From: a virus
Lineage: Duplodnaviria; Caudoviricetes
DNA: 46,389 nt
Direction: 5' to 3' (one strand)
IMG/VR virus record: IMGVR_UViG_3300037851_001501
Coordinates: 1-46,389 of that record
In this document: positions 1-46,389 of the stretch, one piece after another
How positions within the stretch are numbered: position 1 is the stretch's first letter
How the letters are laid out: every line of letters starts with the position of its first letter
Position numbers and translations under genes: made by a program
The notes under the pieces: model-generated
What the model saw: the letters and a program-made list of their open reading frames with translations, nothing else
Databases searched by the model: none
What the model was told of the DNA's origin: nothing

Positions 1-1098
1 ATGGGCAATGACGCTATGGCTATGGTATTGTTCGGCGATCGGGTGACGGTCGTCGAAGCGCCTGCCGTGGTGAGCGGCGGGCAGACACAGATTGACCGGA
101 TGCGTTCCTGGCTGGATGCCTGGGACTTGTTCCTCTCCAGCCGGAAGGCTGAGAAAACCCGGACGGCCTATAAAAAGGCATGGCAAAATTTGATGGCTTA
201 CACGAATAAGCCATTCTGGGAGATTGACCGGGCGGATCTATTCGCATGGACGGCGGAGATGAAGACCGCCGGTCTGGCCGATGCGACGATCCAGCAGCGG
301 GTGGCGGCAATCAGCGCGTTCTACCAGTATGTGATGGATGAATACGATGTGGTAGACGCGGAGGGGCGGACGTCGCCGCTGTTCAACCGGAACCCGGCGG
401 CGAGTAAGAGCCTGCGTCCGGCGGTGCAGGCATTCTCGAACGTGACGGCGCTGCGGGGAGATCAGGTGAAGGCGCTGCTGCGGGCGATCAACCTGCGGAC
501 GGTGCAGGGGCTGCGGGATTTTGCCCTGTTCACGTTTTATCTGTCGACCGGAAGGCGGAACACGGAGATCAGGGTAGTGAGGAAGGGGGACTTTCGGCAG
601 TCTGGCGTTACGGTGCAGTACCGGTGGAGCGGGAAGCGGAAGGATGGGTGGGATGAGTGTACACCCGATGTGTGGAATAACATCCAGGTGTATTTGGCCG
701 CTGCGGGGCGGCCATGGGAAACCCTGGGGGAGGGGGAGTATATCTTTACCGCGCTGAACGATAGGGCGGGGCGGCTGCACAATGTGGATGCGGAAACATA
801 TAACCCCAGCGGGCAGCCGCTCTCGATGCGGCAGGTTGGGGCGCTGTTGAAGAAGTATGCGCGGCGAGCAGGGCTGGACGCGCAGGCGATTCATGTGCAT
901 GTGCTGCGGCACACGGTGGCTATGCTGATGGACGAGGCAGGCTTTAGCCTGCGGGAGATCCAGGAGCGATTGAAACACAGCAGCCTGGATATGACGAACC
1001 GGTACATGGACCGTCTGAAGGGGCAGCGCAACGATTACTGGGTTAAGGCCAGCGCGCTGCACGATCTGCCGACGCAGCCCTTCCAGCGGAAGAAGTGA
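1..1098 (+). CDS. Tyrosine recombinase/integrase (XerC/D-like)
   Basis: N-terminal SAM-like core-binding region (ATIQQRVAAISAFY); catalytic motifs GRRNTE (R), HVLRH (HxxR), H-SSLDMT-NRY (H, Y). Confidence 0.93.
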   Translation: MGNDAMAMVLFGDRVTVVEAPAVVSGGQTQIDRMRSWLDAWDLFLSSRKAEKTRTAYKKAWQNLMAYTNKPFWEIDRADLFAWTAEMKTAGLADATIQQRVAAISAFYQYVMDEYDVVDAEGRTSPLFNRNPAASKSLRPAVQAFSNVTALRGDQVKALLRAINLRTVQGLRDFALFTFYLSTGRRNTEIRVVRKGDFRQSGVTVQYRWSGKRKDGWDECTPDVWNNIQVYLAAAGRPWETLGEGEYIFTALNDRAGRLHNVDAETYNPSGQPLSMRQVGALLKKYARRAGLDAQAIHVHVLRHTVAMLMDEAGFSLREIQERLKHSSLDMTNRYMDRLKGQRNDYWVKASALHDLPTQPFQRKK

Positions 1099-1184
1099 AA
1101 TGGAGACGGTCATAGGCGGTAATCTCCTGCTGTTCTGATAATACGGTTTATCGGAACGGACTGCAAGAAAAGGATGGAAAGCGG

Positions 1185-1550
1185 ATGGAAATGGGAGCGG
1201 TTCTGGCGGCGCTGGCGTTATTCGGGGTAGGCTACAACGCGCTGACGGCGTGGCTGGAGGCGAGGGGGCTGGACCGGGGGTATACGGCTTATTTAGTGGT
1301 GGGCGGGGTGTTGGTGACGCTGGCAGGATTGGGGTCGGTGGATGGGTGGCCGGCGGCTGGGAAGGCGCTGCTATGCTTTGCAGCGAGCGGATTGCCGATG
1401 GTGATCGGCTCGATGGCGCGCAGTGCGCAAGCCCGACGGCGGGACGAGGAAGGGGCAAAGCGGCTTGCCCGGGAGTTATTGCATGACGAGACCTATCATC
1501 GGGCGGACGGCGTTCCGTCAAGAGGTGCAGCGGGCGATCAATGCAAATAA
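1185..1550 (+). CDS. Small membrane protein (about 3 TM helices)
   Basis: Three hydrophobic stretches; AGGA upstream. Confidence 0.65.
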   Translation: MEMGAVLAALALFGVGYNALTAWLEARGLDRGYTAYLVVGGVLVTLAGLGSVDGWPAAGKALLCFAASGLPMVIGSMARSAQARRRDEEGAKRLARELLHDETYHRADGVPSRGAAGDQCK

Positions 1551-1725
1551 GGCGGCGCGGGAGGCGTTGCGGCGGATCATTGACGATGACCCGGGGCCGC
1601 AGATGCTGGCATTGCTGATTGCGAGGGCAGCGAATGCGCTGGGTACGAATTTGGAGGCGCTGCAGATTATTGGGAGAATCGGTGAGCTGGCGCGGAAGCG
1701 GGGCCAGCAAGACCTGGACGAGTGA
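1483..1725 (+). CDS. Hypothetical helical protein
   Basis: ATG at 1483 after GGAG; phage-like codon usage. Confidence 0.55.
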   Translation: MTRPIIGRTAFRQEVQRAINANKAAREALRRIIDDDPGPQMLALLIARAANALGTNLEALQIIGRIGELARKRGQQDLDE

Positions 1726-1746
1726 CTTGGGTGAAAGGAGTAGGGC

Positions 1747-1974
1747 ATGTTCGGAATTCTTTGGTACGACTCTAATTGGGATAACTCAATGAAGGTGCTG
1801 GCGACGGCGGCGGCTCACTATCGTAGGAAGATGGGGGTGGAGCCTAACCTGGCGCATGTACACCCTGAGACGTTGGCGGCGCATTTTTCTGCGCCGGGGA
1901 CGCCGGCGGGGTGGACGCTGGTGGCGGATCAACGCATCCAGCGGAATCATGTGTTGATCGGGGTGGCGGAATGA
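1747..1974 (+). CDS. Hypothetical phage protein
   Basis: AAGGAG RBS; ATGA overlap with next gene. Confidence 0.7.
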   Translation: MFGILWYDSNWDNSMKVLATAAAHYRRKMGVEPNLAHVHPETLAAHFSAPGTPAGWTLVADQRIQRNHVLIGVAE

Positions 1975-2423
1975 GCGATGAGGTGGATTGCGACCTGGCG
2001 CGGGAGATGCTGTCTTCGGTGGTTGAGTTTTTCGACGAGAAGCAGGGGGAGCTGGGGACTGTGAAATTCTACGAGATGCTGAGCGCGAAGCTGAGCCGTG
2101 TGGCGCGGCGGGAGCAGCCGTGGACATGGCGATATGCGCAGGGGGTGCACAGGGGGACGATCAAGCCATCGAAGGCGTTCGCGGATGCGGTGCTGGCGCT
2201 GGGGGCGGCGCTGGATGAGGTATCCGGGGCGGCGCTGGCGTACACGGTGGAGGTGAGGGTGTATGCGCGTCCGGGGGCGGTGCAGAACAACAGCCTGGTG
2301 TTGGGGGAAAGCAAGATGTGCGCGAGGTCAGGATGCAGGGTGAGCTTTGTTCCGAATGTGCCGTGGCGGAAGTATTGTTCGGCAGACTGCGGCGCGATGG
2401 CGATGGAGGAAATGAGGAGATGA
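1971..2423 (+). CDS. Putative DNA-binding protein with C-terminal zinc finger
   Basis: CARSGC...YCSADC Cys cluster; ATGA-coupled at both ends. Confidence 0.7.
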   Translation: MSDEVDCDLAREMLSSVVEFFDEKQGELGTVKFYEMLSAKLSRVARREQPWTWRYAQGVHRGTIKPSKAFADAVLALGAALDEVSGAALAYTVEVRVYARPGAVQNNSLVLGESKMCARSGCRVSFVPNVPWRKYCSADCGAMAMEEMRR

Positions 2424-2860
2424 TTCCCGTTAGGATCGCTAAAAGAGTTTTGGAAATCAGCACTCCTTCCAGGGTGTTCGAGAAGCCCTGGGAGGAGACA
2501 GTCCTCGAGGTGTGGACTTACGTCCACCCCGAGGACGCGGGAATCAATGCGCGCCTCCGCTCCGCGGAGGAAATAAGCGAAGCGGTATTTTACGCTGTCA
2601 AGGACGATAGCGTAATGATGAAAAAGCGGGGCTGGACGCCCGACTTCTGGTCTGAGTTCCTCGTCTGGGGGGAAGAAAATTGGGAAAACCCAGACGAGGA
2701 AATTCAGGAATGCCTCCATGACATGGAGGCAAGGGTCGAGACTGGACGCCAGGCGGCGCGTCCGGTAGAGGAGGTGATCGAATTTATTCTGGTTACTCCT
2801 CCCGCTCGGTGGGAGGAATGGCCGCTGCTAAGCAGCGGTAAATGGATTTTGGAGGACTGA
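2420..2860 (+). CDS. Acidic hypothetical protein
   Basis: Translationally coupled start; Glu-rich; different G skew from flanks. Confidence 0.6.
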   Translation: MIPVRIAKRVLEISTPSRVFEKPWEETVLEVWTYVHPEDAGINARLRSAEEISEAVFYAVKDDSVMMKKRGWTPDFWSEFLVWGEENWENPDEEIQECLHDMEARVETGRQAARPVEEVIEFILVTPPARWEEWPLLSSGKWILED

Positions 2861-2861
2861 C

Positions 2862-3245
2862 GTGATGATCCTACTCAATTTCTCTCACCCGCTCACGCCT
2901 GCACAGATCGCCCAGGCCGCCGCGCTGGCCGGGCAGCCCATCGAAACCGTGGTGGACCTGCCCGTGCATTTCGACGGCGGGCAGCCCTTTGTGGCCCAAC
3001 TCCACACCTTGGCCGCGCGCATCCCGCTAGACGCCGCTACGCTGCAAACCGCGCCCATACTGGTTAACCTGCCCTCGCTCAACTTCATCGCTGGCCTGCT
3101 GCTGGCCGAGCTGCACGGGCGCATAGGCTACTTCCCCACCATCCTGCGCCTGCGGCGGGTGGATGACAGCCTTCCGCCACGCTTTGAAGTGGCGGAGTTG
3201 CTGAACCTGCAAGAGGCGCGCGACCAGGCGCGCCAGGCTCGGTAG
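2862..3245 (+). CDS. csx15: Csx15-like CRISPR-associated Rossmann-fold protein (putative cOA binder/ring nuclease)
   Basis: N-terminal ILLNFSHPLT motif, LVNLP(S)L, LAELHGRIGYFPTILRLR and FEVAELLNLQ..R..AR match my recollection of the Csx15 family; GGAGG RBS. Confidence 0.8.
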   Translation: MMILLNFSHPLTPAQIAQAAALAGQPIETVVDLPVHFDGGQPFVAQLHTLAARIPLDAATLQTAPILVNLPSLNFIAGLLLAELHGRIGYFPTILRLRRVDDSLPPRFEVAELLNLQEARDQARQAR

Positions 3246-3275
3246 AGAATCTGACGGAATCGGAGGCCGTTCTAT

Positions 3276-3309
3276 GATTATCAACCTTACACGATTATCA
3301 ACCTTACAC
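3276..3309 (+). repeat. 17-bp tandem duplication GATTATCAACCTTACAC x2
   Basis: Exact copies at 3276-3292 and 3293-3309. Confidence 0.95.
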
Positions 3310-3311
3310 CT

Positions 3312-3381
3312 TTCACAGTGGTCGTGGTGACGCCTTACGACGGAGCAATCGGGACTAACTATTAATAACTATTAATTATGA
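3312..3381 (+). repeat. 70-bp direct repeat A, copy 1 (copy 2 at 4366-4435)
   Basis: TTCACAGTGGTCGTGG(T/G)GACGCC...TAACTATTAATAACTATTAATTATGA with 1 mismatch; 3254-3272 also matches 4351-4368 with a 1-nt indel. Confidence 0.95.
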
Positions 3382-3449
3382 ATTGCTATCGGGACAAGTT
3401 CAGCGGGACGGTGTTCTGTAAGCCCGCAGTGAAGCCATACCCGGCGCCG
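3378..3449 (+). repeat. 72-bp direct repeat B, copy 1 (copy 2 at 5206-5277)
   Basis: ATGAATTGCTATCGGGAC...CCCGGCGCCG is identical in both places. Confidence 0.95.
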
Positions 3450-3501
3450 GAGCGCGGGCGCGCCGCCGTTGTGCGCCTGCTCGAAGCGGCGGGATGAAGC
3501 T

Positions 3502-4419
3502 ATGAAAGCGTATAAGATTGTTAATGAAGTAGATGGGCATCGCGGGTTGTTCTACCACAAGGGCTACAACGAAGACCCGCGCCCGTTCAACCCGTCGGGG
3601 GATTGTGAACCCGGCGGTATCTACTACGCCAGGGAGGATACCCTGGCGTTCCTCGGTTATGGGAACGCCGTCTACCGGGTAACGCCGGTGGGCGAAGAAT
3701 ACGCCAACCCCATCCCGCCGCGCAAGTATAAGGCGCACGCCGTAATCTTAGAGCGGGTCGGTGAGGTCTCCGACCTGGCGGTTATCCGCCTGGTCTTAGC
3801 TGAGGGCGCAAACGTCCACGCCGGCAACGATCGTGCCCTGATGTGGGCGGCAACGAACGGGCATACCGACGTGGCGCGCCTGTTGCTGGATGCAGGCATG
3901 GATGCCCAAGCGTGCAACGGCGCGCTGCTGCGGGCGGCGGAGAATGGGCGCGCCGCCATTGTGCGCCTGCTCCTGGATGCCGGCGCGGATGTTCACGTGT
4001 ATTCCGACGCGCCGCTGCAGTGGGCGGCGGAGAATGGGCGCGTTGAGGTTATGCGCCTGCTCCTGGAGGCAGGCGCGGATGTCCACGCCGATAACAACTA
4101 CGCGCTGCGGCTGGCGGTGCATCAAGGGCACGCCGAATGCGTGCGCCTGCTCCTGGATGCCGGCGCGGATGTCCGCGCCTGTCGCAACGAGGCATTAATG
4201 GCGGCGGCGGAGAACGGGCACGCCGAATGCGTGCGCCTGCTGCTGGCGGCGGGCGCAGATGTTCACGCCGGCGATGACGCTGCGCTGCGCCTGGCGGCTA
4301 AGCGGGCGCACACAGAATGCGTTCGCCTGCTCGTTGAGGCAGGCGCGGGAACGGAATCGGAGCCGTTCACAGTGGTCGTGGGGACGCCTTACGACGGAGC
4401 AATCGGGACTAACTATTAA
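3502..4419 (+). CDS. Ankyrin-repeat protein
   Basis: About 6 repeats of GADVHA..D.AL..AAENG..ECVRLLL.A; likely start at ATG 3502 (MKAYK). Confidence 0.9.
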   Translation: MKAYKIVNEVDGHRGLFYHKGYNEDPRPFNPSGDCEPGGIYYAREDTLAFLGYGNAVYRVTPVGEEYANPIPPRKYKAHAVILERVGEVSDLAVIRLVLAEGANVHAGNDRALMWAATNGHTDVARLLLDAGMDAQACNGALLRAAENGRAAIVRLLLDAGADVHVYSDAPLQWAAENGRVEVMRLLLEAGADVHADNNYALRLAVHQGHAECVRLLLDAGADVRACRNEALMAAAENGHAECVRLLLAAGADVHAGDDAALRLAAKRAHTECVRLLVEAGAGTESEPFTVVVGTPYDGAIGTNY

Positions 4420-4435
4420 TAACTATTAATTATGA
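4351..4435 (+). repeat. Direct repeat A, copy 2
   Basis: Matches 3254-3272 joined to 3312-3381; supplies the C-terminus and stop of the ankyrin gene. Confidence 0.93.
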
Positions 4436-4447
4436 GTAGGAGGCGGG

Positions 4448-5086
4448 ATGTTTTCTAAGGATCTGCAACGAGGGTTGATTCAGTGGACGGTGGCGTACAG
4501 CGGCCACGAGGCTCAGCGACATTATATCGGGCTGAGCGGGATTGGGGATTGCGAACGGGTCATCTACGACCGCTTCCGGCAGGGGACGCGGGCGACGGTG
4601 GAGGATCACTTGCTTTGCCGGTTGAGCTATGAGCTGGAGGGGCGGCTGGTAGAGCGGCTGAAGGAGATGGGGGTATACAGCGTCGGGGAGGAGATCGTGC
4701 TCTTCGATGGGCTGGTGCAGGGGCATACGGACGGGGTAATTGGGCGGCAGGATCTGCTGGAGATCAAGACATTGGCGCAGGAACGTTGGATTCCGGAGGG
4801 ACGGAAGCTGCCGGGGCGAGTGTTCTGGCAGGTGCAGGCGTACCTGCATTACACGGGGCGGAAATATGGGCATATCGTGTATCTGGCGAGGGACACGGGG
4901 CTGATCTATACGACGGGGGTGTCGTACAGCGAGGGGGTGGGGCGCAAGATTGAGGAGAAGGTGGGGAGGCTGGTGGAGGCGGCGATGGCGTACAGTCGCC
5001 CGGCGTGTACATGCGGGCGTTGTGAAAATAATGGTCATCAGAATGCCGCCGGCCTTCAGCTCGGCGGCGAAAGGAGCGAATCATGA
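4448..5086 (+). CDS. Solo Cas4-like PD-(D/E)XK exonuclease
   Basis: SGIGDCER (first Cys), GHTDG...LLEIKT, QVQAY, C-terminal CTCGRC (three further Fe-S Cys). Confidence 0.8.
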   Translation: MFSKDLQRGLIQWTVAYSGHEAQRHYIGLSGIGDCERVIYDRFRQGTRATVEDHLLCRLSYELEGRLVERLKEMGVYSVGEEIVLFDGLVQGHTDGVIGRQDLLEIKTLAQERWIPEGRKLPGRVFWQVQAYLHYTGRKYGHIVYLARDTGLIYTTGVSYSEGVGRKIEEKVGRLVEAAMAYSRPACTCGRCENNGHQNAAGLQLGGERSES

Positions 5087-5292
5087 GTACGAGGGTTTTG
5101 TTGGCGGTGTTGATTGCAGTCGTCGCTCTGGCATGGGCAGCGGCGGCATTGGGGTCTTCGGCGGGAGAGCGGGTGTATCTGCCGCTGGTGGCGCGCGCGC
5201 CGGCGATGAATTGCTATCGGGACAAGTTCAGCGGGACGGTGTTCTGTAAGCCCGCAGTGAAGCCATACCCGGCGCCGTTGCAGTTTCGCTAA
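5083..5292 (+). CDS. Small secreted/membrane protein with VYLPLV motif
   Basis: Signal-peptide-like N-terminus; RVYLPLVAR resembles the Chloroflexota YLPL sorting motif; AAGGAG RBS. Confidence 0.7.
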   Translation: MSTRVLLAVLIAVVALAWAAAALGSSAGERVYLPLVARAPAMNCYRDKFSGTVFCKPAVKPYPAPLQFR

Positions 5293-5313
5293 TCCGCTCG
5301 CGGCTAAACGACG

Positions 5314-6540
5314 ATGCTTACGCAGAGAATACAGGTGCAGGCAATTGCAGACAGGATGGCGGGTCTGCCGGTGAAGGGGAACATGCGCCGGTTGACCGAG
5401 CCGTGGTTGAGTTGCTGGAAGGCGCTGGATGGAGCGGCAGCGGGGCAGTATCACAATGCGCTGATGGAGGCGCTACAGGAATTTCCGGATCGGGGGGTCA
5501 TCATGGAGCAGATCCTGGCGGCGCGTCCGGGGGCAGCGCTGGGAGAATATGCGAGCCTGGAAGAACTGGCGAAAGACCTCCCGCCTATCGAGTGGGTGTG
5601 GAGGGGTTGGATTCCGAGGGGGATGATAACGCTGTTGGGAGCGGCGCCAGGGGCGGGGAAGTCGTTCCTGGCGTTGGACCTGGCAAAGCGGATTGTCCAG
5701 CATGAGTCGTGGCCGGACGGGCAGGTGAACACGTCGCAGCGGAGGAATATCTTGTATGTGGACGCGGAGCAAGTGCCCCAACTGGCGAATGAGCGGGCAT
5801 TAAGTTGGGGTATTCCGCGGAGTAAGTTGTATTTTCTGCTGCCCGAGGCAGACGATATGATTGATTTCGGTAAGCCAAGATACCGGGACCTGCTGACGGA
5901 GATGGCATACCAATTACAGCCGGAATTGGTGATCCTGGATTCCCTCAGCTCAATTTCGTCAAAGGGGGAGAACAACGTCGAGGATGTTCGCGTTGTTCTT
6001 GGGTTCTTGAACATGCTGGCGCAGGAGTATAAGGTGGGTTTGGTGCTAATCCACCATTTGAGGAAGGGAAGTAATAATGGGCAGTTGAAACTGTGGGATG
6101 TGAGCATGGACGATTTTAGGGGGAGCGGTCACATCATTGCAATGGCGCGCTCGGTGATGGGGGTGAGCGTGGTGCAGACGGCGGCGGAGGCGGACCGAAA
6201 CGGGCCGCGGAAGGTGGAGATCATCAAGACAAACCTGGGGCCGTATCCCGAAGCGCTAGGGTTTGAGTTTGCGCCGCTGCATCCAAAGGGGGTATTTTTG
6301 AACTGGGGCAATGCTCCGCAGGCTTATCACGAGCCGACGAAGGAGGAGGAGTGCCGCGAGTGGCTGTTGATGTTAATCACGAACGCGCCGGAGGGGATTA
6401 AACCGAAAGAGGCGGTGGAGGCGGGGGAGGAATACGGGTATGCGCGGGCGATGATCTACCGGGCGCGGAATGAGTTGAAGGCGCAAATAGTCAACACGCT
6501 GGGGAGGAAGCACCCAGAGAACTTGTGGAAGCGGAAGTGA
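5314..6540 (+). CDS. AAA_25/RepA-like (RecA-fold) replicative helicase/ATPase
   Basis: Walker A GAAPGAGKS, YVDAE, Walker B VILDS, LIHHLRK, FRGSG. Confidence 0.88.
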   Translation: MLTQRIQVQAIADRMAGLPVKGNMRRLTEPWLSCWKALDGAAAGQYHNALMEALQEFPDRGVIMEQILAARPGAALGEYASLEELAKDLPPIEWVWRGWIPRGMITLLGAAPGAGKSFLALDLAKRIVQHESWPDGQVNTSQRRNILYVDAEQVPQLANERALSWGIPRSKLYFLLPEADDMIDFGKPRYRDLLTEMAYQLQPELVILDSLSSISSKGENNVEDVRVVLGFLNMLAQEYKVGLVLIHHLRKGSNNGQLKLWDVSMDDFRGSGHIIAMARSVMGVSVVQTAAEADRNGPRKVEIIKTNLGPYPEALGFEFAPLHPKGVFLNWGNAPQAYHEPTKEEECREWLLMLITNAPEGIKPKEAVEAGEEYGYARAMIYRARNELKAQIVNTLGRKHPENLWKRK

Positions 6541-6570
6541 TGAGATCGTGAGGGCGATGATGGAATATTG

Positions 6571-6674
6571 TACTGTCTCAACTGTCTCAAGAGTTTACTG
6601 TATTAAGACACCCCCCCTTAATTTACGACTGGGAGTGTCTGAGACTCTTAACTGTTGAGACTCCTGAGACAGTT
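6571..6674. other. Putative replication origin (GTCTCA/TGAGAC repeats, AT-rich core)
   Basis: Two GTCTCA then three TGAGAC; 15-bp inverted repeat 6580-6594/6660-6674 (14/15 match); lies between helicase and primase. Confidence 0.5.
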
Positions 6675-6686
6675 CACGGAGGATTT

Positions 6687-7862
6687 ATGTACGATCTTGA
6701 ACAGATACGGGAACGGGTGAGCTTGCAGGCGCTGGCGGAAGAGGCCGGGGCGCAATTTCGGAACGGGTCGAGCCGATGTCCGCTGCATGGGGGGGATAAT
6801 ACTTCGGGATTCCATCTGTACGACGGCGGGAGGCGCTGGCATTGTTTCACGCGCTGTTCGGCGCCAGATAACGATGGTGACGTGTTCAATTTTTACATGC
6901 GGTGGAAGGGTGTGGACTTCGAGACTGCGGTGGAGGAATTGGGGCGCCTGGCGGCGGTAGCGCCGGCTGTGACGGGTGAGAGGATGGTATTTGCTCCGCC
7001 GGCGGATGCGCCGACGCCGCCCAGCGAGCGGTGGCAGGAGCGGGCGAAGCAATTCGTAAGCTATGCGGAGAAGGAACTGGCGAAGGAGGGGGGGAGGGCG
7101 GCGCGGGCTTATCTATACTCGGAGCGCGGGCTGAGGGAGGAGACGTGGCGGGCGTTCCAGTTGGGGTATTGCCCGCAAGACATTTACGATACGCCGCTGC
7201 GCTGGGGCCTGGATGGGAAGAAGATTTGGCTGCCCAGAGGGATTGTGATCTCTGGGTGGTCAGGGGGGAATTTATGGTACGTGAAGATCCGTCGTCCGAT
7301 GGGGGATCGGGACGAGAAGGGGGAGTTGACGGATGCGCTGGCGCAGTACATTAAGCCGGCGGTGGTGCTGCCAGAGGTGAAGTTTGGGGGGGCGAGAGGA
7401 AATAAGGCAACGCTGTTTGGATCGGAGTTGCGGTTGGGGTATCCGGTGGCGCTGCTGGTGGAGGGGGAGTGGGATGCAATGCTGGCGTGGCAGGAGGGGC
7501 ATGATTTTTGCGATGTGATGACGCTAGGCGGGGGGAAGACGCGGGCCGATTTGCTGGATCTCGCGGCGCTGGCGTGCTATCCGATCATCATTTCGGTGTA
7601 CGACGCGGATGAGACGGGAGACCAGGCGCGAGAATACTGGTTGAATGCGCCAGGGCTGGGACAACGGGTGAGCGTGGCAGTTCCGCCGGATCACGACTTG
7701 TCTGATTTTTTTCGGAAGGGGGGAAACTTACGGAAATGGCTGGCGCGGCTGGTGGAGGGGCGGATGGGTGAGTGGATGGCGGGGATGGACCGGGAGCGTT
7801 GGGGAGAGGCGGGCGAGCGGCTGGATGCGGTATGGCAGCAGTTGGAGGAGGCGGTGAAGTGA
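6687..7862 (+). CDS. DNA primase (CHC2 zinc finger + TOPRIM)
   Basis: CPLH...WHCFTRC zinc finger; LVEGEWDAM and YDADETG TOPRIM motifs. Confidence 0.9.
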   Translation: MYDLEQIRERVSLQALAEEAGAQFRNGSSRCPLHGGDNTSGFHLYDGGRRWHCFTRCSAPDNDGDVFNFYMRWKGVDFETAVEELGRLAAVAPAVTGERMVFAPPADAPTPPSERWQERAKQFVSYAEKELAKEGGRAARAYLYSERGLREETWRAFQLGYCPQDIYDTPLRWGLDGKKIWLPRGIVISGWSGGNLWYVKIRRPMGDRDEKGELTDALAQYIKPAVVLPEVKFGGARGNKATLFGSELRLGYPVALLVEGEWDAMLAWQEGHDFCDVMTLGGGKTRADLLDLAALACYPIIISVYDADETGDQAREYWLNAPGLGQRVSVAVPPDHDLSDFFRKGGNLRKWLARLVEGRMGEWMAGMDRERWGEAGERLDAVWQQLEEAVK

Positions 7863-7869
7863 TGAGACG

Positions 7870-7906
7870 AGCGCCCTCACCCTGCCCTCTCCCATGGGGA
7901 GAGGGG
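7870..7906. repeat. REP-like palindrome CCCTCACCC...CCCTCTCCC-N3-GGGAGAGGG, copy 1
   Basis: 24 bp identical to 37107-37130; hairpin. Confidence 0.8.
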
Positions 7907-8049
7907 AAGAATGGACGGGTAGCTCCGATAACAATCCTTAGCGGAAGGGTCTCCCCTACCCCGCGGGTATGTCGGGGGGCGGGGATGGTGGATGGTAATG
8001 CACGCTTTTTGGCGTACGCAAGCAGGCATGATGGCAGGCTGGAGGAGCG

Positions 8050-8373
8050 ATGAAGCGAACGAGTAGGGTTATATTGCCGGAGATCGTTGAAGTTCCGTTC
8101 GAGTGCGCGCCTGAGCGGATGGGTCTAGAGCCGGGTTGCATGCGTTACCGGATGGGACGGTTGACGATCTTCGTTGGGCGGCTGCCGATAAGCGGGGAGT
8201 ATCACTTGAGCATTTCTCATCCGACGCGTTATCCGACCTGGGACGAGATCGCAGAGGCGCGTTACAAGCTGATCCCGGACGAGTGCACGATGGGGTTGTT
8301 ATTGCCGGCGCGGGGACGATATGTGAATATCCACCACAATTGTTTTCATCTATACCAGGTGAAGGAAGAGTAG
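8050..8373 (+). CDS. Conserved phage hypothetical protein
   Basis: HLSISH..RYPTWDE...YVNIHHNCFHL pattern typical of a widespread phage family; GGAGG RBS. Confidence 0.75.
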   Translation: MKRTSRVILPEIVEVPFECAPERMGLEPGCMRYRMGRLTIFVGRLPISGEYHLSISHPTRYPTWDEIAEARYKLIPDECTMGLLLPARGRYVNIHHNCFHLYQVKEE

Positions 8374-8376
8374 GGC

Positions 8377-8994
8377 ATGGGCGACGATTATTCTCGACTG
8401 AGGGAGCCGATCTTCTACGCGGTGGTGGCGGCGGCGATGCTGATTTGGGGGACGAAGGACGAGAATATGCCGGACTGGCTGCGGTTGTTTCTGATTACGG
8501 TGGGGGCGATCTTTGCATTTGCGGCGTCGGTGACGGCGCTGGACTTCGTGACACGGCGGGTAGCAGCGCGGATGGAGGATTTGTCGCTGGCGAAGACTGC
8601 TGGGCCGCGGATGCTGGCCGCGGCGCTGAAGGGACTGTCGGCTGCGCAGACGGATTTCGTGGGGCGGATGAGCGCTGTGACGATCAGCGGGATTGTGTCA
8701 AGCCAGGGTCCGGCGTGGGCGCTACGGGGGGCGGTGTGCGATATTCCGTTGGAGTTTGCGGATGACTTTCTGACGGCCAGCGAGGAGACGGCGCCATATT
8801 TATGGCCGGAACGGCGGGCGGGGGAGATCGGTGGGGAGAGCGGTTGGGCGAATGCGCGGCAGTACTGTGTGGAGTTGACGAATTTGCTGACGGCAAACGG
8901 CTGGGCCGAGAGGGCCGTGGGTCCGTATGCGGCGAAGCTGAGCGCGGATGTGACGTTGGAGCATCTGCGGGTGTATTTGGGTGTGGCACAGTAA
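8377..8994 (+). CDS. Membrane protein (2 N-terminal TM helices)
   Basis: Two hydrophobic helices followed by a soluble domain. Confidence 0.65.
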   Translation: MGDDYSRLREPIFYAVVAAAMLIWGTKDENMPDWLRLFLITVGAIFAFAASVTALDFVTRRVAARMEDLSLAKTAGPRMLAAALKGLSAAQTDFVGRMSAVTISGIVSSQGPAWALRGAVCDIPLEFADDFLTASEETAPYLWPERRAGEIGGESGWANARQYCVELTNLLTANGWAERAVGPYAAKLSADVTLEHLRVYLGVAQ

Positions 8995-9007
8995 AGGAAA
9001 ATGGGAG

Positions 9008-9199
9008 ATGGACAAGCGAGTTGGAAATCAGGCGTCGCGCTATTATAGGCAAAGCGATGATCCCTTTGTGAATAAACGCCTTCGGTGGGATGAATTTGCT
9101 AAATGCCCTCGTTGCAACAGGGATTACCGGATTGGGTTCGAGGTTATCCGTCGCGGCGGGGCAAAGCATTGTCCGTATTGTAACGAAAGGGTAGGATAG
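9008..9199 (+). CDS. Small zinc-ribbon protein
   Basis: CPRC...CPYC. Confidence 0.55.
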   Translation: MDKRVGNQASRYYRQSDDPFVNKRLRWDEFAKCPRCNRDYRIGFEVIRRGGAKHCPYCNERVG

Positions 9200-9203
9200 T
9201 CGC

Positions 9204-9968
9204 ATGGACTCAGAGTTGAGCGGGCTTGTGGATACGGCGTGGCTTGTCAGTCCGATGATCCTGCTGGCCGTGATCGTATTTTTCCGTATAGGCGCGTGGA
9301 AGTGGGGGCTAGGAACATTGGGCGCGTGGGGGATATACGGCGGAATCGTCACGATGGCGGACGGTATCGCCAATCCAGAGTTGCAGGCGGAGACGGGGAT
9401 GACTACCTTCCAGACTGCGATGGTTGGGATGTGCGTGGCCCCGGCGGTGATGCTTGTGCTAGGGATAATTGGCGTACTGGTATTCAATGTGGTGTTCGGA
9501 GAGGGCGGGCCGCGCCGCAGAGAGGGGCAAATAGATATGGATTGGCTGGTGGATCACGAGAGGGTAAGGCCGGGAAGGTCGGACGACGCTGTGATCGCAG
9601 TAGCGGAGATAGTGGAGCAGGTGCGTGGCGGGCATCGCCAGGATATGGAAGGTCGCTTGCGCGGCCTGCATATCCAAGTGCAGCGGGGGGAAGATCACAA
9701 TGTACTTGCGCACGCGAGGTACTTGCGCGAGTACGGCGGACAGTTCGGCGTGTCCATCGCCTGCGATAACGCCAGCGATGAGGCTTACATCTCCACGCCG
9801 TCCACGCAACTGCCTCCCACCACCGACGGAGGGACGTGGGCAAGTCGCGGGCGCGGCGGGGTGACTGCATCGGTGAAGGATGGGGAGTCTCTCGAGGAGG
9901 CGATGCGGAGGTACAACGCGCGTGAAGATGCGCAAGAGAGGGAGCGCGAGGCAAGGAGGCTGCGATGA
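9204..9968 (+). CDS. Membrane protein (about 3 TM helices)
   Basis: Hydrophobic N-terminal half; ATGA overlap with parB. Confidence 0.6.
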   Translation: MDSELSGLVDTAWLVSPMILLAVIVFFRIGAWKWGLGTLGAWGIYGGIVTMADGIANPELQAETGMTTFQTAMVGMCVAPAVMLVLGIIGVLVFNVVFGEGGPRRREGQIDMDWLVDHERVRPGRSDDAVIAVAEIVEQVRGGHRQDMEGRLRGLHIQVQRGEDHNVLAHARYLREYGGQFGVSIACDNASDEAYISTPSTQLPPTTDGGTWASRGRGGVTASVKDGESLEEAMRRYNAREDAQEREREARRLR

Positions 9969-10849
9969 TGTCATTAATTCCGATGGAGCTGGTGTTGCCG
10001 AATCCGGAGCAGCCGCGCAAGGTCTTCGACGATGATGAGATGGCGGCTTTGGCGGAGAGCATCAGGGACCATGGGGTGATGCTGCCGATTTTAGTAGAGA
10101 AGAAGGAGGGGGGCGAATATATCTTGCATGACGGGGAGCGGCGGCTGCGGGCGGCGAAGATGGCGGGGCTGGAGATGATTCCGGCGATGGTGATGGAGGG
10201 GGAGGGGGATGCGCGGCTGCGGCTGGAACGGGCGCTGGCGGCGAATTTGCAGCGGGCGGACCTGACGCCCATCGAGGAGGGGATGGCGTATCAGCGGATG
10301 CAGAACGAGTTGGGGCTGAGCCTGGCGGAGATCTGCCGGCGGGTGGGGAAGAGCCGGGCGCGGGTGGAACAGCGGTTGCTATTGCTGCAGTTGGATGCGC
10401 CGATTCAGGAATTGATTAGCAAGAAGGAGCTGCACCAGGATGCGCGGCTGGCGGAGGCGCTATTGGGGATTCCCAGCCCGGAGGCGCGGGTGAAGACAGC
10501 GAGGGGGCTGGCGCTGCGAGGGGCGAGCTTGAGGGCGAGTGTGCAGGCGGCGGTTATGGTGCGAGAGCGTCTGGCAGAGTTGAGCGGGAACGGGCGGGGA
10601 GGGGCGGCTGAGGCGGCGATGGTGGAACTGGGGATGAAGCGCGCCGGGGTGACGCGGAAGCCGATGGGTTGGGATATGCTACGGCAGGCGGGGAAGCTGC
10701 CGCCGTGGGAGGCGGTTACGGAGGCGGCGCGGCAGACGTGCGATGGATGCGTGCTGCGGGATGTGGCGAGCAACGATGTCTGCGGGCAGTGTCCGGGTGT
10801 GGAGTTAATCAAACTGCTGGTGGAGACGGGAAAGCATGAACAGTATTGA
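9965..10849 (+). CDS. parB: ParB/Spo0J-family protein with C-terminal Cys cluster
   Basis: PNPEQPRK.F, SIRDHGV..PI, DGERRLRA, ANLQRADLTPIEE, HTH; C-terminal CDGC...CGQC. Confidence 0.9.
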   Translation: MMSLIPMELVLPNPEQPRKVFDDDEMAALAESIRDHGVMLPILVEKKEGGEYILHDGERRLRAAKMAGLEMIPAMVMEGEGDARLRLERALAANLQRADLTPIEEGMAYQRMQNELGLSLAEICRRVGKSRARVEQRLLLLQLDAPIQELISKKELHQDARLAEALLGIPSPEARVKTARGLALRGASLRASVQAAVMVRERLAELSGNGRGGAAEAAMVELGMKRAGVTRKPMGWDMLRQAGKLPPWEAVTEAARQTCDGCVLRDVASNDVCGQCPGVELIKLLVETGKHEQY

Positions 10850-12038
10850 TGCCATGGTAGAGGCGATCACGACGATGGCGGCGCTGGAGAGCGGGGTGCC
10901 GGCGAGTGTGCTGCAGGCGCGAGGAGGGATCAACCCGGTTGCGGCGCTAGGGTACGGGGCATGGAGGCCAATGTTGGCGCATTGGCTGCCGGAGGAGGAG
11001 GCGTACTTAAGGGAAAAGATGGGGGAGGGGGAAATGACAGACGCAGAGATCGGGGCGGCGCTGGGACGGTCGGCGGAGGCGGTGAGGATTCGCCGGCAGA
11101 AGAGGGGATTCCCGGCGCGCTCGAAGAGGCCGGGGTGGCTGACGGGACATCAGGCGGCGAAGAGGATGGGGTGGGATGTGCATAAGGTGATTATGTTGGC
11201 GAGCCGAGGGCTGCTTCGATGCGAGAGGCTTCCCGGTCAACGCGGGATACTGACGATCCGCGAGGAGCGGCTGGAGCGGTGGGCGCTGGATCCGGTAAAT
11301 TGGGTGTATTTCACGCACGAGAAGGTGTGTGATGAGCGCCTGCGGCGTCTATTGAAGCGGCGGGCGGAGCGGTGGGGGGATGCGTGGTGGACGACGGGGC
11401 AGGCGGCGGCGTGGCACGGGGTGGAGGCTGCGGTGGTGCAACGAGCTATCGAGCGAGGGGAGATTCCGGCGGTTAAGTGGGGGAATTGGTGGGTGAGGCG
11501 GAGCGATATGCTGCGGCTGGGGCTTTATTTTGCGAAGAATAAGGGGGGCGGGCATGTGGAGGCGTGGAGCGATGAAGGGGATGCGTTTATGACGCTGTCG
11601 AGGGCGGTGGGGTTGAGTTGGCAGGCGACGGCGCGGTTGATGGGCCGGAAGCATGTGTCGTTCCGCTGGCAGCGGATGTGGGAGGAGGGGCAGCAGCGGG
11701 TGTTGGTGGATAAATATGGCTATGAGGTGGAGGTGGACGAGGAGCGGCGGTTGGTGTGGGCGGATTGGCGGGTGTACGCGGGCCGCTTTCCGGCGGTGAG
11801 GCGGGCGATGGAGAAGTTCAGGCGGTGGATAGATGGGGATCGGGGGCTGTTTGCGGGGAGTTTTCGACGGGGGGAGGAGGTATCCCAGGATTTATTGGTG
11901 GTGCGGGGAGTGTTGGCAAACTGGGCGCTGTGGTACGGTTTGGATGCCAAGTTGAGTTTTGCGTGCCATCGTCCGGGCAGGCTGGAACGGGCGGTAGAAG
12001 CGCTGCGAGGGTTAGGCGCGGATCCGCTGGGAAGATAA
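10836..12038 (+). CDS. Multi-HTH DNA-binding protein (excisionase/MerR-like domains)
   Basis: W..EEE..L...IGAALGRS..AVR HTH; two xis-like segments (LTGHQAAK..., TTGQAA...IERGEIPAVKWG.WWV). Confidence 0.7.
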   Translation: MNSIDAMVEAITTMAALESGVPASVLQARGGINPVAALGYGAWRPMLAHWLPEEEAYLREKMGEGEMTDAEIGAALGRSAEAVRIRRQKRGFPARSKRPGWLTGHQAAKRMGWDVHKVIMLASRGLLRCERLPGQRGILTIREERLERWALDPVNWVYFTHEKVCDERLRRLLKRRAERWGDAWWTTGQAAAWHGVEAAVVQRAIERGEIPAVKWGNWWVRRSDMLRLGLYFAKNKGGGHVEAWSDEGDAFMTLSRAVGLSWQATARLMGRKHVSFRWQRMWEEGQQRVLVDKYGYEVEVDEERRLVWADWRVYAGRFPAVRRAMEKFRRWIDGDRGLFAGSFRRGEEVSQDLLVVRGVLANWALWYGLDAKLSFACHRPGRLERAVEALRGLGADPLGR

Positions 12039-12048
12039 TGGAGATTAG

Positions 12049-12876
12049 ATGATCTGTCGTATTTGCGGGAATGATGGTATTGGGAGCGAGTGGTCTTCCT
12101 GGGTGAGCGATACATTCACCAATTATGACTTGCTCCTGCCCGGAGAGATAATCTGCGATGACTGCCGATTCTGGTTCGGCCAAAAATCGGACGAGTTGCA
12201 GCGGCGCATGAGAAAGGACAAGCCCCAGAAGATGCAGAACTACTCCCACTTCATCATCGGCGGGGAATGGCGTCCGGTGGGCAAGGGCGACAAGTCGGCG
12301 ATGGCGCAGATACTAACCACGCCGCCATTCCCCGAGATGGCGGCGGTGGCCGTCAGCGGGCAGAAGCATCTGGCCTTCCGGGCGCGGCGCAACCCGCCCG
12401 GCGGCAGCGCTGGATGGGTGCAATACGAGGAGCAGGCCGTCTGGGTGATCCAGGACGACCTGCGGGGATTGCTGAAGTCCATCGAGGCCTTATATGCAGG
12501 GTTCAGCAAGAGCGAGATCGAGAGCGGGCGCTATTTCCCGCAGCGCATCTTGCGGTTTGGCGTGGATCGCTGGCAAGAGTTAGAGGCATGTATTAAGCAC
12601 AAACGGTCAACCGTTATATTTTCTCTGGCGCTGTTCATGGCGCAAAGGAGCGAAGATGGAAACGACGAAGGAGCAGGCGGTAGCACTTCTCAAGTTGATC
12701 TGGCGGGGCGTACCGCCGGCATACAAGAGCCGTTACCGGATGACGATCTGGGAGCAATTCGAGAACGAAATCCGCAGCGCGGCATACACGAGCGACGTGG
12801 GGCGGTTCATCAGCTCTCTATGTTCCCATCTGGGGGCGAGAATAGGGAACACGGCAGGCGAGCGCGAAGAAGCTGA
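12049..12876 (+). CDS. csf1: Type IV CRISPR Csf1 (Cas8-like large subunit)
   Basis: CRIC...DTFTNYD...ICDDC zinc finger and SGQKH motif; first gene of the csf operon. Confidence 0.8.
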   Translation: MICRICGNDGIGSEWSSWVSDTFTNYDLLLPGEIICDDCRFWFGQKSDELQRRMRKDKPQKMQNYSHFIIGGEWRPVGKGDKSAMAQILTTPPFPEMAAVAVSGQKHLAFRARRNPPGGSAGWVQYEEQAVWVIQDDLRGLLKSIEALYAGFSKSEIESGRYFPQRILRFGVDRWQELEACIKHKRSTVIFSLALFMAQRSEDGNDEGAGGSTSQVDLAGRTAGIQEPLPDDDLGAIRERNPQRGIHERRGAVHQLSMFPSGGENREHGRRARRS

Positions 12877-13027
12877 TGCTCTGTTGGCTGCAGTCGATGA
12901 GCGAGAGATGCTGCGATTGTTACGCACTGAGACTACCTTGCTGGTGCTATCGGTGCGGGTAGGTAACCAGGCACGGAGAGATCAGTGGGATGCTGCGCAT
13001 TCTGCCGAGGAGGAGTATGATGTCTAG
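12656..13027 (+). CDS. cas11: Type IV-B small subunit (Cas11-like)
   Basis: 123-aa helical protein (IW..F...IRSAA...FISSLC) between csf1 and csf2; AAGGAG RBS. Confidence 0.72.
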   Translation: METTKEQAVALLKLIWRGVPPAYKSRYRMTIWEQFENEIRSAAYTSDVGRFISSLCSHLGARIGNTAGEREEADALLAAVDEREMLRLLRTETTLLVLSVRVGNQARRDQWDAAHSAEEEYDV

Positions 13028-13994
13028 TTATATGTTTGAGGGCGTGGTAACTGCGCTAACCAGTATCAGTCACATCGGCGACACTTTCGGCGTCAACGCG
13101 AAGCTGCGCCGCGAGAAGATCATTCAGCCCGACGGGACGGTGGAGGACGTGCCCGTCATTAGCGGCAACAGCGTGAGGGGCATCCTGCGTGACCGCGGGA
13201 TGCTGCACATGCTCTATGTGCTAGGGTATGGGATCGATAAGGAGACGGGAGAGGTAAGCGGATTATCGTTGCCAGCCTTCTACTTCCTTTTCTCCGGCGG
13301 TTCGTTGACCAAGATTGCCGGCCACGGGATTGACGTGGACGAGGCGCGCCGTTGGCGGCGTGCTATCCCGCTGGTAGCGATTTTCGGCGGGGCGATGGGT
13401 AACCAGATCATGCCTGGTAAATGTAAGATCGGCAAGCTGATCCCTATCTGTCAGGAGACGGCGCATTTGATCCCACCGCGCTTCGTTAGGGAGACAAAGA
13501 GCATTTGGGACTTGTGCCAGGAGGAGGCGTACACGCGGCGGGACGATGAGAAAAACGAGAACATACGCCAACTGATTGCGCCTGAGGTGCGTATGCTCCT
13601 GGAGGCAAGCGCGGCTGATAAGAGGGCGCAGGTATTGAGCGGTGATGAAGAGATCGCCGGGGCAACGGGCGCAAAGCAGCAGATGCGCTATTATGTCGAG
13701 ACGCTGGCGGCGGGGACGCAACTCTATTGGGAGATCGTTCTGGACGACGTAACGGAGGTGGAGTTTGATGCCTTCTGCGTTACGTTAGCCGAGTTCGGGA
13801 GATTCCCTTATCTCGGGGGGAAAAGCGGCGTGGGGCATGGCAAGGTTACGGTCAAATTCGATCATTGGTACGAGATCAACCCGCGCCTGGGGGTCAACGG
13901 CAAAGAGCTAGATGTATCGCTGGGGACTAAGTACATGCAGCATCTTAGCGACCACAGGGAGGAGATCAAGGGGATGATTGATGGATTACAGTAA
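13020..13994 (+). CDS. csf2: Type IV Csf2 (Cas7-family RAMP backbone)
   Basis: ALTSISH, VPVISGNSVRGILRD, LFSGG, PLVAIFGG, glycine loop LGGKSGVGHG. Confidence 0.9.
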   Translation: MSSYMFEGVVTALTSISHIGDTFGVNAKLRREKIIQPDGTVEDVPVISGNSVRGILRDRGMLHMLYVLGYGIDKETGEVSGLSLPAFYFLFSGGSLTKIAGHGIDVDEARRWRRAIPLVAIFGGAMGNQIMPGKCKIGKLIPICQETAHLIPPRFVRETKSIWDLCQEEAYTRRDDEKNENIRQLIAPEVRMLLEASAADKRAQVLSGDEEIAGATGAKQQMRYYVETLAAGTQLYWEIVLDDVTEVEFDAFCVTLAEFGRFPYLGGKSGVGHGKVTVKFDHWYEINPRLGVNGKELDVSLGTKYMQHLSDHREEIKGMIDGLQ

Positions 13995-14670
13995 CTTGTT
14001 GGTTACAGCCCATTTGCGCGCTCCGGTAGTGGCCGATTGTTGGCTGCCGCTAGACGGCATCCTGTTCTACCAGCACGTCCGCGCCGATCTGGGGGCGCAG
14101 GAGATGACCGTGCCCGGACAATCGGCCCAGCCGAAGGGAGCGCCGATCAAGGGCGGGCGGCTACCCATTGCGATTGTGCATGATAAGCACTGGTATTATC
14201 GCTGCTCCTGGGCGCATTGGGGGCCGCACGTGGATGGGCAGGATCATTGGGTCAAGCGTTTTGACAATGGCTTCGCTGACCTGGTGGACTTCCACGGCCG
14301 GCGCGGGCGAGTAGATACCAGCGCTGCCGCATATAGGGCGTATCACATGCCGGTCAACTATCGCAGCGCCTTGTACGTACAGTGGTATTGCGTGGCTGAT
14401 TATGATTGCCTTGCGCCGCTTTTAGCCGCCGTCACTCATATCGGCAAAAAGGCGGCGCAGGGCTGGGGGCGGGTGTCGCTCTGGGAGGTGGAGCGCATGG
14501 ATTGTGATCGGTCTATCTGGGATGGCGAGCAGCGTCTAATGCGTGGCATCCCTGTCTATCATGCGCGGGGAGGGGAGCCGCGCGGGATATATGGCATCAA
14601 GCCTCCCTACTGGGACAGGCGCAACCAGATGGAGTTGGCAATGCCAGGGGGCAAGGATGCAGTCGCTTAG
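13978..14670 (+). CDS. csf3: Type IV Csf3 (Cas5-family RAMP)
   Basis: LPLDGIL, glycine loop HIGKKAAQGWG, C-terminal KPPYW. Confidence 0.85.
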   Translation: MMDYSNLLVTAHLRAPVVADCWLPLDGILFYQHVRADLGAQEMTVPGQSAQPKGAPIKGGRLPIAIVHDKHWYYRCSWAHWGPHVDGQDHWVKRFDNGFADLVDFHGRRGRVDTSAAAYRAYHMPVNYRSALYVQWYCVADYDCLAPLLAAVTHIGKKAAQGWGRVSLWEVERMDCDRSIWDGEQRLMRGIPVYHARGGEPRGIYGIKPPYWDRRNQMELAMPGGKDAVA

Positions 14671-15388
14671 CGCGCTGGGCGCATTACGTGGTTGGCGACG
14701 CAAGGCGATTCGTGCGCGGGGAGTTATAGCCCAAGCGCTGAGGAATGACGCTCTCTGGTGTGTGTCATTCTCCGGAGGCAAGGACAGCACCGTGCTGCTG
14801 GACTTGACCTTGGCGGTCAAGCCTGATCTGGATATTATCTGGTTCGATGACGGTTGGGATTACCCTGAAACTATCTCCTTCCTTGCGGCGGTCGAGGCGC
14901 GGCTTGGCCGCCGCATACTCAGGGTGGAAATGCCTGTCCGGTCGTCATTTTGGGGCCGCGAGATAGCGTATGGAGGCGATGATCCGAGCTACAGCCATGC
15001 CTGCGACATGGATTACGAGGCGTGGGCGCGACAATACACCGGTGCGTTAATCGGGATGCGCAAAGAGGAGAGTAAACAGAGGTATTTCACCCTCCTGAGG
15101 AGGGGAGAGGTATATTACCACAAGGGGCTAGGGCATTGGCATTGCTGCCCCCTAGCCTCGTGGACATGGCAGGATGTGTGGGGGTATATCCTCGGCAACG
15201 GTCTGTCCTATAACCCGGTATATGACCGGCTAGAGAAGTTAGGAGTTGCGCCGGCTCAAGCCAGGGTTGGGCCGCTTACAGCCTGGATGGTCTACCAGTA
15301 TGGCGCGCTGGCAACGCTCAAGCGCGGCTGGCCGGATTTATACAACCGCTTTTGCGCTGCGCATCCAGAGGCGCGCGCATATGGATAG
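14657..15388 (+). CDS. cysH: CysH/PAPS-reductase-like protein (type IV-B signature)
   Basis: PP-loop SFSGGKDS, GMRKEES..R, PL..WTWQDVW.YI...L.YNPVYD; overlaps csf3. Confidence 0.88.
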   Translation: MQSLSALGALRGWRRKAIRARGVIAQALRNDALWCVSFSGGKDSTVLLDLTLAVKPDLDIIWFDDGWDYPETISFLAAVEARLGRRILRVEMPVRSSFWGREIAYGGDDPSYSHACDMDYEAWARQYTGALIGMRKEESKQRYFTLLRRGEVYYHKGLGHWHCCPLASWTWQDVWGYILGNGLSYNPVYDRLEKLGVAPAQARVGPLTAWMVYQYGALATLKRGWPDLYNRFCAAHPEARAYG

Positions 15389-15390
15389 GA

Positions 15391-16059
15391 CTATATGGAG
15401 CGGATTTTTCGCCCATGGCGGGGACGATGGTCAAGGTAATGGTTGAATCCCTCGTAGGGGATCAGCCAGTCACGTCCGACCTTGCGCGCGCCGGGAATGT
15501 GACCTGCGGCGGCGGCATGACGGATACCCCTGGCAGTGGCCTTTTCGCCCACCGCCAGCGCATACTCCTCGGCTTGGGCAACGTTTATCTCGTTGTTTTT
15601 CTGACCCTTGACCGGCGGCTCTCCGCCGATCTTACCGAGTTTTGCGCCGTAATTCCAGTGCCCGGCGTCGTCGCTGCCGGCCAGGGCTTGATCCGCCCAA
15701 TCGTCGGGCATGATCCAGCCCAGGTCGTCCACGATCTTGATGCTGCGGATCATCTCCGGCGGCATCTTGATCCCGGTCGGCACGTTATCGTCACTCCACC
15801 ACCCCTTATAAGTGTCGTCGTCGGGACAAGCGTGCCATGCAGTTGCAGTGATCAGGATGGCATTGCGGGGCAGCCCCCCCATGCCAGCAGGGGCGCTCAT
15901 CTGGGCAGACTGCCCAATAGGGCGCGCCCAGATGATGTTATGCCGCTCGTCCACGACGCCGATGCCCCAGCGTCCCTTGTCGTCCTGGACAAGATACTGC
16001 CTGGTCACTACGGCCAGGCTCGGCCAGCGGTAGATTGGGAGTTGATTAGGGGTTTTCAT
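15391..16059 (-). CDS. Protein with C-terminal excisionase-like (HTH_17) DNA-binding domain
   Basis: IRHAAAAGHIPGARKVGRDWLIP...RPR.GR. Confidence 0.7.
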   Translation of the reverse strand: MKTPNQLPIYRWPSLAVVTRQYLVQDDKGRWGIGVVDERHNIIWARPIGQSAQMSAPAGMGGLPRNAILITATAWHACPDDDTYKGWWSDDNVPTGIKMPPEMIRSIKIVDDLGWIMPDDWADQALAGSDDAGHWNYGAKLGKIGGEPPVKGQKNNEINVAQAEEYALAVGEKATARGIRHAAAAGHIPGARKVGRDWLIPYEGFNHYLDHRPRHGRKIRSI

Positions 16060-16347
16060 CTAGTTAGCTCCGCAGTCGCCGTAGCAATAGGAGTGACACT
16101 GGCTGCACCAGCCGCTGCGGGCAGGCTTGGATGCAGCCAGCGTTTGGGTATCGTCAACGCTGAGGTATCCGCCGCTCATGCTCAGCAACTTGTTGACTTT
16201 CTCTACATCCACGATCCACACCTTGTTCAGGCTGTCCCACTTACCGCCAAGATAGGTGCGGATGTAATCTTTGACCGGGTAAGTATTGCCGCTGAGGTTG
16301 TTGCCGTTGAGTGTCAGTCCAGTAGTTTGCCGAATTTTGAGTTTCAT
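16060..16347 (-). CDS. Small protein with GNTYPVKD/GGKWD module and C-terminal Cys cluster
   Basis: AAGGAG RBS then ATG at 16347; GNTYPVKD..LGGKWD..KVW; CSQCHSYCYGDC. Confidence 0.75.
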   Translation of the reverse strand: MKLKIRQTTGLTLNGNNLSGNTYPVKDYIRTYLGGKWDSLNKVWIVDVEKVNKLLSMSGGYLSVDDTQTLAASKPARSGWCSQCHSYCYGDCGAN

Positions 16348-16375
16348 TTTCTGCTCCTTGGTCGTCAATATATAT

Positions 16376-16403
16376 ATAATACCGCATACGGCACATTAGT
16401 CAA
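16376..16403 (-). promoter_or_regulatory. Sigma70-type promoter for the reverse cassette, with an internal inverted repeat (possible operator)
   Basis: TTGACT-N16-TATTAT on the - strand; spacer contains CCG-TATG-CGG. Confidence 0.6.
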
Positions 16404-16463
16404 GAGGGAATTTCATGGTCTGGTTTAGCACCGCTAATGGACCTTAGCGGAATGGAGGGCAGA

Positions 16464-17009
16464 ATGAAATGCCGGGAGAAAAGGGAGAGACCGATCTTGT
16501 TTTCGTGCGCGATGATTGTGGCAGTCCTGGAAGGGAGGAAAACGCAAACCAGGCGAGTGGTGAAACATCATCCTGGCACAGTCGTAGTCGATTCAGGAGA
16601 GCCTCTGGCGCGTATTATTACTCTGGATCGCTATATCCTTGCGCCTTATCAGGCTGGCGATGTGTTATGGGTGCGCGAGAAGTGCATTATTCACGCTGAG
16701 CCTACAGAGCGTGAGCCAGGTTTGATCTATTACGCAACCGAGTTTGCTGTTGGGGCTACTGCCGAGAGGTGGACGCCGGCGATATTTATGCCACGTTGGG
16801 CGAGCCGCATAAGCCTGCGTGTGATGGATGTCAGAGCAGAGAGACTCCGGACGATCACTGAGGCAGATGCGGTACAGGAGGGGTTTGGGGATGTATCACA
16901 GTTCGCCGAGTATTGGGATCGTCTCAACGAGAGCAGGGGCTATGGATGGGCGCTAAACCCCTGGGTATGGGTGTACAGCTTTGTCCCCATGATGAAGGCC
17001 AACGGATGA
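16464..17009 (+). CDS. ASCH/PUA-like phage protein
   Basis: RPILFS..M..A.LEGRKTQTRR, GDVLWVRE, W.P.IFMPRWASRI, NPWVWV. Confidence 0.85.
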   Translation: MKCREKRERPILFSCAMIVAVLEGRKTQTRRVVKHHPGTVVVDSGEPLARIITLDRYILAPYQAGDVLWVREKCIIHAEPTEREPGLIYYATEFAVGATAERWTPAIFMPRWASRISLRVMDVRAERLRTITEADAVQEGFGDVSQFAEYWDRLNESRGYGWALNPWVWVYSFVPMMKANG

Positions 17010-17078
17010 TCGAGATTGTGAGCGGGGATGCGCGGGCAAGGAATATCGAGCGCGCAGGTCGCAGATGAGGATGATGTG

Positions 17079-17885
17079 ATGAAGATGTCTAAAATCTCGT
17101 GGACAGACCACACGTTCAACCCGTGGATGGGGTGCAGTAAGGTGAGCGCGGGTTGTAAGAATTGCTATGCCGAGGCGATGATGGATACTTACTACGGTCG
17201 GGTGAAGTGGGGGCCGAAAGGGACGCGGGTACGCACGTCCAAAGCATACTGGAAAGAGCCGAAAAAGTGGAACAGTGAAATGTGGGTACAGTGTGATGAT
17301 TGTAGGTGGCGTGGCGAGGAACACGATCTGCTGGATAATACTTGCCCCAAGTGTGGTGGTGATTACTCGTATACCCGCCAGCGGGTGTTTTGCGCCTCGC
17401 TCTCTGACGTGTTTGAGATCTCGCCATTTGTGCCAGGGGAATGGAGCATAGAATTATGGGATTTGATCGAGCAGACACCTAATCTGGACTGGTTGCTGCT
17501 TACCAAGAGGCCGGAAAACATCAGCACTGTGCCTGATTGTCAGCACATAATGCTTGGCATCAGCGCAGAAGACCAGGGTAATCTTAATCGACGCTGGGAC
17601 GCGCTGAATGTCCCACGGCTGCGGAAATTTCGCAAGTTCCTTTCCGCCGAGCCTCTGCTTGGGCCTCTCGATCTGAGCCGGGCAAATGCACTTAACGTTG
17701 ATTGGGTGATCGTGGGGGGCGAGAGCGGCCCCGCCGCCCGCCCGATGATCCTGGACTGGGCGCGGGATATTCGCGCCCAGTGCGCAAGGTTCGACATACC
17801 ATTCTTTTTCAAACAAGTAGGCGGGCGCGGGCGCGACAAGGGCGGCGACCTGCTGGACGGGCGGACGTGGAAGGAGTTCCCGTGA
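17079..17885 (+). CDS. DUF5131 (Gp37/Gp68) family protein, radical-SAM-like CxxxxxxCxxC
   Basis: ISWTDHTFNPWMGCSKVSAGCKNCYA, LLLTKRP, SAEPLLG, WVIVGGESG, FFFKQ; extra CDDC...CPKC insert. Confidence 0.9.
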   Translation: MKMSKISWTDHTFNPWMGCSKVSAGCKNCYAEAMMDTYYGRVKWGPKGTRVRTSKAYWKEPKKWNSEMWVQCDDCRWRGEEHDLLDNTCPKCGGDYSYTRQRVFCASLSDVFEISPFVPGEWSIELWDLIEQTPNLDWLLLTKRPENISTVPDCQHIMLGISAEDQGNLNRRWDALNVPRLRKFRKFLSAEPLLGPLDLSRANALNVDWVIVGGESGPAARPMILDWARDIRAQCARFDIPFFFKQVGGRGRDKGGDLLDGRTWKEFP

Positions 17886-18064
17886 TGAATTACTATCTTT
17901 ATACACAAATCCCCGGCGCGGGAAAGGGCTGGACGCTGGGAGGGCGGGGAGGAGGGCTGCTCTCATTCGCCGGCGGATACGCCGCTGCGGCGTGGGACGG
18001 CGACGAGGATGGAGACGGTATCGGGTGCGAGAGCTGATAAGCCTTGTTATCGCGGCTAAGGAGA

Positions 18065-18092
18065 TTGACATTGGGTGGTAGGGTTGTATAAT
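18065..18092 (+). promoter_or_regulatory. Consensus sigma70-type promoter
   Basis: TTGACA-N16-TATAAT. Confidence 0.75.
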
Positions 18093-18097
18093 GGGAT

Positions 18098-18252
18098 CAA
18101 CGGTGCAGTTCGGAAAGCCCACCCTACTCCCCGGCTGCACCGCCCGCCGCTGTCCCCCCCACGGCGGCGGGGTCCCCCGCAATTCTATTAAATGCGAGCG
18201 ATGGGATGCTCCCAGGGCCGGTACCCGTCCTGGGAGCGCCCGTTTAATGGGA
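18098..18252 (+). ncRNA. Candidate structured ncRNA/leader
   Basis: Three GC-rich stems directly after a consensus promoter and before a second promoter; no convincing ORF. Confidence 0.45.
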
Positions 18253-18271
18253 TAGGAGAGGAGAGGGGGAA

Positions 18272-18301
18272 TTGACATTTTGGAAGAGTGGATGCTACTA
18301 T
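18272..18301 (+). promoter_or_regulatory. Promoter for lysis/late genes
   Basis: TTGACA-N18-TACTAT with TGn extended -10. Confidence 0.55.
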
Positions 18302-18330
18302 GAGGGGGAGGTATCCGAAAGGAGGTTCAG

Positions 18331-18768
18331 ATGGAAAGTGTAAAAAGTGTGTTTATGGTGCTATTGTCGCTGTGCCTGGCGCTGTGGATCGGCGTGGGCG
18401 CGGCTGCTGCGGGCGCTCCTGGGGAGATTATGCCCGCGGCGCAGGCGCAGACTCCAACGATGGAGGCAGTAGCACAGGCGCTGTTGATCGCTGGCTTCAT
18501 GGCGACGGTGGCGAACCGCCTGGTGACTGGTCTGGTGACGCCGTTGTTCGATAAGATGAAGCTGGATCATTTTTATCTCATCTATGTGGCGTGGGCCATC
18601 GGAGGTATCCTGGTATGGGTGACGCACGTGAATATATTCGAGGGCATGGCACCCGACCCGCTGACAGGACAGATCTTGACGGCGATTGTGGCGGGAGGGG
18701 GGGCCAATATGCTGCATGATCTTTTCAACAACCGCGCCGGCCCGGCCAAGGCAAATAGCACGAGCTGA
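18331..18768 (+). CDS. Holin-like membrane protein
   Basis: Several TM helices; ILTAIVAGGGANMLHDL; upstream of endolysin; AAGGAGG RBS. Confidence 0.7.
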   Translation: MESVKSVFMVLLSLCLALWIGVGAAAAGAPGEIMPAAQAQTPTMEAVAQALLIAGFMATVANRLVTGLVTPLFDKMKLDHFYLIYVAWAIGGILVWVTHVNIFEGMAPDPLTGQILTAIVAGGGANMLHDLFNNRAGPAKANSTS

Positions 18769-18770
18769 CG

Positions 18771-19148
18771 ATGGCTGAGCCGTCGCTATTTGCGATGCTG
18801 CAGGATTACGGCTGGGTTGGGCTAGCGTTGTATGTCGTCTTGGAGAAGGTGTGGCCGTCTTTCTGGGCGTGGGTGCTTCCCGAGCGCAAGCGAATGCTGG
18901 ACAGCAAGGCGAAGCTGGAGGAACTGGAGCGCGAGCGTATACGGACGCTGGAGGAGCGGCAAGTAGCGGCGTTCGAGAAGGTGGCGGAGGCTGTGCGGAA
19001 TCTGGTTAGCTCGATGGTGCAGGTGAACGAGAAGTTAGGTCATATCGAAAGCGCGTTTGCGGTGCATCATCAGGCGACCAGCGATGCGATTGCGGATATG
19101 CGGACGGCGCGTGCGGTCCGCGGCGGCAGGCAGGCAAAAGCTCAGTAA
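18771..19148 (+). CDS. Lysis-cassette membrane/coiled-coil protein
   Basis: N-terminal TM helix plus coiled coil; position in the lysis cassette. Confidence 0.6.
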   Translation: MAEPSLFAMLQDYGWVGLALYVVLEKVWPSFWAWVLPERKRMLDSKAKLEELERERIRTLEERQVAAFEKVAEAVRNLVSSMVQVNEKLGHIESAFAVHHQATSDAIADMRTARAVRGGRQAKAQ

Positions 19149-19157
19149 GGAGGCGCG

Positions 19158-20291
19158 ATGTTAGGAGGAGCCGGTTATTGGCTGTGGCAGTGTAAGAACT
19201 GCGAGGGTGGGGATGCGCAGCGGATCGCGGCGACGGCGCGGGCGGCAGGGCTGGGCCATGCGCTGGTAAAGATCGCGGACGGCAGCGCGAATTACAACGT
19301 GTCGGTGAATTTGAAGGCGATCATCCAGGCGTTGCAAGGGGAGGGGCTGCGGGTGTATGGGTGGCATTATATCTATGGGGATGATCCGACGGCGGAGGCC
19401 AACCGGGCGATCCGGAATATCTATGAGCTGGGGGTGGACGGCTACGTGGTGGACGCGGAGGCGGAGTTCAAGAAGGCGGGAAAGGCGCAGGCGGCGCGGG
19501 CATTCATGCAGCATCTGAGGGCGAGTTTCCCGGATCTGGATGTGGGCCTGAGTAGCTATCGTTTTCCGGAGATGCATCCCGAATTTCCGTGGACGGCCTT
19601 CCGCGAGTATGCGAGCTTCGATCTGCCGCAGGTGTACTGGATGGGCAGCCACAACCCGGGGGCGCAGTTGGCGCAGAGCATGGAGCAGTTTTCGCGGCTG
19701 ACGCCGCGGCTGCCATACATTCCGGCGGGCTCGGCGTTTAGGGCGATCAACTGGGCGCCGACGGCGGATGATTTGGTCGAGTTTATGACTGCGGCGCAGG
19801 CAGCCGGCCTGCCGGCGGTCAATTTCTGGGAGTGGGCGGAGACGCGCAACCATCTGCCGGCGCTGTGGGATGTGGTTGCGGGGTTCGGGTATCCGAACGC
19901 GGAGACGCCGCCTCCCGATCCAGAACCAGAACCGGAGGAAGGCGAAATGAGCGATGTGATTGCGCAGATTCAAGCGATTAAGGATGTGTTTCCTGACGCG
20001 GTGGTGAGCATCACGGTCAACCTGGGCGGGGGAAGCACGCCGGGCGACGACCCGGGCGGCGAGCCCGGCGATGCGCCGGCGGTGAAGTACCGCGTGGACA
20101 CGACGGGGAAGGGCAACAATCGGGTGAAGGTGCGCCCTACCCCGGGCGCGGAGGCGCACGATTACGTGTATCAAGAGGAAATTGTGGGCGGGCCGGGGCG
20201 GGAGTTGAACGGGCACTACTACATCGAGTGGCGCGAGGGCGATCCGGTCATCCCGGGCTACGTGGAGAAGCAGTACCTGGCTCGGATTTAA
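19158..20291 (+). CDS. Endolysin (GH25-like TIM barrel with putative SH3-like cell-wall-binding tail)
   Basis: VKIADG, YGWHYIYG, VVDAEAE, PQVYW; Pro/Glu linker. Confidence 0.75.
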   Translation: MLGGAGYWLWQCKNCEGGDAQRIAATARAAGLGHALVKIADGSANYNVSVNLKAIIQALQGEGLRVYGWHYIYGDDPTAEANRAIRNIYELGVDGYVVDAEAEFKKAGKAQAARAFMQHLRASFPDLDVGLSSYRFPEMHPEFPWTAFREYASFDLPQVYWMGSHNPGAQLAQSMEQFSRLTPRLPYIPAGSAFRAINWAPTADDLVEFMTAAQAAGLPAVNFWEWAETRNHLPALWDVVAGFGYPNAETPPPDPEPEPEEGEMSDVIAQIQAIKDVFPDAVVSITVNLGGGSTPGDDPGGEPGDAPAVKYRVDTTGKGNNRVKVRPTPGAEAHDYVYQEEIVGGPGRELNGHYYIEWREGDPVIPGYVEKQYLARI

Positions 20292-20316
20292 TGCGCATAG
20301 ACGCAAAGCGAGAGAG

Positions 20317-20356
20317 GCGCGGCGCGGTAGGGTCATCCATGCCGCCCGCGCTTTTT
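20317..20356 (+). terminator. Putative intrinsic terminator
   Basis: GC-rich stem GCGCGG...CCGCGC followed by TTTTT, after the endolysin. Confidence 0.55.
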
Positions 20357-20390
20357 GGCTTTGAAAGGATGTGTTCCGAAAGTTCCGCTT

Positions 20391-20990
20391 ATGGATGATG
20401 TGATCGAAGAAGATGACGCGGGGGCTTTCCCTGCTCCAGCAAATGCGCCAGGTCAGGCGCAAAGCCGACGCGCCTACAGTAAGCTACTGGAAGAGAAGCG
20501 GGATGAGTGCCCGTGGTGGAGCGCGTATCTTGATCTTCGATCCGAGGGGTGGGATTGGCGGAAGGCGGCTTTTATTGCATGGTCGGCGCTGCCGGCGGAG
20601 AAGCGCTGGCCGAAAACTCAGCAGGAGCTGGCGCGGGATGTGCTGGGGCTGCATTCGGATAGGACGCTGCGGAAATGGCAGCAGAAGAATCCGAGGGTGG
20701 CAGAGCGGATCGAGACGGCGCTGCTGGCTCCGCTGCGGGAGCGGCTGCCGAATGTGATTGCGGCATGGGTAGCGGTGGCGGAGATGCGCGATCCATCGGC
20801 GCACAAGGATCGCATTACGCTGCTGCAAACGATGAAGGTGTATAAGCCGCCGGCGAAGAGTGTGGAGTTGACAGGGAAGGACGGGGCGGCGGTGGCGGTG
20901 GACTTCGATGCGGAGTACCGCAAGGATATGGCCGACCTGATGAAGCGGATGAATGCAGAGCAGGCTCCAGCGCCAGAAGACGATGAATGA
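20391..20990 (+). CDS. terS: Terminase small subunit
   Basis: HTH (QQELARDVLG..SDRTLRKW), VELTGKDG motif; overlaps terL. Confidence 0.75.
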   Translation: MDDVIEEDDAGAFPAPANAPGQAQSRRAYSKLLEEKRDECPWWSAYLDLRSEGWDWRKAAFIAWSALPAEKRWPKTQQELARDVLGLHSDRTLRKWQQKNPRVAERIETALLAPLRERLPNVIAAWVAVAEMRDPSAHKDRITLLQTMKVYKPPAKSVELTGKDGAAVAVDFDAEYRKDMADLMKRMNAEQAPAPEDDE

Positions 20991-22467
20991 GCTGCCCGCG
21001 AAGCGGCTATGGTTCTTGACGAAATATCTGGACTTGAAAGATGCCACCGGGGATCCGGAGGCACGCTGGCAAGTTTTCCAGGTAGCGCACCTTAACAATC
21101 AGGAGCAATTTTCGATTGAGTTGAAGAGCCGCCAGGTGGGCTGGAGTTGGACGACAGCCGCCGGGGCGGTAGCGGATGCGAGTTTAGAGAAGCGCAGCAC
21201 GTATCTATTTGTCTCGATCAACCTGGACGAGGCGAAGGAGAAAATCCGCTACGCCCGTCAGGTCATCGAAGGGCTTCGGAAAGAGGTACGTCCGAAGCTG
21301 TTGACAGATAATGCTACCGAGCTGGAGTTCGATAACGGCAGCCGCTTAATCAGCCATCCATGCCGGCCAATACGGGGTAAGGCAAAGGCGGTGGTGTATC
21401 TGGATGAATTTGCGCATTATCCGAAGGATCGGGAGATATACGCGTCTGCGGTGCCGGTGACAACGCGAGGGGGGCGGTTGCTGATTGGGAGCAGCCCGCT
21501 GGGGGCATCAGGGCAGTTCTGGGAGATTTTCGAGGAGAAGATCCAGCCGTATCCAGGATACCGCCGGGAGATGATCCCATGGTGGTTGATTCCGGGGCTA
21601 TGCCGGGATGTGGACGAGGCGCGAAAGTTGGCGCCGATGATGATGACCGAGGAGCGGGTGCGGGTCTTCGGTCTGCCGCGTTTGGTGCAGATCTTCGAGA
21701 ATATGCCGCTGGACGACTTCCGGCAAGAATACGAGTGCGCCTGGGTGGATGAGGCGGTGGCGTGGATTTCGTGGGATGAGATCAAGCGCAACCAGGTGGA
21801 GGCGCAGGGCGGGCAGCATTGGTTTCGTAAGGCGAAGACGGTGGACGATGCGATGCTGGCAATCGAGGAGACGGCGCTGGCGATTAAGGAGGGTAAGGTG
21901 GAGGCGGCGCTGGCGGGTGGGATGGATGTGGGGCGGAAACGCAATTTGAGCGAGTTGGGGTTTGTGGGTAAGGGGGCGACGGAGGAACGTCCGCTGCGGC
22001 TGATGATTAGCCTGGCGAATACGGAATTCGACGATCAAAAGGCGGTGGTCCTGAAGGCACTGGAGACCCTGCCGGTGATTAAGTTGTTGATTGACCGTAA
22101 CGGCCTGGGGATGCAGTTGGCGGAGGATGTGTCGAGGGCGTCGGGGAAGGCGGAAGGGGTAGATTTTACGAATGCGGCTAAGGAATTATGGGCGGTTGAG
22201 TTGAAGGTAAAGATGCAGCGGGGGAAGGCGCCGATTCCGTTGGATCGTGATCTGAGTTATCAGGTGCATAGCATCAAGAAGAAGTACACGGCGGCGAAGA
22301 ACGCGGTGTTCGATATAAAGGCGAACGAGGCGCACCATGCGGACAAATTCTGGATGCTGGCTCTGGCAATGTGGGCTTCAGGCCAGACGGCGGGGGCATC
22401 TGCGGCGGTGGTGGATGCGGTGGAGAGCGAGGGGCGACGAGAGCGGAAGCGGAGCGCGTGGAGGTAG
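20983..22467 (+). CDS. terL: Terminase large subunit (Mu gp28/Terminase_6-like)
   Basis: KSRQVGWS, VYLDEFA, SSPLG; nuclease motifs GMDVGR, IDRNGLG, HADKFW. Confidence 0.92.
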   Translation: MNELPAKRLWFLTKYLDLKDATGDPEARWQVFQVAHLNNQEQFSIELKSRQVGWSWTTAAGAVADASLEKRSTYLFVSINLDEAKEKIRYARQVIEGLRKEVRPKLLTDNATELEFDNGSRLISHPCRPIRGKAKAVVYLDEFAHYPKDREIYASAVPVTTRGGRLLIGSSPLGASGQFWEIFEEKIQPYPGYRREMIPWWLIPGLCRDVDEARKLAPMMMTEERVRVFGLPRLVQIFENMPLDDFRQEYECAWVDEAVAWISWDEIKRNQVEAQGGQHWFRKAKTVDDAMLAIEETALAIKEGKVEAALAGGMDVGRKRNLSELGFVGKGATEERPLRLMISLANTEFDDQKAVVLKALETLPVIKLLIDRNGLGMQLAEDVSRASGKAEGVDFTNAAKELWAVELKVKMQRGKAPIPLDRDLSYQVHSIKKKYTAAKNAVFDIKANEAHHADKFWMLALAMWASGQTAGASAAVVDAVESEGRRERKRSAWR

Positions 22468-22546
22468 GTCTCCCCTACCCTACCCGTTTATCGCCGCTAA
22501 TATTCCTTAGCGGAGCTATTTTGAAGGCGAAAGCGAGAGGTGAGAG

Positions 22547-24304
22547 ATGAAGAAGTTGAGCGCAAGGGAACGATTTATGACCTGGTTGGGCGGGGCGACT
22601 AGGGCGGAGGTGGATATGCTGCGCAAGAGGGCGTTCGAGGCGGGCATGGAGGCGGCCACGGATGGGAACGATGAGAAGGAGCCGTTGTATCTAGGCGGGC
22701 AAGCTATTGGGCGGGGCTACCGGCAGGCTGGCGCAGGGCCGCGGGATCTGTCGAATTGGAGCCAGGAGCGGGCTATCGAGGCGGCGTACCGGCTATGGAA
22801 TACTAATCCGCTGGCGGGGGCGTTGACGGAGATCGTGGTGGATTATGTGGTTGGGGATGGGGTGAAGGTAATCGCGGAGAACGAGCTGGTGCAGGAGACG
22901 TTGGATCGTTTTTTGCAAGACCCGGTCAACGATTTAATGGGGCCGGATGGGGCGACAGGGGCGGGGCTGGATGCGCTGGTGCGTGAGTTGGGGTTGTTCG
23001 GGGAGCTGCTGGTTTTGGCGTTCGTGCGAGACGGGGCGGATATGGGGATCGCCGGAGATGGAAGGCTGCGGATTGGGACGGTGGACCCGGCGCAGATCCA
23101 GTCGCTGATTACGGATGCGCAAAATCAGCGGGATGTATTGGCGGTGCGGCTGAAGGATAAGAGCGGCGGGACGACGGGACCGGTGTATAAGATCATCAAG
23201 GCAGTGGATGCGAGGGGGGCGCTGGAGGGGCAACGCGACCTGAGGAGTTATCGTGAGGCTGTATCCCGGGGAACGCGGGTGGATAGAAAATATGGGATTC
23301 GTTTTGTGGAAGGGAAGGAATGGATCGTCAGTGAGACGGAGAGCCGCGAGCTGGCGATGCGGGAGGCGGAAGAGGGCGGTAAGCGCCAGTTCGCTACGGA
23401 CGGGGAGTGTTTCTTCTTCCAGGTGAATAAGATTTCGACGGGTGTGCGCGGGCGCCCGGATATGCTGCGGATGATTGATTGGCTGGACCGATTCGACCAG
23501 CTCTTCTTCGATGGGGCAGAGCATGTGGCGCTGCTGAACCTGTTCGCGTGGGATTTGAAGATTGACGGCGGGGCGGTGGATGCGCCGGAGGCAGATCGCA
23601 ATCTGAACATCCAGGCGAAGAAGGTGGCGGCGTTGAAATCCGGATCGGTGTACGCTCATAACGAGCACGCGTCCCTGACGGCCAGCAATCCTGATTTGAA
23701 GACGCAGGATGTGGAGACAATCGTGCGTCAACTGAGGGTATTGATCGCTGGCGGGAGCAGGTTCCCGGAGCATTGGCTGGGGGAGGGGGGATACACGAAC
23801 CGGGCGACGGCGGCGGAAATGGGACAGCCGACCTTTCGAATGTTGACCCGCCGGCAGGCAGTGGTGCGGATGATGTTGACGCGCTTATGCCAGTACCAGA
23901 TAGACATGGCGGTGGCGCTGGGGAACCTGCCAGAGACAGTGGCGGTTCTCAATGATGACGGCGATCCGAGCGGGAAGGAAACGCCGGCGCGGAAGGCGTT
24001 CCGGGTGGAGATGCCGGACATCAATGTGCAGGATACGGGGCTGGCGGCGCGGGCGTTTGCTACGGTAGCGACGGCTGTGACGCCGCTGGTGGTGGGGCAA
24101 TTGCTGCCGAAGCGGGCGGCGCTGGAACTGTTGGCGGCAGCGGCGGCGCTGCTGGGGGTGGAATTGGACATCGAGAAGGCGCTGGAGCAGGCGGGGGGGA
24201 GCGGGCTGCCGGTGCAGGACATCCTGGCGCTATTGAAGGCGCTGGAGGAGCCGGCGGCGGTCGGAGCGGAGGATGGCGAGGCGGACGATGGCGACGAAGC
24301 GTGA
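22547..24304 (+). CDS. Portal protein
   Basis: Follows terL; NPLA...VDYVVG, FGE, RGRPD, PEHWLG...NRATA. Confidence 0.8.
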   Translation: MKKLSARERFMTWLGGATRAEVDMLRKRAFEAGMEAATDGNDEKEPLYLGGQAIGRGYRQAGAGPRDLSNWSQERAIEAAYRLWNTNPLAGALTEIVVDYVVGDGVKVIAENELVQETLDRFLQDPVNDLMGPDGATGAGLDALVRELGLFGELLVLAFVRDGADMGIAGDGRLRIGTVDPAQIQSLITDAQNQRDVLAVRLKDKSGGTTGPVYKIIKAVDARGALEGQRDLRSYREAVSRGTRVDRKYGIRFVEGKEWIVSETESRELAMREAEEGGKRQFATDGECFFFQVNKISTGVRGRPDMLRMIDWLDRFDQLFFDGAEHVALLNLFAWDLKIDGGAVDAPEADRNLNIQAKKVAALKSGSVYAHNEHASLTASNPDLKTQDVETIVRQLRVLIAGGSRFPEHWLGEGGYTNRATAAEMGQPTFRMLTRRQAVVRMMLTRLCQYQIDMAVALGNLPETVAVLNDDGDPSGKETPARKAFRVEMPDINVQDTGLAARAFATVATAVTPLVVGQLLPKRAALELLAAAAALLGVELDIEKALEQAGGSGLPVQDILALLKALEEPAAVGAEDGEADDGDEA

Positions 24305-25196
24305 GATCAGGGCGTGGCTGCGCCAGGCGCTGAAGGGGGTGGAGGCGACGTGGAATGAGTCGAATCTGGTGCTGGAGAACCTGGCAGTGCTGCATGAGAA
24401 GCTGCTGCGGCTGTTGACGGAGAGCGGGCAGTTCAACTCCTCAGGGATGCAGGCGTTGATGCGCGAGCTAGATTACATTTTATTGCAGCACGCGGGGCAT
24501 ATCGGGGAGCTGGCGCAGGCCGCCCAGCGGCGGGCATGGGCGCGGGGAGTGGAGCAGTTCGATGAGACGATGAGCCTCTTCGAGCTGAGTTACGTGAGGG
24601 GGCTGACGGGGATGGAGAGCGACCTGGCGCGGCAGTTTTTTACGATTGACCGGATTAGCGGGGTGACGGCGGAGATGATGACGGCGATTCGGGCGCAGGT
24701 GCTGGCGGGGGTGTTTTTGGAGAAGACGCCATTCGAGGTGATGGCGGTGATTACGAATGTGATCGGGATTCGAGATTTGCGGGGGTACCGGCAGATTGGG
24801 ACGACGGGGATCAGTGCAAAGGCGGAGCGGATACTGCGGACGGAGTTAATGACGGTGCAGAATGCGGGGGGTTGGCAGCGGAGGCAGGATGCGGTGAAGC
24901 GCTACCCAGACCTGGAGGAGGTATGGATGGCGACTGGGGATGGGCGGACGCGGGACGATCATCTGACGGCGCACGGGCAGCGGAAGCCGGTGAAGGGGTA
25001 TTTCGTGGTGGGTGGGGAGAAGGCGCGCTTTCCTGGGGACCCGTCGTTGAGCGCAGCTCAACGTGTAAACTGCCGCTGTGCGGCTGCCCCTTTCCGGGCG
25101 GAATGGGGCAGTGTGGAGGATATTCTGGAACCGCTGACGAGGGCGATCCAGGCGGAGAAGGGTAAAAGGCAAGCCACGGGCAGTACCGATAAGTGA
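24288..25196 (+). CDS. Minor head morphogenesis protein (Mu gpF/SPP1 gp7-like)
   Basis: AERILRTE, W.ATGDGRTRDDH, FPGDP, NCRC. Confidence 0.88.
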   Translation: MATKREIRAWLRQALKGVEATWNESNLVLENLAVLHEKLLRLLTESGQFNSSGMQALMRELDYILLQHAGHIGELAQAAQRRAWARGVEQFDETMSLFELSYVRGLTGMESDLARQFFTIDRISGVTAEMMTAIRAQVLAGVFLEKTPFEVMAVITNVIGIRDLRGYRQIGTTGISAKAERILRTELMTVQNAGGWQRRQDAVKRYPDLEEVWMATGDGRTRDDHLTAHGQRKPVKGYFVVGGEKARFPGDPSLSAAQRVNCRCAAAPFRAEWGSVEDILEPLTRAIQAEKGKRQATGSTDK

Positions 25197-25200
25197 TCTT

Positions 25201-25455
25201 ATGAGTATCGTTATTGGCAATGGCGGCGAGCGGCGGAGGAGTGCGTGGCGTGAGGCGGGGGGCGATGATGGCCGCGGGGCGAGGAGTGAGGACGAGGCGC
25301 AGCGGGAGGCGGGAACGCGGATGATGGAGGTGAGCCTGCGAGAGGAGCAACTGTTGCTGCGGCTGCGGATGTTGGGAGCAGGGGTGTATGAGGTAGCAGT
25401 GAGGAAGAGCCAACGGGGGATGTGGGGGCTGTTGGAGGGGCGGGTGGTGGAATGA
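25201..25455 (+). CDS. Small hypothetical protein
   Basis: Fills the gap; true start may be internal (MMEVSLREE). Confidence 0.45.
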   Translation: MSIVIGNGGERRRSAWREAGGDDGRGARSEDEAQREAGTRMMEVSLREEQLLLRLRMLGAGVYEVAVRKSQRGMWGLLEGRVVE

Positions 25456-25464
25456 GAGGATGAG

Positions 25465-27756
25465 ATGACGATCAGCGAAAATATCATTCTGACGGCGCGG
25501 AACGATACGCGGACGGCCTTCCGGGAGATGGAGCAGGATGCGCGGAGGGCGACGGAGCAAATATCGAAATTCGATATGAGCGGCAACCAGGCTTTTGCGG
25601 GCGGGCTGAACCGGGGCAGTACGAGCCTGCGCCAGTTCGGAGATATGCTCGTTTCGGCGGCGGATAAGGCGGGTCTGGGGACTGCCCAGATTCGCAAGAT
25701 GGCCGATGCGACGGGCATTTTCAGCGATGAGCAGTTGTGGGCGGCGACTTCGGCAGGATTGATGCAGTCGAAGGCTTCACAACTGGCCCAGGCGGTGGCG
25801 GATGGGTCTTTGACGACAAGAGAGGCGGGGGCGGCGTTCCGGCAGTATGCGAATGCGCATGTGACGTCGGTGGGAGCGGTTGACCAGTTGAAGGGGTCGG
25901 TGGGCGCTTTGTGGGGGACCATCGGGGGGATGGTGACGAGCGGGCTGCTATTGGCGGCAGGGCAGAAGATCATCCAGTTTGGGAAAGACAGCCTGGCAGC
26001 GGCGGACGACGCGGCAAGAACACAGGCGCAGCTCAACGCGGTGATTCGCTCAACCGGTGGGGCGGCGGGAGTGACGGCGGAGGGGGTGAATGCGCTTGCG
26101 GGGGCGCTTTCGGGCCTGACGGGGGTGGACGACGATCTCATCATCCAAAATGAGGCGTTGATGTTGACGTTTAAGAATGTGGGGGAGGATGTGTTCTCGC
26201 GTGCGAACCAGGCGGCGCTGGATATGAGCGCGGTGATGAAGCAGGATTTGCAGAGCAGTGTGATTCAGGTAGGCAAGGCGCTCAATGAACCGGTGGAGGG
26301 AGCAGGGGCGCTGCGACGGGTGGGAGTGCAGCTCACCGATCAGCAGGAGGAGATGATCGAGGCTTTCGTGAAGTCTGGGGATGTCCTTTCAGCGCAGAAG
26401 GTGATCCTAGAAGAACTAGAATCGGAATTCGGCGGGGCGGCTGAGGCGATGCATAATGCAGGCGGTGGGGCGGATGCGTTGGCGGTTTCGGTAGGCAATT
26501 TGAAGGAGGCATTCGGGGCTGATTTGATGCCGGCGGTGAAGGAGGCAAGGGGGGAGCTGGAAGACTGGGTGGATGGCCTCACGGGGGCGATCTCGGCAGA
26601 GACGGCATTGAAGGCTGCGGAGGAGGAGGGGATCATTACCTGGCGGGAGGCGCAGGAGCAACTGAATAGGATGATGATGACATCTTATTCGGCAGGGGAT
26701 GTTATGGCGTGGCTGGCGGAGAGGGAGGGGGAGGTCTATGGGGCGGAACGGGCATTGGGGGATACGCGGCGGGAGGGGATCGAGTTGTTGAGGGGGTATG
26801 CGGCGACGGTGGCAGAGGCGGAGGAGGCGCAGCGGAGGTGGGACGAAGCGCTGCGGGCGTCCGGCGGTGGGACGATGCAGGCATACCAAGCCATGGAGCG
26901 ATATTCTGCGGAGCTGGCGCTGGCGGATGAGGCGTTGGGGCGGATGGGGCAACGGGCGATGGAGGCGTACCGGGCGATGGAGCGGTTTAGCGCGGCGGGG
27001 GCGCTGGCGGCGGAGCAACGCGAGAAGATCGGCAGCCTTTTGGATATGTTGGATCGGGATGTAGGTTCGCCGATCGGGGGTTTCATCAAGGATTTGGAGT
27101 GGTTGCAGGCGGGCGGGTGGCGGATCAATGCGGCGTTCGAGGCGTTGAAGGCGGGACTGGCGAGCGGGGAGATTTCACCGGCGGAGGCGCAGAGCTTTGC
27201 GGCGCCGTTGTTCGTGGCGGCGCAGGATTTGCAGGTTGAGCTGGATATGATTAGCGGGGAGGAGGCGGAAAAGAATTTGATGGCTACGTTGGGGGTGTCG
27301 CTGACGACGGCGAAGACGATGATCGAGGGGACGGACGGGATTTCTGGGGCGCTGGACCGGATCACGGGGACGGAGTATGTGTTGAATTTCCGGTTCAATT
27401 ACCAGGGGGCGTTGCCGGAGGGGTTTGGGATCGGCGGTGGTCTGCCGCCATCCACGACGCTGCCGTCAGGGGGAGGGGGAGGAGGGGGACGGATCAACCC
27501 CGGGTTGTTGGGTGGGGGGATGGAGACGATGATTCCGCCTGGGGAAGCAGGTGCGGCGGTGCGCACGCCGACCGGCGGGCCGGCAGGGGCGACGCTGCTG
27601 CTGGCAGGCGAGGGCGGCGGCGGAGGGGATATGTATGTGGAGCAGACGATCATTGCCATGCCGGGGATGGATGTTGAGGCTCTTGCGGCGGAGAGTGTGG
27701 CGCGGTTGGATGCGGCGCGGCGGGCGTGGGCGGCGGGTGCGGGATATGTAGGGTAA
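25465..27756 (+). CDS. Tail tape measure protein
   Basis: 763 aa, Ala/Gly-rich and helical; IILTARND N-terminus; STGGAAG.TA...GVDDD...LLTF-like...GKALNEP..G..ALRRVG tape-measure core. Confidence 0.85.
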   Translation: MTISENIILTARNDTRTAFREMEQDARRATEQISKFDMSGNQAFAGGLNRGSTSLRQFGDMLVSAADKAGLGTAQIRKMADATGIFSDEQLWAATSAGLMQSKASQLAQAVADGSLTTREAGAAFRQYANAHVTSVGAVDQLKGSVGALWGTIGGMVTSGLLLAAGQKIIQFGKDSLAAADDAARTQAQLNAVIRSTGGAAGVTAEGVNALAGALSGLTGVDDDLIIQNEALMLTFKNVGEDVFSRANQAALDMSAVMKQDLQSSVIQVGKALNEPVEGAGALRRVGVQLTDQQEEMIEAFVKSGDVLSAQKVILEELESEFGGAAEAMHNAGGGADALAVSVGNLKEAFGADLMPAVKEARGELEDWVDGLTGAISAETALKAAEEEGIITWREAQEQLNRMMMTSYSAGDVMAWLAEREGEVYGAERALGDTRREGIELLRGYAATVAEAEEAQRRWDEALRASGGGTMQAYQAMERYSAELALADEALGRMGQRAMEAYRAMERFSAAGALAAEQREKIGSLLDMLDRDVGSPIGGFIKDLEWLQAGGWRINAAFEALKAGLASGEISPAEAQSFAAPLFVAAQDLQVELDMISGEEAEKNLMATLGVSLTTAKTMIEGTDGISGALDRITGTEYVLNFRFNYQGALPEGFGIGGGLPPSTTLPSGGGGGGGRINPGLLGGGMETMIPPGEAGAAVRTPTGGPAGATLLLAGEGGGGGDMYVEQTIIAMPGMDVEALAAESVARLDAARRAWAAGAGYVG

Positions 27757-27783
27757 GCTCCGCTAATGACGCTTAGCGGAGCT
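27756..27783. repeat. Perfect 11-6-11 palindromic site AGCTCCGCTAA-TGACGC-TTAGCGGAGCT (best of at least 11 dispersed copies)
   Basis: Related copies at 1131-1158, 7921-7948, 16427-16454, 18030-18057, 22490-22517, 25182-25209, 31593-31620, 38107-38134, 40938-40965, 45207-45234. Confidence 0.9.
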
Positions 27784-27792
27784 ACGGGGGGG

Positions 27793-27820
27793 TTGACATT
27801 GGGGGATTTGAGGGTATGAT
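27793..27820 (+). promoter_or_regulatory. Sigma70-type promoter upstream of the capsid gene
   Basis: TTGACA-N16-TATGAT; shares TTGACATTGGG with the promoter at 18065. Confidence 0.7.
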
Positions 27821-27852
27821 GTGGGTAGCAAGAGGCGTGAAACGGTCGAGAC

Positions 27853-27889
27853 ACGGCTCACCTGGCAACAGGTGGGCCGTTTTTTATTT
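27853..27889 (+). terminator. Intrinsic terminator in the capsid leader
   Basis: 12-bp stem ACGGCTCACCTG/CAGGTGGGCCGT, GCAA loop, T tract. Confidence 0.75.
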
Positions 27890-27931
27890 CGGCGAAGGAA
27901 GGGTTGCATGGTCAGAATACGAGAGGCGAAG

Positions 27932-30436
27932 ATGGCAGAAGAACGCTCGCTGAACGATTTCCTGCGAATGGTGAGCGATGAATTCGAGAAGCAATTTTGC
28001 GGGAATCCGAACCCGAACGGTGAAGCGTATCACCGCTATGTGCTGGACACGTACAGCGATCACCTGGTGGCGCGGTGGGAAGATAAGAAGTATTTCTCTA
28101 TTCCGTTCACGGTGACGAATGGGGAGGTGATGTTCGCGGCGGCGGATCAGTGGACGCAGGTCGAGCGAGCTTATGTGGCGGTGAGCGAGGCGGTGAGGCT
28201 GCTGGCGTCGAGGAAGGCGGCGGAGGGGGAGCCGGAGGGGCGCGAGTGGGAGGTGGTCATTATCGGGCCGGACGGGGCGGGGGACCTGGTGAGCGAGGGG
28301 GGGAAGACGTACATCCGCAGCAAGAACGGGCGGTTGTATGACGCGGCGGCGCTGGAGGCTTCGGTGCCGCTGTGGGACGGGGTGAAGGTGTACGATAATC
28401 ACCTGACAGACGCGGAGATGCTGGCAAAACAGGGGATGCGATCGGTGGTGAACGAGTGGGTGGGAGTGATCGTGCAGCCGGCGTGGGACGCGACGCGCAA
28501 GGCTGTGACGGGGGTGCTGAAGCTGGTGGACGATGCGTTGCGCGTCAAGCTGGTGAACGCGGAGAAGGCAGGGGTGCTGGGGACTATCGGTTTGAGTATT
28601 GATGCGTTGGGGGAGAGCAGGGAGGCAAGGGTGGCCGGCGATAAGGCACCGGTAATCACGAAGATTTCAAAGGCATTAAGCGTTGACGTGGTGGCTGATC
28701 CCGCAGCGGGAGGCCGTCTCGCGCGCATGTTGGCGGGAAGTGGCCCGCTGCAAGATTTCAATCGGCAAATGGAGGTCGAGATGGATCCTGAAGAGTTGAA
28801 GAAGTTATTGGAAACGCTGCTGGCCGCCAGCGTTGCGGGGTTGGAAGATCGGTTGAAAGTGATCGAAACCCGCATTGCGGAGATGGCCGCGCAGGTGGAT
28901 GGCGGGCAACCGTCTTCCGAGGAGGGCATACCGGAGGAAGTGCAAAAGGCGCTGGACGAGGCGCGGCGCCTGGTGGCGGAGGCTGAGCAGAAGGCGAAGC
29001 TGAGCGAGTGTACGGCGCTGCTGAGCGCGAAGCTGCAGGGCTCTGGGCTGCCGGAATCGTACCGGGAGTTGGTGGCGAAGCAGTTCCGCGGGCAGGTGTT
29101 CGAGGAGGCGGCGCTGGATGCGGCGATCAAGGATCACCGAGAAGCGTTGCAGAAGATCTCGGAGAGCGGCCAGGTGGTTCTGCCGGCAGGGGCGGCGCGG
29201 ATCAGCGTGAGCGCTCTGAGTGAGTTGGACCGCTACGAGCTGGCGTTCATGCGTCTGGTGGCTGGGGCAACGCGCTTCAACGAGATGGCGACGAAGGAGA
29301 ATGCTGCGAAGCATGAACTGGGGGCGTTGTCTCGCTTTGTGGAGGCTGGGAAGCCTGCGCTGCCGCGTATATTGCGCCTGAGCGAGTGGTACTACCAGTT
29401 CACGGAAGATTACGATGCGGTGGGCGTGATGCGCAACCCGCGCCTGCGTGAGGCGAACGTGACCAGCACGGCGTTGGCGAGCATCGTGAAGAACACGGTC
29501 AACATCCTGATGGCGAATGATTACTCGCAGCGCGATCAGTGGTGGGCGCCGGTGGTGCGACAGGAGGATGTGGATACGTTGGACCAGGCGACTCTGGTGC
29601 GCGTCTATGGCATCTCGAACCTGGCGACGATCGCAGAGGGCGATGCGTATGTGGAGACGAGTTGGTCAGACGAGGAGGAGACGGCTACCTGGGTGAAGCG
29701 AGGCAACTACCTGGGCGTGTCGCTGGAAACCTTCCTGCTGGACAAGATCAACGTGCTGCGCAGCCTGCCGACACGCCTGGCGAATGCCTGGTACAACACG
29801 GTCTCGGCGCTGGTGGCAGGCGTGTTCACGGTGAACTCGGCGTCTGGGCCGGTTCTGGCAGATACCGGGGCGCTTTTCAATGCGACTGCGCTGACCTCCG
29901 CGGGCGGGCATGCGAACCTGGGCACCACGGCGCTGTCGTACGCGAGCTTCATTGCGGCACGGACGGCGATGATGAAGCAGACGGATCAGCCGCTAGGCGT
30001 GGGCCGGCGTCTGGGCATTCGCCCGCGCTATCTGATGGTGCCGGCGGATTTGATCGCGACTGCGGAGCAGATCCGCGACAGCGAGTTGGTGCCGAGCCAA
30101 ATCGGCGGCGGCGAAACGACATCGCCGGGATCGGAATACCAGACGAAAAACGCGGTGCGCGGGCAGTTCGACATCGTGCACGTGCCGGACTGGACGGACG
30201 TGAACAACTGGGCAGCGGTGGGCGATCCGGCGCAGTTCCCGGCGATCTGGCTGATCTGGCTGCGCGGCCGGCGCACGCCGGAGTTGTTCTCGGCCGAGGA
30301 CGAGCAGAACGGGGCGATGTTTACGAACGACGAGCTACGCTTCAAGGTGCGCCAGTACGGCTTCCGCTTCAGCAGCACCTATGACTGCGCACCGGTGAGC
30401 GACTTCCGGGCGCTGTACAAGGCGAACGTAGTGTAA
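27932..30436 (+). CDS. Fused prohead protease-scaffold-major capsid protein (Mu gpT-like capsid)
   Basis: Protease motifs (YDNH, IGLSI, SVDVVADPAAGG), coiled-coil scaffold, capsid P.YLMVPADL; start at ATG 27932 after GAGAGG. Confidence 0.85.
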   Translation: MAEERSLNDFLRMVSDEFEKQFCGNPNPNGEAYHRYVLDTYSDHLVARWEDKKYFSIPFTVTNGEVMFAAADQWTQVERAYVAVSEAVRLLASRKAAEGEPEGREWEVVIIGPDGAGDLVSEGGKTYIRSKNGRLYDAAALEASVPLWDGVKVYDNHLTDAEMLAKQGMRSVVNEWVGVIVQPAWDATRKAVTGVLKLVDDALRVKLVNAEKAGVLGTIGLSIDALGESREARVAGDKAPVITKISKALSVDVVADPAAGGRLARMLAGSGPLQDFNRQMEVEMDPEELKKLLETLLAASVAGLEDRLKVIETRIAEMAAQVDGGQPSSEEGIPEEVQKALDEARRLVAEAEQKAKLSECTALLSAKLQGSGLPESYRELVAKQFRGQVFEEAALDAAIKDHREALQKISESGQVVLPAGAARISVSALSELDRYELAFMRLVAGATRFNEMATKENAAKHELGALSRFVEAGKPALPRILRLSEWYYQFTEDYDAVGVMRNPRLREANVTSTALASIVKNTVNILMANDYSQRDQWWAPVVRQEDVDTLDQATLVRVYGISNLATIAEGDAYVETSWSDEEETATWVKRGNYLGVSLETFLLDKINVLRSLPTRLANAWYNTVSALVAGVFTVNSASGPVLADTGALFNATALTSAGGHANLGTTALSYASFIAARTAMMKQTDQPLGVGRRLGIRPRYLMVPADLIATAEQIRDSELVPSQIGGGETTSPGSEYQTKNAVRGQFDIVHVPDWTDVNNWAAVGDPAQFPAIWLIWLRGRRTPELFSAEDEQNGAMFTNDELRFKVRQYGFRFSSTYDCAPVSDFRALYKANVV

Positions 30437-30519
30437 CCGTGGCGTTGATCGGATGAGGATTGATACCTGGCTTGCTCTCGCTCTATGAAGGGGAGCGAGC
30501 CAGGATGGAGGATGAGGCG

Positions 30520-31035
30520 ATGGGTTATGTACACGATACGAAGATGGCGCAATTTCTGCCGCCCGGGCTGGCGCATTTTGTGACCGGTACATGGTCGGAT
30601 GCGGCGGGGCAGGTGAGCGGCACGATCGTTAAGAAGAAGGCGGCGGCGGACGAAACGGCGACGCTGACCATTCCGATCAAGCTGCTGTCCAACGGGGACG
30701 GGTACAAGGGCTGCTACCTTAAGTCGGTGGAGGTGTACTTTGAGGTGCTGACGGCGGCGCTGGATGCGCTGTCGGCGCTGGTGCACCGGGTGACGCTGCC
30801 GGCAGATGGGGCGGCAATCGGGACGGTGGAGTCGTTGACGTTCACCTACGACACGGGACACGATACGGCCGCGGAACGCATTGACGTAGATCAGCACACG
30901 ATGACGCTGACGCTGGCTACGCCGGTGTGGCTGGACAACGATGATGTGATCCAGGTGCAGTTGAGCATCAATGCGGCGGCGACGAGCGTGTTCGACTACA
31001 TCGGGGCGCGGGCGAACTTCGATCTGAGGCTGTGA
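30520..31035 (+). CDS. Putative head decoration/structural protein
   Basis: Beta-rich; follows the capsid gene. Confidence 0.55.
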   Translation: MGYVHDTKMAQFLPPGLAHFVTGTWSDAAGQVSGTIVKKKAAADETATLTIPIKLLSNGDGYKGCYLKSVEVYFEVLTAALDALSALVHRVTLPADGAAIGTVESLTFTYDTGHDTAAERIDVDQHTMTLTLATPVWLDNDDVIQVQLSINAAATSVFDYIGARANFDLRL

Positions 31036-31036
31036 G

Positions 31037-31273
31037 ATGAACGAGCAAGATGTGCTGGCGACAGTAGGAGCGCCCGAGGGCGGGGTTCTGCTGAAATGGA
31101 AGCATGAGCTCGAGCCGGACGGTTCGGCGTTCATCGTGGCACTGGTGGATTACGGGATCGGGGGGGTGAAGAAGTTCCGCGAGCCGAAGCCGGATGATGC
31201 CGGGGAGACGGCGGAACAAGCTCCGCCGGAGGGAGCCAAGCCGAAGCCGACGAAGGCGGCGGGTAAGAGGTAG
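31037..31273 (+). CDS. Small hypothetical virion-region protein
   Basis: Lys/Pro-rich tail; operon position. Confidence 0.55.
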   Translation: MNEQDVLATVGAPEGGVLLKWKHELEPDGSAFIVALVDYGIGGVKKFREPKPDDAGETAEQAPPEGAKPKPTKAAGKR

Positions 31274-31291
31274 GACAGATGCAGGGCAGCG

Positions 31292-31603
31292 ATGAGCCGC
31301 CCTCTCGCGATTCAGGAGGTTGTGATGATCGGACCGGTGCAATCGGTGGTGCTGTCGAGCAGCGCGGCGGTGAAAGGCGGGCCGGGGGTGGTGTATGGGC
31401 TGATCTTGACGGCTGGGGCGGATGCGGCGAGCGTGGTGCTATACGACAACACGAGCGGGGCGACGCCGAAGTTGATTGGGACGGTGAAGGCGGCGATCAA
31501 CACTTCGGTGGAGGTGAGCTTTCCGAACGGGGTGGCGTTTGGGACGGGTTGCTATGCGACGATCACGGGAACGACGCCGGATGTTACGGTGCTGTACAGC
31601 TAA
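31292..31603 (+). CDS. Small beta-rich structural protein
   Basis: LYDNTS...FPNGVAFGTG..AT pattern; stop codon forms the TAA of a palindromic site. Confidence 0.65.
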   Translation: MSRPLAIQEVVMIGPVQSVVLSSSAAVKGGPGVVYGLILTAGADAASVVLYDNTSGATPKLIGTVKAAINTSVEVSFPNGVAFGTGCYATITGTTPDVTVLYS

Positions 31604-31639
31604 TCCGCATTAGCGGAGCTATACGAGAGGCAGGCAGCA

Positions 31640-32092
31640 ATGGCAGGATGGACGAATCGTGGTAAGTACGATTGCCTGGCGCAGTGGGCGCGAGCTACGA
31701 GCCCGGCGACGGCTTTCTATATGGCGCTGGTGAAGTCTACGCCGACTGCGGATACGAATGTGCTGGGCGATCTGACGGAGATCGCGGCGGGGAACGGGTA
31801 TACGTCTGGCGGAACTTCGCTTGCGCGCAACAGCACGGACTTCGACGTGCTGACCGAGGATGATACTAACGATTATGCGTTGGTGCAGGTAAAGGACATC
31901 GTGTGGACGGCTTCCGGGGGTGCGTTGCCGAGCGACAGCGTGGGGGCGACGTACGCGGTGATTACCGACGATAACGGGACGGTTGGCAGCCGGGATGTGT
32001 ACCACTACGGGTCGCTGGGCGGGGCGCGGGTGGTATCCAGCGGGCAGACGCTGACCATACAGAATTTCGAGATTCGGATTACGGAAAGTTAA
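31640..32092 (+). CDS. Structural protein (phage tail-fibre-associated type)
   Basis: FYMALV...TEI...GYTSGG...DIVWTASGG...GQTLTI. Confidence 0.7.
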   Translation: MAGWTNRGKYDCLAQWARATSPATAFYMALVKSTPTADTNVLGDLTEIAAGNGYTSGGTSLARNSTDFDVLTEDDTNDYALVQVKDIVWTASGGALPSDSVGATYAVITDDNGTVGSRDVYHYGSLGGARVVSSGQTLTIQNFEIRITES

Positions 32093-32150
32093 TCAGCTCT
32101 ACACCATCCCTTCAAACGCATGGCGATGGCGGAGCAGGAAGGATGGAGCG

Positions 32151-32564
32151 ATGTACGACATTATGAGCCTGGTGACGAGAGAGGAGCGCCCAGGGCAGGG
32201 TATTGCCTGGTACGCGGTGTCGCCGGAGGAGGCGTATCCGGCGACGATTGCGCGGATCAGGGAGGTGCTGGTCAGCGGGGAGATTCCGCAGGAGCTGGTA
32301 GAGGATTATGCGGCGCTGGACGTGGACCCGAGAGGGGTGGCGCGGCAATACCTGGGCGAGGCGCGGGCAGTGCCGGAGGCGGGCTGGAAGCTGGCGCTGC
32401 AGGAGCGCCAGGGTTTCGACGATACGCGGCAGGAGATGGAGCTGGCGGCGCGGCGGCAGGCGTTGGAGACGGCGCGGCGCTGGTTCACGCAGGCGCTGCA
32501 TGTGGCAACTGGCGGCGCGGCGATGGGGGTGCACATTCTGAGGGATGTGCGGTTCAGGCTGTAG
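32151..32564 (+). CDS. Hypothetical protein
   Basis: GGAG RBS; coding-like composition. Confidence 0.55.
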   Translation: MYDIMSLVTREERPGQGIAWYAVSPEEAYPATIARIREVLVSGEIPQELVEDYAALDVDPRGVARQYLGEARAVPEAGWKLALQERQGFDDTRQEMELAARRQALETARRWFTQALHVATGGAAMGVHILRDVRFRL

Positions 32565-32640
32565 GGTGTTTACGTGTCAGTCACGAGTTCACGCGATTAA
32601 GTGTAGGGTGGCTGGCAATGGATTTAGGAACGGAGTGTAG

Positions 32641-34536
32641 GTGGCGAAGTTGTTGAAGGCGGTGAGCCTGTTGGATGCGACGGCGCAGACGCGGGCGAAC
32701 ACGTCCTATGCGGTGCCCAGCTATAGTATGCCGTGGTTATACACTGCGGCAAACTATGACCCTGCACCTGAGGTATACCTAGAAGTTGTGTTGAAAGTAA
32801 CTTCTGGATACACTGCTTATGCTGAGCTGTATGGGGGTGGGGCGAGCGTGAGCGGGAGCGAGGTGAGTACGACTTCGACGACGGAGGTGAGGCTGCGGTC
32901 GGGGAACATTGCGAGTGCATTGAGCAGCGGGACGGCATACCAGGTGCGGATCAAGTCTTCGAGCGCGAGCGGGACGGCGACGCTGAGCGCTGCGAGGCTG
33001 GTCATAATCCAGAACGGGACGATCGTCAAGACGGAGACGCTCATCACCTTGGGATCGAACAGCACGACGACGAGCGTTTCGTATGTGGATTGGACGAACG
33101 GGAAAATTTATCTGTGGGACGCTGACCATTGGGACGGGACGCTGGCGGTGTATTTCGAGGCGTTTTTGAGCGGCAGCGGGGCAGGGGTGACGGCGTATGC
33201 GCAGTTGGCGGCGGTGGGAGGGAGCGCGGTGAGCGGCTCGGAGGTGAGCCAGGGGGGGACGACGGATGCGCGGGTGAGGAGCGGGGCGATCAGTCTGACG
33301 GATGGGGTGGAGTATAAGGTGCAGTTTAAGACGTCTTCGGCGACGGCGCGGGTAAGGGGGGCGCGGCTGGTGATCGTGCAGACGGGGAGCCCGACGAAGA
33401 CGGAGAGTTATATTCCGCTGAACACGGCGGCGCGGGCGGTGAGCACGGAGACGGCGTTGAAGGCGCTGTTCCGCTGGGATGATGAGGATTGGTCGGTGGG
33501 GTCTTATAACGTGTATCTGGAGTCCACGCTGGCGGCGCCGTCTGCTCAGACTGCTTATGAGGATGCGAACGATGGGACGAACGACGACGCGACGGTCAGC
33601 TCGACGAATACTAGTAAGACGCGTCAGCGGTCGGGGGGGTGGAATCCGGACGATGACACTAATTACGACAGTCAGTTGAGGACTTCGAGCGGGACGGGTA
33701 CGTTTTACGGCAGCGATCTGATTGTGCAGGCGAATCTTCCCAGCGGGGTGACGGTAACGCCAGATGCGGCGGCGGCGAGTGGGGGGTTGGCTGCGCCGGC
33801 GGTGGTGTTGGGGTCGGTAACTATTGCGGCGGCGTTGGCGGAAGCCATCGGACTGTTGATTGACCCGACGGCGGTATTAGGGAGCGTTGCGGCGGCGGCG
33901 GGGGCAGCCAGCGCGCTGGGACGGGTGATTGACCCGACGGTAGGGATCAGCGGGGGTGGGGAGACGGTAACGCCGGCGGCGGCCAGCGCGTTGGGGCAAG
34001 CGATTGAGCCAACCAGCGTGCTGGGCAGCCTGGGGATCACGGCGGAGGCTGCGGCGGCAATTGGGCGGACGGTGGATCCTACAGCGGTATTGGGAAGCAT
34101 TGCGGCGGCGAATATGGTCGCGGCTGCCCTGGGCGGGGTGAGTGCGCCGGCGATCATCTTGGGCAGCCTGGGGATCACGGCGGAGGATGCGGCGGCGGTG
34201 GGGGAGGTGGTTGCTCCTGGGGTAACGCTGGGCAGTCTGATCGTTGCGCCAGATGCGGCGGGGGCGTTTGGGGTGAGTATTGCGCCGGCGGCAATCCTGG
34301 GGAGTATGGTTTTGACGCCGTGGGCGGCGGCAGTAGCGGTGGTGATTGATCCATCCACGTTGGTGAGCGTGGTGGTGATCCTGGCGCATGGGGTGGTGTA
34401 CGGTCCGATATTCAGTGGGGCTGTGGCCGGGGGAGGCGGGACGCAGGTGGTGATGGGACCGGAGTATGCGGGGGAGGGCGTGGGGACTGGGGCAGGGTAT
34501 GTAAGCGGGCCGGACGATGAGGGTGTATTGGAGTGA
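32641..34536 (+). CDS. Ser/Thr/Ala-rich fibre/adhesin-like virion protein with internal repeats
   Basis: Repeated domains (VY.E...TAYA.L..G..VSGSEVS) and ~25-aa A..G...P..LGS repeats in the C-terminal half. Confidence 0.6.
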   Translation: MAKLLKAVSLLDATAQTRANTSYAVPSYSMPWLYTAANYDPAPEVYLEVVLKVTSGYTAYAELYGGGASVSGSEVSTTSTTEVRLRSGNIASALSSGTAYQVRIKSSSASGTATLSAARLVIIQNGTIVKTETLITLGSNSTTTSVSYVDWTNGKIYLWDADHWDGTLAVYFEAFLSGSGAGVTAYAQLAAVGGSAVSGSEVSQGGTTDARVRSGAISLTDGVEYKVQFKTSSATARVRGARLVIVQTGSPTKTESYIPLNTAARAVSTETALKALFRWDDEDWSVGSYNVYLESTLAAPSAQTAYEDANDGTNDDATVSSTNTSKTRQRSGGWNPDDDTNYDSQLRTSSGTGTFYGSDLIVQANLPSGVTVTPDAAAASGGLAAPAVVLGSVTIAAALAEAIGLLIDPTAVLGSVAAAAGAASALGRVIDPTVGISGGGETVTPAAASALGQAIEPTSVLGSLGITAEAAAAIGRTVDPTAVLGSIAAANMVAAALGGVSAPAIILGSLGITAEDAAAVGEVVAPGVTLGSLIVAPDAAGAFGVSIAPAAILGSMVLTPWAAAVAVVIDPSTLVSVVVILAHGVVYGPIFSGAVAGGGGTQVVMGPEYAGEGVGTGAGYVSGPDDEGVLE

Positions 34537-34538
34537 TT

Positions 34539-34856
34539 ATGGCACTGGCAAAAGGCGTAGCGGGAGCGCGGCATAGCGCGCAGCAGATCACGTGGAAGAA
34601 GGACGATGGGGCGGCTTACGATCTGACCGGGGCGACGATCACGGCGCGCATTCGGGATAAGGTGAACGGGGAGACGAGGAACGCGGATGGTACGTTTGCG
34701 CTGGTGACGGCGGCAAGCGGTATTTTTAGTTGGAGCTATGGGGCGCTGGATGTGGCGCGGCCGGGGAAGTTCGAGGTGCAGTTTATCGCGTCTTACGGGG
34801 ACGGGAAGAGCGATAAGACGTACCTGGCGGATTGGGACGTGGAGCAGGGCTTGTAA
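34539..34856 (+). CDS. BppU-like baseplate/Ig-like protein
   Basis: YDLTGATI.ARI...G...Y.W-like...D..PG.FEVQF. Confidence 0.6.
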   Translation: MALAKGVAGARHSAQQITWKKDDGAAYDLTGATITARIRDKVNGETRNADGTFALVTAASGIFSWSYGALDVARPGKFEVQFIASYGDGKSDKTYLADWDVEQGL

Positions 34857-34867
34857 AGCGAGGCGAT

Positions 34868-36079
34868 ATGGCGAGCATTACCCGATTGAGCGCTTTTCGG
34901 GCGCGTTTAGATGCGCTGCTGCAAAAGGTGGCGACGAGCGATCTGAGCGATGCAGATCGTGATCTGTGCGTGCGGCAGGCGATGGCGGAGTACAGCCGAG
35001 ATTATCCGCGGCGGCGGACGGCGGAGTTTGCCGGGGCCGCTAATTCGTATTATCTGCTCTATGGGCGGGCTGTGGATGTGAGCGAGGCGGGAAGAGACGC
35101 GGGGATTAAGGTGACATCCTCGGGGGCGGATCAGCAGTTGGGGATCAAGTTCACGCTGACGCGGGCGATGGATGTGCACCAGGTGGCTTTATGGTTATCA
35201 CGGACGGGGGCGACGCTGGACGGTACGATGAAGGCGTCACTGTATACGGACGCGGCGGGGGCGCCCAGCAGGTTGATCGTAGATTCGAGCGAGGTAGATA
35301 TTGACGATTATGATGGCGCGCCGCAAGGGCGCTATGCGCGGGTGATGTTTCCCCTGCCGCGGGTCTTCGAGCTGGCGGCGGGCACTTATCACGCGGTGTT
35401 AAGCACGAGCGGTTATACCCATGTGAACGGGAGCGCGGAGCTACTGGTGGGGGTAGATCAAGGCGATGTGACCAATACGGTCAGCACATATAACGGGTCA
35501 GCCTGGAGCGCGTACGGCACGGCGAGCGCGGGGATCATCGAGGTAACGGCGAGCCTGCCCGGGTGGCGGGAAGGGAGCGGGGGTATTGTGTCGGTGGAGT
35601 ATCCGGCGGCAGATACGAGCTTGAATGAGGAGCCGCAATTGCTTGACGGGGAGGATTACGGGCTGTTCGAGACGGAGCAGGGGACGTGGCTGCGCCTGTA
35701 CGGGTATAGCCCAGCCAGTACAGAGACGGTGAGGCTGGTGTATAGCACGCCTTATCGCTGGGTGGAGGCGGCGGACGCGGCGATTGATCTGCCAGATTAC
35801 CACTTCGAGGCGGTGTGCAATCTGGCGGGTGCGGCGGCGTGCGAGTGGCTGGCAACAGGGTATGGGCAGAAGCGCGAGCCGAGTATTTCGGCGGATTCCG
35901 TGGAGCGGAGGACGCAGAGCGACGTTTATTTGAGTCTGGCAAACCATTTCCGAAAGGCGTATCGATTCCTGATCGGGGAGGGTAAGCGGGAGAGGTTGCC
36001 GGGTATGGCGATAGTGGATATTGATTTGGGGCCGAGCGTAGGCAACGATTTCTTATTCCACCGGAAGGGAGGGCGGTGA
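34868..36079 (+). CDS. Head-tail adaptor-like protein with inserted beta-sandwich domain
   Basis: Helical N- and C-terminal parts (AMAEYSRDYP; EAVCNLAGA..C..LA) around a beta-rich insert. Confidence 0.55.
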   Translation: MASITRLSAFRARLDALLQKVATSDLSDADRDLCVRQAMAEYSRDYPRRRTAEFAGAANSYYLLYGRAVDVSEAGRDAGIKVTSSGADQQLGIKFTLTRAMDVHQVALWLSRTGATLDGTMKASLYTDAAGAPSRLIVDSSEVDIDDYDGAPQGRYARVMFPLPRVFELAAGTYHAVLSTSGYTHVNGSAELLVGVDQGDVTNTVSTYNGSAWSAYGTASAGIIEVTASLPGWREGSGGIVSVEYPAADTSLNEEPQLLDGEDYGLFETEQGTWLRLYGYSPASTETVRLVYSTPYRWVEAADAAIDLPDYHFEAVCNLAGAAACEWLATGYGQKREPSISADSVERRTQSDVYLSLANHFRKAYRFLIGEGKRERLPGMAIVDIDLGPSVGNDFLFHRKGGR

Positions 36080-36615
36080 TGGCCGGTATTGCGTTCAACG
36101 TGGATTATTCCGACCTGGTGCGGCTGGCGCAGGCGATTCCGGGAGCGGAGGTCATCCTGAGTGAGGAGTTAGAGCTGGTGATGGATGATAGCGGGATGGC
36201 GCTGACGACGATGACGGCGGCGCGGACGCCGGTCAATTATGGGCTGTTGCGCAGCGCGATCGCAAATGGGGCGGGGTTTGAGCGGCAGGGGAACGTGTTG
36301 GACGAGCTGAGGGGGATTGTGGGGGCGAACAGCGCGGTGTCGATGTCTGGCGCTGTGGCGTCTACATACGTGTGGTACGTGGAGGAGGATACGGCGCCGC
36401 ATTGGGCGCCCGTTGCGCCGCTGAAGTTGTGGGCGATGCGCAAGCTGGGGGATGAGCGCGCGGCATGGCGTATCCGGTTCAAGATTGCGCACCAGGGGAC
36501 GAAGGGGAAGCACATGTTCCGGCGGGCATGGGACGAGGGGGGGAGCGAGCTGGTAACGAGGTTATTCAACCTGGTGCCAGAGCGGGCGTTGAGGCGCTGG
36601 GAAGGGACGGTGTAG
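36076..36615 (+). CDS. HK97 gp10-like neck/tail completion protein
   Basis: TPVNYGLLRSAI, YVWYVE..T.PHWAP, IAHQGTKG..MF. Confidence 0.8.
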   Translation: MMAGIAFNVDYSDLVRLAQAIPGAEVILSEELELVMDDSGMALTTMTAARTPVNYGLLRSAIANGAGFERQGNVLDELRGIVGANSAVSMSGAVASTYVWYVEEDTAPHWAPVAPLKLWAMRKLGDERAAWRIRFKIAHQGTKGKHMFRRAWDEGGSELVTRLFNLVPERALRRWEGTV

Positions 36616-36616
36616 G

Positions 36617-37108
36617 TTGGCTTATAGCGAGGCGAGCATCCGGGCGCAGATTAAGACAGTACTGGAGGGGGTGAGCAACGCGGGGGTGGTGTACGACTAT
36701 GAGCGTTACAGTAACGATTGGTCGGCATTACTGGAGCAGTTCAGGACGACGATCAATGGGGTGGAGCAGATTCGGGCGTGGATGATTTCGCTGGACCCGG
36801 GGCAGAGTATGCGCCAGGAGCTGATCGGGTTTGAGGGGACGGGCGGGGGGGAGAACATTCTGGTGACGTATTCTTACCGCATTCGTGGGTTCATGGGGGT
36901 GGACGATGCGGCGGAAAGCGAGAAGACGTTTACGGCGCTGGCGCTGGCGGTGATGGAGGCGTTGGAGGCAGACGCGACGTTGATGGGGAAGGAGCTGATA
37001 CGCGACACGCCGATTGTGGCAAGTATGACGATGAATTATACGATGCTGGCCGGGGTGCTGTGTCATGGTGTGGAAATCAGGGTCAATCCGCAAGAGGTGG
37101 TGGGTTAG
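36617..37108 (+). CDS. Putative tail terminator
   Basis: Position after the gp10-like gene; IR.QI...L pattern; TTG start. Confidence 0.6.
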   Translation: MAYSEASIRAQIKTVLEGVSNAGVVYDYERYSNDWSALLEQFRTTINGVEQIRAWMISLDPGQSMRQELIGFEGTGGGENILVTYSYRIRGFMGVDDAAESEKTFTALALAVMEALEADATLMGKELIRDTPIVASMTMNYTMLAGVLCHGVEIRVNPQEVVG

Positions 37109-37144
37109 CGCCCTCACCCTGCCCTCTCCCGAAGGGAGAGGGGG
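37107..37144. repeat. REP-like palindrome, copy 2
   Basis: AGCGCCCTCACCCTGCCCTCTCCC-GAA-GGGAGAGGG. Confidence 0.8.
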
Positions 37145-37159
37145 TAATTGGAGGAAGCG

Positions 37160-37390
37160 ATGTATCGAGTGGTAATCGGGTTCAATGTGAGGCTGGAGGT
37201 TGGGGAGACGCTGCGAAAGGGGGCGGGTAAGGTGCAGAAGGTGGGGACAGGGGGCGGGTCGGAATGGGAGGAGGCGCGGTTCGAGGCAGGGGAGCGGGTG
37301 GAGAAATTGCCGAAGCTGGCGGATGTGGCTTATTTGGTCGGGTGCGGGGCGTTGATCCAGGAGAAGGGTGCGGAGGTGAAGGATGAGTAA
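37160..37390 (+). CDS. Small hypothetical tail-region protein
   Basis: GGAGG RBS; overlaps the next gene. Confidence 0.6.
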   Translation: MYRVVIGFNVRLEVGETLRKGAGKVQKVGTGGGSEWEEARFEAGERVEKLPKLADVAYLVGCGALIQEKGAEVKDE

Positions 37391-38108
37391 GACTGCGGGG
37401 CGTTTCGTACAGATATTGTTTGGCGGGTACGATCTGAGCGGGAGATCGAACCAGTTCAACGCGGAGGCGTCTTATGGGGAGATAGACGGGGCGGCATTTG
37501 GGGAGGGTGCGGATAATTCGTATCCGGGGATGCCGAGGGGGATGGTGGAGGCGACTACGCTGCTGGACCCGGAGACGGCGAGCAGCCATGAGGCGCTGAG
37601 CAGTCCAGGCGGGTACAGCGATAAGGTGTTGATGATTCTGCTGGGGCATAATACGACACCGACCATTGGGGATGCGGTGATAGCGCTGCTATGCAAGCAG
37701 TTCAAATATGCGCCGAAGGTACAGGTGAAGGCGGGGGTGTTGGCGGATGCAAATTTCTTGCACGCGGGGAAGGCGCTGGATTTCGCCAAGGCGCTGGCGA
37801 ACACGACAATCACAAATACGACTAACTTTGCGAGCGTGGACGCGGGGGCGGCGACAGCCAACGGGTATGCGGGGTATTTGCAGATCACGACGCCGGTAGC
37901 GAGCGATGTGTATGCGATCAAGCTGCAACACAGCACGGACAACTCGACGTGGGTGGACCTGGCGAGTTTCGCGGCGAACGGGCAGACGCGGACGAGCGAG
38001 CGGATCGAGGGGACGGGGACGGTGAACCGTTACCGGCGGTGCGTGGCGACGCGCTCTTCTGGGACGGGGCAGACGCTGGGGCTGACGGCGGCGATTGCGG
38101 CGATTTAG
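37383..38108 (+). CDS. Tail tube-like protein with C-terminal beta domain
   Basis: N-terminus (AGRF...DLS...YGEID...FGEG..NS.PGMP) is paralogous to 39793-40233. Confidence 0.7.
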   Translation: MSKTAGRFVQILFGGYDLSGRSNQFNAEASYGEIDGAAFGEGADNSYPGMPRGMVEATTLLDPETASSHEALSSPGGYSDKVLMILLGHNTTPTIGDAVIALLCKQFKYAPKVQVKAGVLADANFLHAGKALDFAKALANTTITNTTNFASVDAGAATANGYAGYLQITTPVASDVYAIKLQHSTDNSTWVDLASFAANGQTRTSERIEGTGTVNRYRRCVATRSSGTGQTLGLTAAIAAI

Positions 38109-38130
38109 GGCCGCTAAGGAGACTTAGCAG

Positions 38131-39780
38131 ATGAAGCTGGCCGGACGTTTCTTGAAGGTGTGGATTGACGATGCGAGCGGTACGCCGCGGGATGTGAGCG
38201 CGGACATCGAGAGCGTGGAGATCCCGGAGGGGTACGGCGAGCTGGATATGACCGGGATGGGGCAAGGGGGGGAGGATGCAGCGCCGGGGATGCCGGGCTT
38301 TCCAGTGGAGATGGTGGGGATGTTCAATCCGGCGGCGACGACGGGGCTGTTCACGGTGCTGAGCGGGATCATCGGGCAGTATGCAAGCAAGACGGTGACG
38401 ATTCAGGTGGGGAACAATGCGGCGCCGACGGCGACGGATCCGATCTTCGAGGGAGAGTTCTGGTTGCAGAAGATGTCTCCGGGGGCGGTGGTGAAGGGGA
38501 AGAAGGCATTGAAGGCGAGCTTCAAGCCGATGGGTGGGACTGCGCCGAGCTGGTGGACGACGGTGAGCGCGCCGGCGACATGGAGCCGGAGTCTGCCGTT
38601 TACGGTGCAACGGAATTGCCGGGTATTCCGAGCCTCGCCGGCGACATGGAGCATTGGGATGAATAAGCCGGTGGGGAAGGCTTATTACGTAAGCATGACG
38701 GGGAGCGACAGCAACGATGGGCTGACGGCAGCCACGCCGTTGCGGAGGGTAAGCACGGCGATCAATAAGGCGGACGTGGTGATGATTTATGTGGAGGCGG
38801 GGGTCTATGATTTCGATAATTCGTGGGCGACGATTGTCGCGGCGAAGAATCTGTCTATTATCGCGACGGGGGGAAGGGCGGTGTTCTCGGCGCGGTATGC
38901 AGGGCTGGCGTGGGCTAACGTGGGCAGCGATACGTATTCGACGAGCCGGACGAATGTGGCATGGGTGTACGATGCGAATGCGGAGCTGCGGGAGGCGAAC
39001 GGGTTGTACAAGAAGCTGGCGGCGGCGGCTTCGTTAGCGGAATGCCAAGCGACGGCGGGCAGTTTCTATTATGCAACGCCAATCCTGTATGTGCATTTGA
39101 GCGACGGTAGAGCGCCGGATGGCGACTGCCTGGTGATGATTGGGGCTGTGTCTGTATCCATGAATGTGTTCCGAGGGGCTTATACGCTGTACTGCGAGGG
39201 AATTGACTTCGAGGGGGGCTATAACAATGCGATGAGTATCTACTACAACGGGGGAGCGCCGACGGGTTACTTCGCCGACTGCACTTTCAGGTATTCGGCG
39301 AACGATAACGGTTTGGGAGCTTCGGGGGCGCAGTTGTATCTGCAAGATTGCGTGGCGGAGGGCAATTATAACGATGGGTTCACTTATGGGCTGTTGACGG
39401 TTAACAGCCATGCGGTGGAGATTGACTGCGTAGGCAGGTACAACGGGGAGAGCGGGGATATTAACAACGGGAGTACGATACATTACGGGAGTGTGGTGAG
39501 GCTCAACGGGGAGTATCACGATAACGTGGGTCGGAATATCCACGATGTCAATACGGGGGTACAGAGCTGGAATTTGGGATGTTATGCGCATGACTCGGCG
39601 AGCGAGGTGAATGACTGTAATTACGCGGTGGGTACGGGAGGAACGGGGGGAGAGATGTGGCTGGATAGTGTGACGAGCGACGGCAGCACGACGGATTTGG
39701 AGGAGAACAGCGGGGCGACGCTGCTGTACCGGAATTTAATCAGCGACGGGGTGTTCTTAGGCACTCCGGCGGAATATTAA
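38131..39780 (+). CDS. Tail tube domain fused to a pectin-lyase-like beta-helix
   Basis: First ~145 aa nearly duplicate 39793-40233; then YYVS..GSDSNDG.TAATPL and N..DG beta-helix turns. Confidence 0.75.
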   Translation: MKLAGRFLKVWIDDASGTPRDVSADIESVEIPEGYGELDMTGMGQGGEDAAPGMPGFPVEMVGMFNPAATTGLFTVLSGIIGQYASKTVTIQVGNNAAPTATDPIFEGEFWLQKMSPGAVVKGKKALKASFKPMGGTAPSWWTTVSAPATWSRSLPFTVQRNCRVFRASPATWSIGMNKPVGKAYYVSMTGSDSNDGLTAATPLRRVSTAINKADVVMIYVEAGVYDFDNSWATIVAAKNLSIIATGGRAVFSARYAGLAWANVGSDTYSTSRTNVAWVYDANAELREANGLYKKLAAAASLAECQATAGSFYYATPILYVHLSDGRAPDGDCLVMIGAVSVSMNVFRGAYTLYCEGIDFEGGYNNAMSIYYNGGAPTGYFADCTFRYSANDNGLGASGAQLYLQDCVAEGNYNDGFTYGLLTVNSHAVEIDCVGRYNGESGDINNGSTIHYGSVVRLNGEYHDNVGRNIHDVNTGVQSWNLGCYAHDSASEVNDCNYAVGTGGTGGEMWLDSVTSDGSTTDLEENSGATLLYRNLISDGVFLGTPAEY

Positions 39781-39792
39781 CAGGAGGTTGAG

Positions 39793-40233
39793 ATGGCTAA
39801 GTTAGCGGGTCGGTTTTTGAAAGTGTTGATTGACGACAGCGGGGGGACGCCGCGGGATGTGAGCGCGGACATTGACAGTGTGGAGATCCCGGACGAGTAC
39901 GGCGAGTTGGATATGACGGGCTTTGGGGAAGGCTCGGAGAACAGCGCGCCGGGGATGCCGAGCTTTCCAGTGGAGATCGCGGGGATGTTCAATCCGGCGG
40001 CGACGACGGGGCTGTTCACGGTGCTGAGCGGGATCGTGGGGGGGTACACGGGTAGGACGGTGACGGTGCAGGTGGGGAATAATGCGGCGCCGACGACGGG
40101 TGACCGGGAATTCGAGGGGGAGTTCTGGCTGTCGAAGCTTGGAATATCGGCAACGCCGAAGGGTAAGACTGTAATTAAGGCGAGCTTCCGGGTGATGGGG
40201 AGCACTGCGCCGGCGTGGGGTACGGTGTCATGA
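39793..40233 (+). CDS. Major tail tube protein
   Basis: 146 aa, directly before the chaperone; strong AGGAGG RBS. Confidence 0.75.
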   Translation: MAKLAGRFLKVLIDDSGGTPRDVSADIDSVEIPDEYGELDMTGFGEGSENSAPGMPSFPVEIAGMFNPAATTGLFTVLSGIVGGYTGRTVTVQVGNNAAPTTGDREFEGEFWLSKLGISATPKGKTVIKASFRVMGSTAPAWGTVS

Positions 40234-40547
40234 TGAGCGAGGAGCGCGTGGAGGCTACGGCACCCATCCGACTGCAATACCAGGCGGCGGGCTTCGAGGC
40301 GACGGTGACTTTTAAGGGGGAGGGGTGGAAGTATAAGCACTTGCGCCTATGGGAGGAGGCGCAGGGGGCGGGGATGTTGGCGGAGGTGATTTCGGAGCGG
40401 ATCGTAGGGTGGAGTATGCCAGACGGGACGCCATTCGAGGCGGGACCCGAGGCGCTGGACAATCTGCATCCGACGCTGGCGAACTGGTTGGTGAGGGCAT
40501 ACCGGGATGCGTATAACCGTGCGGGGATGCCGGACCCAAACGGATAG
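40230..40547 (+). CDS. Tail assembly chaperone (G)
   Basis: IVGWS..DG.P motif; ends DPNG* over a slippery heptamer. Confidence 0.75.
   Translation: MMSEERVEATAPIRLQYQAAGFEATVTFKGEGWKYKHLRLWEEAQGAGMLAEVISERIVGWSMPDGTPFEAGPEALDNLHPTLANWLVRAYRDAYNRAGMPDPNG
40535..40541 (+). other. -1 programmed ribosomal frameshift site C CCA AAC
   Basis: In-frame X XXY YYZ heptamer; the -1 frame stays open to 40807. Confidence 0.75.
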
Positions 40548-40807
40548 TCGCGGCGGCGGACGCAGGTCAGTTTGCCGACCGCGAGAGGATTTCAAGCCGG
40601 CTGGAGAGGACGTTGCTGTGCGAACGGTTGAATTGGCGCGTGCTGCCGTGGGAGCTGGACGAGGTAGACTTGCGGGAGCTGCGGGGGGCGCTGTACGAGG
40701 CTTATGTGTACCGTGTGTTTGCGCAGTACGGGAGGGATATGGGCATGCTGAGCGAGGAGGAGGTAGAGCTGGCGGCATGGGTGGAGGAGTTGAGGGAGCG
40801 AGGTTAG
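40541..40807 (+). CDS. Tail assembly chaperone GT extension (-1 frame)
   Basis: RIVAAADAGQ...LLCERLNWRVLPWELDE, reached by frameshift. Confidence 0.7.
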   Translation, partial: RIVAAADAGQFADRERISSRLERTLLCERLNWRVLPWELDEVDLRELRGALYEAYVYRVFAQYGRDMGMLSEEEVELAAWVEELRERG

Positions 40808-40853
40808 TTGGGGAGTTTGGGAAAGGGGTGGCGCTCACGCAGGCTTTCTCTTG

Positions 40854-40898
40854 CCCTCACCCCGCCCCTCTCCCAAAGGGAGAGGGGCGGGGTGAGGG
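40854..40898. repeat. REP-like palindrome, copy 3 (perfect 21-bp stem)
   Basis: CCCTCACCCCGCCCCTCTCCC-AAA-GGGAGAGGGGCGGGGTGAGGG. Confidence 0.85.
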
Positions 40899-40970
40899 GG
40901 GTAAGAGAGGGGGAAGATGAAGAGAGGGGACCCGGGTAGGGCTGATAATGATAGTTAGCGAAGGTGAAAC

Positions 40971-43448
40971 ATGGATTATGTGGCGTCTTTGGTGAAGGGC
41001 AGGCGTGAGTTTGATCTGGGGGGGAATGGGGTGTTCAAGCTGGGGAGGGGTTTCATGCCGCCGGCAGTTGCGGAGAGTTATAGCATTGCGGACGGGACGG
41101 CGGGGAACGCGTACGGGGGCGGTCGGCGGGTGGGAAGGAAGGGGAGCGTGATGCAGTATGCGCTGCCGCTGCACGCGGAGGGGGGATCAAACGCGGGGAT
41201 CGAGCGGGGGCTGGACGAGTTGAATTCGTTTTTGGGGGAGGCGGGGGACGAGCATGAGCCAGTGTATTTTCGGTTCAGGCCGAAGTCTTCGATGGGGGGC
41301 GAGCCGCTGCTGGGGTCGGCGGATGCTTCGCGGCAGGTGAAGGTGCTGGGAGGCAGGGTGTTTAAGGGGGATACGTATTGGCAGGGGCGGACGCGGGAGG
41401 CGAGGGTGGCAAACTGCCAGGCGCTGTTGACGCTGGATCCGATTTTGGAGAGCGCGGTGGATCAGTATGCGGGGAGCGCAATGGGGGGAGTAATTGAAGA
41501 TTGGGTGGGGACGGTGAATGGGTTCAGCCGGGGGGTGATTGTGGCGCCGGCGGTGGATAATCGGTTTCCGAACCCGATATTCAGTCATGGGACGTATGAC
41601 ACGGGGTGGAGCGTGACAAACGCGGCGCTGTTAAAGACGCGCGTGACGGAGAAGAGACTGCGGCTGTTTGGGGCGGCGAGCGTGCTGTTGATTAACACGG
41701 CAGCGACAGATCATGCATTGGTCAGTTGGTTGACGCTGACGGTGGCTACATACACGGTGAGTTTTTATGTGCGCAAGGCGGATGGATCGGCAGTGACGAG
41801 CGCGGATTGCGTGGTGTGGAACGAGGTGGAGGTAACTTCGACGTTTACGCACGTAGGGAATGGGTGGTACCGAGTTTCGGGAAGTTTCACGGGGGCGGCG
41901 AGCGCGAAGAGCATCGGGATTAGGGTGAAGGCGCGAAAGATGCTTTACGCAGACGGTTTCCAATGCGAGCTGGGGGATTATGCCACGCCGTTGTGCCACG
42001 GTGATCTATTCGGGCATAGCTGGTCGGGAACGCAGCACAACTCTACAAGCAGCCGGGCCGTGGGGCGTTTGCGCTACGATGAGTGGGTGTTAAAGGCACG
42101 CGATTTTACGTGGTGGGTAGCGGTGAAGGTTAATCGAAGCAGCGCGGCTATTGGGAGCAACGTGCGCCTATTGTACGAGGAGACGAGTAATGCGCGTCTT
42201 TCGGTGGAGGCGAGCACAGGGAGGGTTCTGTGGACGGATAACGTGAATACGGCGAACGGGGCGGCAACGGCATTTGCGGCGGGGGATATACTAATCATTC
42301 ATGCTACGCTGGATGATGGCGGTCTAAAGCTGTACCGCAACGGGGCGGCAGACGGAAGCGGAAGTGCAGCTTTTGAGGTACTGAGTGGAGCGACGCGGTT
42401 GTATATCGGTTCTTCGGACAGCCCTGCGGAACATTGCGGGTTTACCTTCTTGGGGGCGGGGACGCGGGATCGGGCAATGAGCGCGGGGGAGGTGGCGGCG
42501 CATTATGCGGATATGGCGGAGCGGGCGCGGGGGGGCGATGGGCTGGGGCAGCGGGTGGACTGGCTGCCGTACCTGCACACGGAGGACGGGGACGGGACGC
42601 TGGATAACGCGGATGACAGTACGCGTGAGAACACGGGGGTGATTGCGGGTGTGGCGGGGAATATGCCGGCGCGGACGATGTTCAGGCTGTATACACCCAA
42701 TTTAAGCACTAGCGTGTGGCTGGGGCTGCACAGCGACCGGCTGGATGATTTTCAGAAGATGGCGCGGCGGTGGTATCTTGAGGCGAGCGGGACGGCGGAC
42801 GCAAACGCGAGTGGAGGAGAATATGAGAGCATGTCTGCGCCGACGGGGACGAGGCCATTTGTGGAGATTGCGGTAGATACACCCGATAATGTGCGCGGGG
42901 AATTTCACTACTTTCTGAGGGCGAAGCGTTCAGCGGCGGCAGAGGCTGCGGCGGGGTATTATCTTCAATACAACGGCGGGTATATATGGCTGGAGGCGAA
43001 TAAGGTGCTCAACCCGACGACGAGCTACCGGTGGTGGTATTTGGGGAAGCTGTCGTTCGAGCCGCCGGCGCGGATGATGCCGGAGAACGAATTGAACTTG
43101 AACCTAGGCATCAACATCGAGGATTTGAATGCGAGCGGGAGTTTCCATTTCGATTATGGGATGGTCATTAATGGGAAGGTGGCGAAGCTCAATTTAGAAC
43201 TAACGTCACGGCCGGGAGAGACGAAAGTGGCTTCGGCGTATCCCAATTATCTCCGGGTGCAAGGGAAGCAGGTGATCCTAGATGTCGGCGTGTTCTTGGG
43301 TTATTTGCAGGGGGACGTGATCGAGGTGGAGCCGGAGCGGTATAACCTGCTGACGGGGGCGCTGGCGGACGATGGTGGGCTGCATGTGTTGACGGCAGGA
43401 ATCACGGTGAGCGAGGTGCGGATCACGCCGCGGTGGGCGTTGATGTAG
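40971..43448 (+). CDS. Distal tail/receptor-binding protein with carbohydrate-binding and LamG-like domains
   Basis: YTVSFYVRK...VGNGWYRVS..Q.E.G.YATP; LKLYRNG...LYIG LamG-like; ends ITPRW. Confidence 0.65.
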   Translation: MDYVASLVKGRREFDLGGNGVFKLGRGFMPPAVAESYSIADGTAGNAYGGGRRVGRKGSVMQYALPLHAEGGSNAGIERGLDELNSFLGEAGDEHEPVYFRFRPKSSMGGEPLLGSADASRQVKVLGGRVFKGDTYWQGRTREARVANCQALLTLDPILESAVDQYAGSAMGGVIEDWVGTVNGFSRGVIVAPAVDNRFPNPIFSHGTYDTGWSVTNAALLKTRVTEKRLRLFGAASVLLINTAATDHALVSWLTLTVATYTVSFYVRKADGSAVTSADCVVWNEVEVTSTFTHVGNGWYRVSGSFTGAASAKSIGIRVKARKMLYADGFQCELGDYATPLCHGDLFGHSWSGTQHNSTSSRAVGRLRYDEWVLKARDFTWWVAVKVNRSSAAIGSNVRLLYEETSNARLSVEASTGRVLWTDNVNTANGAATAFAAGDILIIHATLDDGGLKLYRNGAADGSGSAAFEVLSGATRLYIGSSDSPAEHCGFTFLGAGTRDRAMSAGEVAAHYADMAERARGGDGLGQRVDWLPYLHTEDGDGTLDNADDSTRENTGVIAGVAGNMPARTMFRLYTPNLSTSVWLGLHSDRLDDFQKMARRWYLEASGTADANASGGEYESMSAPTGTRPFVEIAVDTPDNVRGEFHYFLRAKRSAAAEAAAGYYLQYNGGYIWLEANKVLNPTTSYRWWYLGKLSFEPPARMMPENELNLNLGINIEDLNASGSFHFDYGMVINGKVAKLNLELTSRPGETKVASAYPNYLRVQGKQVILDVGVFLGYLQGDVIEVEPERYNLLTGALADDGGLHVLTAGITVSEVRITPRWALM

Positions 43449-43456
43449 GAGGCGGT

Positions 43457-45208
43457 ATGGCTGTATGGGATGATTTGAACGATCTGACGGTAGAGGTGTA
43501 TGCGGAAGGCATCACACCGATAAGCGATGCGGAGGGGGAATTGCGGTTTGTGGAGCAGGTGGAGCTGGCGAAGGGGTACCCGGGCGGACTGTATCTGGAT
43601 GCGAGCTTCCGGGTGGCGCGGGATGTGCTGAAGAAGTGGGCGGCGGAGGGGGGGAAGCGGGCGTTGATTCGCAATAAGTTGACGCCGGTGTGGGAGGGAC
43701 GGTTGGGGAACCTGGAGCGGGTGTTGGAGGGGGACGCGGGGCAGTATGTGCATGTGACGGGTAAGGGTTTTTGGGGGGCGTATTTGATGCGGCGGAGGCT
43801 GCGGAAGCGGTGGGCGGATGCGCGGATCGAGGATGATATTTGGGTGTGGGGGGAGGGGTATTTGGCGGCGGCGATTGCGGAGTATGACCGGCATGGGAGG
43901 CTGCGGATCACGCCGAAGAACGAGGCGTGGGGGAGCGGGGATTATGCGGGCTTTGAGTACACAATGCCGACGGGGCAGACGATCAAGAAGATCACGTATG
44001 ACTATAACCAGGCGGGGGGTGATTTCAAGCTGATTTTCTATGATCCCAGCGCTACGAACGGGGATCATGTGATTGTAAACGGGGGAGGGAGCGGGACGGG
44101 GGGGAGTTATACGCTGACGACGCCGGTGCAGCGGATGCAACTGCGCTTTGTGGCGACGGCGGCGAATACGCCGGCGAACGATGGTTCGGTCTATGGGGAG
44201 ATCTTCAATGTGCGAGTGTACTCGGAGACGAGTGCGATCAACATGGAGGAGATCTTCAAGAATGTGGCGGGGATGGTCACGTCGTTGTCGAGCGATACGC
44301 GCTTGATCCAGGCAGCGGGAACGGCTTTAGCGCTGGATCCGTATGTGGCAGATGATTGGCCGGCCACGGCGGATGTGCTGGAGGAGGCGGCGAGCTTTGG
44401 CGACGGGGACGGGAATACGTGGGGGTTCGGGGTGAGGTGCTCGGAGCTGGCGGGGACGCCGGACGGGAAGCCGTTGTTGTTCCTGGAACAACGGCCGGCG
44501 CTGACAGATTACGATTATGTGGTGCGGGCGGGGGACGAGAACGTGATGGGGCCGGTGCAGCTTTATCAGGAGGATTCGGAGGAGGTGTTCAACTGGATCA
44601 TTGCGCAGCGGCGGGACGAGCGGGGGCGGGTGCAGTTTACGACGCCAGACGACGATGCGACGCTAAAGGATACGGACAGCATTGCGGCTTACGATGAGCA
44701 AGATTATGTGTTCGATGCGGGATCGGTGAGCGAGGCGGCGGCGATTGCGCGGGGGGTGAGGTTCTTGGCGATGAGGAAGGATGCGCTGTGGAAGCTGCGC
44801 TCTCCGCTGCGGGTGAGGGGGTATATTCGGCATAAACTGTCGGGGCTGATGATTCCGGCGAGCGAGATCGAGCCGGGGATGCGGGTGAAGTTCGAGGACT
44901 TCGTGGACGAGGATGTGGTGCTGCTGATTTCGATGACGCGGTATGCGCACGATGGGCAGGTATGCACGATCACGGCGGGGCCGTTGGAAGATGGGGTGAG
45001 GGCATTTGCGCCGAACGTTCCGGTGTACGAGGCGGACGAGGAGGATGAGCGGGGAACGCGAGGGGGAACGCGGCCGGAGGTGAGACATATCTACGAGCAC
45101 CTGGGGATGACACGGGCGGATTGGATTAAGCTGACGGCGGCTGAGAAGCTGGCGAAGAAGAGGATCTGGTGGAATAGGCGGCGGGAGAGGCGCGGGAGTT
45201 TGATGTAG
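43457..45208 (+). CDS. Tail tip/baseplate hub-like protein
   Basis: PGG...ASF, VWEGRL, DSIAAY; follows the Dit-like gene. Confidence 0.6.
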   Translation: MAVWDDLNDLTVEVYAEGITPISDAEGELRFVEQVELAKGYPGGLYLDASFRVARDVLKKWAAEGGKRALIRNKLTPVWEGRLGNLERVLEGDAGQYVHVTGKGFWGAYLMRRRLRKRWADARIEDDIWVWGEGYLAAAIAEYDRHGRLRITPKNEAWGSGDYAGFEYTMPTGQTIKKITYDYNQAGGDFKLIFYDPSATNGDHVIVNGGGSGTGGSYTLTTPVQRMQLRFVATAANTPANDGSVYGEIFNVRVYSETSAINMEEIFKNVAGMVTSLSSDTRLIQAAGTALALDPYVADDWPATADVLEEAASFGDGDGNTWGFGVRCSELAGTPDGKPLLFLEQRPALTDYDYVVRAGDENVMGPVQLYQEDSEEVFNWIIAQRRDERGRVQFTTPDDDATLKDTDSIAAYDEQDYVFDAGSVSEAAAIARGVRFLAMRKDALWKLRSPLRVRGYIRHKLSGLMIPASEIEPGMRVKFEDFVDEDVVLLISMTRYAHDGQVCTITAGPLEDGVRAFAPNVPVYEADEEDERGTRGGTRPEVRHIYEHLGMTRADWIKLTAAEKLAKKRIWWNRRRERRGSLM

Positions 45209-45249
45209 GGCTGCTAATTGTTCTTAGCGGCGGAGTGAAGAGGAGGTCG

Positions 45250-46389
45250 ATGACTGAGGAGGTGAAGACGACGAGGCCGGCCAAGCTGCGTGGCGGGAGT
45301 TGGGAGGTGTGGCAGGTTGACCGGCATGTAATCAATAAATGGGGGGCGTTGGCGAAGAAGGCGGATGGGGGGAATGTGGTGGTGCCGCTGTACCAGGTGA
45401 AGGCATGGCTTTCACGGCGGAGGCCGGAGGCGGTAGAGCCGGTGGTCAGCCCGGTGGAGGTGACGCTGGGGAGGTGGCTTGCGCTTGCGAGGCACGAGAA
45501 AAAAGGGGGAAGGTTGAGGCGGGCATTGATCGTGCCGGATTTGCATTTTGGGTTTCGGAAGAATGTGCGAACGGGGGCGTTGACTCCGTTCCATGACCGG
45601 CGAGCGCTGGATGTGTTGTTGCAGGCCGCGGCATTGGGGGAGTGGGACGACGTGGTTCTGCTGGGGGATGTGATGGACTTTGCGGAATTGTCGGATAAGT
45701 TTCTGCGCAGCCCGGAGTTTTATTGGACGGTGCAGCCGGCGGTGATCGAGGCGGCGTGGTGGCTGGGGAAGCTGGCGCAGGCGGGTCGGGGGGCGCGAAT
45801 GCGAATGATCCAGGGGAATCACGAGCTGAGGGCGGAGACGGCGATTGTGACGCATTTGATTGCGGCGTATGATCTGCGACCGGCGGATGAGATGGCGCTG
45901 CCGCCGGCGTTAAGCGCGCCGCGTTTGCTGGGGTTGGAGAAGCTGGGGATCGAGTGGGTTGGGGGGTATCCCGATGCGGCGGTGTGGCTGACTGACGATC
46001 TACGCTGTGTGCATGGGGATGTGGCACGCGCCAATCCTGGGGATACGGCGAAGGCGGTGGTGCAGAAGTCGCCGGTGAGCGTGGTGATGGGGCATATCCA
46101 CCGGATCGAGATGGCGACGCGCAGCGAGTACCGGCGGGGGGGTAAGATGGGGACGATTACGACGATGTGCCCGGGGTGTCTGTGCAGGGTGGATGGGGAG
46201 GTGCCGGGGCATCAACGGGGTCAACATTGGCAGCAGGGGTTTGGGACGGTGGTGTATGAGGAAACGGGAGATTTGATGACGATGTATGCGACACCGCTCC
46301 GCGATGGGCGAGCGGTGTGGGAGGGGCAGGTGCTGGAGGGGCGCGATCAGATCAACGCGCTACGGAGGGATACGGGGTGGAAGTTTTAG
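45250..46389 (+). CDS. Calcineurin-like metallophosphoesterase
   Basis: PDLH, LGDVMD, GNHE, HGD, GHIH motifs; WQQG. Confidence 0.88.
   Translation: MTEEVKTTRPAKLRGGSWEVWQVDRHVINKWGALAKKADGGNVVVPLYQVKAWLSRRRPEAVEPVVSPVEVTLGRWLALARHEKKGGRLRRALIVPDLHFGFRKNVRTGALTPFHDRRALDVLLQAAALGEWDDVVLLGDVMDFAELSDKFLRSPEFYWTVQPAVIEAAWWLGKLAQAGRGARMRMIQGNHELRAETAIVTHLIAAYDLRPADEMALPPALSAPRLLGLEKLGIEWVGGYPDAAVWLTDDLRCVHGDVARANPGDTAKAVVQKSPVSVVMGHIHRIEMATRSEYRRGGKMGTITTMCPGCLCRVDGEVPGHQRGQHWQQGFGTVVYEETGDLMTMYATPLRDGRAVWEGQVLEGRDQINALRRDTGWKF

Follow-up and report, generated by a model that had tools for sequence, protein, structure and literature searches.

An evenly spaced grid of lox/dif-type sites in a temperate phage, its likely cognate tyrosine recombinase and a possible role in closing headful-packaged DNA

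The window, by which we mean the whole 46,389-nucleotide stretch analysed here, belongs to a temperate phage of Chloroflexota type. It opens with a plus-strand gene (1..1098) for a 365-aa tyrosine recombinase with a core-binding and a catalytic domain (Pfam PF00589/PF02899), in which R186, K212, H300, R303, H326 and Y335 are all intact. The protein scores far under the family cut-offs of XerC, XerD, XerA and XerS; its best sequence match in the PDB is XerA, with XerD and XerH also among the best, and its AlphaFold model has a pLDDT of 81. The large terminase (Terminase_6N) is encoded on the plus strand at 20953..22467, and its best cultured matches reach 35-36% identity.

Thirteen sites made of two inverted 11-bp arms around a 6-bp spacer are distributed along this DNA. 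The first (1131..1158, spacer TACGGT) lies 33 bp past the recombinase stop codon, the second (7921..7948, CAATCC) follows the primase gene at a position common to the relatives G003 and G004, and the third (12028..12055, TGGAGA) sits on the stop codon of an HTH gene, before type IV cas-like genes. The fourth (16427..16454, TGGACC) was recovered from its letters and with the half-site matrix described below, and the fifth (18030..18057, GCCTTG) has a TTGACA at most 10 bp downstream. The next three are found in the terminase/portal interval (22490..22517, TATTCC), on the stop codon of the head-morphogenesis gene (25182..25209, GTGATC) and at the tape-measure stop (27756..27783, TGACGC). The position of the last of these is kept in G005, G432 and G433, and it lies 10 bp upstream of a sigma-70-like promoter (11/12 match) for the capsid gene. 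Further along come 31593..31620 (TCCGCA), 35033..35060 (TTCGTA), 38107..38134 (GGAGAC), which spans the junction from the stop codon of one tail gene to the start codon of another, 40938..40965 (TGATAG) and 45207..45234 (TTGTTC). The first-pass annotation had listed at least 11 of these sites, and all 11 proved exact in coordinates and letters when the window was re-checked; 35033 and 12028 are the additions. It had also described every site as intergenic or overlapping a stop codon. Sites on a stop codon do occur, for example at 25182 and 12028, but the site at 35033 lies 165 bp into a 403-aa head-tail gene (34868-36079), at the same codon position as in prophage G005. Over eight genomes, 17 of 106 sites were within called genes.

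Several scans delimited this set. When shuffled sequence was used as a reference, as the first-pass annotation had suggested, the pattern GMTAA-N6-TTAK gave 24 strand matches in the window and 0.38 in the shuffles. A half-site matrix built from the 11 sites listed earlier and run over the window returned 12 sites of at least 19.9 bits, the next best match reaching 9.0, and spacer lengths of 0-13 other than 6 gave at most two matches above 12 bits. A second matrix, built from seven relatives with the window excluded, recovered all 13 sites at 18.0-27.5 bits (18.4 for the site at 12028), with a next best score of 8.1 and 0.03 such matches per shuffle. A degenerate site, outside the 13, was detected at 5282..5309 between the genes for a Cas4-like nuclease and a helicase (half-site score 13.6). 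Its left arm is intact and its right arm decayed, and a full site occupies this place in G003, G004 and G005; it is probably the remnant of a former full site.

The same type of grid was found in at least 11 related phages and prophages, with 6-18 sites each and 136 in total. In these phages a palindromic site with a middle of 6 or 7 letters occurs about every 3-4 kb. The first-pass annotation missed their main feature, an even spacing over the whole genome. The coefficient of variation of the gaps was 0.20-0.60 in the grids, compared with 0.78-0.96 for random gene boundaries, and each of the 12 grids differed at p<0.05; for the 13 sites of the window it was 0.36 (p=0.0003 against random gene boundaries). 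Among relatives, the positions of the sites turn over but the spacing stays. The largest gaps in G001, G002 and G008 were 7.6, 8.5 and 9.0% of the record, and gaps exceeded 10% in some grids (6.8 kb, or 13.7%, in the window, 8.3 kb in G428 and 7.4 kb in G413). The spacing test included a weak host-side match in G005a (16642), which was excluded from spacer tests; likewise, the one 7-bp site of G002 and the one 6-bp site of G428 entered the spacing counts and not the spacer comparison. Clustered palindromes in L036, L341, L356, L373, L398, G414 and G415 were left uncounted, being unrelated or from genomes without the clade enzyme. A complete capsid relative of 56 kb, G436, served as a control and has neither this enzyme nor the sites.

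We then compared arms and spacers. Left and right arms have similar letter counts in the 11-site matrix and are thus near-symmetric, they are specific to each genome, and spacer length too varies from phage to phage, G008 and G428 carrying 7-bp grids. With inverted 11-bp arms and a fixed spacer of 6 or 7 bp, the sites have, judged by their letters, the core-site architecture of tyrosine recombinases of the lox/dif type. The earlier statement that each spacer is different was borne out, since the 12 window spacers tested are at least two letters apart in either orientation. Identical spacers within a genome were absent from 804 pairs, 0.7 being expected by chance. In nine 6-bp clade grids, a subset picked after the data had been seen, none of 649 same-orientation pairs were one letter apart or less (5.0 expected, p=0.006); over all 12 grids, four near-identical pairs were observed and 6.7 expected (p=0.19). 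The same spacer may recur in distant phages at unrelated positions, as TGACGC does in the window and G005, which we take as chance. Two other explanations of the repeats were rejected. For a structured RNA or terminator, the arms vary independently, there was no Rfam match, and one of six sites between 20 and 39.9 kb is terminator-like; a ParB/parS system has no precedent for a fixed spacer.

The recombinase was examined through its relatives. A single-protein search of viral contigs returned none, and those described here were found in viral contigs by an alignment-based search; cultured phages gave no close relative (identity at most 27%). The R-K-H-R-H-Y set is complete in 70 of 77 clade proteins, five of the others being truncated and two substituted. 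A site lies within -2.2/+1.3 kb of the gene end at 47 of 89 clade loci, in a redundant set with many truncated members, and loci of distant tyrosine recombinases have any site match in only 4 of 63 cases. In a quick tree, from which duplicates and proteins under 300 aa had been removed, the 7-bp single-site type corresponds to one recombinase clade (SH-aLRT 100). The gene-linked site, the co-occurrence of enzyme and sites, the phage-by-phage variation of arms and spacer length and the intact residues all argue for the phage's own recombinase as partner, as had been suggested, and the 365-aa protein is likely to be the cognate enzyme. We infer that it is not the integrase, because relatives carry a separate one (G001, G006, G008, G009, G010 and G012). 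In the grid phage G413 the tyrosine recombinase is a different one. An attP/integrase pair was rejected as well: the integrated prophage G424 has its one site in the interior and a separate integrase at the far end, and the outermost sites of G005 differ in spacer.

In single-recombinase Xer systems (XerA, XerS, XerH) the site is linked to the gene. The grid phages are similar in having a site beside the gene and XerA, XerD and XerH as best PDB matches; they differ in family scores far under the cut-offs, in the phage-borne enzyme and in having many sites rather than one.

The first-pass annotation had also proposed host XerC and XerD as the enzymes. It is very improbable that the sites are host targets, that is, true pdif or IMEX sites. 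Their 11-6-11 layout with inner TAA/TTA is that of dif and of pdif as presented in the available part of PMC13141974, and the right arms of G011 resemble the XerD arm TTATGTTA. However, the arms are near-symmetric and phage-specific, 7-bp grids exist, and a site is linked to the gene of the phage enzyme. Enrichment of the motif was not seen across 400 host-class chromosomes, with matches in 30 of 401 host-class genomes, about the control level. Host dif sites or host operators are further disfavoured because the sites end at prophage edges. A host dif was not found with an E. coli-like pattern, which matched 7 of 61 genomes, the control level. Acinetobacter plasmids, according to the same part of PMC13141974, likewise carry many 28-bp sites per replicon with varied 6-bp spacers, and recombination has been seen between identical or one-mismatch spacers. 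The pdif sites described there have distinct XerC and XerD arms, depend on host enzymes, flank accessory modules and share spacers with other sites of the same plasmid, whereas the grid has near-symmetric arms, a phage-borne enzyme, unrepeated spacers and sites across essential genes. Neither the repeated spacers nor the module turnover of pdif was observed (0/804 identical pairs and no enrichment of breaks).

Module shuffling had been put forward as a possible purpose of the sites, but the case for it as the main one is weak. We consider it unlikely that the same enzyme and sites were selected for swapping inter-site DNA among related phages, in the manner of pdif or cassette exchange. Some comparisons have the appearance of such exchange. 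Between two orthologous sites, the genes of G003 are unrelated to those of G004, and similarity resumes at the site starts (10435/56276 and 15079/62565). Similarity blocks stop at the site centre in L214/L216 and L221/L258, L214 and L217 share three of three spacers despite different arms and flanks, and near-identical genomes have small indels concentrated immediately to the left of sites. Against this, breaks in synteny occurred at 9 of 18 boundaries with a site, compared with 23 of 64 without one (p=0.29), and were thus not enriched at sites. Orthologous spacers drift about as much as neighbouring DNA: spacer identity between G003 and G004 is 30/36, compared with 0.77 at four-fold sites, two of six spacer letters are common to L120 and L263 at 98% overall identity, and relatives near 70% identity have 2-5 of 6 in common. 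Sites also occupy core head and tail operons and gene interiors, and the gene-swap model has no need of even spacing. Mobilisation of the tape-measure gene (between 25182 and 27756) by its flanking sites was considered and rejected, the left junction having no site and G005 no matching flanking pair.

A purely regulatory use, already raised as an operator alternative, has lost ground and seems improbable to us. In such a grid the recombinase or an HTH protein would bind as a repressor, roadblock or late-promoter regulator and would not cut. The free drift of spacers fits operators, and the promoter match 10 bp past the site at 27756, conserved in position among relatives, and the TTGACA after 18030 are in line with it; nevertheless, a plus-strand promoter-like match adjoins only one of six sites between 20 and 39.9 kb. 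As far as the available text of PMC10516654 goes, MrpR of Bacillus phage SPbeta is also a recombinase-fold protein with a dispersed repeated element, SPBRE, and acts as the lysogeny repressor. It lacks most catalytic residues, retaining 3 of 7, whereas all six checked are present in the phage clade, whose gene lies in a rightward early operon beside a separate HTH repressor. Mycobacteriophage stoperators, in the portion of PMC9283540 at hand, are likewise distributed genome-wide in tens, many at gene junctions, but they are asymmetric 13-bp sequences bound by an HTH repressor monomer and have no variable spacer; the grid sites are palindromic. Clustered changes within otherwise identical DNA would be unexpected for operators.

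We also compared packaging genes. The terminases of grid phages show 25-49% likeness to those of cultured phages and are not of HK97 type; the commonest matches PF05876/PF20454, the family of lambda gpA, with cos packagers among its members, and its nearest cultured matches are SPO1-like phages. A structural-gene grid was present in none of six phages with the HK97-type terminase cluster and in 10 of 14 others (p=0.011, the genomes not being independent). G012, G419, G429 and the fragment G420 have one site only, though without the HK97-type terminase, and G418/L258, with that terminase, retains 2-3 sites in the early region.

Our preferred explanation, held with slightly less than even confidence, is that these are evenly spaced core sites for the phage recombinase whose most likely function is to close headful-packaged DNA. 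The 365-aa recombinase would bind and cleave the grid sites and, if pdif and lox are a guide, recombination would need spacers that match; as all spacers differ, the only partner of a site would be its own copy. Headful packaging, if used, would yield terminally redundant DNA with ends at any position, and two copies of one site would recombine in register, giving a circle wherever the ends fall and leaving the genome unscrambled. With about 8-10% redundancy, one duplicated site would always be present. Any swapping of segments among close relatives would be a side effect. Circularisation is favoured by the even spacing, the gap size, the link to the enzyme, the separate integrases, the contrast with HK97-type phages, the G436 control and the distinct spacers. 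Counting against it are the gaps above 10%, the gpA-family matches of the commonest terminase, the single-site phages that lack the HK97-type terminase, the early-region sites of G418/L258, the non-significant avoidance of near-identical spacers over all 12 grids and the different enzyme of G413. No annealing protein of Erf, RecT or Sak type was recognised, either in the window or among the early genes screened; this does not discriminate, since none was seen in phages with a single site or with the HK97-type terminase either. The assembled contigs of two runs, one of which may be the source, showed no recombination joint at a site, although contigs alone are not evidence of absence. The contigs of that run had a low-cover stretch at 4501-5000. 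P1 Cre/loxP closes terminally redundant DNA, and P1 has one main lox site (13-8-13). Similarly, the grid phages encode a non-integrase tyrosine recombinase with a near-symmetric core site by its gene and a proposed role in end closure; unlike P1, these integrating phages carry 6-18 evenly spread 11-6-11 or 11-7-11 sites with distinct spacers. Single-site relatives exist, but the window, with 13 sites, does not have the P1-type arrangement. In the available parts of the sources, headful packaging takes up 102-110% of a genome length (PMC9006064) and terminal redundancy drives phage genome circularisation in general (PMC5557969, PMC9006064).

The fuller form of this proposal is appreciably short of an even chance. 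It describes a self-addressing grid, in which a dedicated early recombinase and at least 12 mutually incompatible lox-like sites, spaced to match the redundancy, would close every circularly permuted virion genome with no homologous recombination. The grid would be gained or lost with the packaging motor. A search of open-access papers found no description of such a grid. If correct, the proposal would offer headful phages a site-specific, position-independent answer to genome closure, with a genome layout shaped by packaging length and terminal redundancy testably tied to site spacing. In practical terms, genome engineering would gain recombinases with a wide choice of natural sites, probably orthogonal, whose spacers are 6 or 7 bp long.

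In-register recombination might instead serve another purpose, such as the formation and resolution of multimers in replication or the rebuilding of a whole genome from copies that nucleases have cut, which we judge a rather unlikely use. Even spacing, distinct spacers and catalytic conservation are expected under it just as under circularisation. It would, however, serve cos phages too, and the six HK97-type phages have no structural-region grid; moreover, one site suffices for multimer resolution. In the single-site relatives the site lies just upstream of the primase gene, as resolution sites often do.

The eleven 28-bp sites listed in the first-pass annotation were present as described, and GMTAA-N6-TTAK gave 24 strand matches in the window against 0.38 in shuffled sequence. 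When the window was scanned with a matrix built from these eleven sites, 12 sites scored at least 19.9 bits and the next-best match 9.0, a clean split that was seen at spacer length 6 only. With a matrix built from seven relatives, the window being left out, 13 sites scored 18.0-27.5 bits and the next match 8.1, the two extra sites being 35033 and 12028. At 5282 the window carries a half-decayed site where relatives carry a full one. The sites had been placed exclusively at gene boundaries; however, site 35033 falls within a head-tail gene, and 17 of 106 sites lie within called genes. The codon position of site 35033 is identical in prophage G005 and the amino acids are not, which argues for a constraint on the DNA. 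A REP-like, GC-rich palindrome also occurs three times in the window, each time 3' of a gene end (7870-7915, 37107-37152 and 40851-40896).

Such grids were found in the window and in eleven relatives. Beside the 13 sites of the window, we counted 17 in G001, 16 plus one with a 7-bp spacer in G002, 14 with a 7-bp spacer in G008, 12 with other arms in G011, eight with a 7-bp and one with a 6-bp spacer in G428, nine in G413, seven in G432, and six each in G003 and G433, two fragments without the recombinase region. Prophage G004 has 10 sites and prophage G005 has 18 on one contig. In the G004 genome, 10 of 11 matches fell inside the 37 kb of the prophage, and the host flanks of prophages (38, 31 and 19 kb) contained no site. 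A motif match occurred in 30 of 401 host-class genomes, mostly one each, which is about control level; host Xer, proposed earlier as a possible actor on the sites, is thus an unlikely one. A search of host-class genomes with an E. coli-like dif pattern did not reveal a host dif. In G433 (L696:8470-8670 and 19890-19970), short palindromic insertions resembling the arms of its own sites are absent from the near-identical L693 and L694; they may hint at how sites originate, or be an artefact of assembly. Five identical 28-bp TAA-N6-TTA sites sharing one spacer were seen in an unrelated viral contig of 40% GC (L036:4597-6868), and four 11-6-11 sites within 5 kb in a provirus whose record lacks a recombinase of the clade described below (G414:C1:11769-16667).

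The tyrosine recombinase of the window (1-1098) scored far under the XerC, XerD, XerA and XerS cut-offs, its closest solved sequence relatives being XerA, XerD and XerH. A site lay within -2.2/+1.3 kb of the gene end at 47 of 89 loci of its clade, often at the stop, these loci being redundant and many of them cut short; distant tyrosine recombinases had any site match at just 4 of 63 loci, and two of these four belong to a transposon-like unit that itself encodes a tyrosine recombinase. Close capsid relatives (61-66%) carried a grid in their structural genes in five of five cases. Distant ones (39-50%) had no site in three of three; the complete one among these three, G436, is without the clade enzyme and had no site in 56 kb. 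The tyrosine recombinase of G413 is a different one; it looks intact, and a site directly follows its stop. Site arms from one genome or group resembled each other more closely than did arms from different groups. The single-site type, whose 7-bp spacer is conserved, fell into a single recombinase clade in a quick tree (SH-aLRT 100). The linkage of sites to the gene, their co-occurrence with the clade and the variation of arms by group favour the earlier idea that the phage's own recombinase is the partner, and we infer that the clade enzyme binds and cuts the sites. The sites are real and family-wide, and we are fairly confident that they form the target grid of the phage's own recombinase.

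The R-K-H-R-H-Y residues were complete in 70 of 77 clade proteins, five being truncated and two substituted; one of the latter, L275, has no site in 16.6 kb. This bears on a regulatory role of the sites, the operator alternative raised at first. Such a role is possible: one conserved site lies directly before a strong capsid promoter, and excerpts of one report describe MrpR, a recombinase fold turned repressor of a dispersed phage element (PMC10516654). MrpR, unlike most of the clade, has lost most catalytic residues according to that text. The clade enzyme is most likely not the integrase: a second integrase, of tyrosine or serine type, is encoded by six phages, and the one site of the integrated prophage G424 is internal. 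One transposon-like unit, from Aggregatilineales (L207:7810-12953 and L202:265-3586), has tyrosine recombinase, DDE transposase-like and ATPase-like genes and a very similar 11-6-11 site directly upstream; in L207 a second site follows 1.8 kb further on, enclosing one gene.

Gaps between sites were under-dispersed in all twelve grids (CV 0.20-0.60 versus 0.78-0.96 for equal numbers of random gene boundaries, each p<0.05), and for G001, G002 and G008 none of 20,000 draws was as even as observed. In the window, the CV of 0.50 obtained from 12 sites (p=0.018) fell to 0.36 (p=0.0003) once the thirteenth was included. Where relatives share their head and tail genes, the sites occupy partly different junctions and the spacing is retained. 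Taken with the sites inside genes, this suggests that selection acts on distance and not on gene identity.

No identical spacers occurred among 804 within-genome pairs, but just 0.7 would be expected. In the nine 6-bp clade grids, a subset picked afterwards, none of 649 same-orientation pairs had one mismatch or fewer (5.0 expected, p=0.006); the count was 4 of 804 over all twelve grids (6.7 expected, p=0.19), and inverted pairs showed no avoidance. By analogy with pdif sites, for which passages of one paper report recombination between identical and one-mismatch spacers (PMC13141974), avoiding such spacers would prevent deletions. The spacers of relatives have drifted apart about as far as the DNA nearby: G003 and G004 share 30 of 36 letters, versus 0.77 at four-fold sites, loci L214 and L217 share 18 of 18, L120 and L263 share 2 of 6 at 98% identity, and relatives at about 70% identity have 2-5 of 6 in common. 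Spacers are therefore not fixed family-wide addresses. At one site (L120:11072 versus L263:2552), five changes are crowded in spacer and arm between nearly identical flanks, and sites may be mutation hot spots.

Phage P1 uses Cre/loxP to join its redundant ends if the repeated stretch includes lox. With a grid of sites incompatible with one another, every terminal repeat that exceeds the largest gap would contain a site present twice, and recombination there would close a permuted packaged genome into a circle. In the three relatives with the best coverage, the largest gap amounted to 7.6-9.0% of the record. Excerpts of two reports (PMC9006064, PMC5557969) state that headful packaging takes up 102-110% of the genome and that such phages recombine their redundant ends to close it. 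Six phages have a terminase cluster of HK97 type (PF03354 in the three of them that were scanned). All six carry the clade enzyme, but none has a grid in the structural region, against 10 of 14 other phages (p=0.011); since the six have one head module in common, they are not independent. The HK97-type terminase family is associated with cos packaging. Against circularisation stand the match of the commonest grid terminase to the gpA family, the single site in four non-HK97 phages, the two or three early sites retained by the relative G418 (L258) and some gaps above 10%. Assuming headful packaging, we tentatively regard circularisation of permuted genomes as the likeliest purpose of the grid, with slightly more doubt than confidence. 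In-register exchange for repair or multimer control would agree with the even spacing but not with the terminase contrast.

Module shuffling, in which the sites would serve as joints for gene swaps, received weak support. Some similarity blocks begin or stop exactly at sites, and G003 and G004 differ wholesale between two sites; however, the synteny breaks expected at sites were not enriched there: in eight pairs of close relatives, which are not independent, a break coincided with 9 of 18 site boundaries and with 23 of 64 others (p=0.29). No joint at a site was seen in the assembled contigs of two runs. Exchange at sites may occur in this phage group without being dominant. The components are known in kind, as lox-type sites and pdif arrays; no phage system of many evenly spaced sites turned up in a search of the open-access literature.

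The gene content of the window is that of a tailed phage (Cas4-like nuclease, helicase, primase, ParB, type IV cas-like genes, terminase, portal, capsid, tail). By record titles, the nearest genomic relatives of its recombinase are in Chloroflexota, mostly Anaerolineae, which suggests a host of that group. A Csx15 gene lies at 2862-3245, and 12049-15388 holds Csf2- and Csf3-like genes, which resemble type IV CRISPR effectors and score under the NCBIfam cut-off, with a PAPS-reductase-like gene; no CRISPR array was noticed with them, and relative G420 has similar genes. An ankyrin-repeat gene sits between 86-bp direct repeats, 91% alike (3309-3394 and 4363-4448), which contain an AT-rich TAA-N6-TTA whose middle is the same in both. 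This spot is tied to 5206 by an exact 72-bp duplication (3378-3449 and 5206-5277), and contigs of the source run are broken up around the repeats. The region looks like a recent insertion, at the place of the window grid's single long gap. The tape-measure gene (25465-27756) lies between head-morphogenesis and capsid genes, and in the usual tail position in G005 and G432. At 38131-39780 a tail-tube-like N-terminus is joined to a hydrolase or tail-fibre-like domain, and the stand-alone gene 39793-40233 duplicates that N-terminus (81% over 300 nt). ARAGORN placed a tRNA-Pro at 41205-41292, inside an 825-aa coding frame; as Rfam gave no match, this is probably a false call.

Follow-up and report, generated by a model that had tools for sequence, protein, structure and literature searches.

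The viral record analyzed here (46,389 nucleotides, hereafter the window), a provirus that is 100% complete, encodes an intact Csx15 outside any type III CRISPR locus. Our preferred reading, to which we give a probability of about 0.5, is that this protein is a ring nuclease for cA4 with which the phage counters type III CRISPR of its host during infection or induction, its activity being predicted by analogy to characterized Csx15 enzymes. The gene and its surroundings are as follows:

1-1098, plus strand: tyrosine integrase gene (PF00589, E 2.7e-20), indicating a temperate life style
2420-2860, plus strand: gene upstream of csx15 for an acidic 146-amino-acid protein of no family; third-position skew 0.10
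2850-2855, plus strand: Shine-Dalgarno-like GGAGGA, recognized from the sequence, within the 3′ end of the upstream gene
2865-3245, plus strand: csx15, intact, 126 amino acids, with an alternative GTG start at 2862; identified by NF040560, PDB 9teu, key residues and conserved columns
3246-3501, plus strand: patchwork spacer of short copies of other phage stretches
3502-4419, plus strand: ankyrin-repeat accessory gene (Pfam Ank_2, E 2.8e-55); third-position skew 0.02, the second-lowest

The open reading frame as called (2862-3245, plus strand) begins with GTG and encodes 127 amino acids. Because homologues start at the methionine encoded by the ATG at 2865, the protein most likely has 126, and its residues are numbered here from that ATG. 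A sequence-only reading had described a Csx15-like protein with an NFSHP motif. The motif is present in the translated frame, and the family assignment is borne out by a match over the whole of the NCBIfam Csx15 model NF040560 (positions 1-125 of 125, E 1e-45, 155 bits against a curated cut-off of 35) and by the PADLOC Csx15 model (E 2e-31). Searches with the protein returned no Pfam family and no PHROG match. The product is a lone Csx15 domain of 126-127 amino acids with no fused effector, the upstream gene ending at 2860.

csx15 lies between the integrase gene and the exonuclease, helicase and primase genes and is co-oriented with this replication-gene run, so that its earlier placement among early genes holds by position only. 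The placement of GGAGGA suggests that csx15 is co-translated with the upstream gene in one operon, and no separate promoter-like site was found upstream of csx15 on the plus strand. The upstream gene, which was possibly acquired together with csx15, belongs to no PADLOC or PHROG family and gave no usable Atlas match. It was also considered as an anti-CRISPR and set aside, as no family was found.

Comparison with solved structures places the phage protein close to characterized Csx15. By sequence it matches CliCsx15 (9teu) at E 2.9e-15, CbCash in its Csx15 domain at 2e-13 and PfCsx15 at 8.9e-6, and a profile-based match to 9teu reaches E 7.6e-26. Aligned with 9teu, its H8, H84 and F107 correspond to CliCsx15 H13, H90 and Y113, with a constant seven-residue offset in chain numbering, and R119, R123 and R126 align with the CliCsx15 tail arginines. 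The CsCsx15 residues H8, R119, R123 and R126 bear the same numbers as those of the phage protein, a match of number and spacing only and not of alignment. R126 is the last residue, as is its counterpart in CliCsx15 and in 10 of 80 host copies. All 80 host copies have the head histidine H8, and 33 of the 34 columns that are at least 95% conserved among them are kept in the phage protein, the sole exception being M87I. The residues that mark catalytic Csx15 ring nucleases, a head histidine, a central histidine (H84) and three tail arginines, are thus all in place; with F107 they make up the catalytic and filament set. Such conservation does not tell selection acting in the phage apart from a capture that is merely recent.

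The sequence-only reading had proposed comparison by HMM and by structure as a check. The HMM returned a full-length Csx15, and an AlphaFold2 model of moderate confidence (pLDDT 79, pTM 0.55) has five strands with flanking helices. Two SAVED domains head the structure search (Z 7.2 and 7.1, rmsd ~4, 114-116 residues aligned), followed at middling Z values by Argonaute MID, SAVED and many CARF proteins. Foldseek with the model gave no match at E ≤ 0.001, and Csx15 entries were absent among the matches listed. The protein thus probably has a Rossmann-like fold related to SAVED and CARF, the sequence match being stronger evidence than the Z values.

How might such a protein act? As described in two preprints, characterized Csx15 dimers assemble head-to-tail on cA4 and form a composite, metal-independent site from H8 and the tail arginines; the H8A, R118A and R125A mutants of HaCsx15, whose tail set is R118/R122/R125, are inactive, and expression of HaCsx15 or CliCsx15 rescues E. 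coli from cA4 effectors (bioRxiv 10.64898/2026.10.26.761840, 10.64898/2026.01.21.700848). Since all the cutting residues of the characterized enzymes are present in the phage protein, a ring nuclease is favored over a pure sponge, and with every key residue there, cA4 cleavage is its most probable biochemistry. We envision that csx15 was captured by the phage from a type III CRISPR locus of the Anaerolineae and that, as in homologues, the encoded dimers would assemble head-to-tail on cA4, with a composite metal-independent active site to which one dimer contributes H8 and the next R119, R123 and R126. Cleavage of cA4 would yield linear dinucleotides, leaving Csx1-type and CARF-nuclease effectors inactive and the host's CARF-effector response weakened during infection or prophage induction.

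The record itself has the gene content of a phage, with integrase, exonuclease, AAA helicase, primase, ParB, terminase, head-morphogenesis and capsid genes. Several further features were seen. Three palindromic elements resembling repeated extragenic palindromes lie at 7870-7915, 37107-37152 and 40851-40898, and similar DNA occurs in one of the genomes searched (G060). An imperfect palindrome of ~30 bases (family D8), which may serve in regulation or processing, recurs between genes at 7920, 16426, 22489, 27755 and 40937. The starts of two adjoining late genes share a 300-base direct repeat with 81% identity (38117-38416 and 39782-40081). ARAGORN called a tRNA-Pro at 41205-41292, within a long open reading frame, which is probably spurious, and a DUF5131 (gp37-like) gene at 17028-17885 matches the PADLOC candidate defense models PDC-M41B and PDC-M30B.

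Type III components were sought in the record by two routes. TIGR02578 (Cas10/Csm1) matched none of eight viral records including this phage, with two of two host genomes positive as controls, and 15 Cas queries drawn from two type III-A loci of Anaerolineae found no match in the window. The earlier statement that no type III locus lies nearby therefore stands, and the gene sits outside such a locus, as proposed for AcrIII-3. Its description as stand-alone fits the immediate surroundings of csx15, which hold no cas neighbors, but not the genome, which carries a type IV-B-like module 9 kb downstream. Host copies are embedded differently: whereas none of the 15 queries matched in the window, 77 of the best 80 of 472 genome loci have a cas match, 69 have cas6 and 59 have a Csx1 or CARF-nuclease gene. 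Among the best 80 metagenome loci, 69 have a cas match. Two fully annotated host loci are type III-A and encode csm2-5, CARF-HEPN, csx15, cas6 and cas1.

These relatives point to where the gene probably came from. The closest ones, with ~61-71% identity, are in Anaerolineae genomes; the best 80 of the 472 genome loci are nearly all from Chloroflexota, mostly Anaerolineae; and the two named bacterial proteins near the top of 2386 protein matches at E ≤ 0.001 are from Chloroflexi. One Anaerolinea genome with a type III-A locus contains a prophage-like region that has five genes in common with the phage (32-50% identity), so the phage host is likely to be a member of the Anaerolineae. No near-identical csx15 donor was found among 401 genomes of the class, with two candidates scored per genome; the best match had 76% DNA identity over 332 bp. 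No close phage relative for an empty-site comparison was found with the helicase or the exonuclease as query, and a single-protein scan of viral sequences also came back empty.

Third-position G/C skew agrees with a host origin. The csx15 value of -0.06 is the lowest of the 44 phage genes delimited here, some with approximate starts (z -2.5); the other 43 average 0.44 ± 0.20 and the 80 host copies -0.01 ± 0.18. The ankyrin gene and the upstream gene come next, along with the type IV genes and one gene whose frame is doubtful. The host-like skew fits recent capture, and together with the 33 host-conserved columns it lends support to the earlier proposal of a captured host gene.

Other viruses carry csx15 as well. 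A profile scan of viral contigs yielded seven other loci encoding six distinct proteins; because the scan went through two short patterns, distant viral copies will have been missed. All six proteins keep H8, H84 and the three tail arginines, and they are 46-56% identical to the phage protein. No cas match was found near any of the seven loci, whose neighbors (75 of 103 called ORFs scanned) include methylases, holin, exonuclease, baseplate, ParA/ParB, integrase and pentapeptide repeats. Repeat-protein genes of the ankyrin or pentapeptide type occur near csx15 in three of the seven distinct viral carriers (window 3502-4419, L001:7842-8576 and L004:9459-10004). No csx15 match was found in 50,697 GenBank phages or in 72,556 plasmids (PLSDB). 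For five of the six viral copies, the nearest host copy matches as well as or better than any other viral copy, with a margin of less than 3 points in two cases. A quick 87-row tree needs 4-5 label changes; a test with 38 of the 87 rows does not reject a single viral clade (p-AU 0.327), and a grouping of the phage copy with that of the other type IV-B carrier is not rejected either (p-AU 0.458). As a single viral origin is not rejected, these comparisons are only suggestive of repeated capture by viruses.

If the phage deploys Csx15 against type III immunity, is the enzyme fast enough? The slow turnover of characterized Csx15 is the main objection to an anti-CRISPR role. Reported kcat values are 0.27-2.4 per min (bioRxiv 10.64898/2026.10.26.761840), and turnover by CliCsx15 is described as very slow (bioRxiv 10.64898/2026.01.21.700848). 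Chi et al. obtained in vivo rescue by over-expression and suggest that, because it is slow, Csx15 is perhaps of little use as an anti-CRISPR (bioRxiv 10.64898/2026.01.21.700848). Two further observations count against the role: csx15 was found in no GenBank phage or plasmid, in no PHROG and at only seven loci of the viral scan, and 1016 host spacers and 54 repeat-like units from 60 loci gave no convincing match to the phage.

One alternative, which we regard as unlikely, is that the prophage makes Csx15 at a low level to clear cA4 raised by leaky prophage transcripts, protecting the lysogen and not the lytic cycle. An integrase gene is present and the record is classed as a provirus, lysogens have been reported to lose fitness when type III-A systems target their prophages (PMC5754349), slow turnover would suit low cA4 levels (bioRxiv 10.64898/2026.01.21.700848), and viral copies are described as lying mostly in prophage regions (bioRxiv 10.64898/2026.10.26.761840). 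A tyrosine integrase is present in three of the seven distinct carriers (the window, G027 and G028), but the two large carriers with a completeness of at least 90% (G025 and G026) gave no match to a tyrosine or serine recombinase. Moreover, csx15 is situated in the replication-gene run with no promoter-like site of its own found on the plus strand, and hosts often own a csx15, both of which argue against this reading.

It is also conceivable, and to our minds similarly unlikely, that csx15 is a small host gene recently swept into a recombination hot spot, where it persists undecayed and brings the phage no benefit. Its un-ameliorated composition and its rarity in viruses would agree with this, as would the spacer directly downstream (3246-3501), which from its make-up is probably a recombination scar. 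The spacer contains 70 bp from 4366-4435 (one mismatch; copied pieces derive from 4351-4435), 72 bp identical to 5206-5277, a 27-bp ankyrin-like piece and a 17-bp tandem duplication at 3276-3309, just after a GGAGG and an ATG at 3274 that may be a former gene start. A motif had raised the idea that 3274-3365 is a relic of a Crn4 gene, which is not supported: no match was found in PHROGs, GenBank phages or viral contigs; against the PDB this stretch gave only summed low-score matches to repeat proteins, with no stretch passing alone.

Signs that the gene recombines also speak for a passenger. A database variant on a 4,521-base contig (P0121) is identical to the phage protein over residues 1-86 and thereafter differs at 10 of 40 positions and is two residues longer; being near-identical with a different C-terminal third, it points to recombination of csx15, and it arose either by recombination between csx15 genes or by chimeric assembly. 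In addition, no csx15 match was found within the 38 kb examined of the related Anaerolinea prophage-like region. However, csx15 has been excised cleanly from its usual neighbors cas6 and csx1 and has a ribosome-binding-like site in front. The six other viral copies keep the active-site residues despite their divergence (46-56% identity), and the phage gene, at least 29% diverged from every host copy found (best match 71%), still keeps 33 of 34 conserved columns.

Quite improbable, in our estimation, is that the protein works mainly as a cA4 sponge, or that its main target is the CBASS trinucleotides cA3 and cAAG in place of type III cA4. PfCsx15 is reported to have the His and Arg set yet barely to cut, sequestering cA4 (bioRxiv 10.64898/2026.01.21.700848), and conserved residues are therefore no guarantee of cutting. 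The phage protein, however, is far nearer to active CliCsx15 than to PfCsx15 (E 2.9e-15 against 8.9e-6), and type III systems are said to produce much messenger, which disfavors sponging (bioRxiv 10.64898/2026.01.21.700848). As to CBASS, CsCsx15 and HaCsx15 cut 3′3′3′-cAAG and the authors propose a broad-spectrum viral use (bioRxiv 10.64898/2026.10.26.761840), but relatives of the phage gene adjoin type III CARF effectors.

There is very little chance that host csx15 DNA was fused into a phage contig during assembly: short internal repeats on the 3′ side of csx15, the identity of P0121 over residues 1-86 and the presence of the region in a single public run, possibly the source sample, would allow for such an artifact, but a read contig bridges the 5′ junction without differences, depth over csx15 equals that of the phage arms, and no host cas DNA flanks the gene. 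That run, which as the possible source sample is not independent evidence, yielded a 4,953-base contig that covers 1500-2909 with zero differences and thereby spans the 5′ junction. Overlapping contigs (2880-3124 and 3095-3358) continue through csx15 past its stop at a depth of 18-20, against 17.9-18 in the phage arms. Support was pieced together from such overlaps, no one piece running across the whole csx15 region, and in this run no contig covers ~4440-5170, a gap that carries no weight because a filter omits some records. A chimera between csx15 and the phage is thus unlikely.

The same phage has a second CRISPR-related locus, separate from csx15:

12049-15388, plus strand: array-less type IV-B-like module (PADLOC, Pfam), 9 kb downstream of csx15
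12049-12876, plus strand: csf1/cas8 (PADLOC typeIV_Cas8, 9e-22)
12656-13027, plus strand: cas11 (PADLOC Cas11, 6e-28)
13020-13994, plus strand: csf2/cas7 (PADLOC Cas7, 4e-80)
13978-14670, plus strand: csf3/cas5 (PADLOC Cas5, 7e-52)
to 15388, plus strand: cysH-like gene (PAPS_reduct, 2.4e-24)

This gene set (csf1, csf2, csf3, cas11, a cysH-like gene and no array) is that of type IV-B, with NCBIfam Csf1, Csf2 and Csf3 scores that are under their cut-offs. Neither Rfam nor repeat scans found a CRISPR array in the record; a search with RF01315 matched no sequence at all and is therefore uninformative. The csf1 frame overruns cas11 by ~220 bases and its profile match ends near residue 200 of 275; the C-terminal extension may stem from a lost stop. 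Low third-position skew suggests that the module, too, was acquired. Relatives of its Cas7 with 55-74% identity occur in 21 viral loci.

The two loci occur together in two of the seven distinct csx15 carriers, which are unrelated phages. The second, one of the seven other csx15 records, is a complete 100-kb phage with type IV cas8, cas11, cas7 and cas5 ~28 kb from csx15; in this phage (L109, G025:C1:55904-59824, and L004), two extra genes are inserted among the four of the module. None of the 21 records found with the phage's Cas7 has csx15, including the four with a completeness of at least 90%, whereas all five positive controls were detected; hence the two loci are not obligately linked. 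Viral type IV-B modules have been described (PMC10541130), and guide-RNA sponging is one hypothesis for type IV-B (PMC8175902). A literature search on type IV-B, ring nuclease and phage found the pairing with csx15 in no title or opening. A more far-reaching and unlikely reading is that some Chloroflexota phages might carry a two-layer counter-CRISPR kit made from host Cas parts, in which IV-B would sequester guide RNAs while Csx15, captured more than once, would remove the cA4, perhaps also the CBASS, alarm.

The phage copy can be set beside several known systems. Like HaCsx15, CsCsx15 and CliCsx15 (PDB 9TEU), it consists of one domain of full length, and its His/aromatic head and Arg tail residues agree with theirs, but unlike these cellular proteins it is encoded without cas10, csx1 or cas6 and is known here from its sequence. 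PfCsx15 (PDB 9TET), an orphan cA4 sponge, is likewise encoded by a gene that stands alone, and shares the fold and the set of residues; it differs in being cellular, in its reported place in a minor divergent cluster and in its weaker match to the phage protein (E 8.9e-6). The phage protein lacks the N-terminal effector of Cash (Schlafen-Csx15), and CbCash matches it by the C-terminal part only. AcrIII-1, which is DUF1874, AcrIII-2 (vSAVED) and viral Crn4 are described as viral enzymes that destroy cOA messengers but belong to other families, the folds of AcrIII-1 and Crn4 being unrelated to that of Csx15. vSAVED is reported to be structurally related to Csx15 and to resemble a fused double Csx15 (bioRxiv 10.64898/2026.10.26.761840, 10.1101/2025.07.17.665281). 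Type IV-B modules of mobile elements have the same csf1, cas11, csf2, csf3 and cysH-like genes and no array (PMC8175902, PMC10541130), whereas the present module shares its phage with csx15.

The nearest precedent is viral Csx15 itself, tentatively named AcrIII-3 in October 2026 from more than 20 sequences, mostly in IMG/VR prophage regions and without tests; according to the preprint, in vivo inhibition of type III immunity has been shown for no viral member (bioRxiv 10.64898/2026.10.26.761840). In both cases a metagenomic record of a virus or prophage encodes a homologue of Csx15, for which a role as ring-nuclease anti-CRISPR is proposed. The example named there is from a Lokiarchaeota virus, whereas the present copy is host-like, of Anaerolineae type and from a phage with a type IV-B-like module. 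The phage csx15 may be among those >20 sequences. As viral Csx15 has already been proposed as an anti-CRISPR, it adds a member to a proposed family and no new kind of system.

The 2026 papers disagree on whether viruses make use of Csx15: Chi et al. report seeing none in phage genomes and voice doubt (bioRxiv 10.64898/2026.01.21.700848), against the AcrIII-3 proposal. The copy described here offers a clean test case: its provirus is complete, its residues are canonical, and the class to which its host probably belongs has type III-A loci and CARF effectors that can be reconstructed in E. coli. Should an assay prove positive, AcrIII-3 would become a demonstrated family rather than a name, and the result could show whether a slow, filament-forming enzyme serves a phage, perhaps also against CBASS.

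Follow-up and report, generated by a model that had tools for sequence, protein, structure and literature searches.

The stretch of DNA analysed here (the window) comprises 46,389 nucleotides, positions 1 to 46,389 of IMG/VR record IMGVR_UViG_3300037851_001501, and is classified in that record as a provirus with a CheckV completeness of 100%, that is, a temperate phage. Between positions 12049 and 15388 lie five plus-strand open reading frames, csf1-cas11-csf2-csf3-cysH-like, each overlapping its downstream neighbour (Table 1); a contig from the probable source run is identical to the record over 6255-16500, which is not independent evidence. A first-pass annotation had called these overlapping genes a type IV-B CRISPR-Cas operon, and both the gene calls and the assignment were confirmed; PADLOC models matched Csf1, Cas11, Csf2 and Csf3, and the Pfam model PAPS_reduct matched the fifth product.

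Table 1. Coordinates of the operon, of the features within it and of other CRISPR-related genes in the record
Feature	Description	Coordinates	Strand	Evidence
csx15	ring nuclease; CRISPR-related	2862-3245		
Cas4-like	exonuclease; CRISPR-related	4448-5086		
csf1	IV-B large subunit, 275 aa	12049..12876	+	PADLOC Csf1_0_IV, E 9e-22, residues 3-200
cas11	small subunit, 123 aa	12656..13027	+	PADLOC Cas11_1_IV, E 6e-28
dual-coding stretch	Csf1 tail over cas11; polar/acidic linker, then QLSMF	12656..12876	+	
QLSMF	Csf1 residues 255-259; pentapeptide resembling a beta-clamp-binding motif	12811..12825	+	selection tests, published motif definition
csf2	Cas7-like backbone, 324 aa	13020..13994 (in-frame ATG also at 13017)	+	PADLOC, E 4e-80
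csf3	Cas5-like, ~230 aa	13978 (or 13981)..14670	+	PADLOC, E 7e-52
cysH-like	PP-loop enzyme, 243 aa	14657..15388	+	Pfam PF01507 (PAPS_reduct), E 1.6e-24

Gene content and subtype of the operon

Csf1 consists of a core of about 200 aa, with CxxC pairs at its N-terminus, followed by a 75-aa tail; it had no match in Pfam or NCBIfam, and a sequence search of the PDB gave none for Csf1 or Cas11. The same search with a Csf2 profile returned the type IV-B Csf2 of 7JHY as its top match (E 9e-34), above those of types IV-C and IV-A; the PDB match Cas7c belongs to type IV-C. Matches of Csf2 to TIGR03115 (E 8e-19) and of Csf3 to TIGR03116 (E 6e-17) in NCBIfam fell under the equivalog cut-offs. Gene features that mark subtype IV-B were found, namely a Csf2-type Cas7, csf1, csf3 and cas11 in one operon, and a PP-loop cysH-like gene whose product lacks the C-terminal catalytic Cys motif. 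Subtypes IV-A and IV-D were ruled out, as no DinG/RecD helicase was found at the locus and no Cas6-like gene or array adjoins the operon, and subtype IV-C was ruled out because the large subunit is a 275-aa Csf1 rather than a Cas10-like HD protein. Gene order is preserved among relatives, and a class-wide search matched 8 of 401 genomes, strongly only in 2 that were already known. The five genes are a complete array-less type IV-B set; phage-borne arrangements of this kind are known, and the operon alone is ordinary.

As the first-pass annotation had stated, no repeat-spacer array, cas1, cas2 or cas6 was found in the record (0/1 for each Cas family), these searches covering the provirus but not the roughly 3.2 kb of DNA on its flanks, and the Cas6 model, which fired in just 2 of 14 control genomes, making for a weak test of absence. 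Its suggestion of a phage-encoded RNA partner found no candidate: Rfam gave no match in the record, and a synonymous-site scan of the csf1 core, csf2, csf3 and cysH revealed no conserved embedded RNA signal. Among 64 related loci, two-copy repeat candidates occurred in 2, at 3.5 and 4.6 kb, neither adjoining the operon. A palindrome present at 8 sites across the phage was rejected as a IV-B-linked element because 0 of 181 loci carry it; a scan of viral sequences gave 118 scattered matches.

The phage is taken to be under CRISPR pressure since it encodes Csx15 and a Cas4-like nuclease, and the presence of Csx15 makes a counter-defence setting plausible. Csx15 was found in the flanks of 0 of 138 IV-B loci, and 0 of 52 candidate relatives in viral contigs were confirmed. 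Neither of these genes, nor a 221-nt out-of-frame overlap between csf1 and cas11, had been mentioned in the first-pass annotation. The operon directly precedes lysis/packaging genes, and flanking genes are not conserved.

A second reading frame and a recurrent motif in the Csf1 tail

The csf1 frame covers the first 221 nt of cas11, and the tail that it encodes there is a linker composed to 69% of DEGSPRKQN residues followed by QLSMF, a segment that, judging from this composition, is probably accessible. When compared with a synonymous recoding null, the csf1 frame was open up to the motif in 39 of the 64 relatives (2.6 expected), and 35 of these 39 carried the motif (3.2 expected) by a pattern looser than the published one, with a stricter form found in 27 of the 39 and QLxLF in 14 of the 39; only 5 of the 25 frame-closed loci retained it. 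These counts are not independent because the loci share kinship. At Csf2 identities below 70% the frame was open in 9 of 19 relatives and the motif present in 9 of those 9 (1.1 expected). The excess per position was highest at Q (z 10.1) and F (z 9.4), stop codons reappeared immediately downstream of the motif, and synonymous conservation was elevated only across cas11 codons 1-56. The motif was missing from the Csf1 tail in 19 of the 64 close relatives. A Csf1-Cas11 frameshift fusion was rejected as the main reading because cas11 is preceded by its own ribosome-binding site (AAGGAG) and selection on the csf1 frame continues beyond the start of cas11. Among the homologs, P0225 and P0317 are in-frame csf1-cas11 fusions. 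Together the frame and motif counts show that the second frame and its QLSMF-like motif are under selection.

Distant Csf1 proteins were collected with the core alone as query. Tails of 15-44 aa carried the motif in 15 of 23 cases (0.6 expected) and longer tails in 37 of 43 (3.8 expected); the remaining 54 of the 120 proteins have tails shorter than 15 aa, none with the motif. In 24 of 98 the motif stood on a tail scoring below 15 bits against the overprint profile. The non-overlapping csf1 of Methylosinus PW1 (L336) terminates in QLSLF, the Cas11 C-terminus of Rhodovastum is QLELFEAA, and some truncated relatives have the hexamer QLQIPL at or close to the new end. The motif was not seen in JS623 (L029, L344), Rhodococcus L345 or three haloarchaeal-type loci, and neighbouring open reading frames, examined as a control, showed no excess (4 of 466, 4.9 expected). 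On a tree of 98 Csf1 cores the motif labels were scattered (14-22 changes), this being a quick version from which the number of origins is not countable. The motif thus recurs on unrelated, non-overlapping tails. Because it is optional among Csf1 proteins, the clamp is not essential for IV-B function generally. The IV-B operon in a phage is itself known; for the selected clamp-binding-like tail on Csf1, our literature searches found no report.

Candidate partners: the sliding clamp and the CysH-like enzyme

The beta-clamp-binding pentamer has been published as Q-aliphatic-x-[L/M]-[F/L] (PMC11139829), a definition that QLSMF satisfies. Complex prediction with a Chloroflexota clamp gave a score of 0.55, against 0.00 for the best of 3 controls, with a contact agreement of at least 58% and a partner pLDDT of at least 44; its output named no interface. 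As for the score mark, 116 of 157 solved pairs and 2 of 215 mismatched pairs attained it, and those that did so at 0.60 or below were 18 solved pairs and both mismatches; the pass may reflect memory, because peptide-clamp complexes have already been solved. The prediction lends weak support. The phage encodes a helicase and a primase, and no match to dnaN was found among its genes. We infer that the Csf1 tail probably binds the beta sliding clamp of the host.

The first-pass annotation had doubted a role of the CysH-like protein in sulfate assimilation, and the evidence agrees. Its PP-loop (SGGKDS) is kept in 40 of 40 homologs and the ECGxH redox motif in 0 of 40, which, with a TIGR00434 score of 53.5 bits against a cut-off of 165, ruled out a true PAPS/APS reductase (CysH). 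Cys163 is conserved in 35 of 40, and the protein has a conserved C-terminal helix. The structure model (pLDDT 89) matched FAD synthase (Z 16.6), APR-B (16.1) and CysD (15.8), a tie with adenylyltransferase-like folds, and PADLOC gave weak matches to BrxP, SspD and DndC. The protein has the PP-loop and fold in common with these adenylating DNA-modification enzymes and with FAD synthase/CysD, but it is shorter, lacks ECGxH and has no sulfur-relay genes nearby. The suggestion in the first-pass annotation that RNA binding is coupled to nucleotide modification fits these data and had already been put forward in PMC8175902, in the part of that paper available.

The accessory gene after csf3 is exchangeable among IV-B loci. 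Its slot holds a TGT-like gene in L107 (phrog_7068, E 4e-6), L135 and L306, a long PAPS-family gene paired with ParB in L308 and L317, a kinase in L008 and a glycosyltransferase in L128. A PDB sequence search gave no match for the TGT-like family; in the Atlas its nearest named cluster was DpdA, in 17% of members, which serves as a lead only.

Possible functions and comparison with known systems

The function of type IV-B was still called unresolved in September 2026 in the accessible text of PMC13676074, and a selected clamp-binding-like motif points to the host protein that the complex works with and to where it acts. A tail that grips the clamp would therefore have the complex act on newly copied DNA, beyond soaking up guide RNAs. 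Tentatively, and with somewhat less than even confidence, we favour a clamp-tethered Csf ribonucleoprotein that brings a nucleic-acid-modifying CysH-like enzyme to replicating DNA. The Csf1 tail would likely dock the ribonucleoprotein on the host clamp, and the docked complex may recruit the PP-loop enzyme to phage DNA that has just been copied. There the enzyme is predicted to modify nucleic acid, presumably DNA but possibly RNA, by adenylation or in some other way, and the modification might serve as a protective self mark. Against such marking, a Cas7/Cas11 RNA filament would be an odd tool for a sequence-independent task, and the motif is optional, being absent from the 54 short-tailed distant Csf1 proteins. 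The same selection on the motif would apply equally if the tethered complex, with a guide supplied in trans (a crRNA of the host or a phage RNA that escaped notice), patrolled replicating DNA and blocked or marked host genes or a competitor element, while CysH served as the effector or produced a signal. Intact Cascade-like subunits, among them a strongly conserved Csf2 (median identity 68% in relatives), and the nuclease-free action of IV-A on DNA (PMC13676074, available part) speak for this guided interference, which we consider unlikely given that an array, Cas6 and an Rfam RNA are absent from the record, that repeat candidates are rare and distant in relatives, that no embedded RNA signal is conserved, and that the JS623 complex, in the text seen, held heterogeneous RNA.

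Should the tail be real but no clamp ligand, it could serve as a degron, offer some other protein a place to dock, or simply follow from the coding of Cas11, whose residues F[IV][NS]xLC ease the motif in the other frame; the weak complex prediction and the frequent lack of the motif would be in keeping with this. Yet the motif was observed about tenfold above the recoding null and also lies on non-overlapping tails and Cas11 C-termini, at most four residues from the C-terminus in 25 of the 39 open-frame loci, and its fixed Q1, L4 and F5 with a free position 3 reproduce the published definition (PMC11139829), making this alternative improbable. The capture of host crRNAs suggested in the first-pass annotation gained no support from these data. 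A filament that sequesters host guides in this way, as a crRNA sponge or anti-CRISPR, with tail and CysH secondary, was proposed in PMC8175902 and PMC7038947, as far as their available portions go, and would suit a phage that also has Csx15 and a Cas4-like nuclease; we regard it as distinctly improbable, since it leaves the motif selection and the enzyme slot unexplained, Csx15 was not found beside the 138 IV-B loci, few crRNAs were on the JS623 complex (PMC7937560, part available), and PMC7038947 itself, in that portion, terms it unlikely. Highly improbable is replication-coupled control of phage transcription, in which a clamp-bound complex on nascent transcripts or R-loops would time late genes: phage Mu late transcription uses the beta clamp (PMC12867686, accessible section), the operon sits just before the lysis/packaging genes, and 8 of 15 genes scanned after csf3 in relatives have sigma-region-4/HTH matches, several weak, but the operon in this window has no inserted regulator and no conserved neighbouring genes, plasmids that lack late genes carry IV-B too, and most related phages manage without such a module.

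Returning to clamp-tethered marking, a wider view is possible but doubtful: array-less IV-B systems of many phages would be replisome-coupled machines, to which a clamp hook was added repeatedly (at the cas11 overprint, on free Csf1 tails, at Cas11 ends and at PIP-box-like Cas11 ends in some archaeal-type loci) and whose RAMP filament delivers an exchangeable modifying enzyme to nascent DNA. If true, a CRISPR effector would have been turned into an epigenetic marking device. The motif would also be a functional one made by overprinting within a cas operon, a case that gene-by-gene annotation misses.

Among known systems, the Csf complex of Mycobacterium sp. JS623 (PDB 7JHY; PMC7937560, partial text) has the same csf1-cas11-csf2-csf3 order, no array and no Cas6, with Csf2 about 32% identical. 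There, as that text reports, Csf2 and Cas11 form a filament on heterogeneous RNA with no sequence preference and few crRNAs bound, and by analogy with this complex alone the phage proteins may assemble likewise. The locus described here differs in residing on a phage rather than a plasmid, in its directly adjoining cysH-like gene, and in its 221-nt csf1/cas11 overlap with a clamp-like motif, whereas the JS623 genes are non-overlapping and lack the motif. Fuxivirus of Bathyarchaeia (PMC10848311) and Skermania phage SPI1 (KR011061) are also tailed viruses with a five-gene cassette that includes a cysH-like gene; Fuxivirus shares a separate Cas4-like gene but has a mini-array, and SPI1, with Csf2 36% identical, has a csf1/cas11 overlap of just 14 nt and no tail motif. 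Like the beta-clamp clients Pol III alpha (QADMF), Pol V (QLNLF), Pol IV and Hda (PMC11139829), Csf1 has a motif that fits the pentamer on a polar linker close to the C-terminus; unlike in those clients, the putative motif is borne by the large subunit of a Cas complex and is overprinted on another gene.

Csf1 tail overprinted on cas11

The conserved core of Csf1 ends at about residue 200, but the csf1 frame goes on beyond it, overlapping cas11 out of frame by 221 nt, and cas11 has its own ribosome-binding site. Within the resulting polar, overprinted tail, which the first-pass annotation did not mention, lies the pentapeptide QLSMF; PMC11139829 gives the beta-clamp ligand pentamer as Q-aliphatic-x-[L/M]-[F/L]. 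Because a tail-based search would bias the motif count, relatives were gathered with Csf2 alone as query. The starting set was the window and 132 loci; of these, 14 with a cut-off csf1 or cas11 were removed and exact duplicates were merged, leaving 79; reduction at 90% Csf2 identity gave 65, and removal of one with ambiguous bases gave 64. In the null model each Cas11 protein was kept fixed and recoded by the codon use of its own locus.

The csf1 frame was open as far as the motif in 39 of 64 loci, against 2.6 expected under synonymous recoding of loci that are themselves related. Q-x-x-[LMIF]-[FLW] was found in 35 of the 39 open loci (3.2 expected) and in 5 of the 25 closed ones (0.7 expected); open loci carried the stricter published pentamer in 27 cases and QLxLF in 14. 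Below 70% Csf2 identity, 9 of 19 loci were open, and all nine had the motif (1.1 expected). The per-position excess was greatest at Q (z 10.1) and F (z 9.4), values inflated by stop avoidance and kinship, and stop codons return to the csf1 frame directly past the motif. When the five genes were scanned, synonymous-site conservation exceeded background only in cas11 codons 1-56. Among 466 neighbouring control ORFs, the motif fell within the last 25 residues of 4, against 4.9 expected.

A search with the Csf1 core only yielded 150 proteins among the matches listed, 120 of which extend to the core end; within these listed matches a pentamer or hexamer was present in none of 54 tails shorter than 15 aa, in 15 of 23 that were 15-44 aa long (0.6 expected) and in 37 of 43 longer than 44 aa (3.8 expected). 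The tail scored below 15 bits against the overprint profile in 24 of 98 Csf1 proteins. In Methylosinus sp. PW1 (locus L336) and in L342, csf1 stops ahead of the cas11 start and the protein ends in QLSLF; a Rhodovastum plasmid has QLELFEAA at the C-terminal end of Cas11, not Csf1. Judged from these sequences, the clamp-like motif is independent of the csf1/cas11 overlap. Close relatives without the main motif had a match elsewhere in the tail in 10 of 29 cases, several of them hexamers located at, or close to, the end of a truncated tail. About half of the distant Csf1 proteins among the matches listed have no tail, which counts against generality of the motif, and the Mycobacterium sp. JS623 and Rhodococcus loci examined had no clamp-like motif.

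Two Csf1 homologs (P0225, P0317) read in frame into Cas11 sequence, as natural fusions or assembly frameshifts. In four Thermococcus nautili plasmid-type loci (L027, L300, L301, L305) Cas11 ends in [ND]-x-S-L-x-x-F, which we take to resemble a PCNA PIP box; this ending was absent from L302 and three haloarchaeal-type loci.

Operon and provirus

The five plus-strand, successively overlapping ORFs of the first-pass annotation were recovered, and its assignments held: PADLOC type IV models matched Csf1 (E 9e-22), Cas11 (6e-28), Csf2 (4e-80) and Csf3 (7e-52), and PAPS_reduct matched the last gene (E 1.6e-24). NCBIfam models also matched Csf2 and Csf3, with scores under the model cut-offs. Against the PDB, the Csf2 profile hit the IV-B subunit of 7JHY (E 9e-34), followed by IV-C and IV-A subunits. 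Also as annotated, searches of the record found no Cas1, Cas2 or Cas6 family (the Cas6 model was positive in just 2 of 14 controls) and no array; these negatives cover the record only, past whose ends the probable source-run contigs extend 2,044 and 1,140 bases. No Rfam family was found in the record.

The record is classified as a complete provirus, with integrase, helicase, primase and ParB genes upstream of the operon; the genes for terminase, portal, head and tail lie downstream of it. A host in the Chloroflexota is probable, since three of four Csf2 genome matches and the named Csx15 matches belong there. The early-region Csx15 ring nuclease (NF040560, E 1e-45, above cut-off) has its closest named homologs in Chloroflexi, aligns both histidine motifs to 9TEU, and is a candidate anti-type III factor. 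According to PMC13148439, Csx15 had not been observed in phages, and a 2026 preprint reports more than 20 putative viral homologs (10.64898/2026.10.26.761840); viral Csx15 is rare. The regions flanking 138 IV-B loci contained no csx15.

Between the direct repeats lie a gene with ankyrin repeats and the gene for the Cas4-like exonuclease; source-run contigs fragment there, and the region resembles an exchangeable cassette. The palindrome, a REP-like element or operator, is mostly intergenic (8 copies against 0.05 chance matches expected) and was found in none of the related IV-B loci. The convergent module resembles a small accessory gene and regulator pair, and has homologs after cysH in L003, L005, L010 and L018. 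The tRNA-Pro call is probably spurious.

Features of the window and of related IV-B loci (L-numbers)
Feature	Position	Strand	Remark
QLSMF	12811-12825	+	Csf1 residues 255-259
Csx15 gene	2862-3245	+	early region
Direct-repeat region	3309-5277		86 nt (3309/4363, 91%); 72 nt (3378/5206, 100%)
Cas4-like exonuclease	4448-5086		
CCGCTAA-N6-TTAGCGG	7925, 16431, 22494, 27760, 31597, 35037, 38111, 45211		20-nt palindrome
Second dispersed hairpin repeat	7870, 37107, 40851		about 46 nt, 3 copies
Convergent two-gene module	15391-16368	-	102-aa protein; 222-aa protein with C-terminal HTH; own promoter 16403-16376
Sigma-70 promoter consensus	18065-18092	+	perfect 12/12; upstream of lysis/packaging block
ARAGORN tRNA-Pro call	41205-41292	+	within tail ORF
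TGT/DpdA-like gene	L107:3990-4700; L135:2856-3578; L306:3798-4468		in IV-B operons; cysH absent from locus DNA examined

Predicted clamp binding and the accessory slot

A complex was predicted between the 39-residue Csf1 tail and DnaN of an Anaerolineales genome with a related locus; it scored 0.55 against 0.00 for the best of three controls, with contact agreement of at least 58% and partner pLDDT of at least 44, without interface output. The prediction mark was passed in 116 of 157 solved pairs and in 2 of 215 mismatched ones; 18 of the passing solved pairs and both passing mismatches scored 0.60 or under. Because both mismatches scored in that range and solved peptide-clamp complexes exist, the prediction points, weakly, to a likeness to clamp ligands at best. 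A dnaN search of the phage gave no match and no polymerase was found among 49 ORFs scanned against PHROGs, so the phage would rely on the host clamp. A full-text search for Csf1, IV-B or Cas11 with clamp or replisome, with subscription journals mostly outside its range and supplements (such as locus tables) beyond it, found no paper describing the clamp-like Csf1 tail among the matches listed.

The CysH-like protein had been described as keeping the PP-loop and lacking the redox motif, and this extends to its family: 40 of 40 full-length homologs have the PP-loop and none has ECGxH. Cys163 is kept in 35 of 40 and the C-terminal helix is conserved, in a protein diverging faster than the core (median identity 33% vs 68% for Csf2). 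Its model (pLDDT 89) matched FAD synthase (Z 16.6, rmsd 2.8, 163 aligned), APR-B (Z 16.1) and CysD (15.8); since these matches tie, adenylyl transfer would be compatible with the fold and is not singled out. In relatives the slot varies: TGT-like genes (phrog_7068, E 4e-6, for L107 only), long PAPS-family and ParB pairs (L308, L317), or the addition of a kinase, a glycosyltransferase or another CysH. Sigma-region-4/HTH hits, several of them weak, came from 8 of the 15 genes scanned downstream of csf3.

Alternative readings and known type IV-B systems

That the Csf1 tail binds the beta clamp is probable; that it is no clamp ligand is improbable. The reading we consider most likely, while holding it tentatively, is that a Csf filament would form on RNA, Csf1 would tether this filament to beta clamps on freshly synthesised DNA, and CysH would leave a self mark at that site by modifying nucleic acid; how CysH is recruited, its substrate and its purpose are the parts we infer. 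Guided interference tethered to the clamp, with a guide supplied in trans, is rather unlikely. The interchange of modifying enzymes in the slot favours nucleic-acid modification, DNA and RNA both being compatible, over guide sponging. A crRNA sponge we rate as doubtful, a little below the possibility that the tail is not a clamp ligand. Least probable is transcription control coupled to replication, by analogy with what is reported for phage Mu.

In PMC8175902 the CysH-like protein has a PP-loop, is missing the catalytic Cys, and is proposed to adenylate bound nucleic acid. The JS623 complex assembled on heterogeneous RNA, crRNAs being few, with density for Csf1 and Csf3 absent (PMC7937560). 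IV-B function was still described in 2026 as unclear (PMC13676074), and array-less IV-B loci with a cysH-like gene are placed on plasmids, sometimes prophages, and viruses (PMC7038947, PMC10848311). All five genes also occur in Skermania phage SPI1. The operon itself, as the first-pass annotation describes it, is therefore another example of the already known phage- and plasmid-borne IV-B arrangement.
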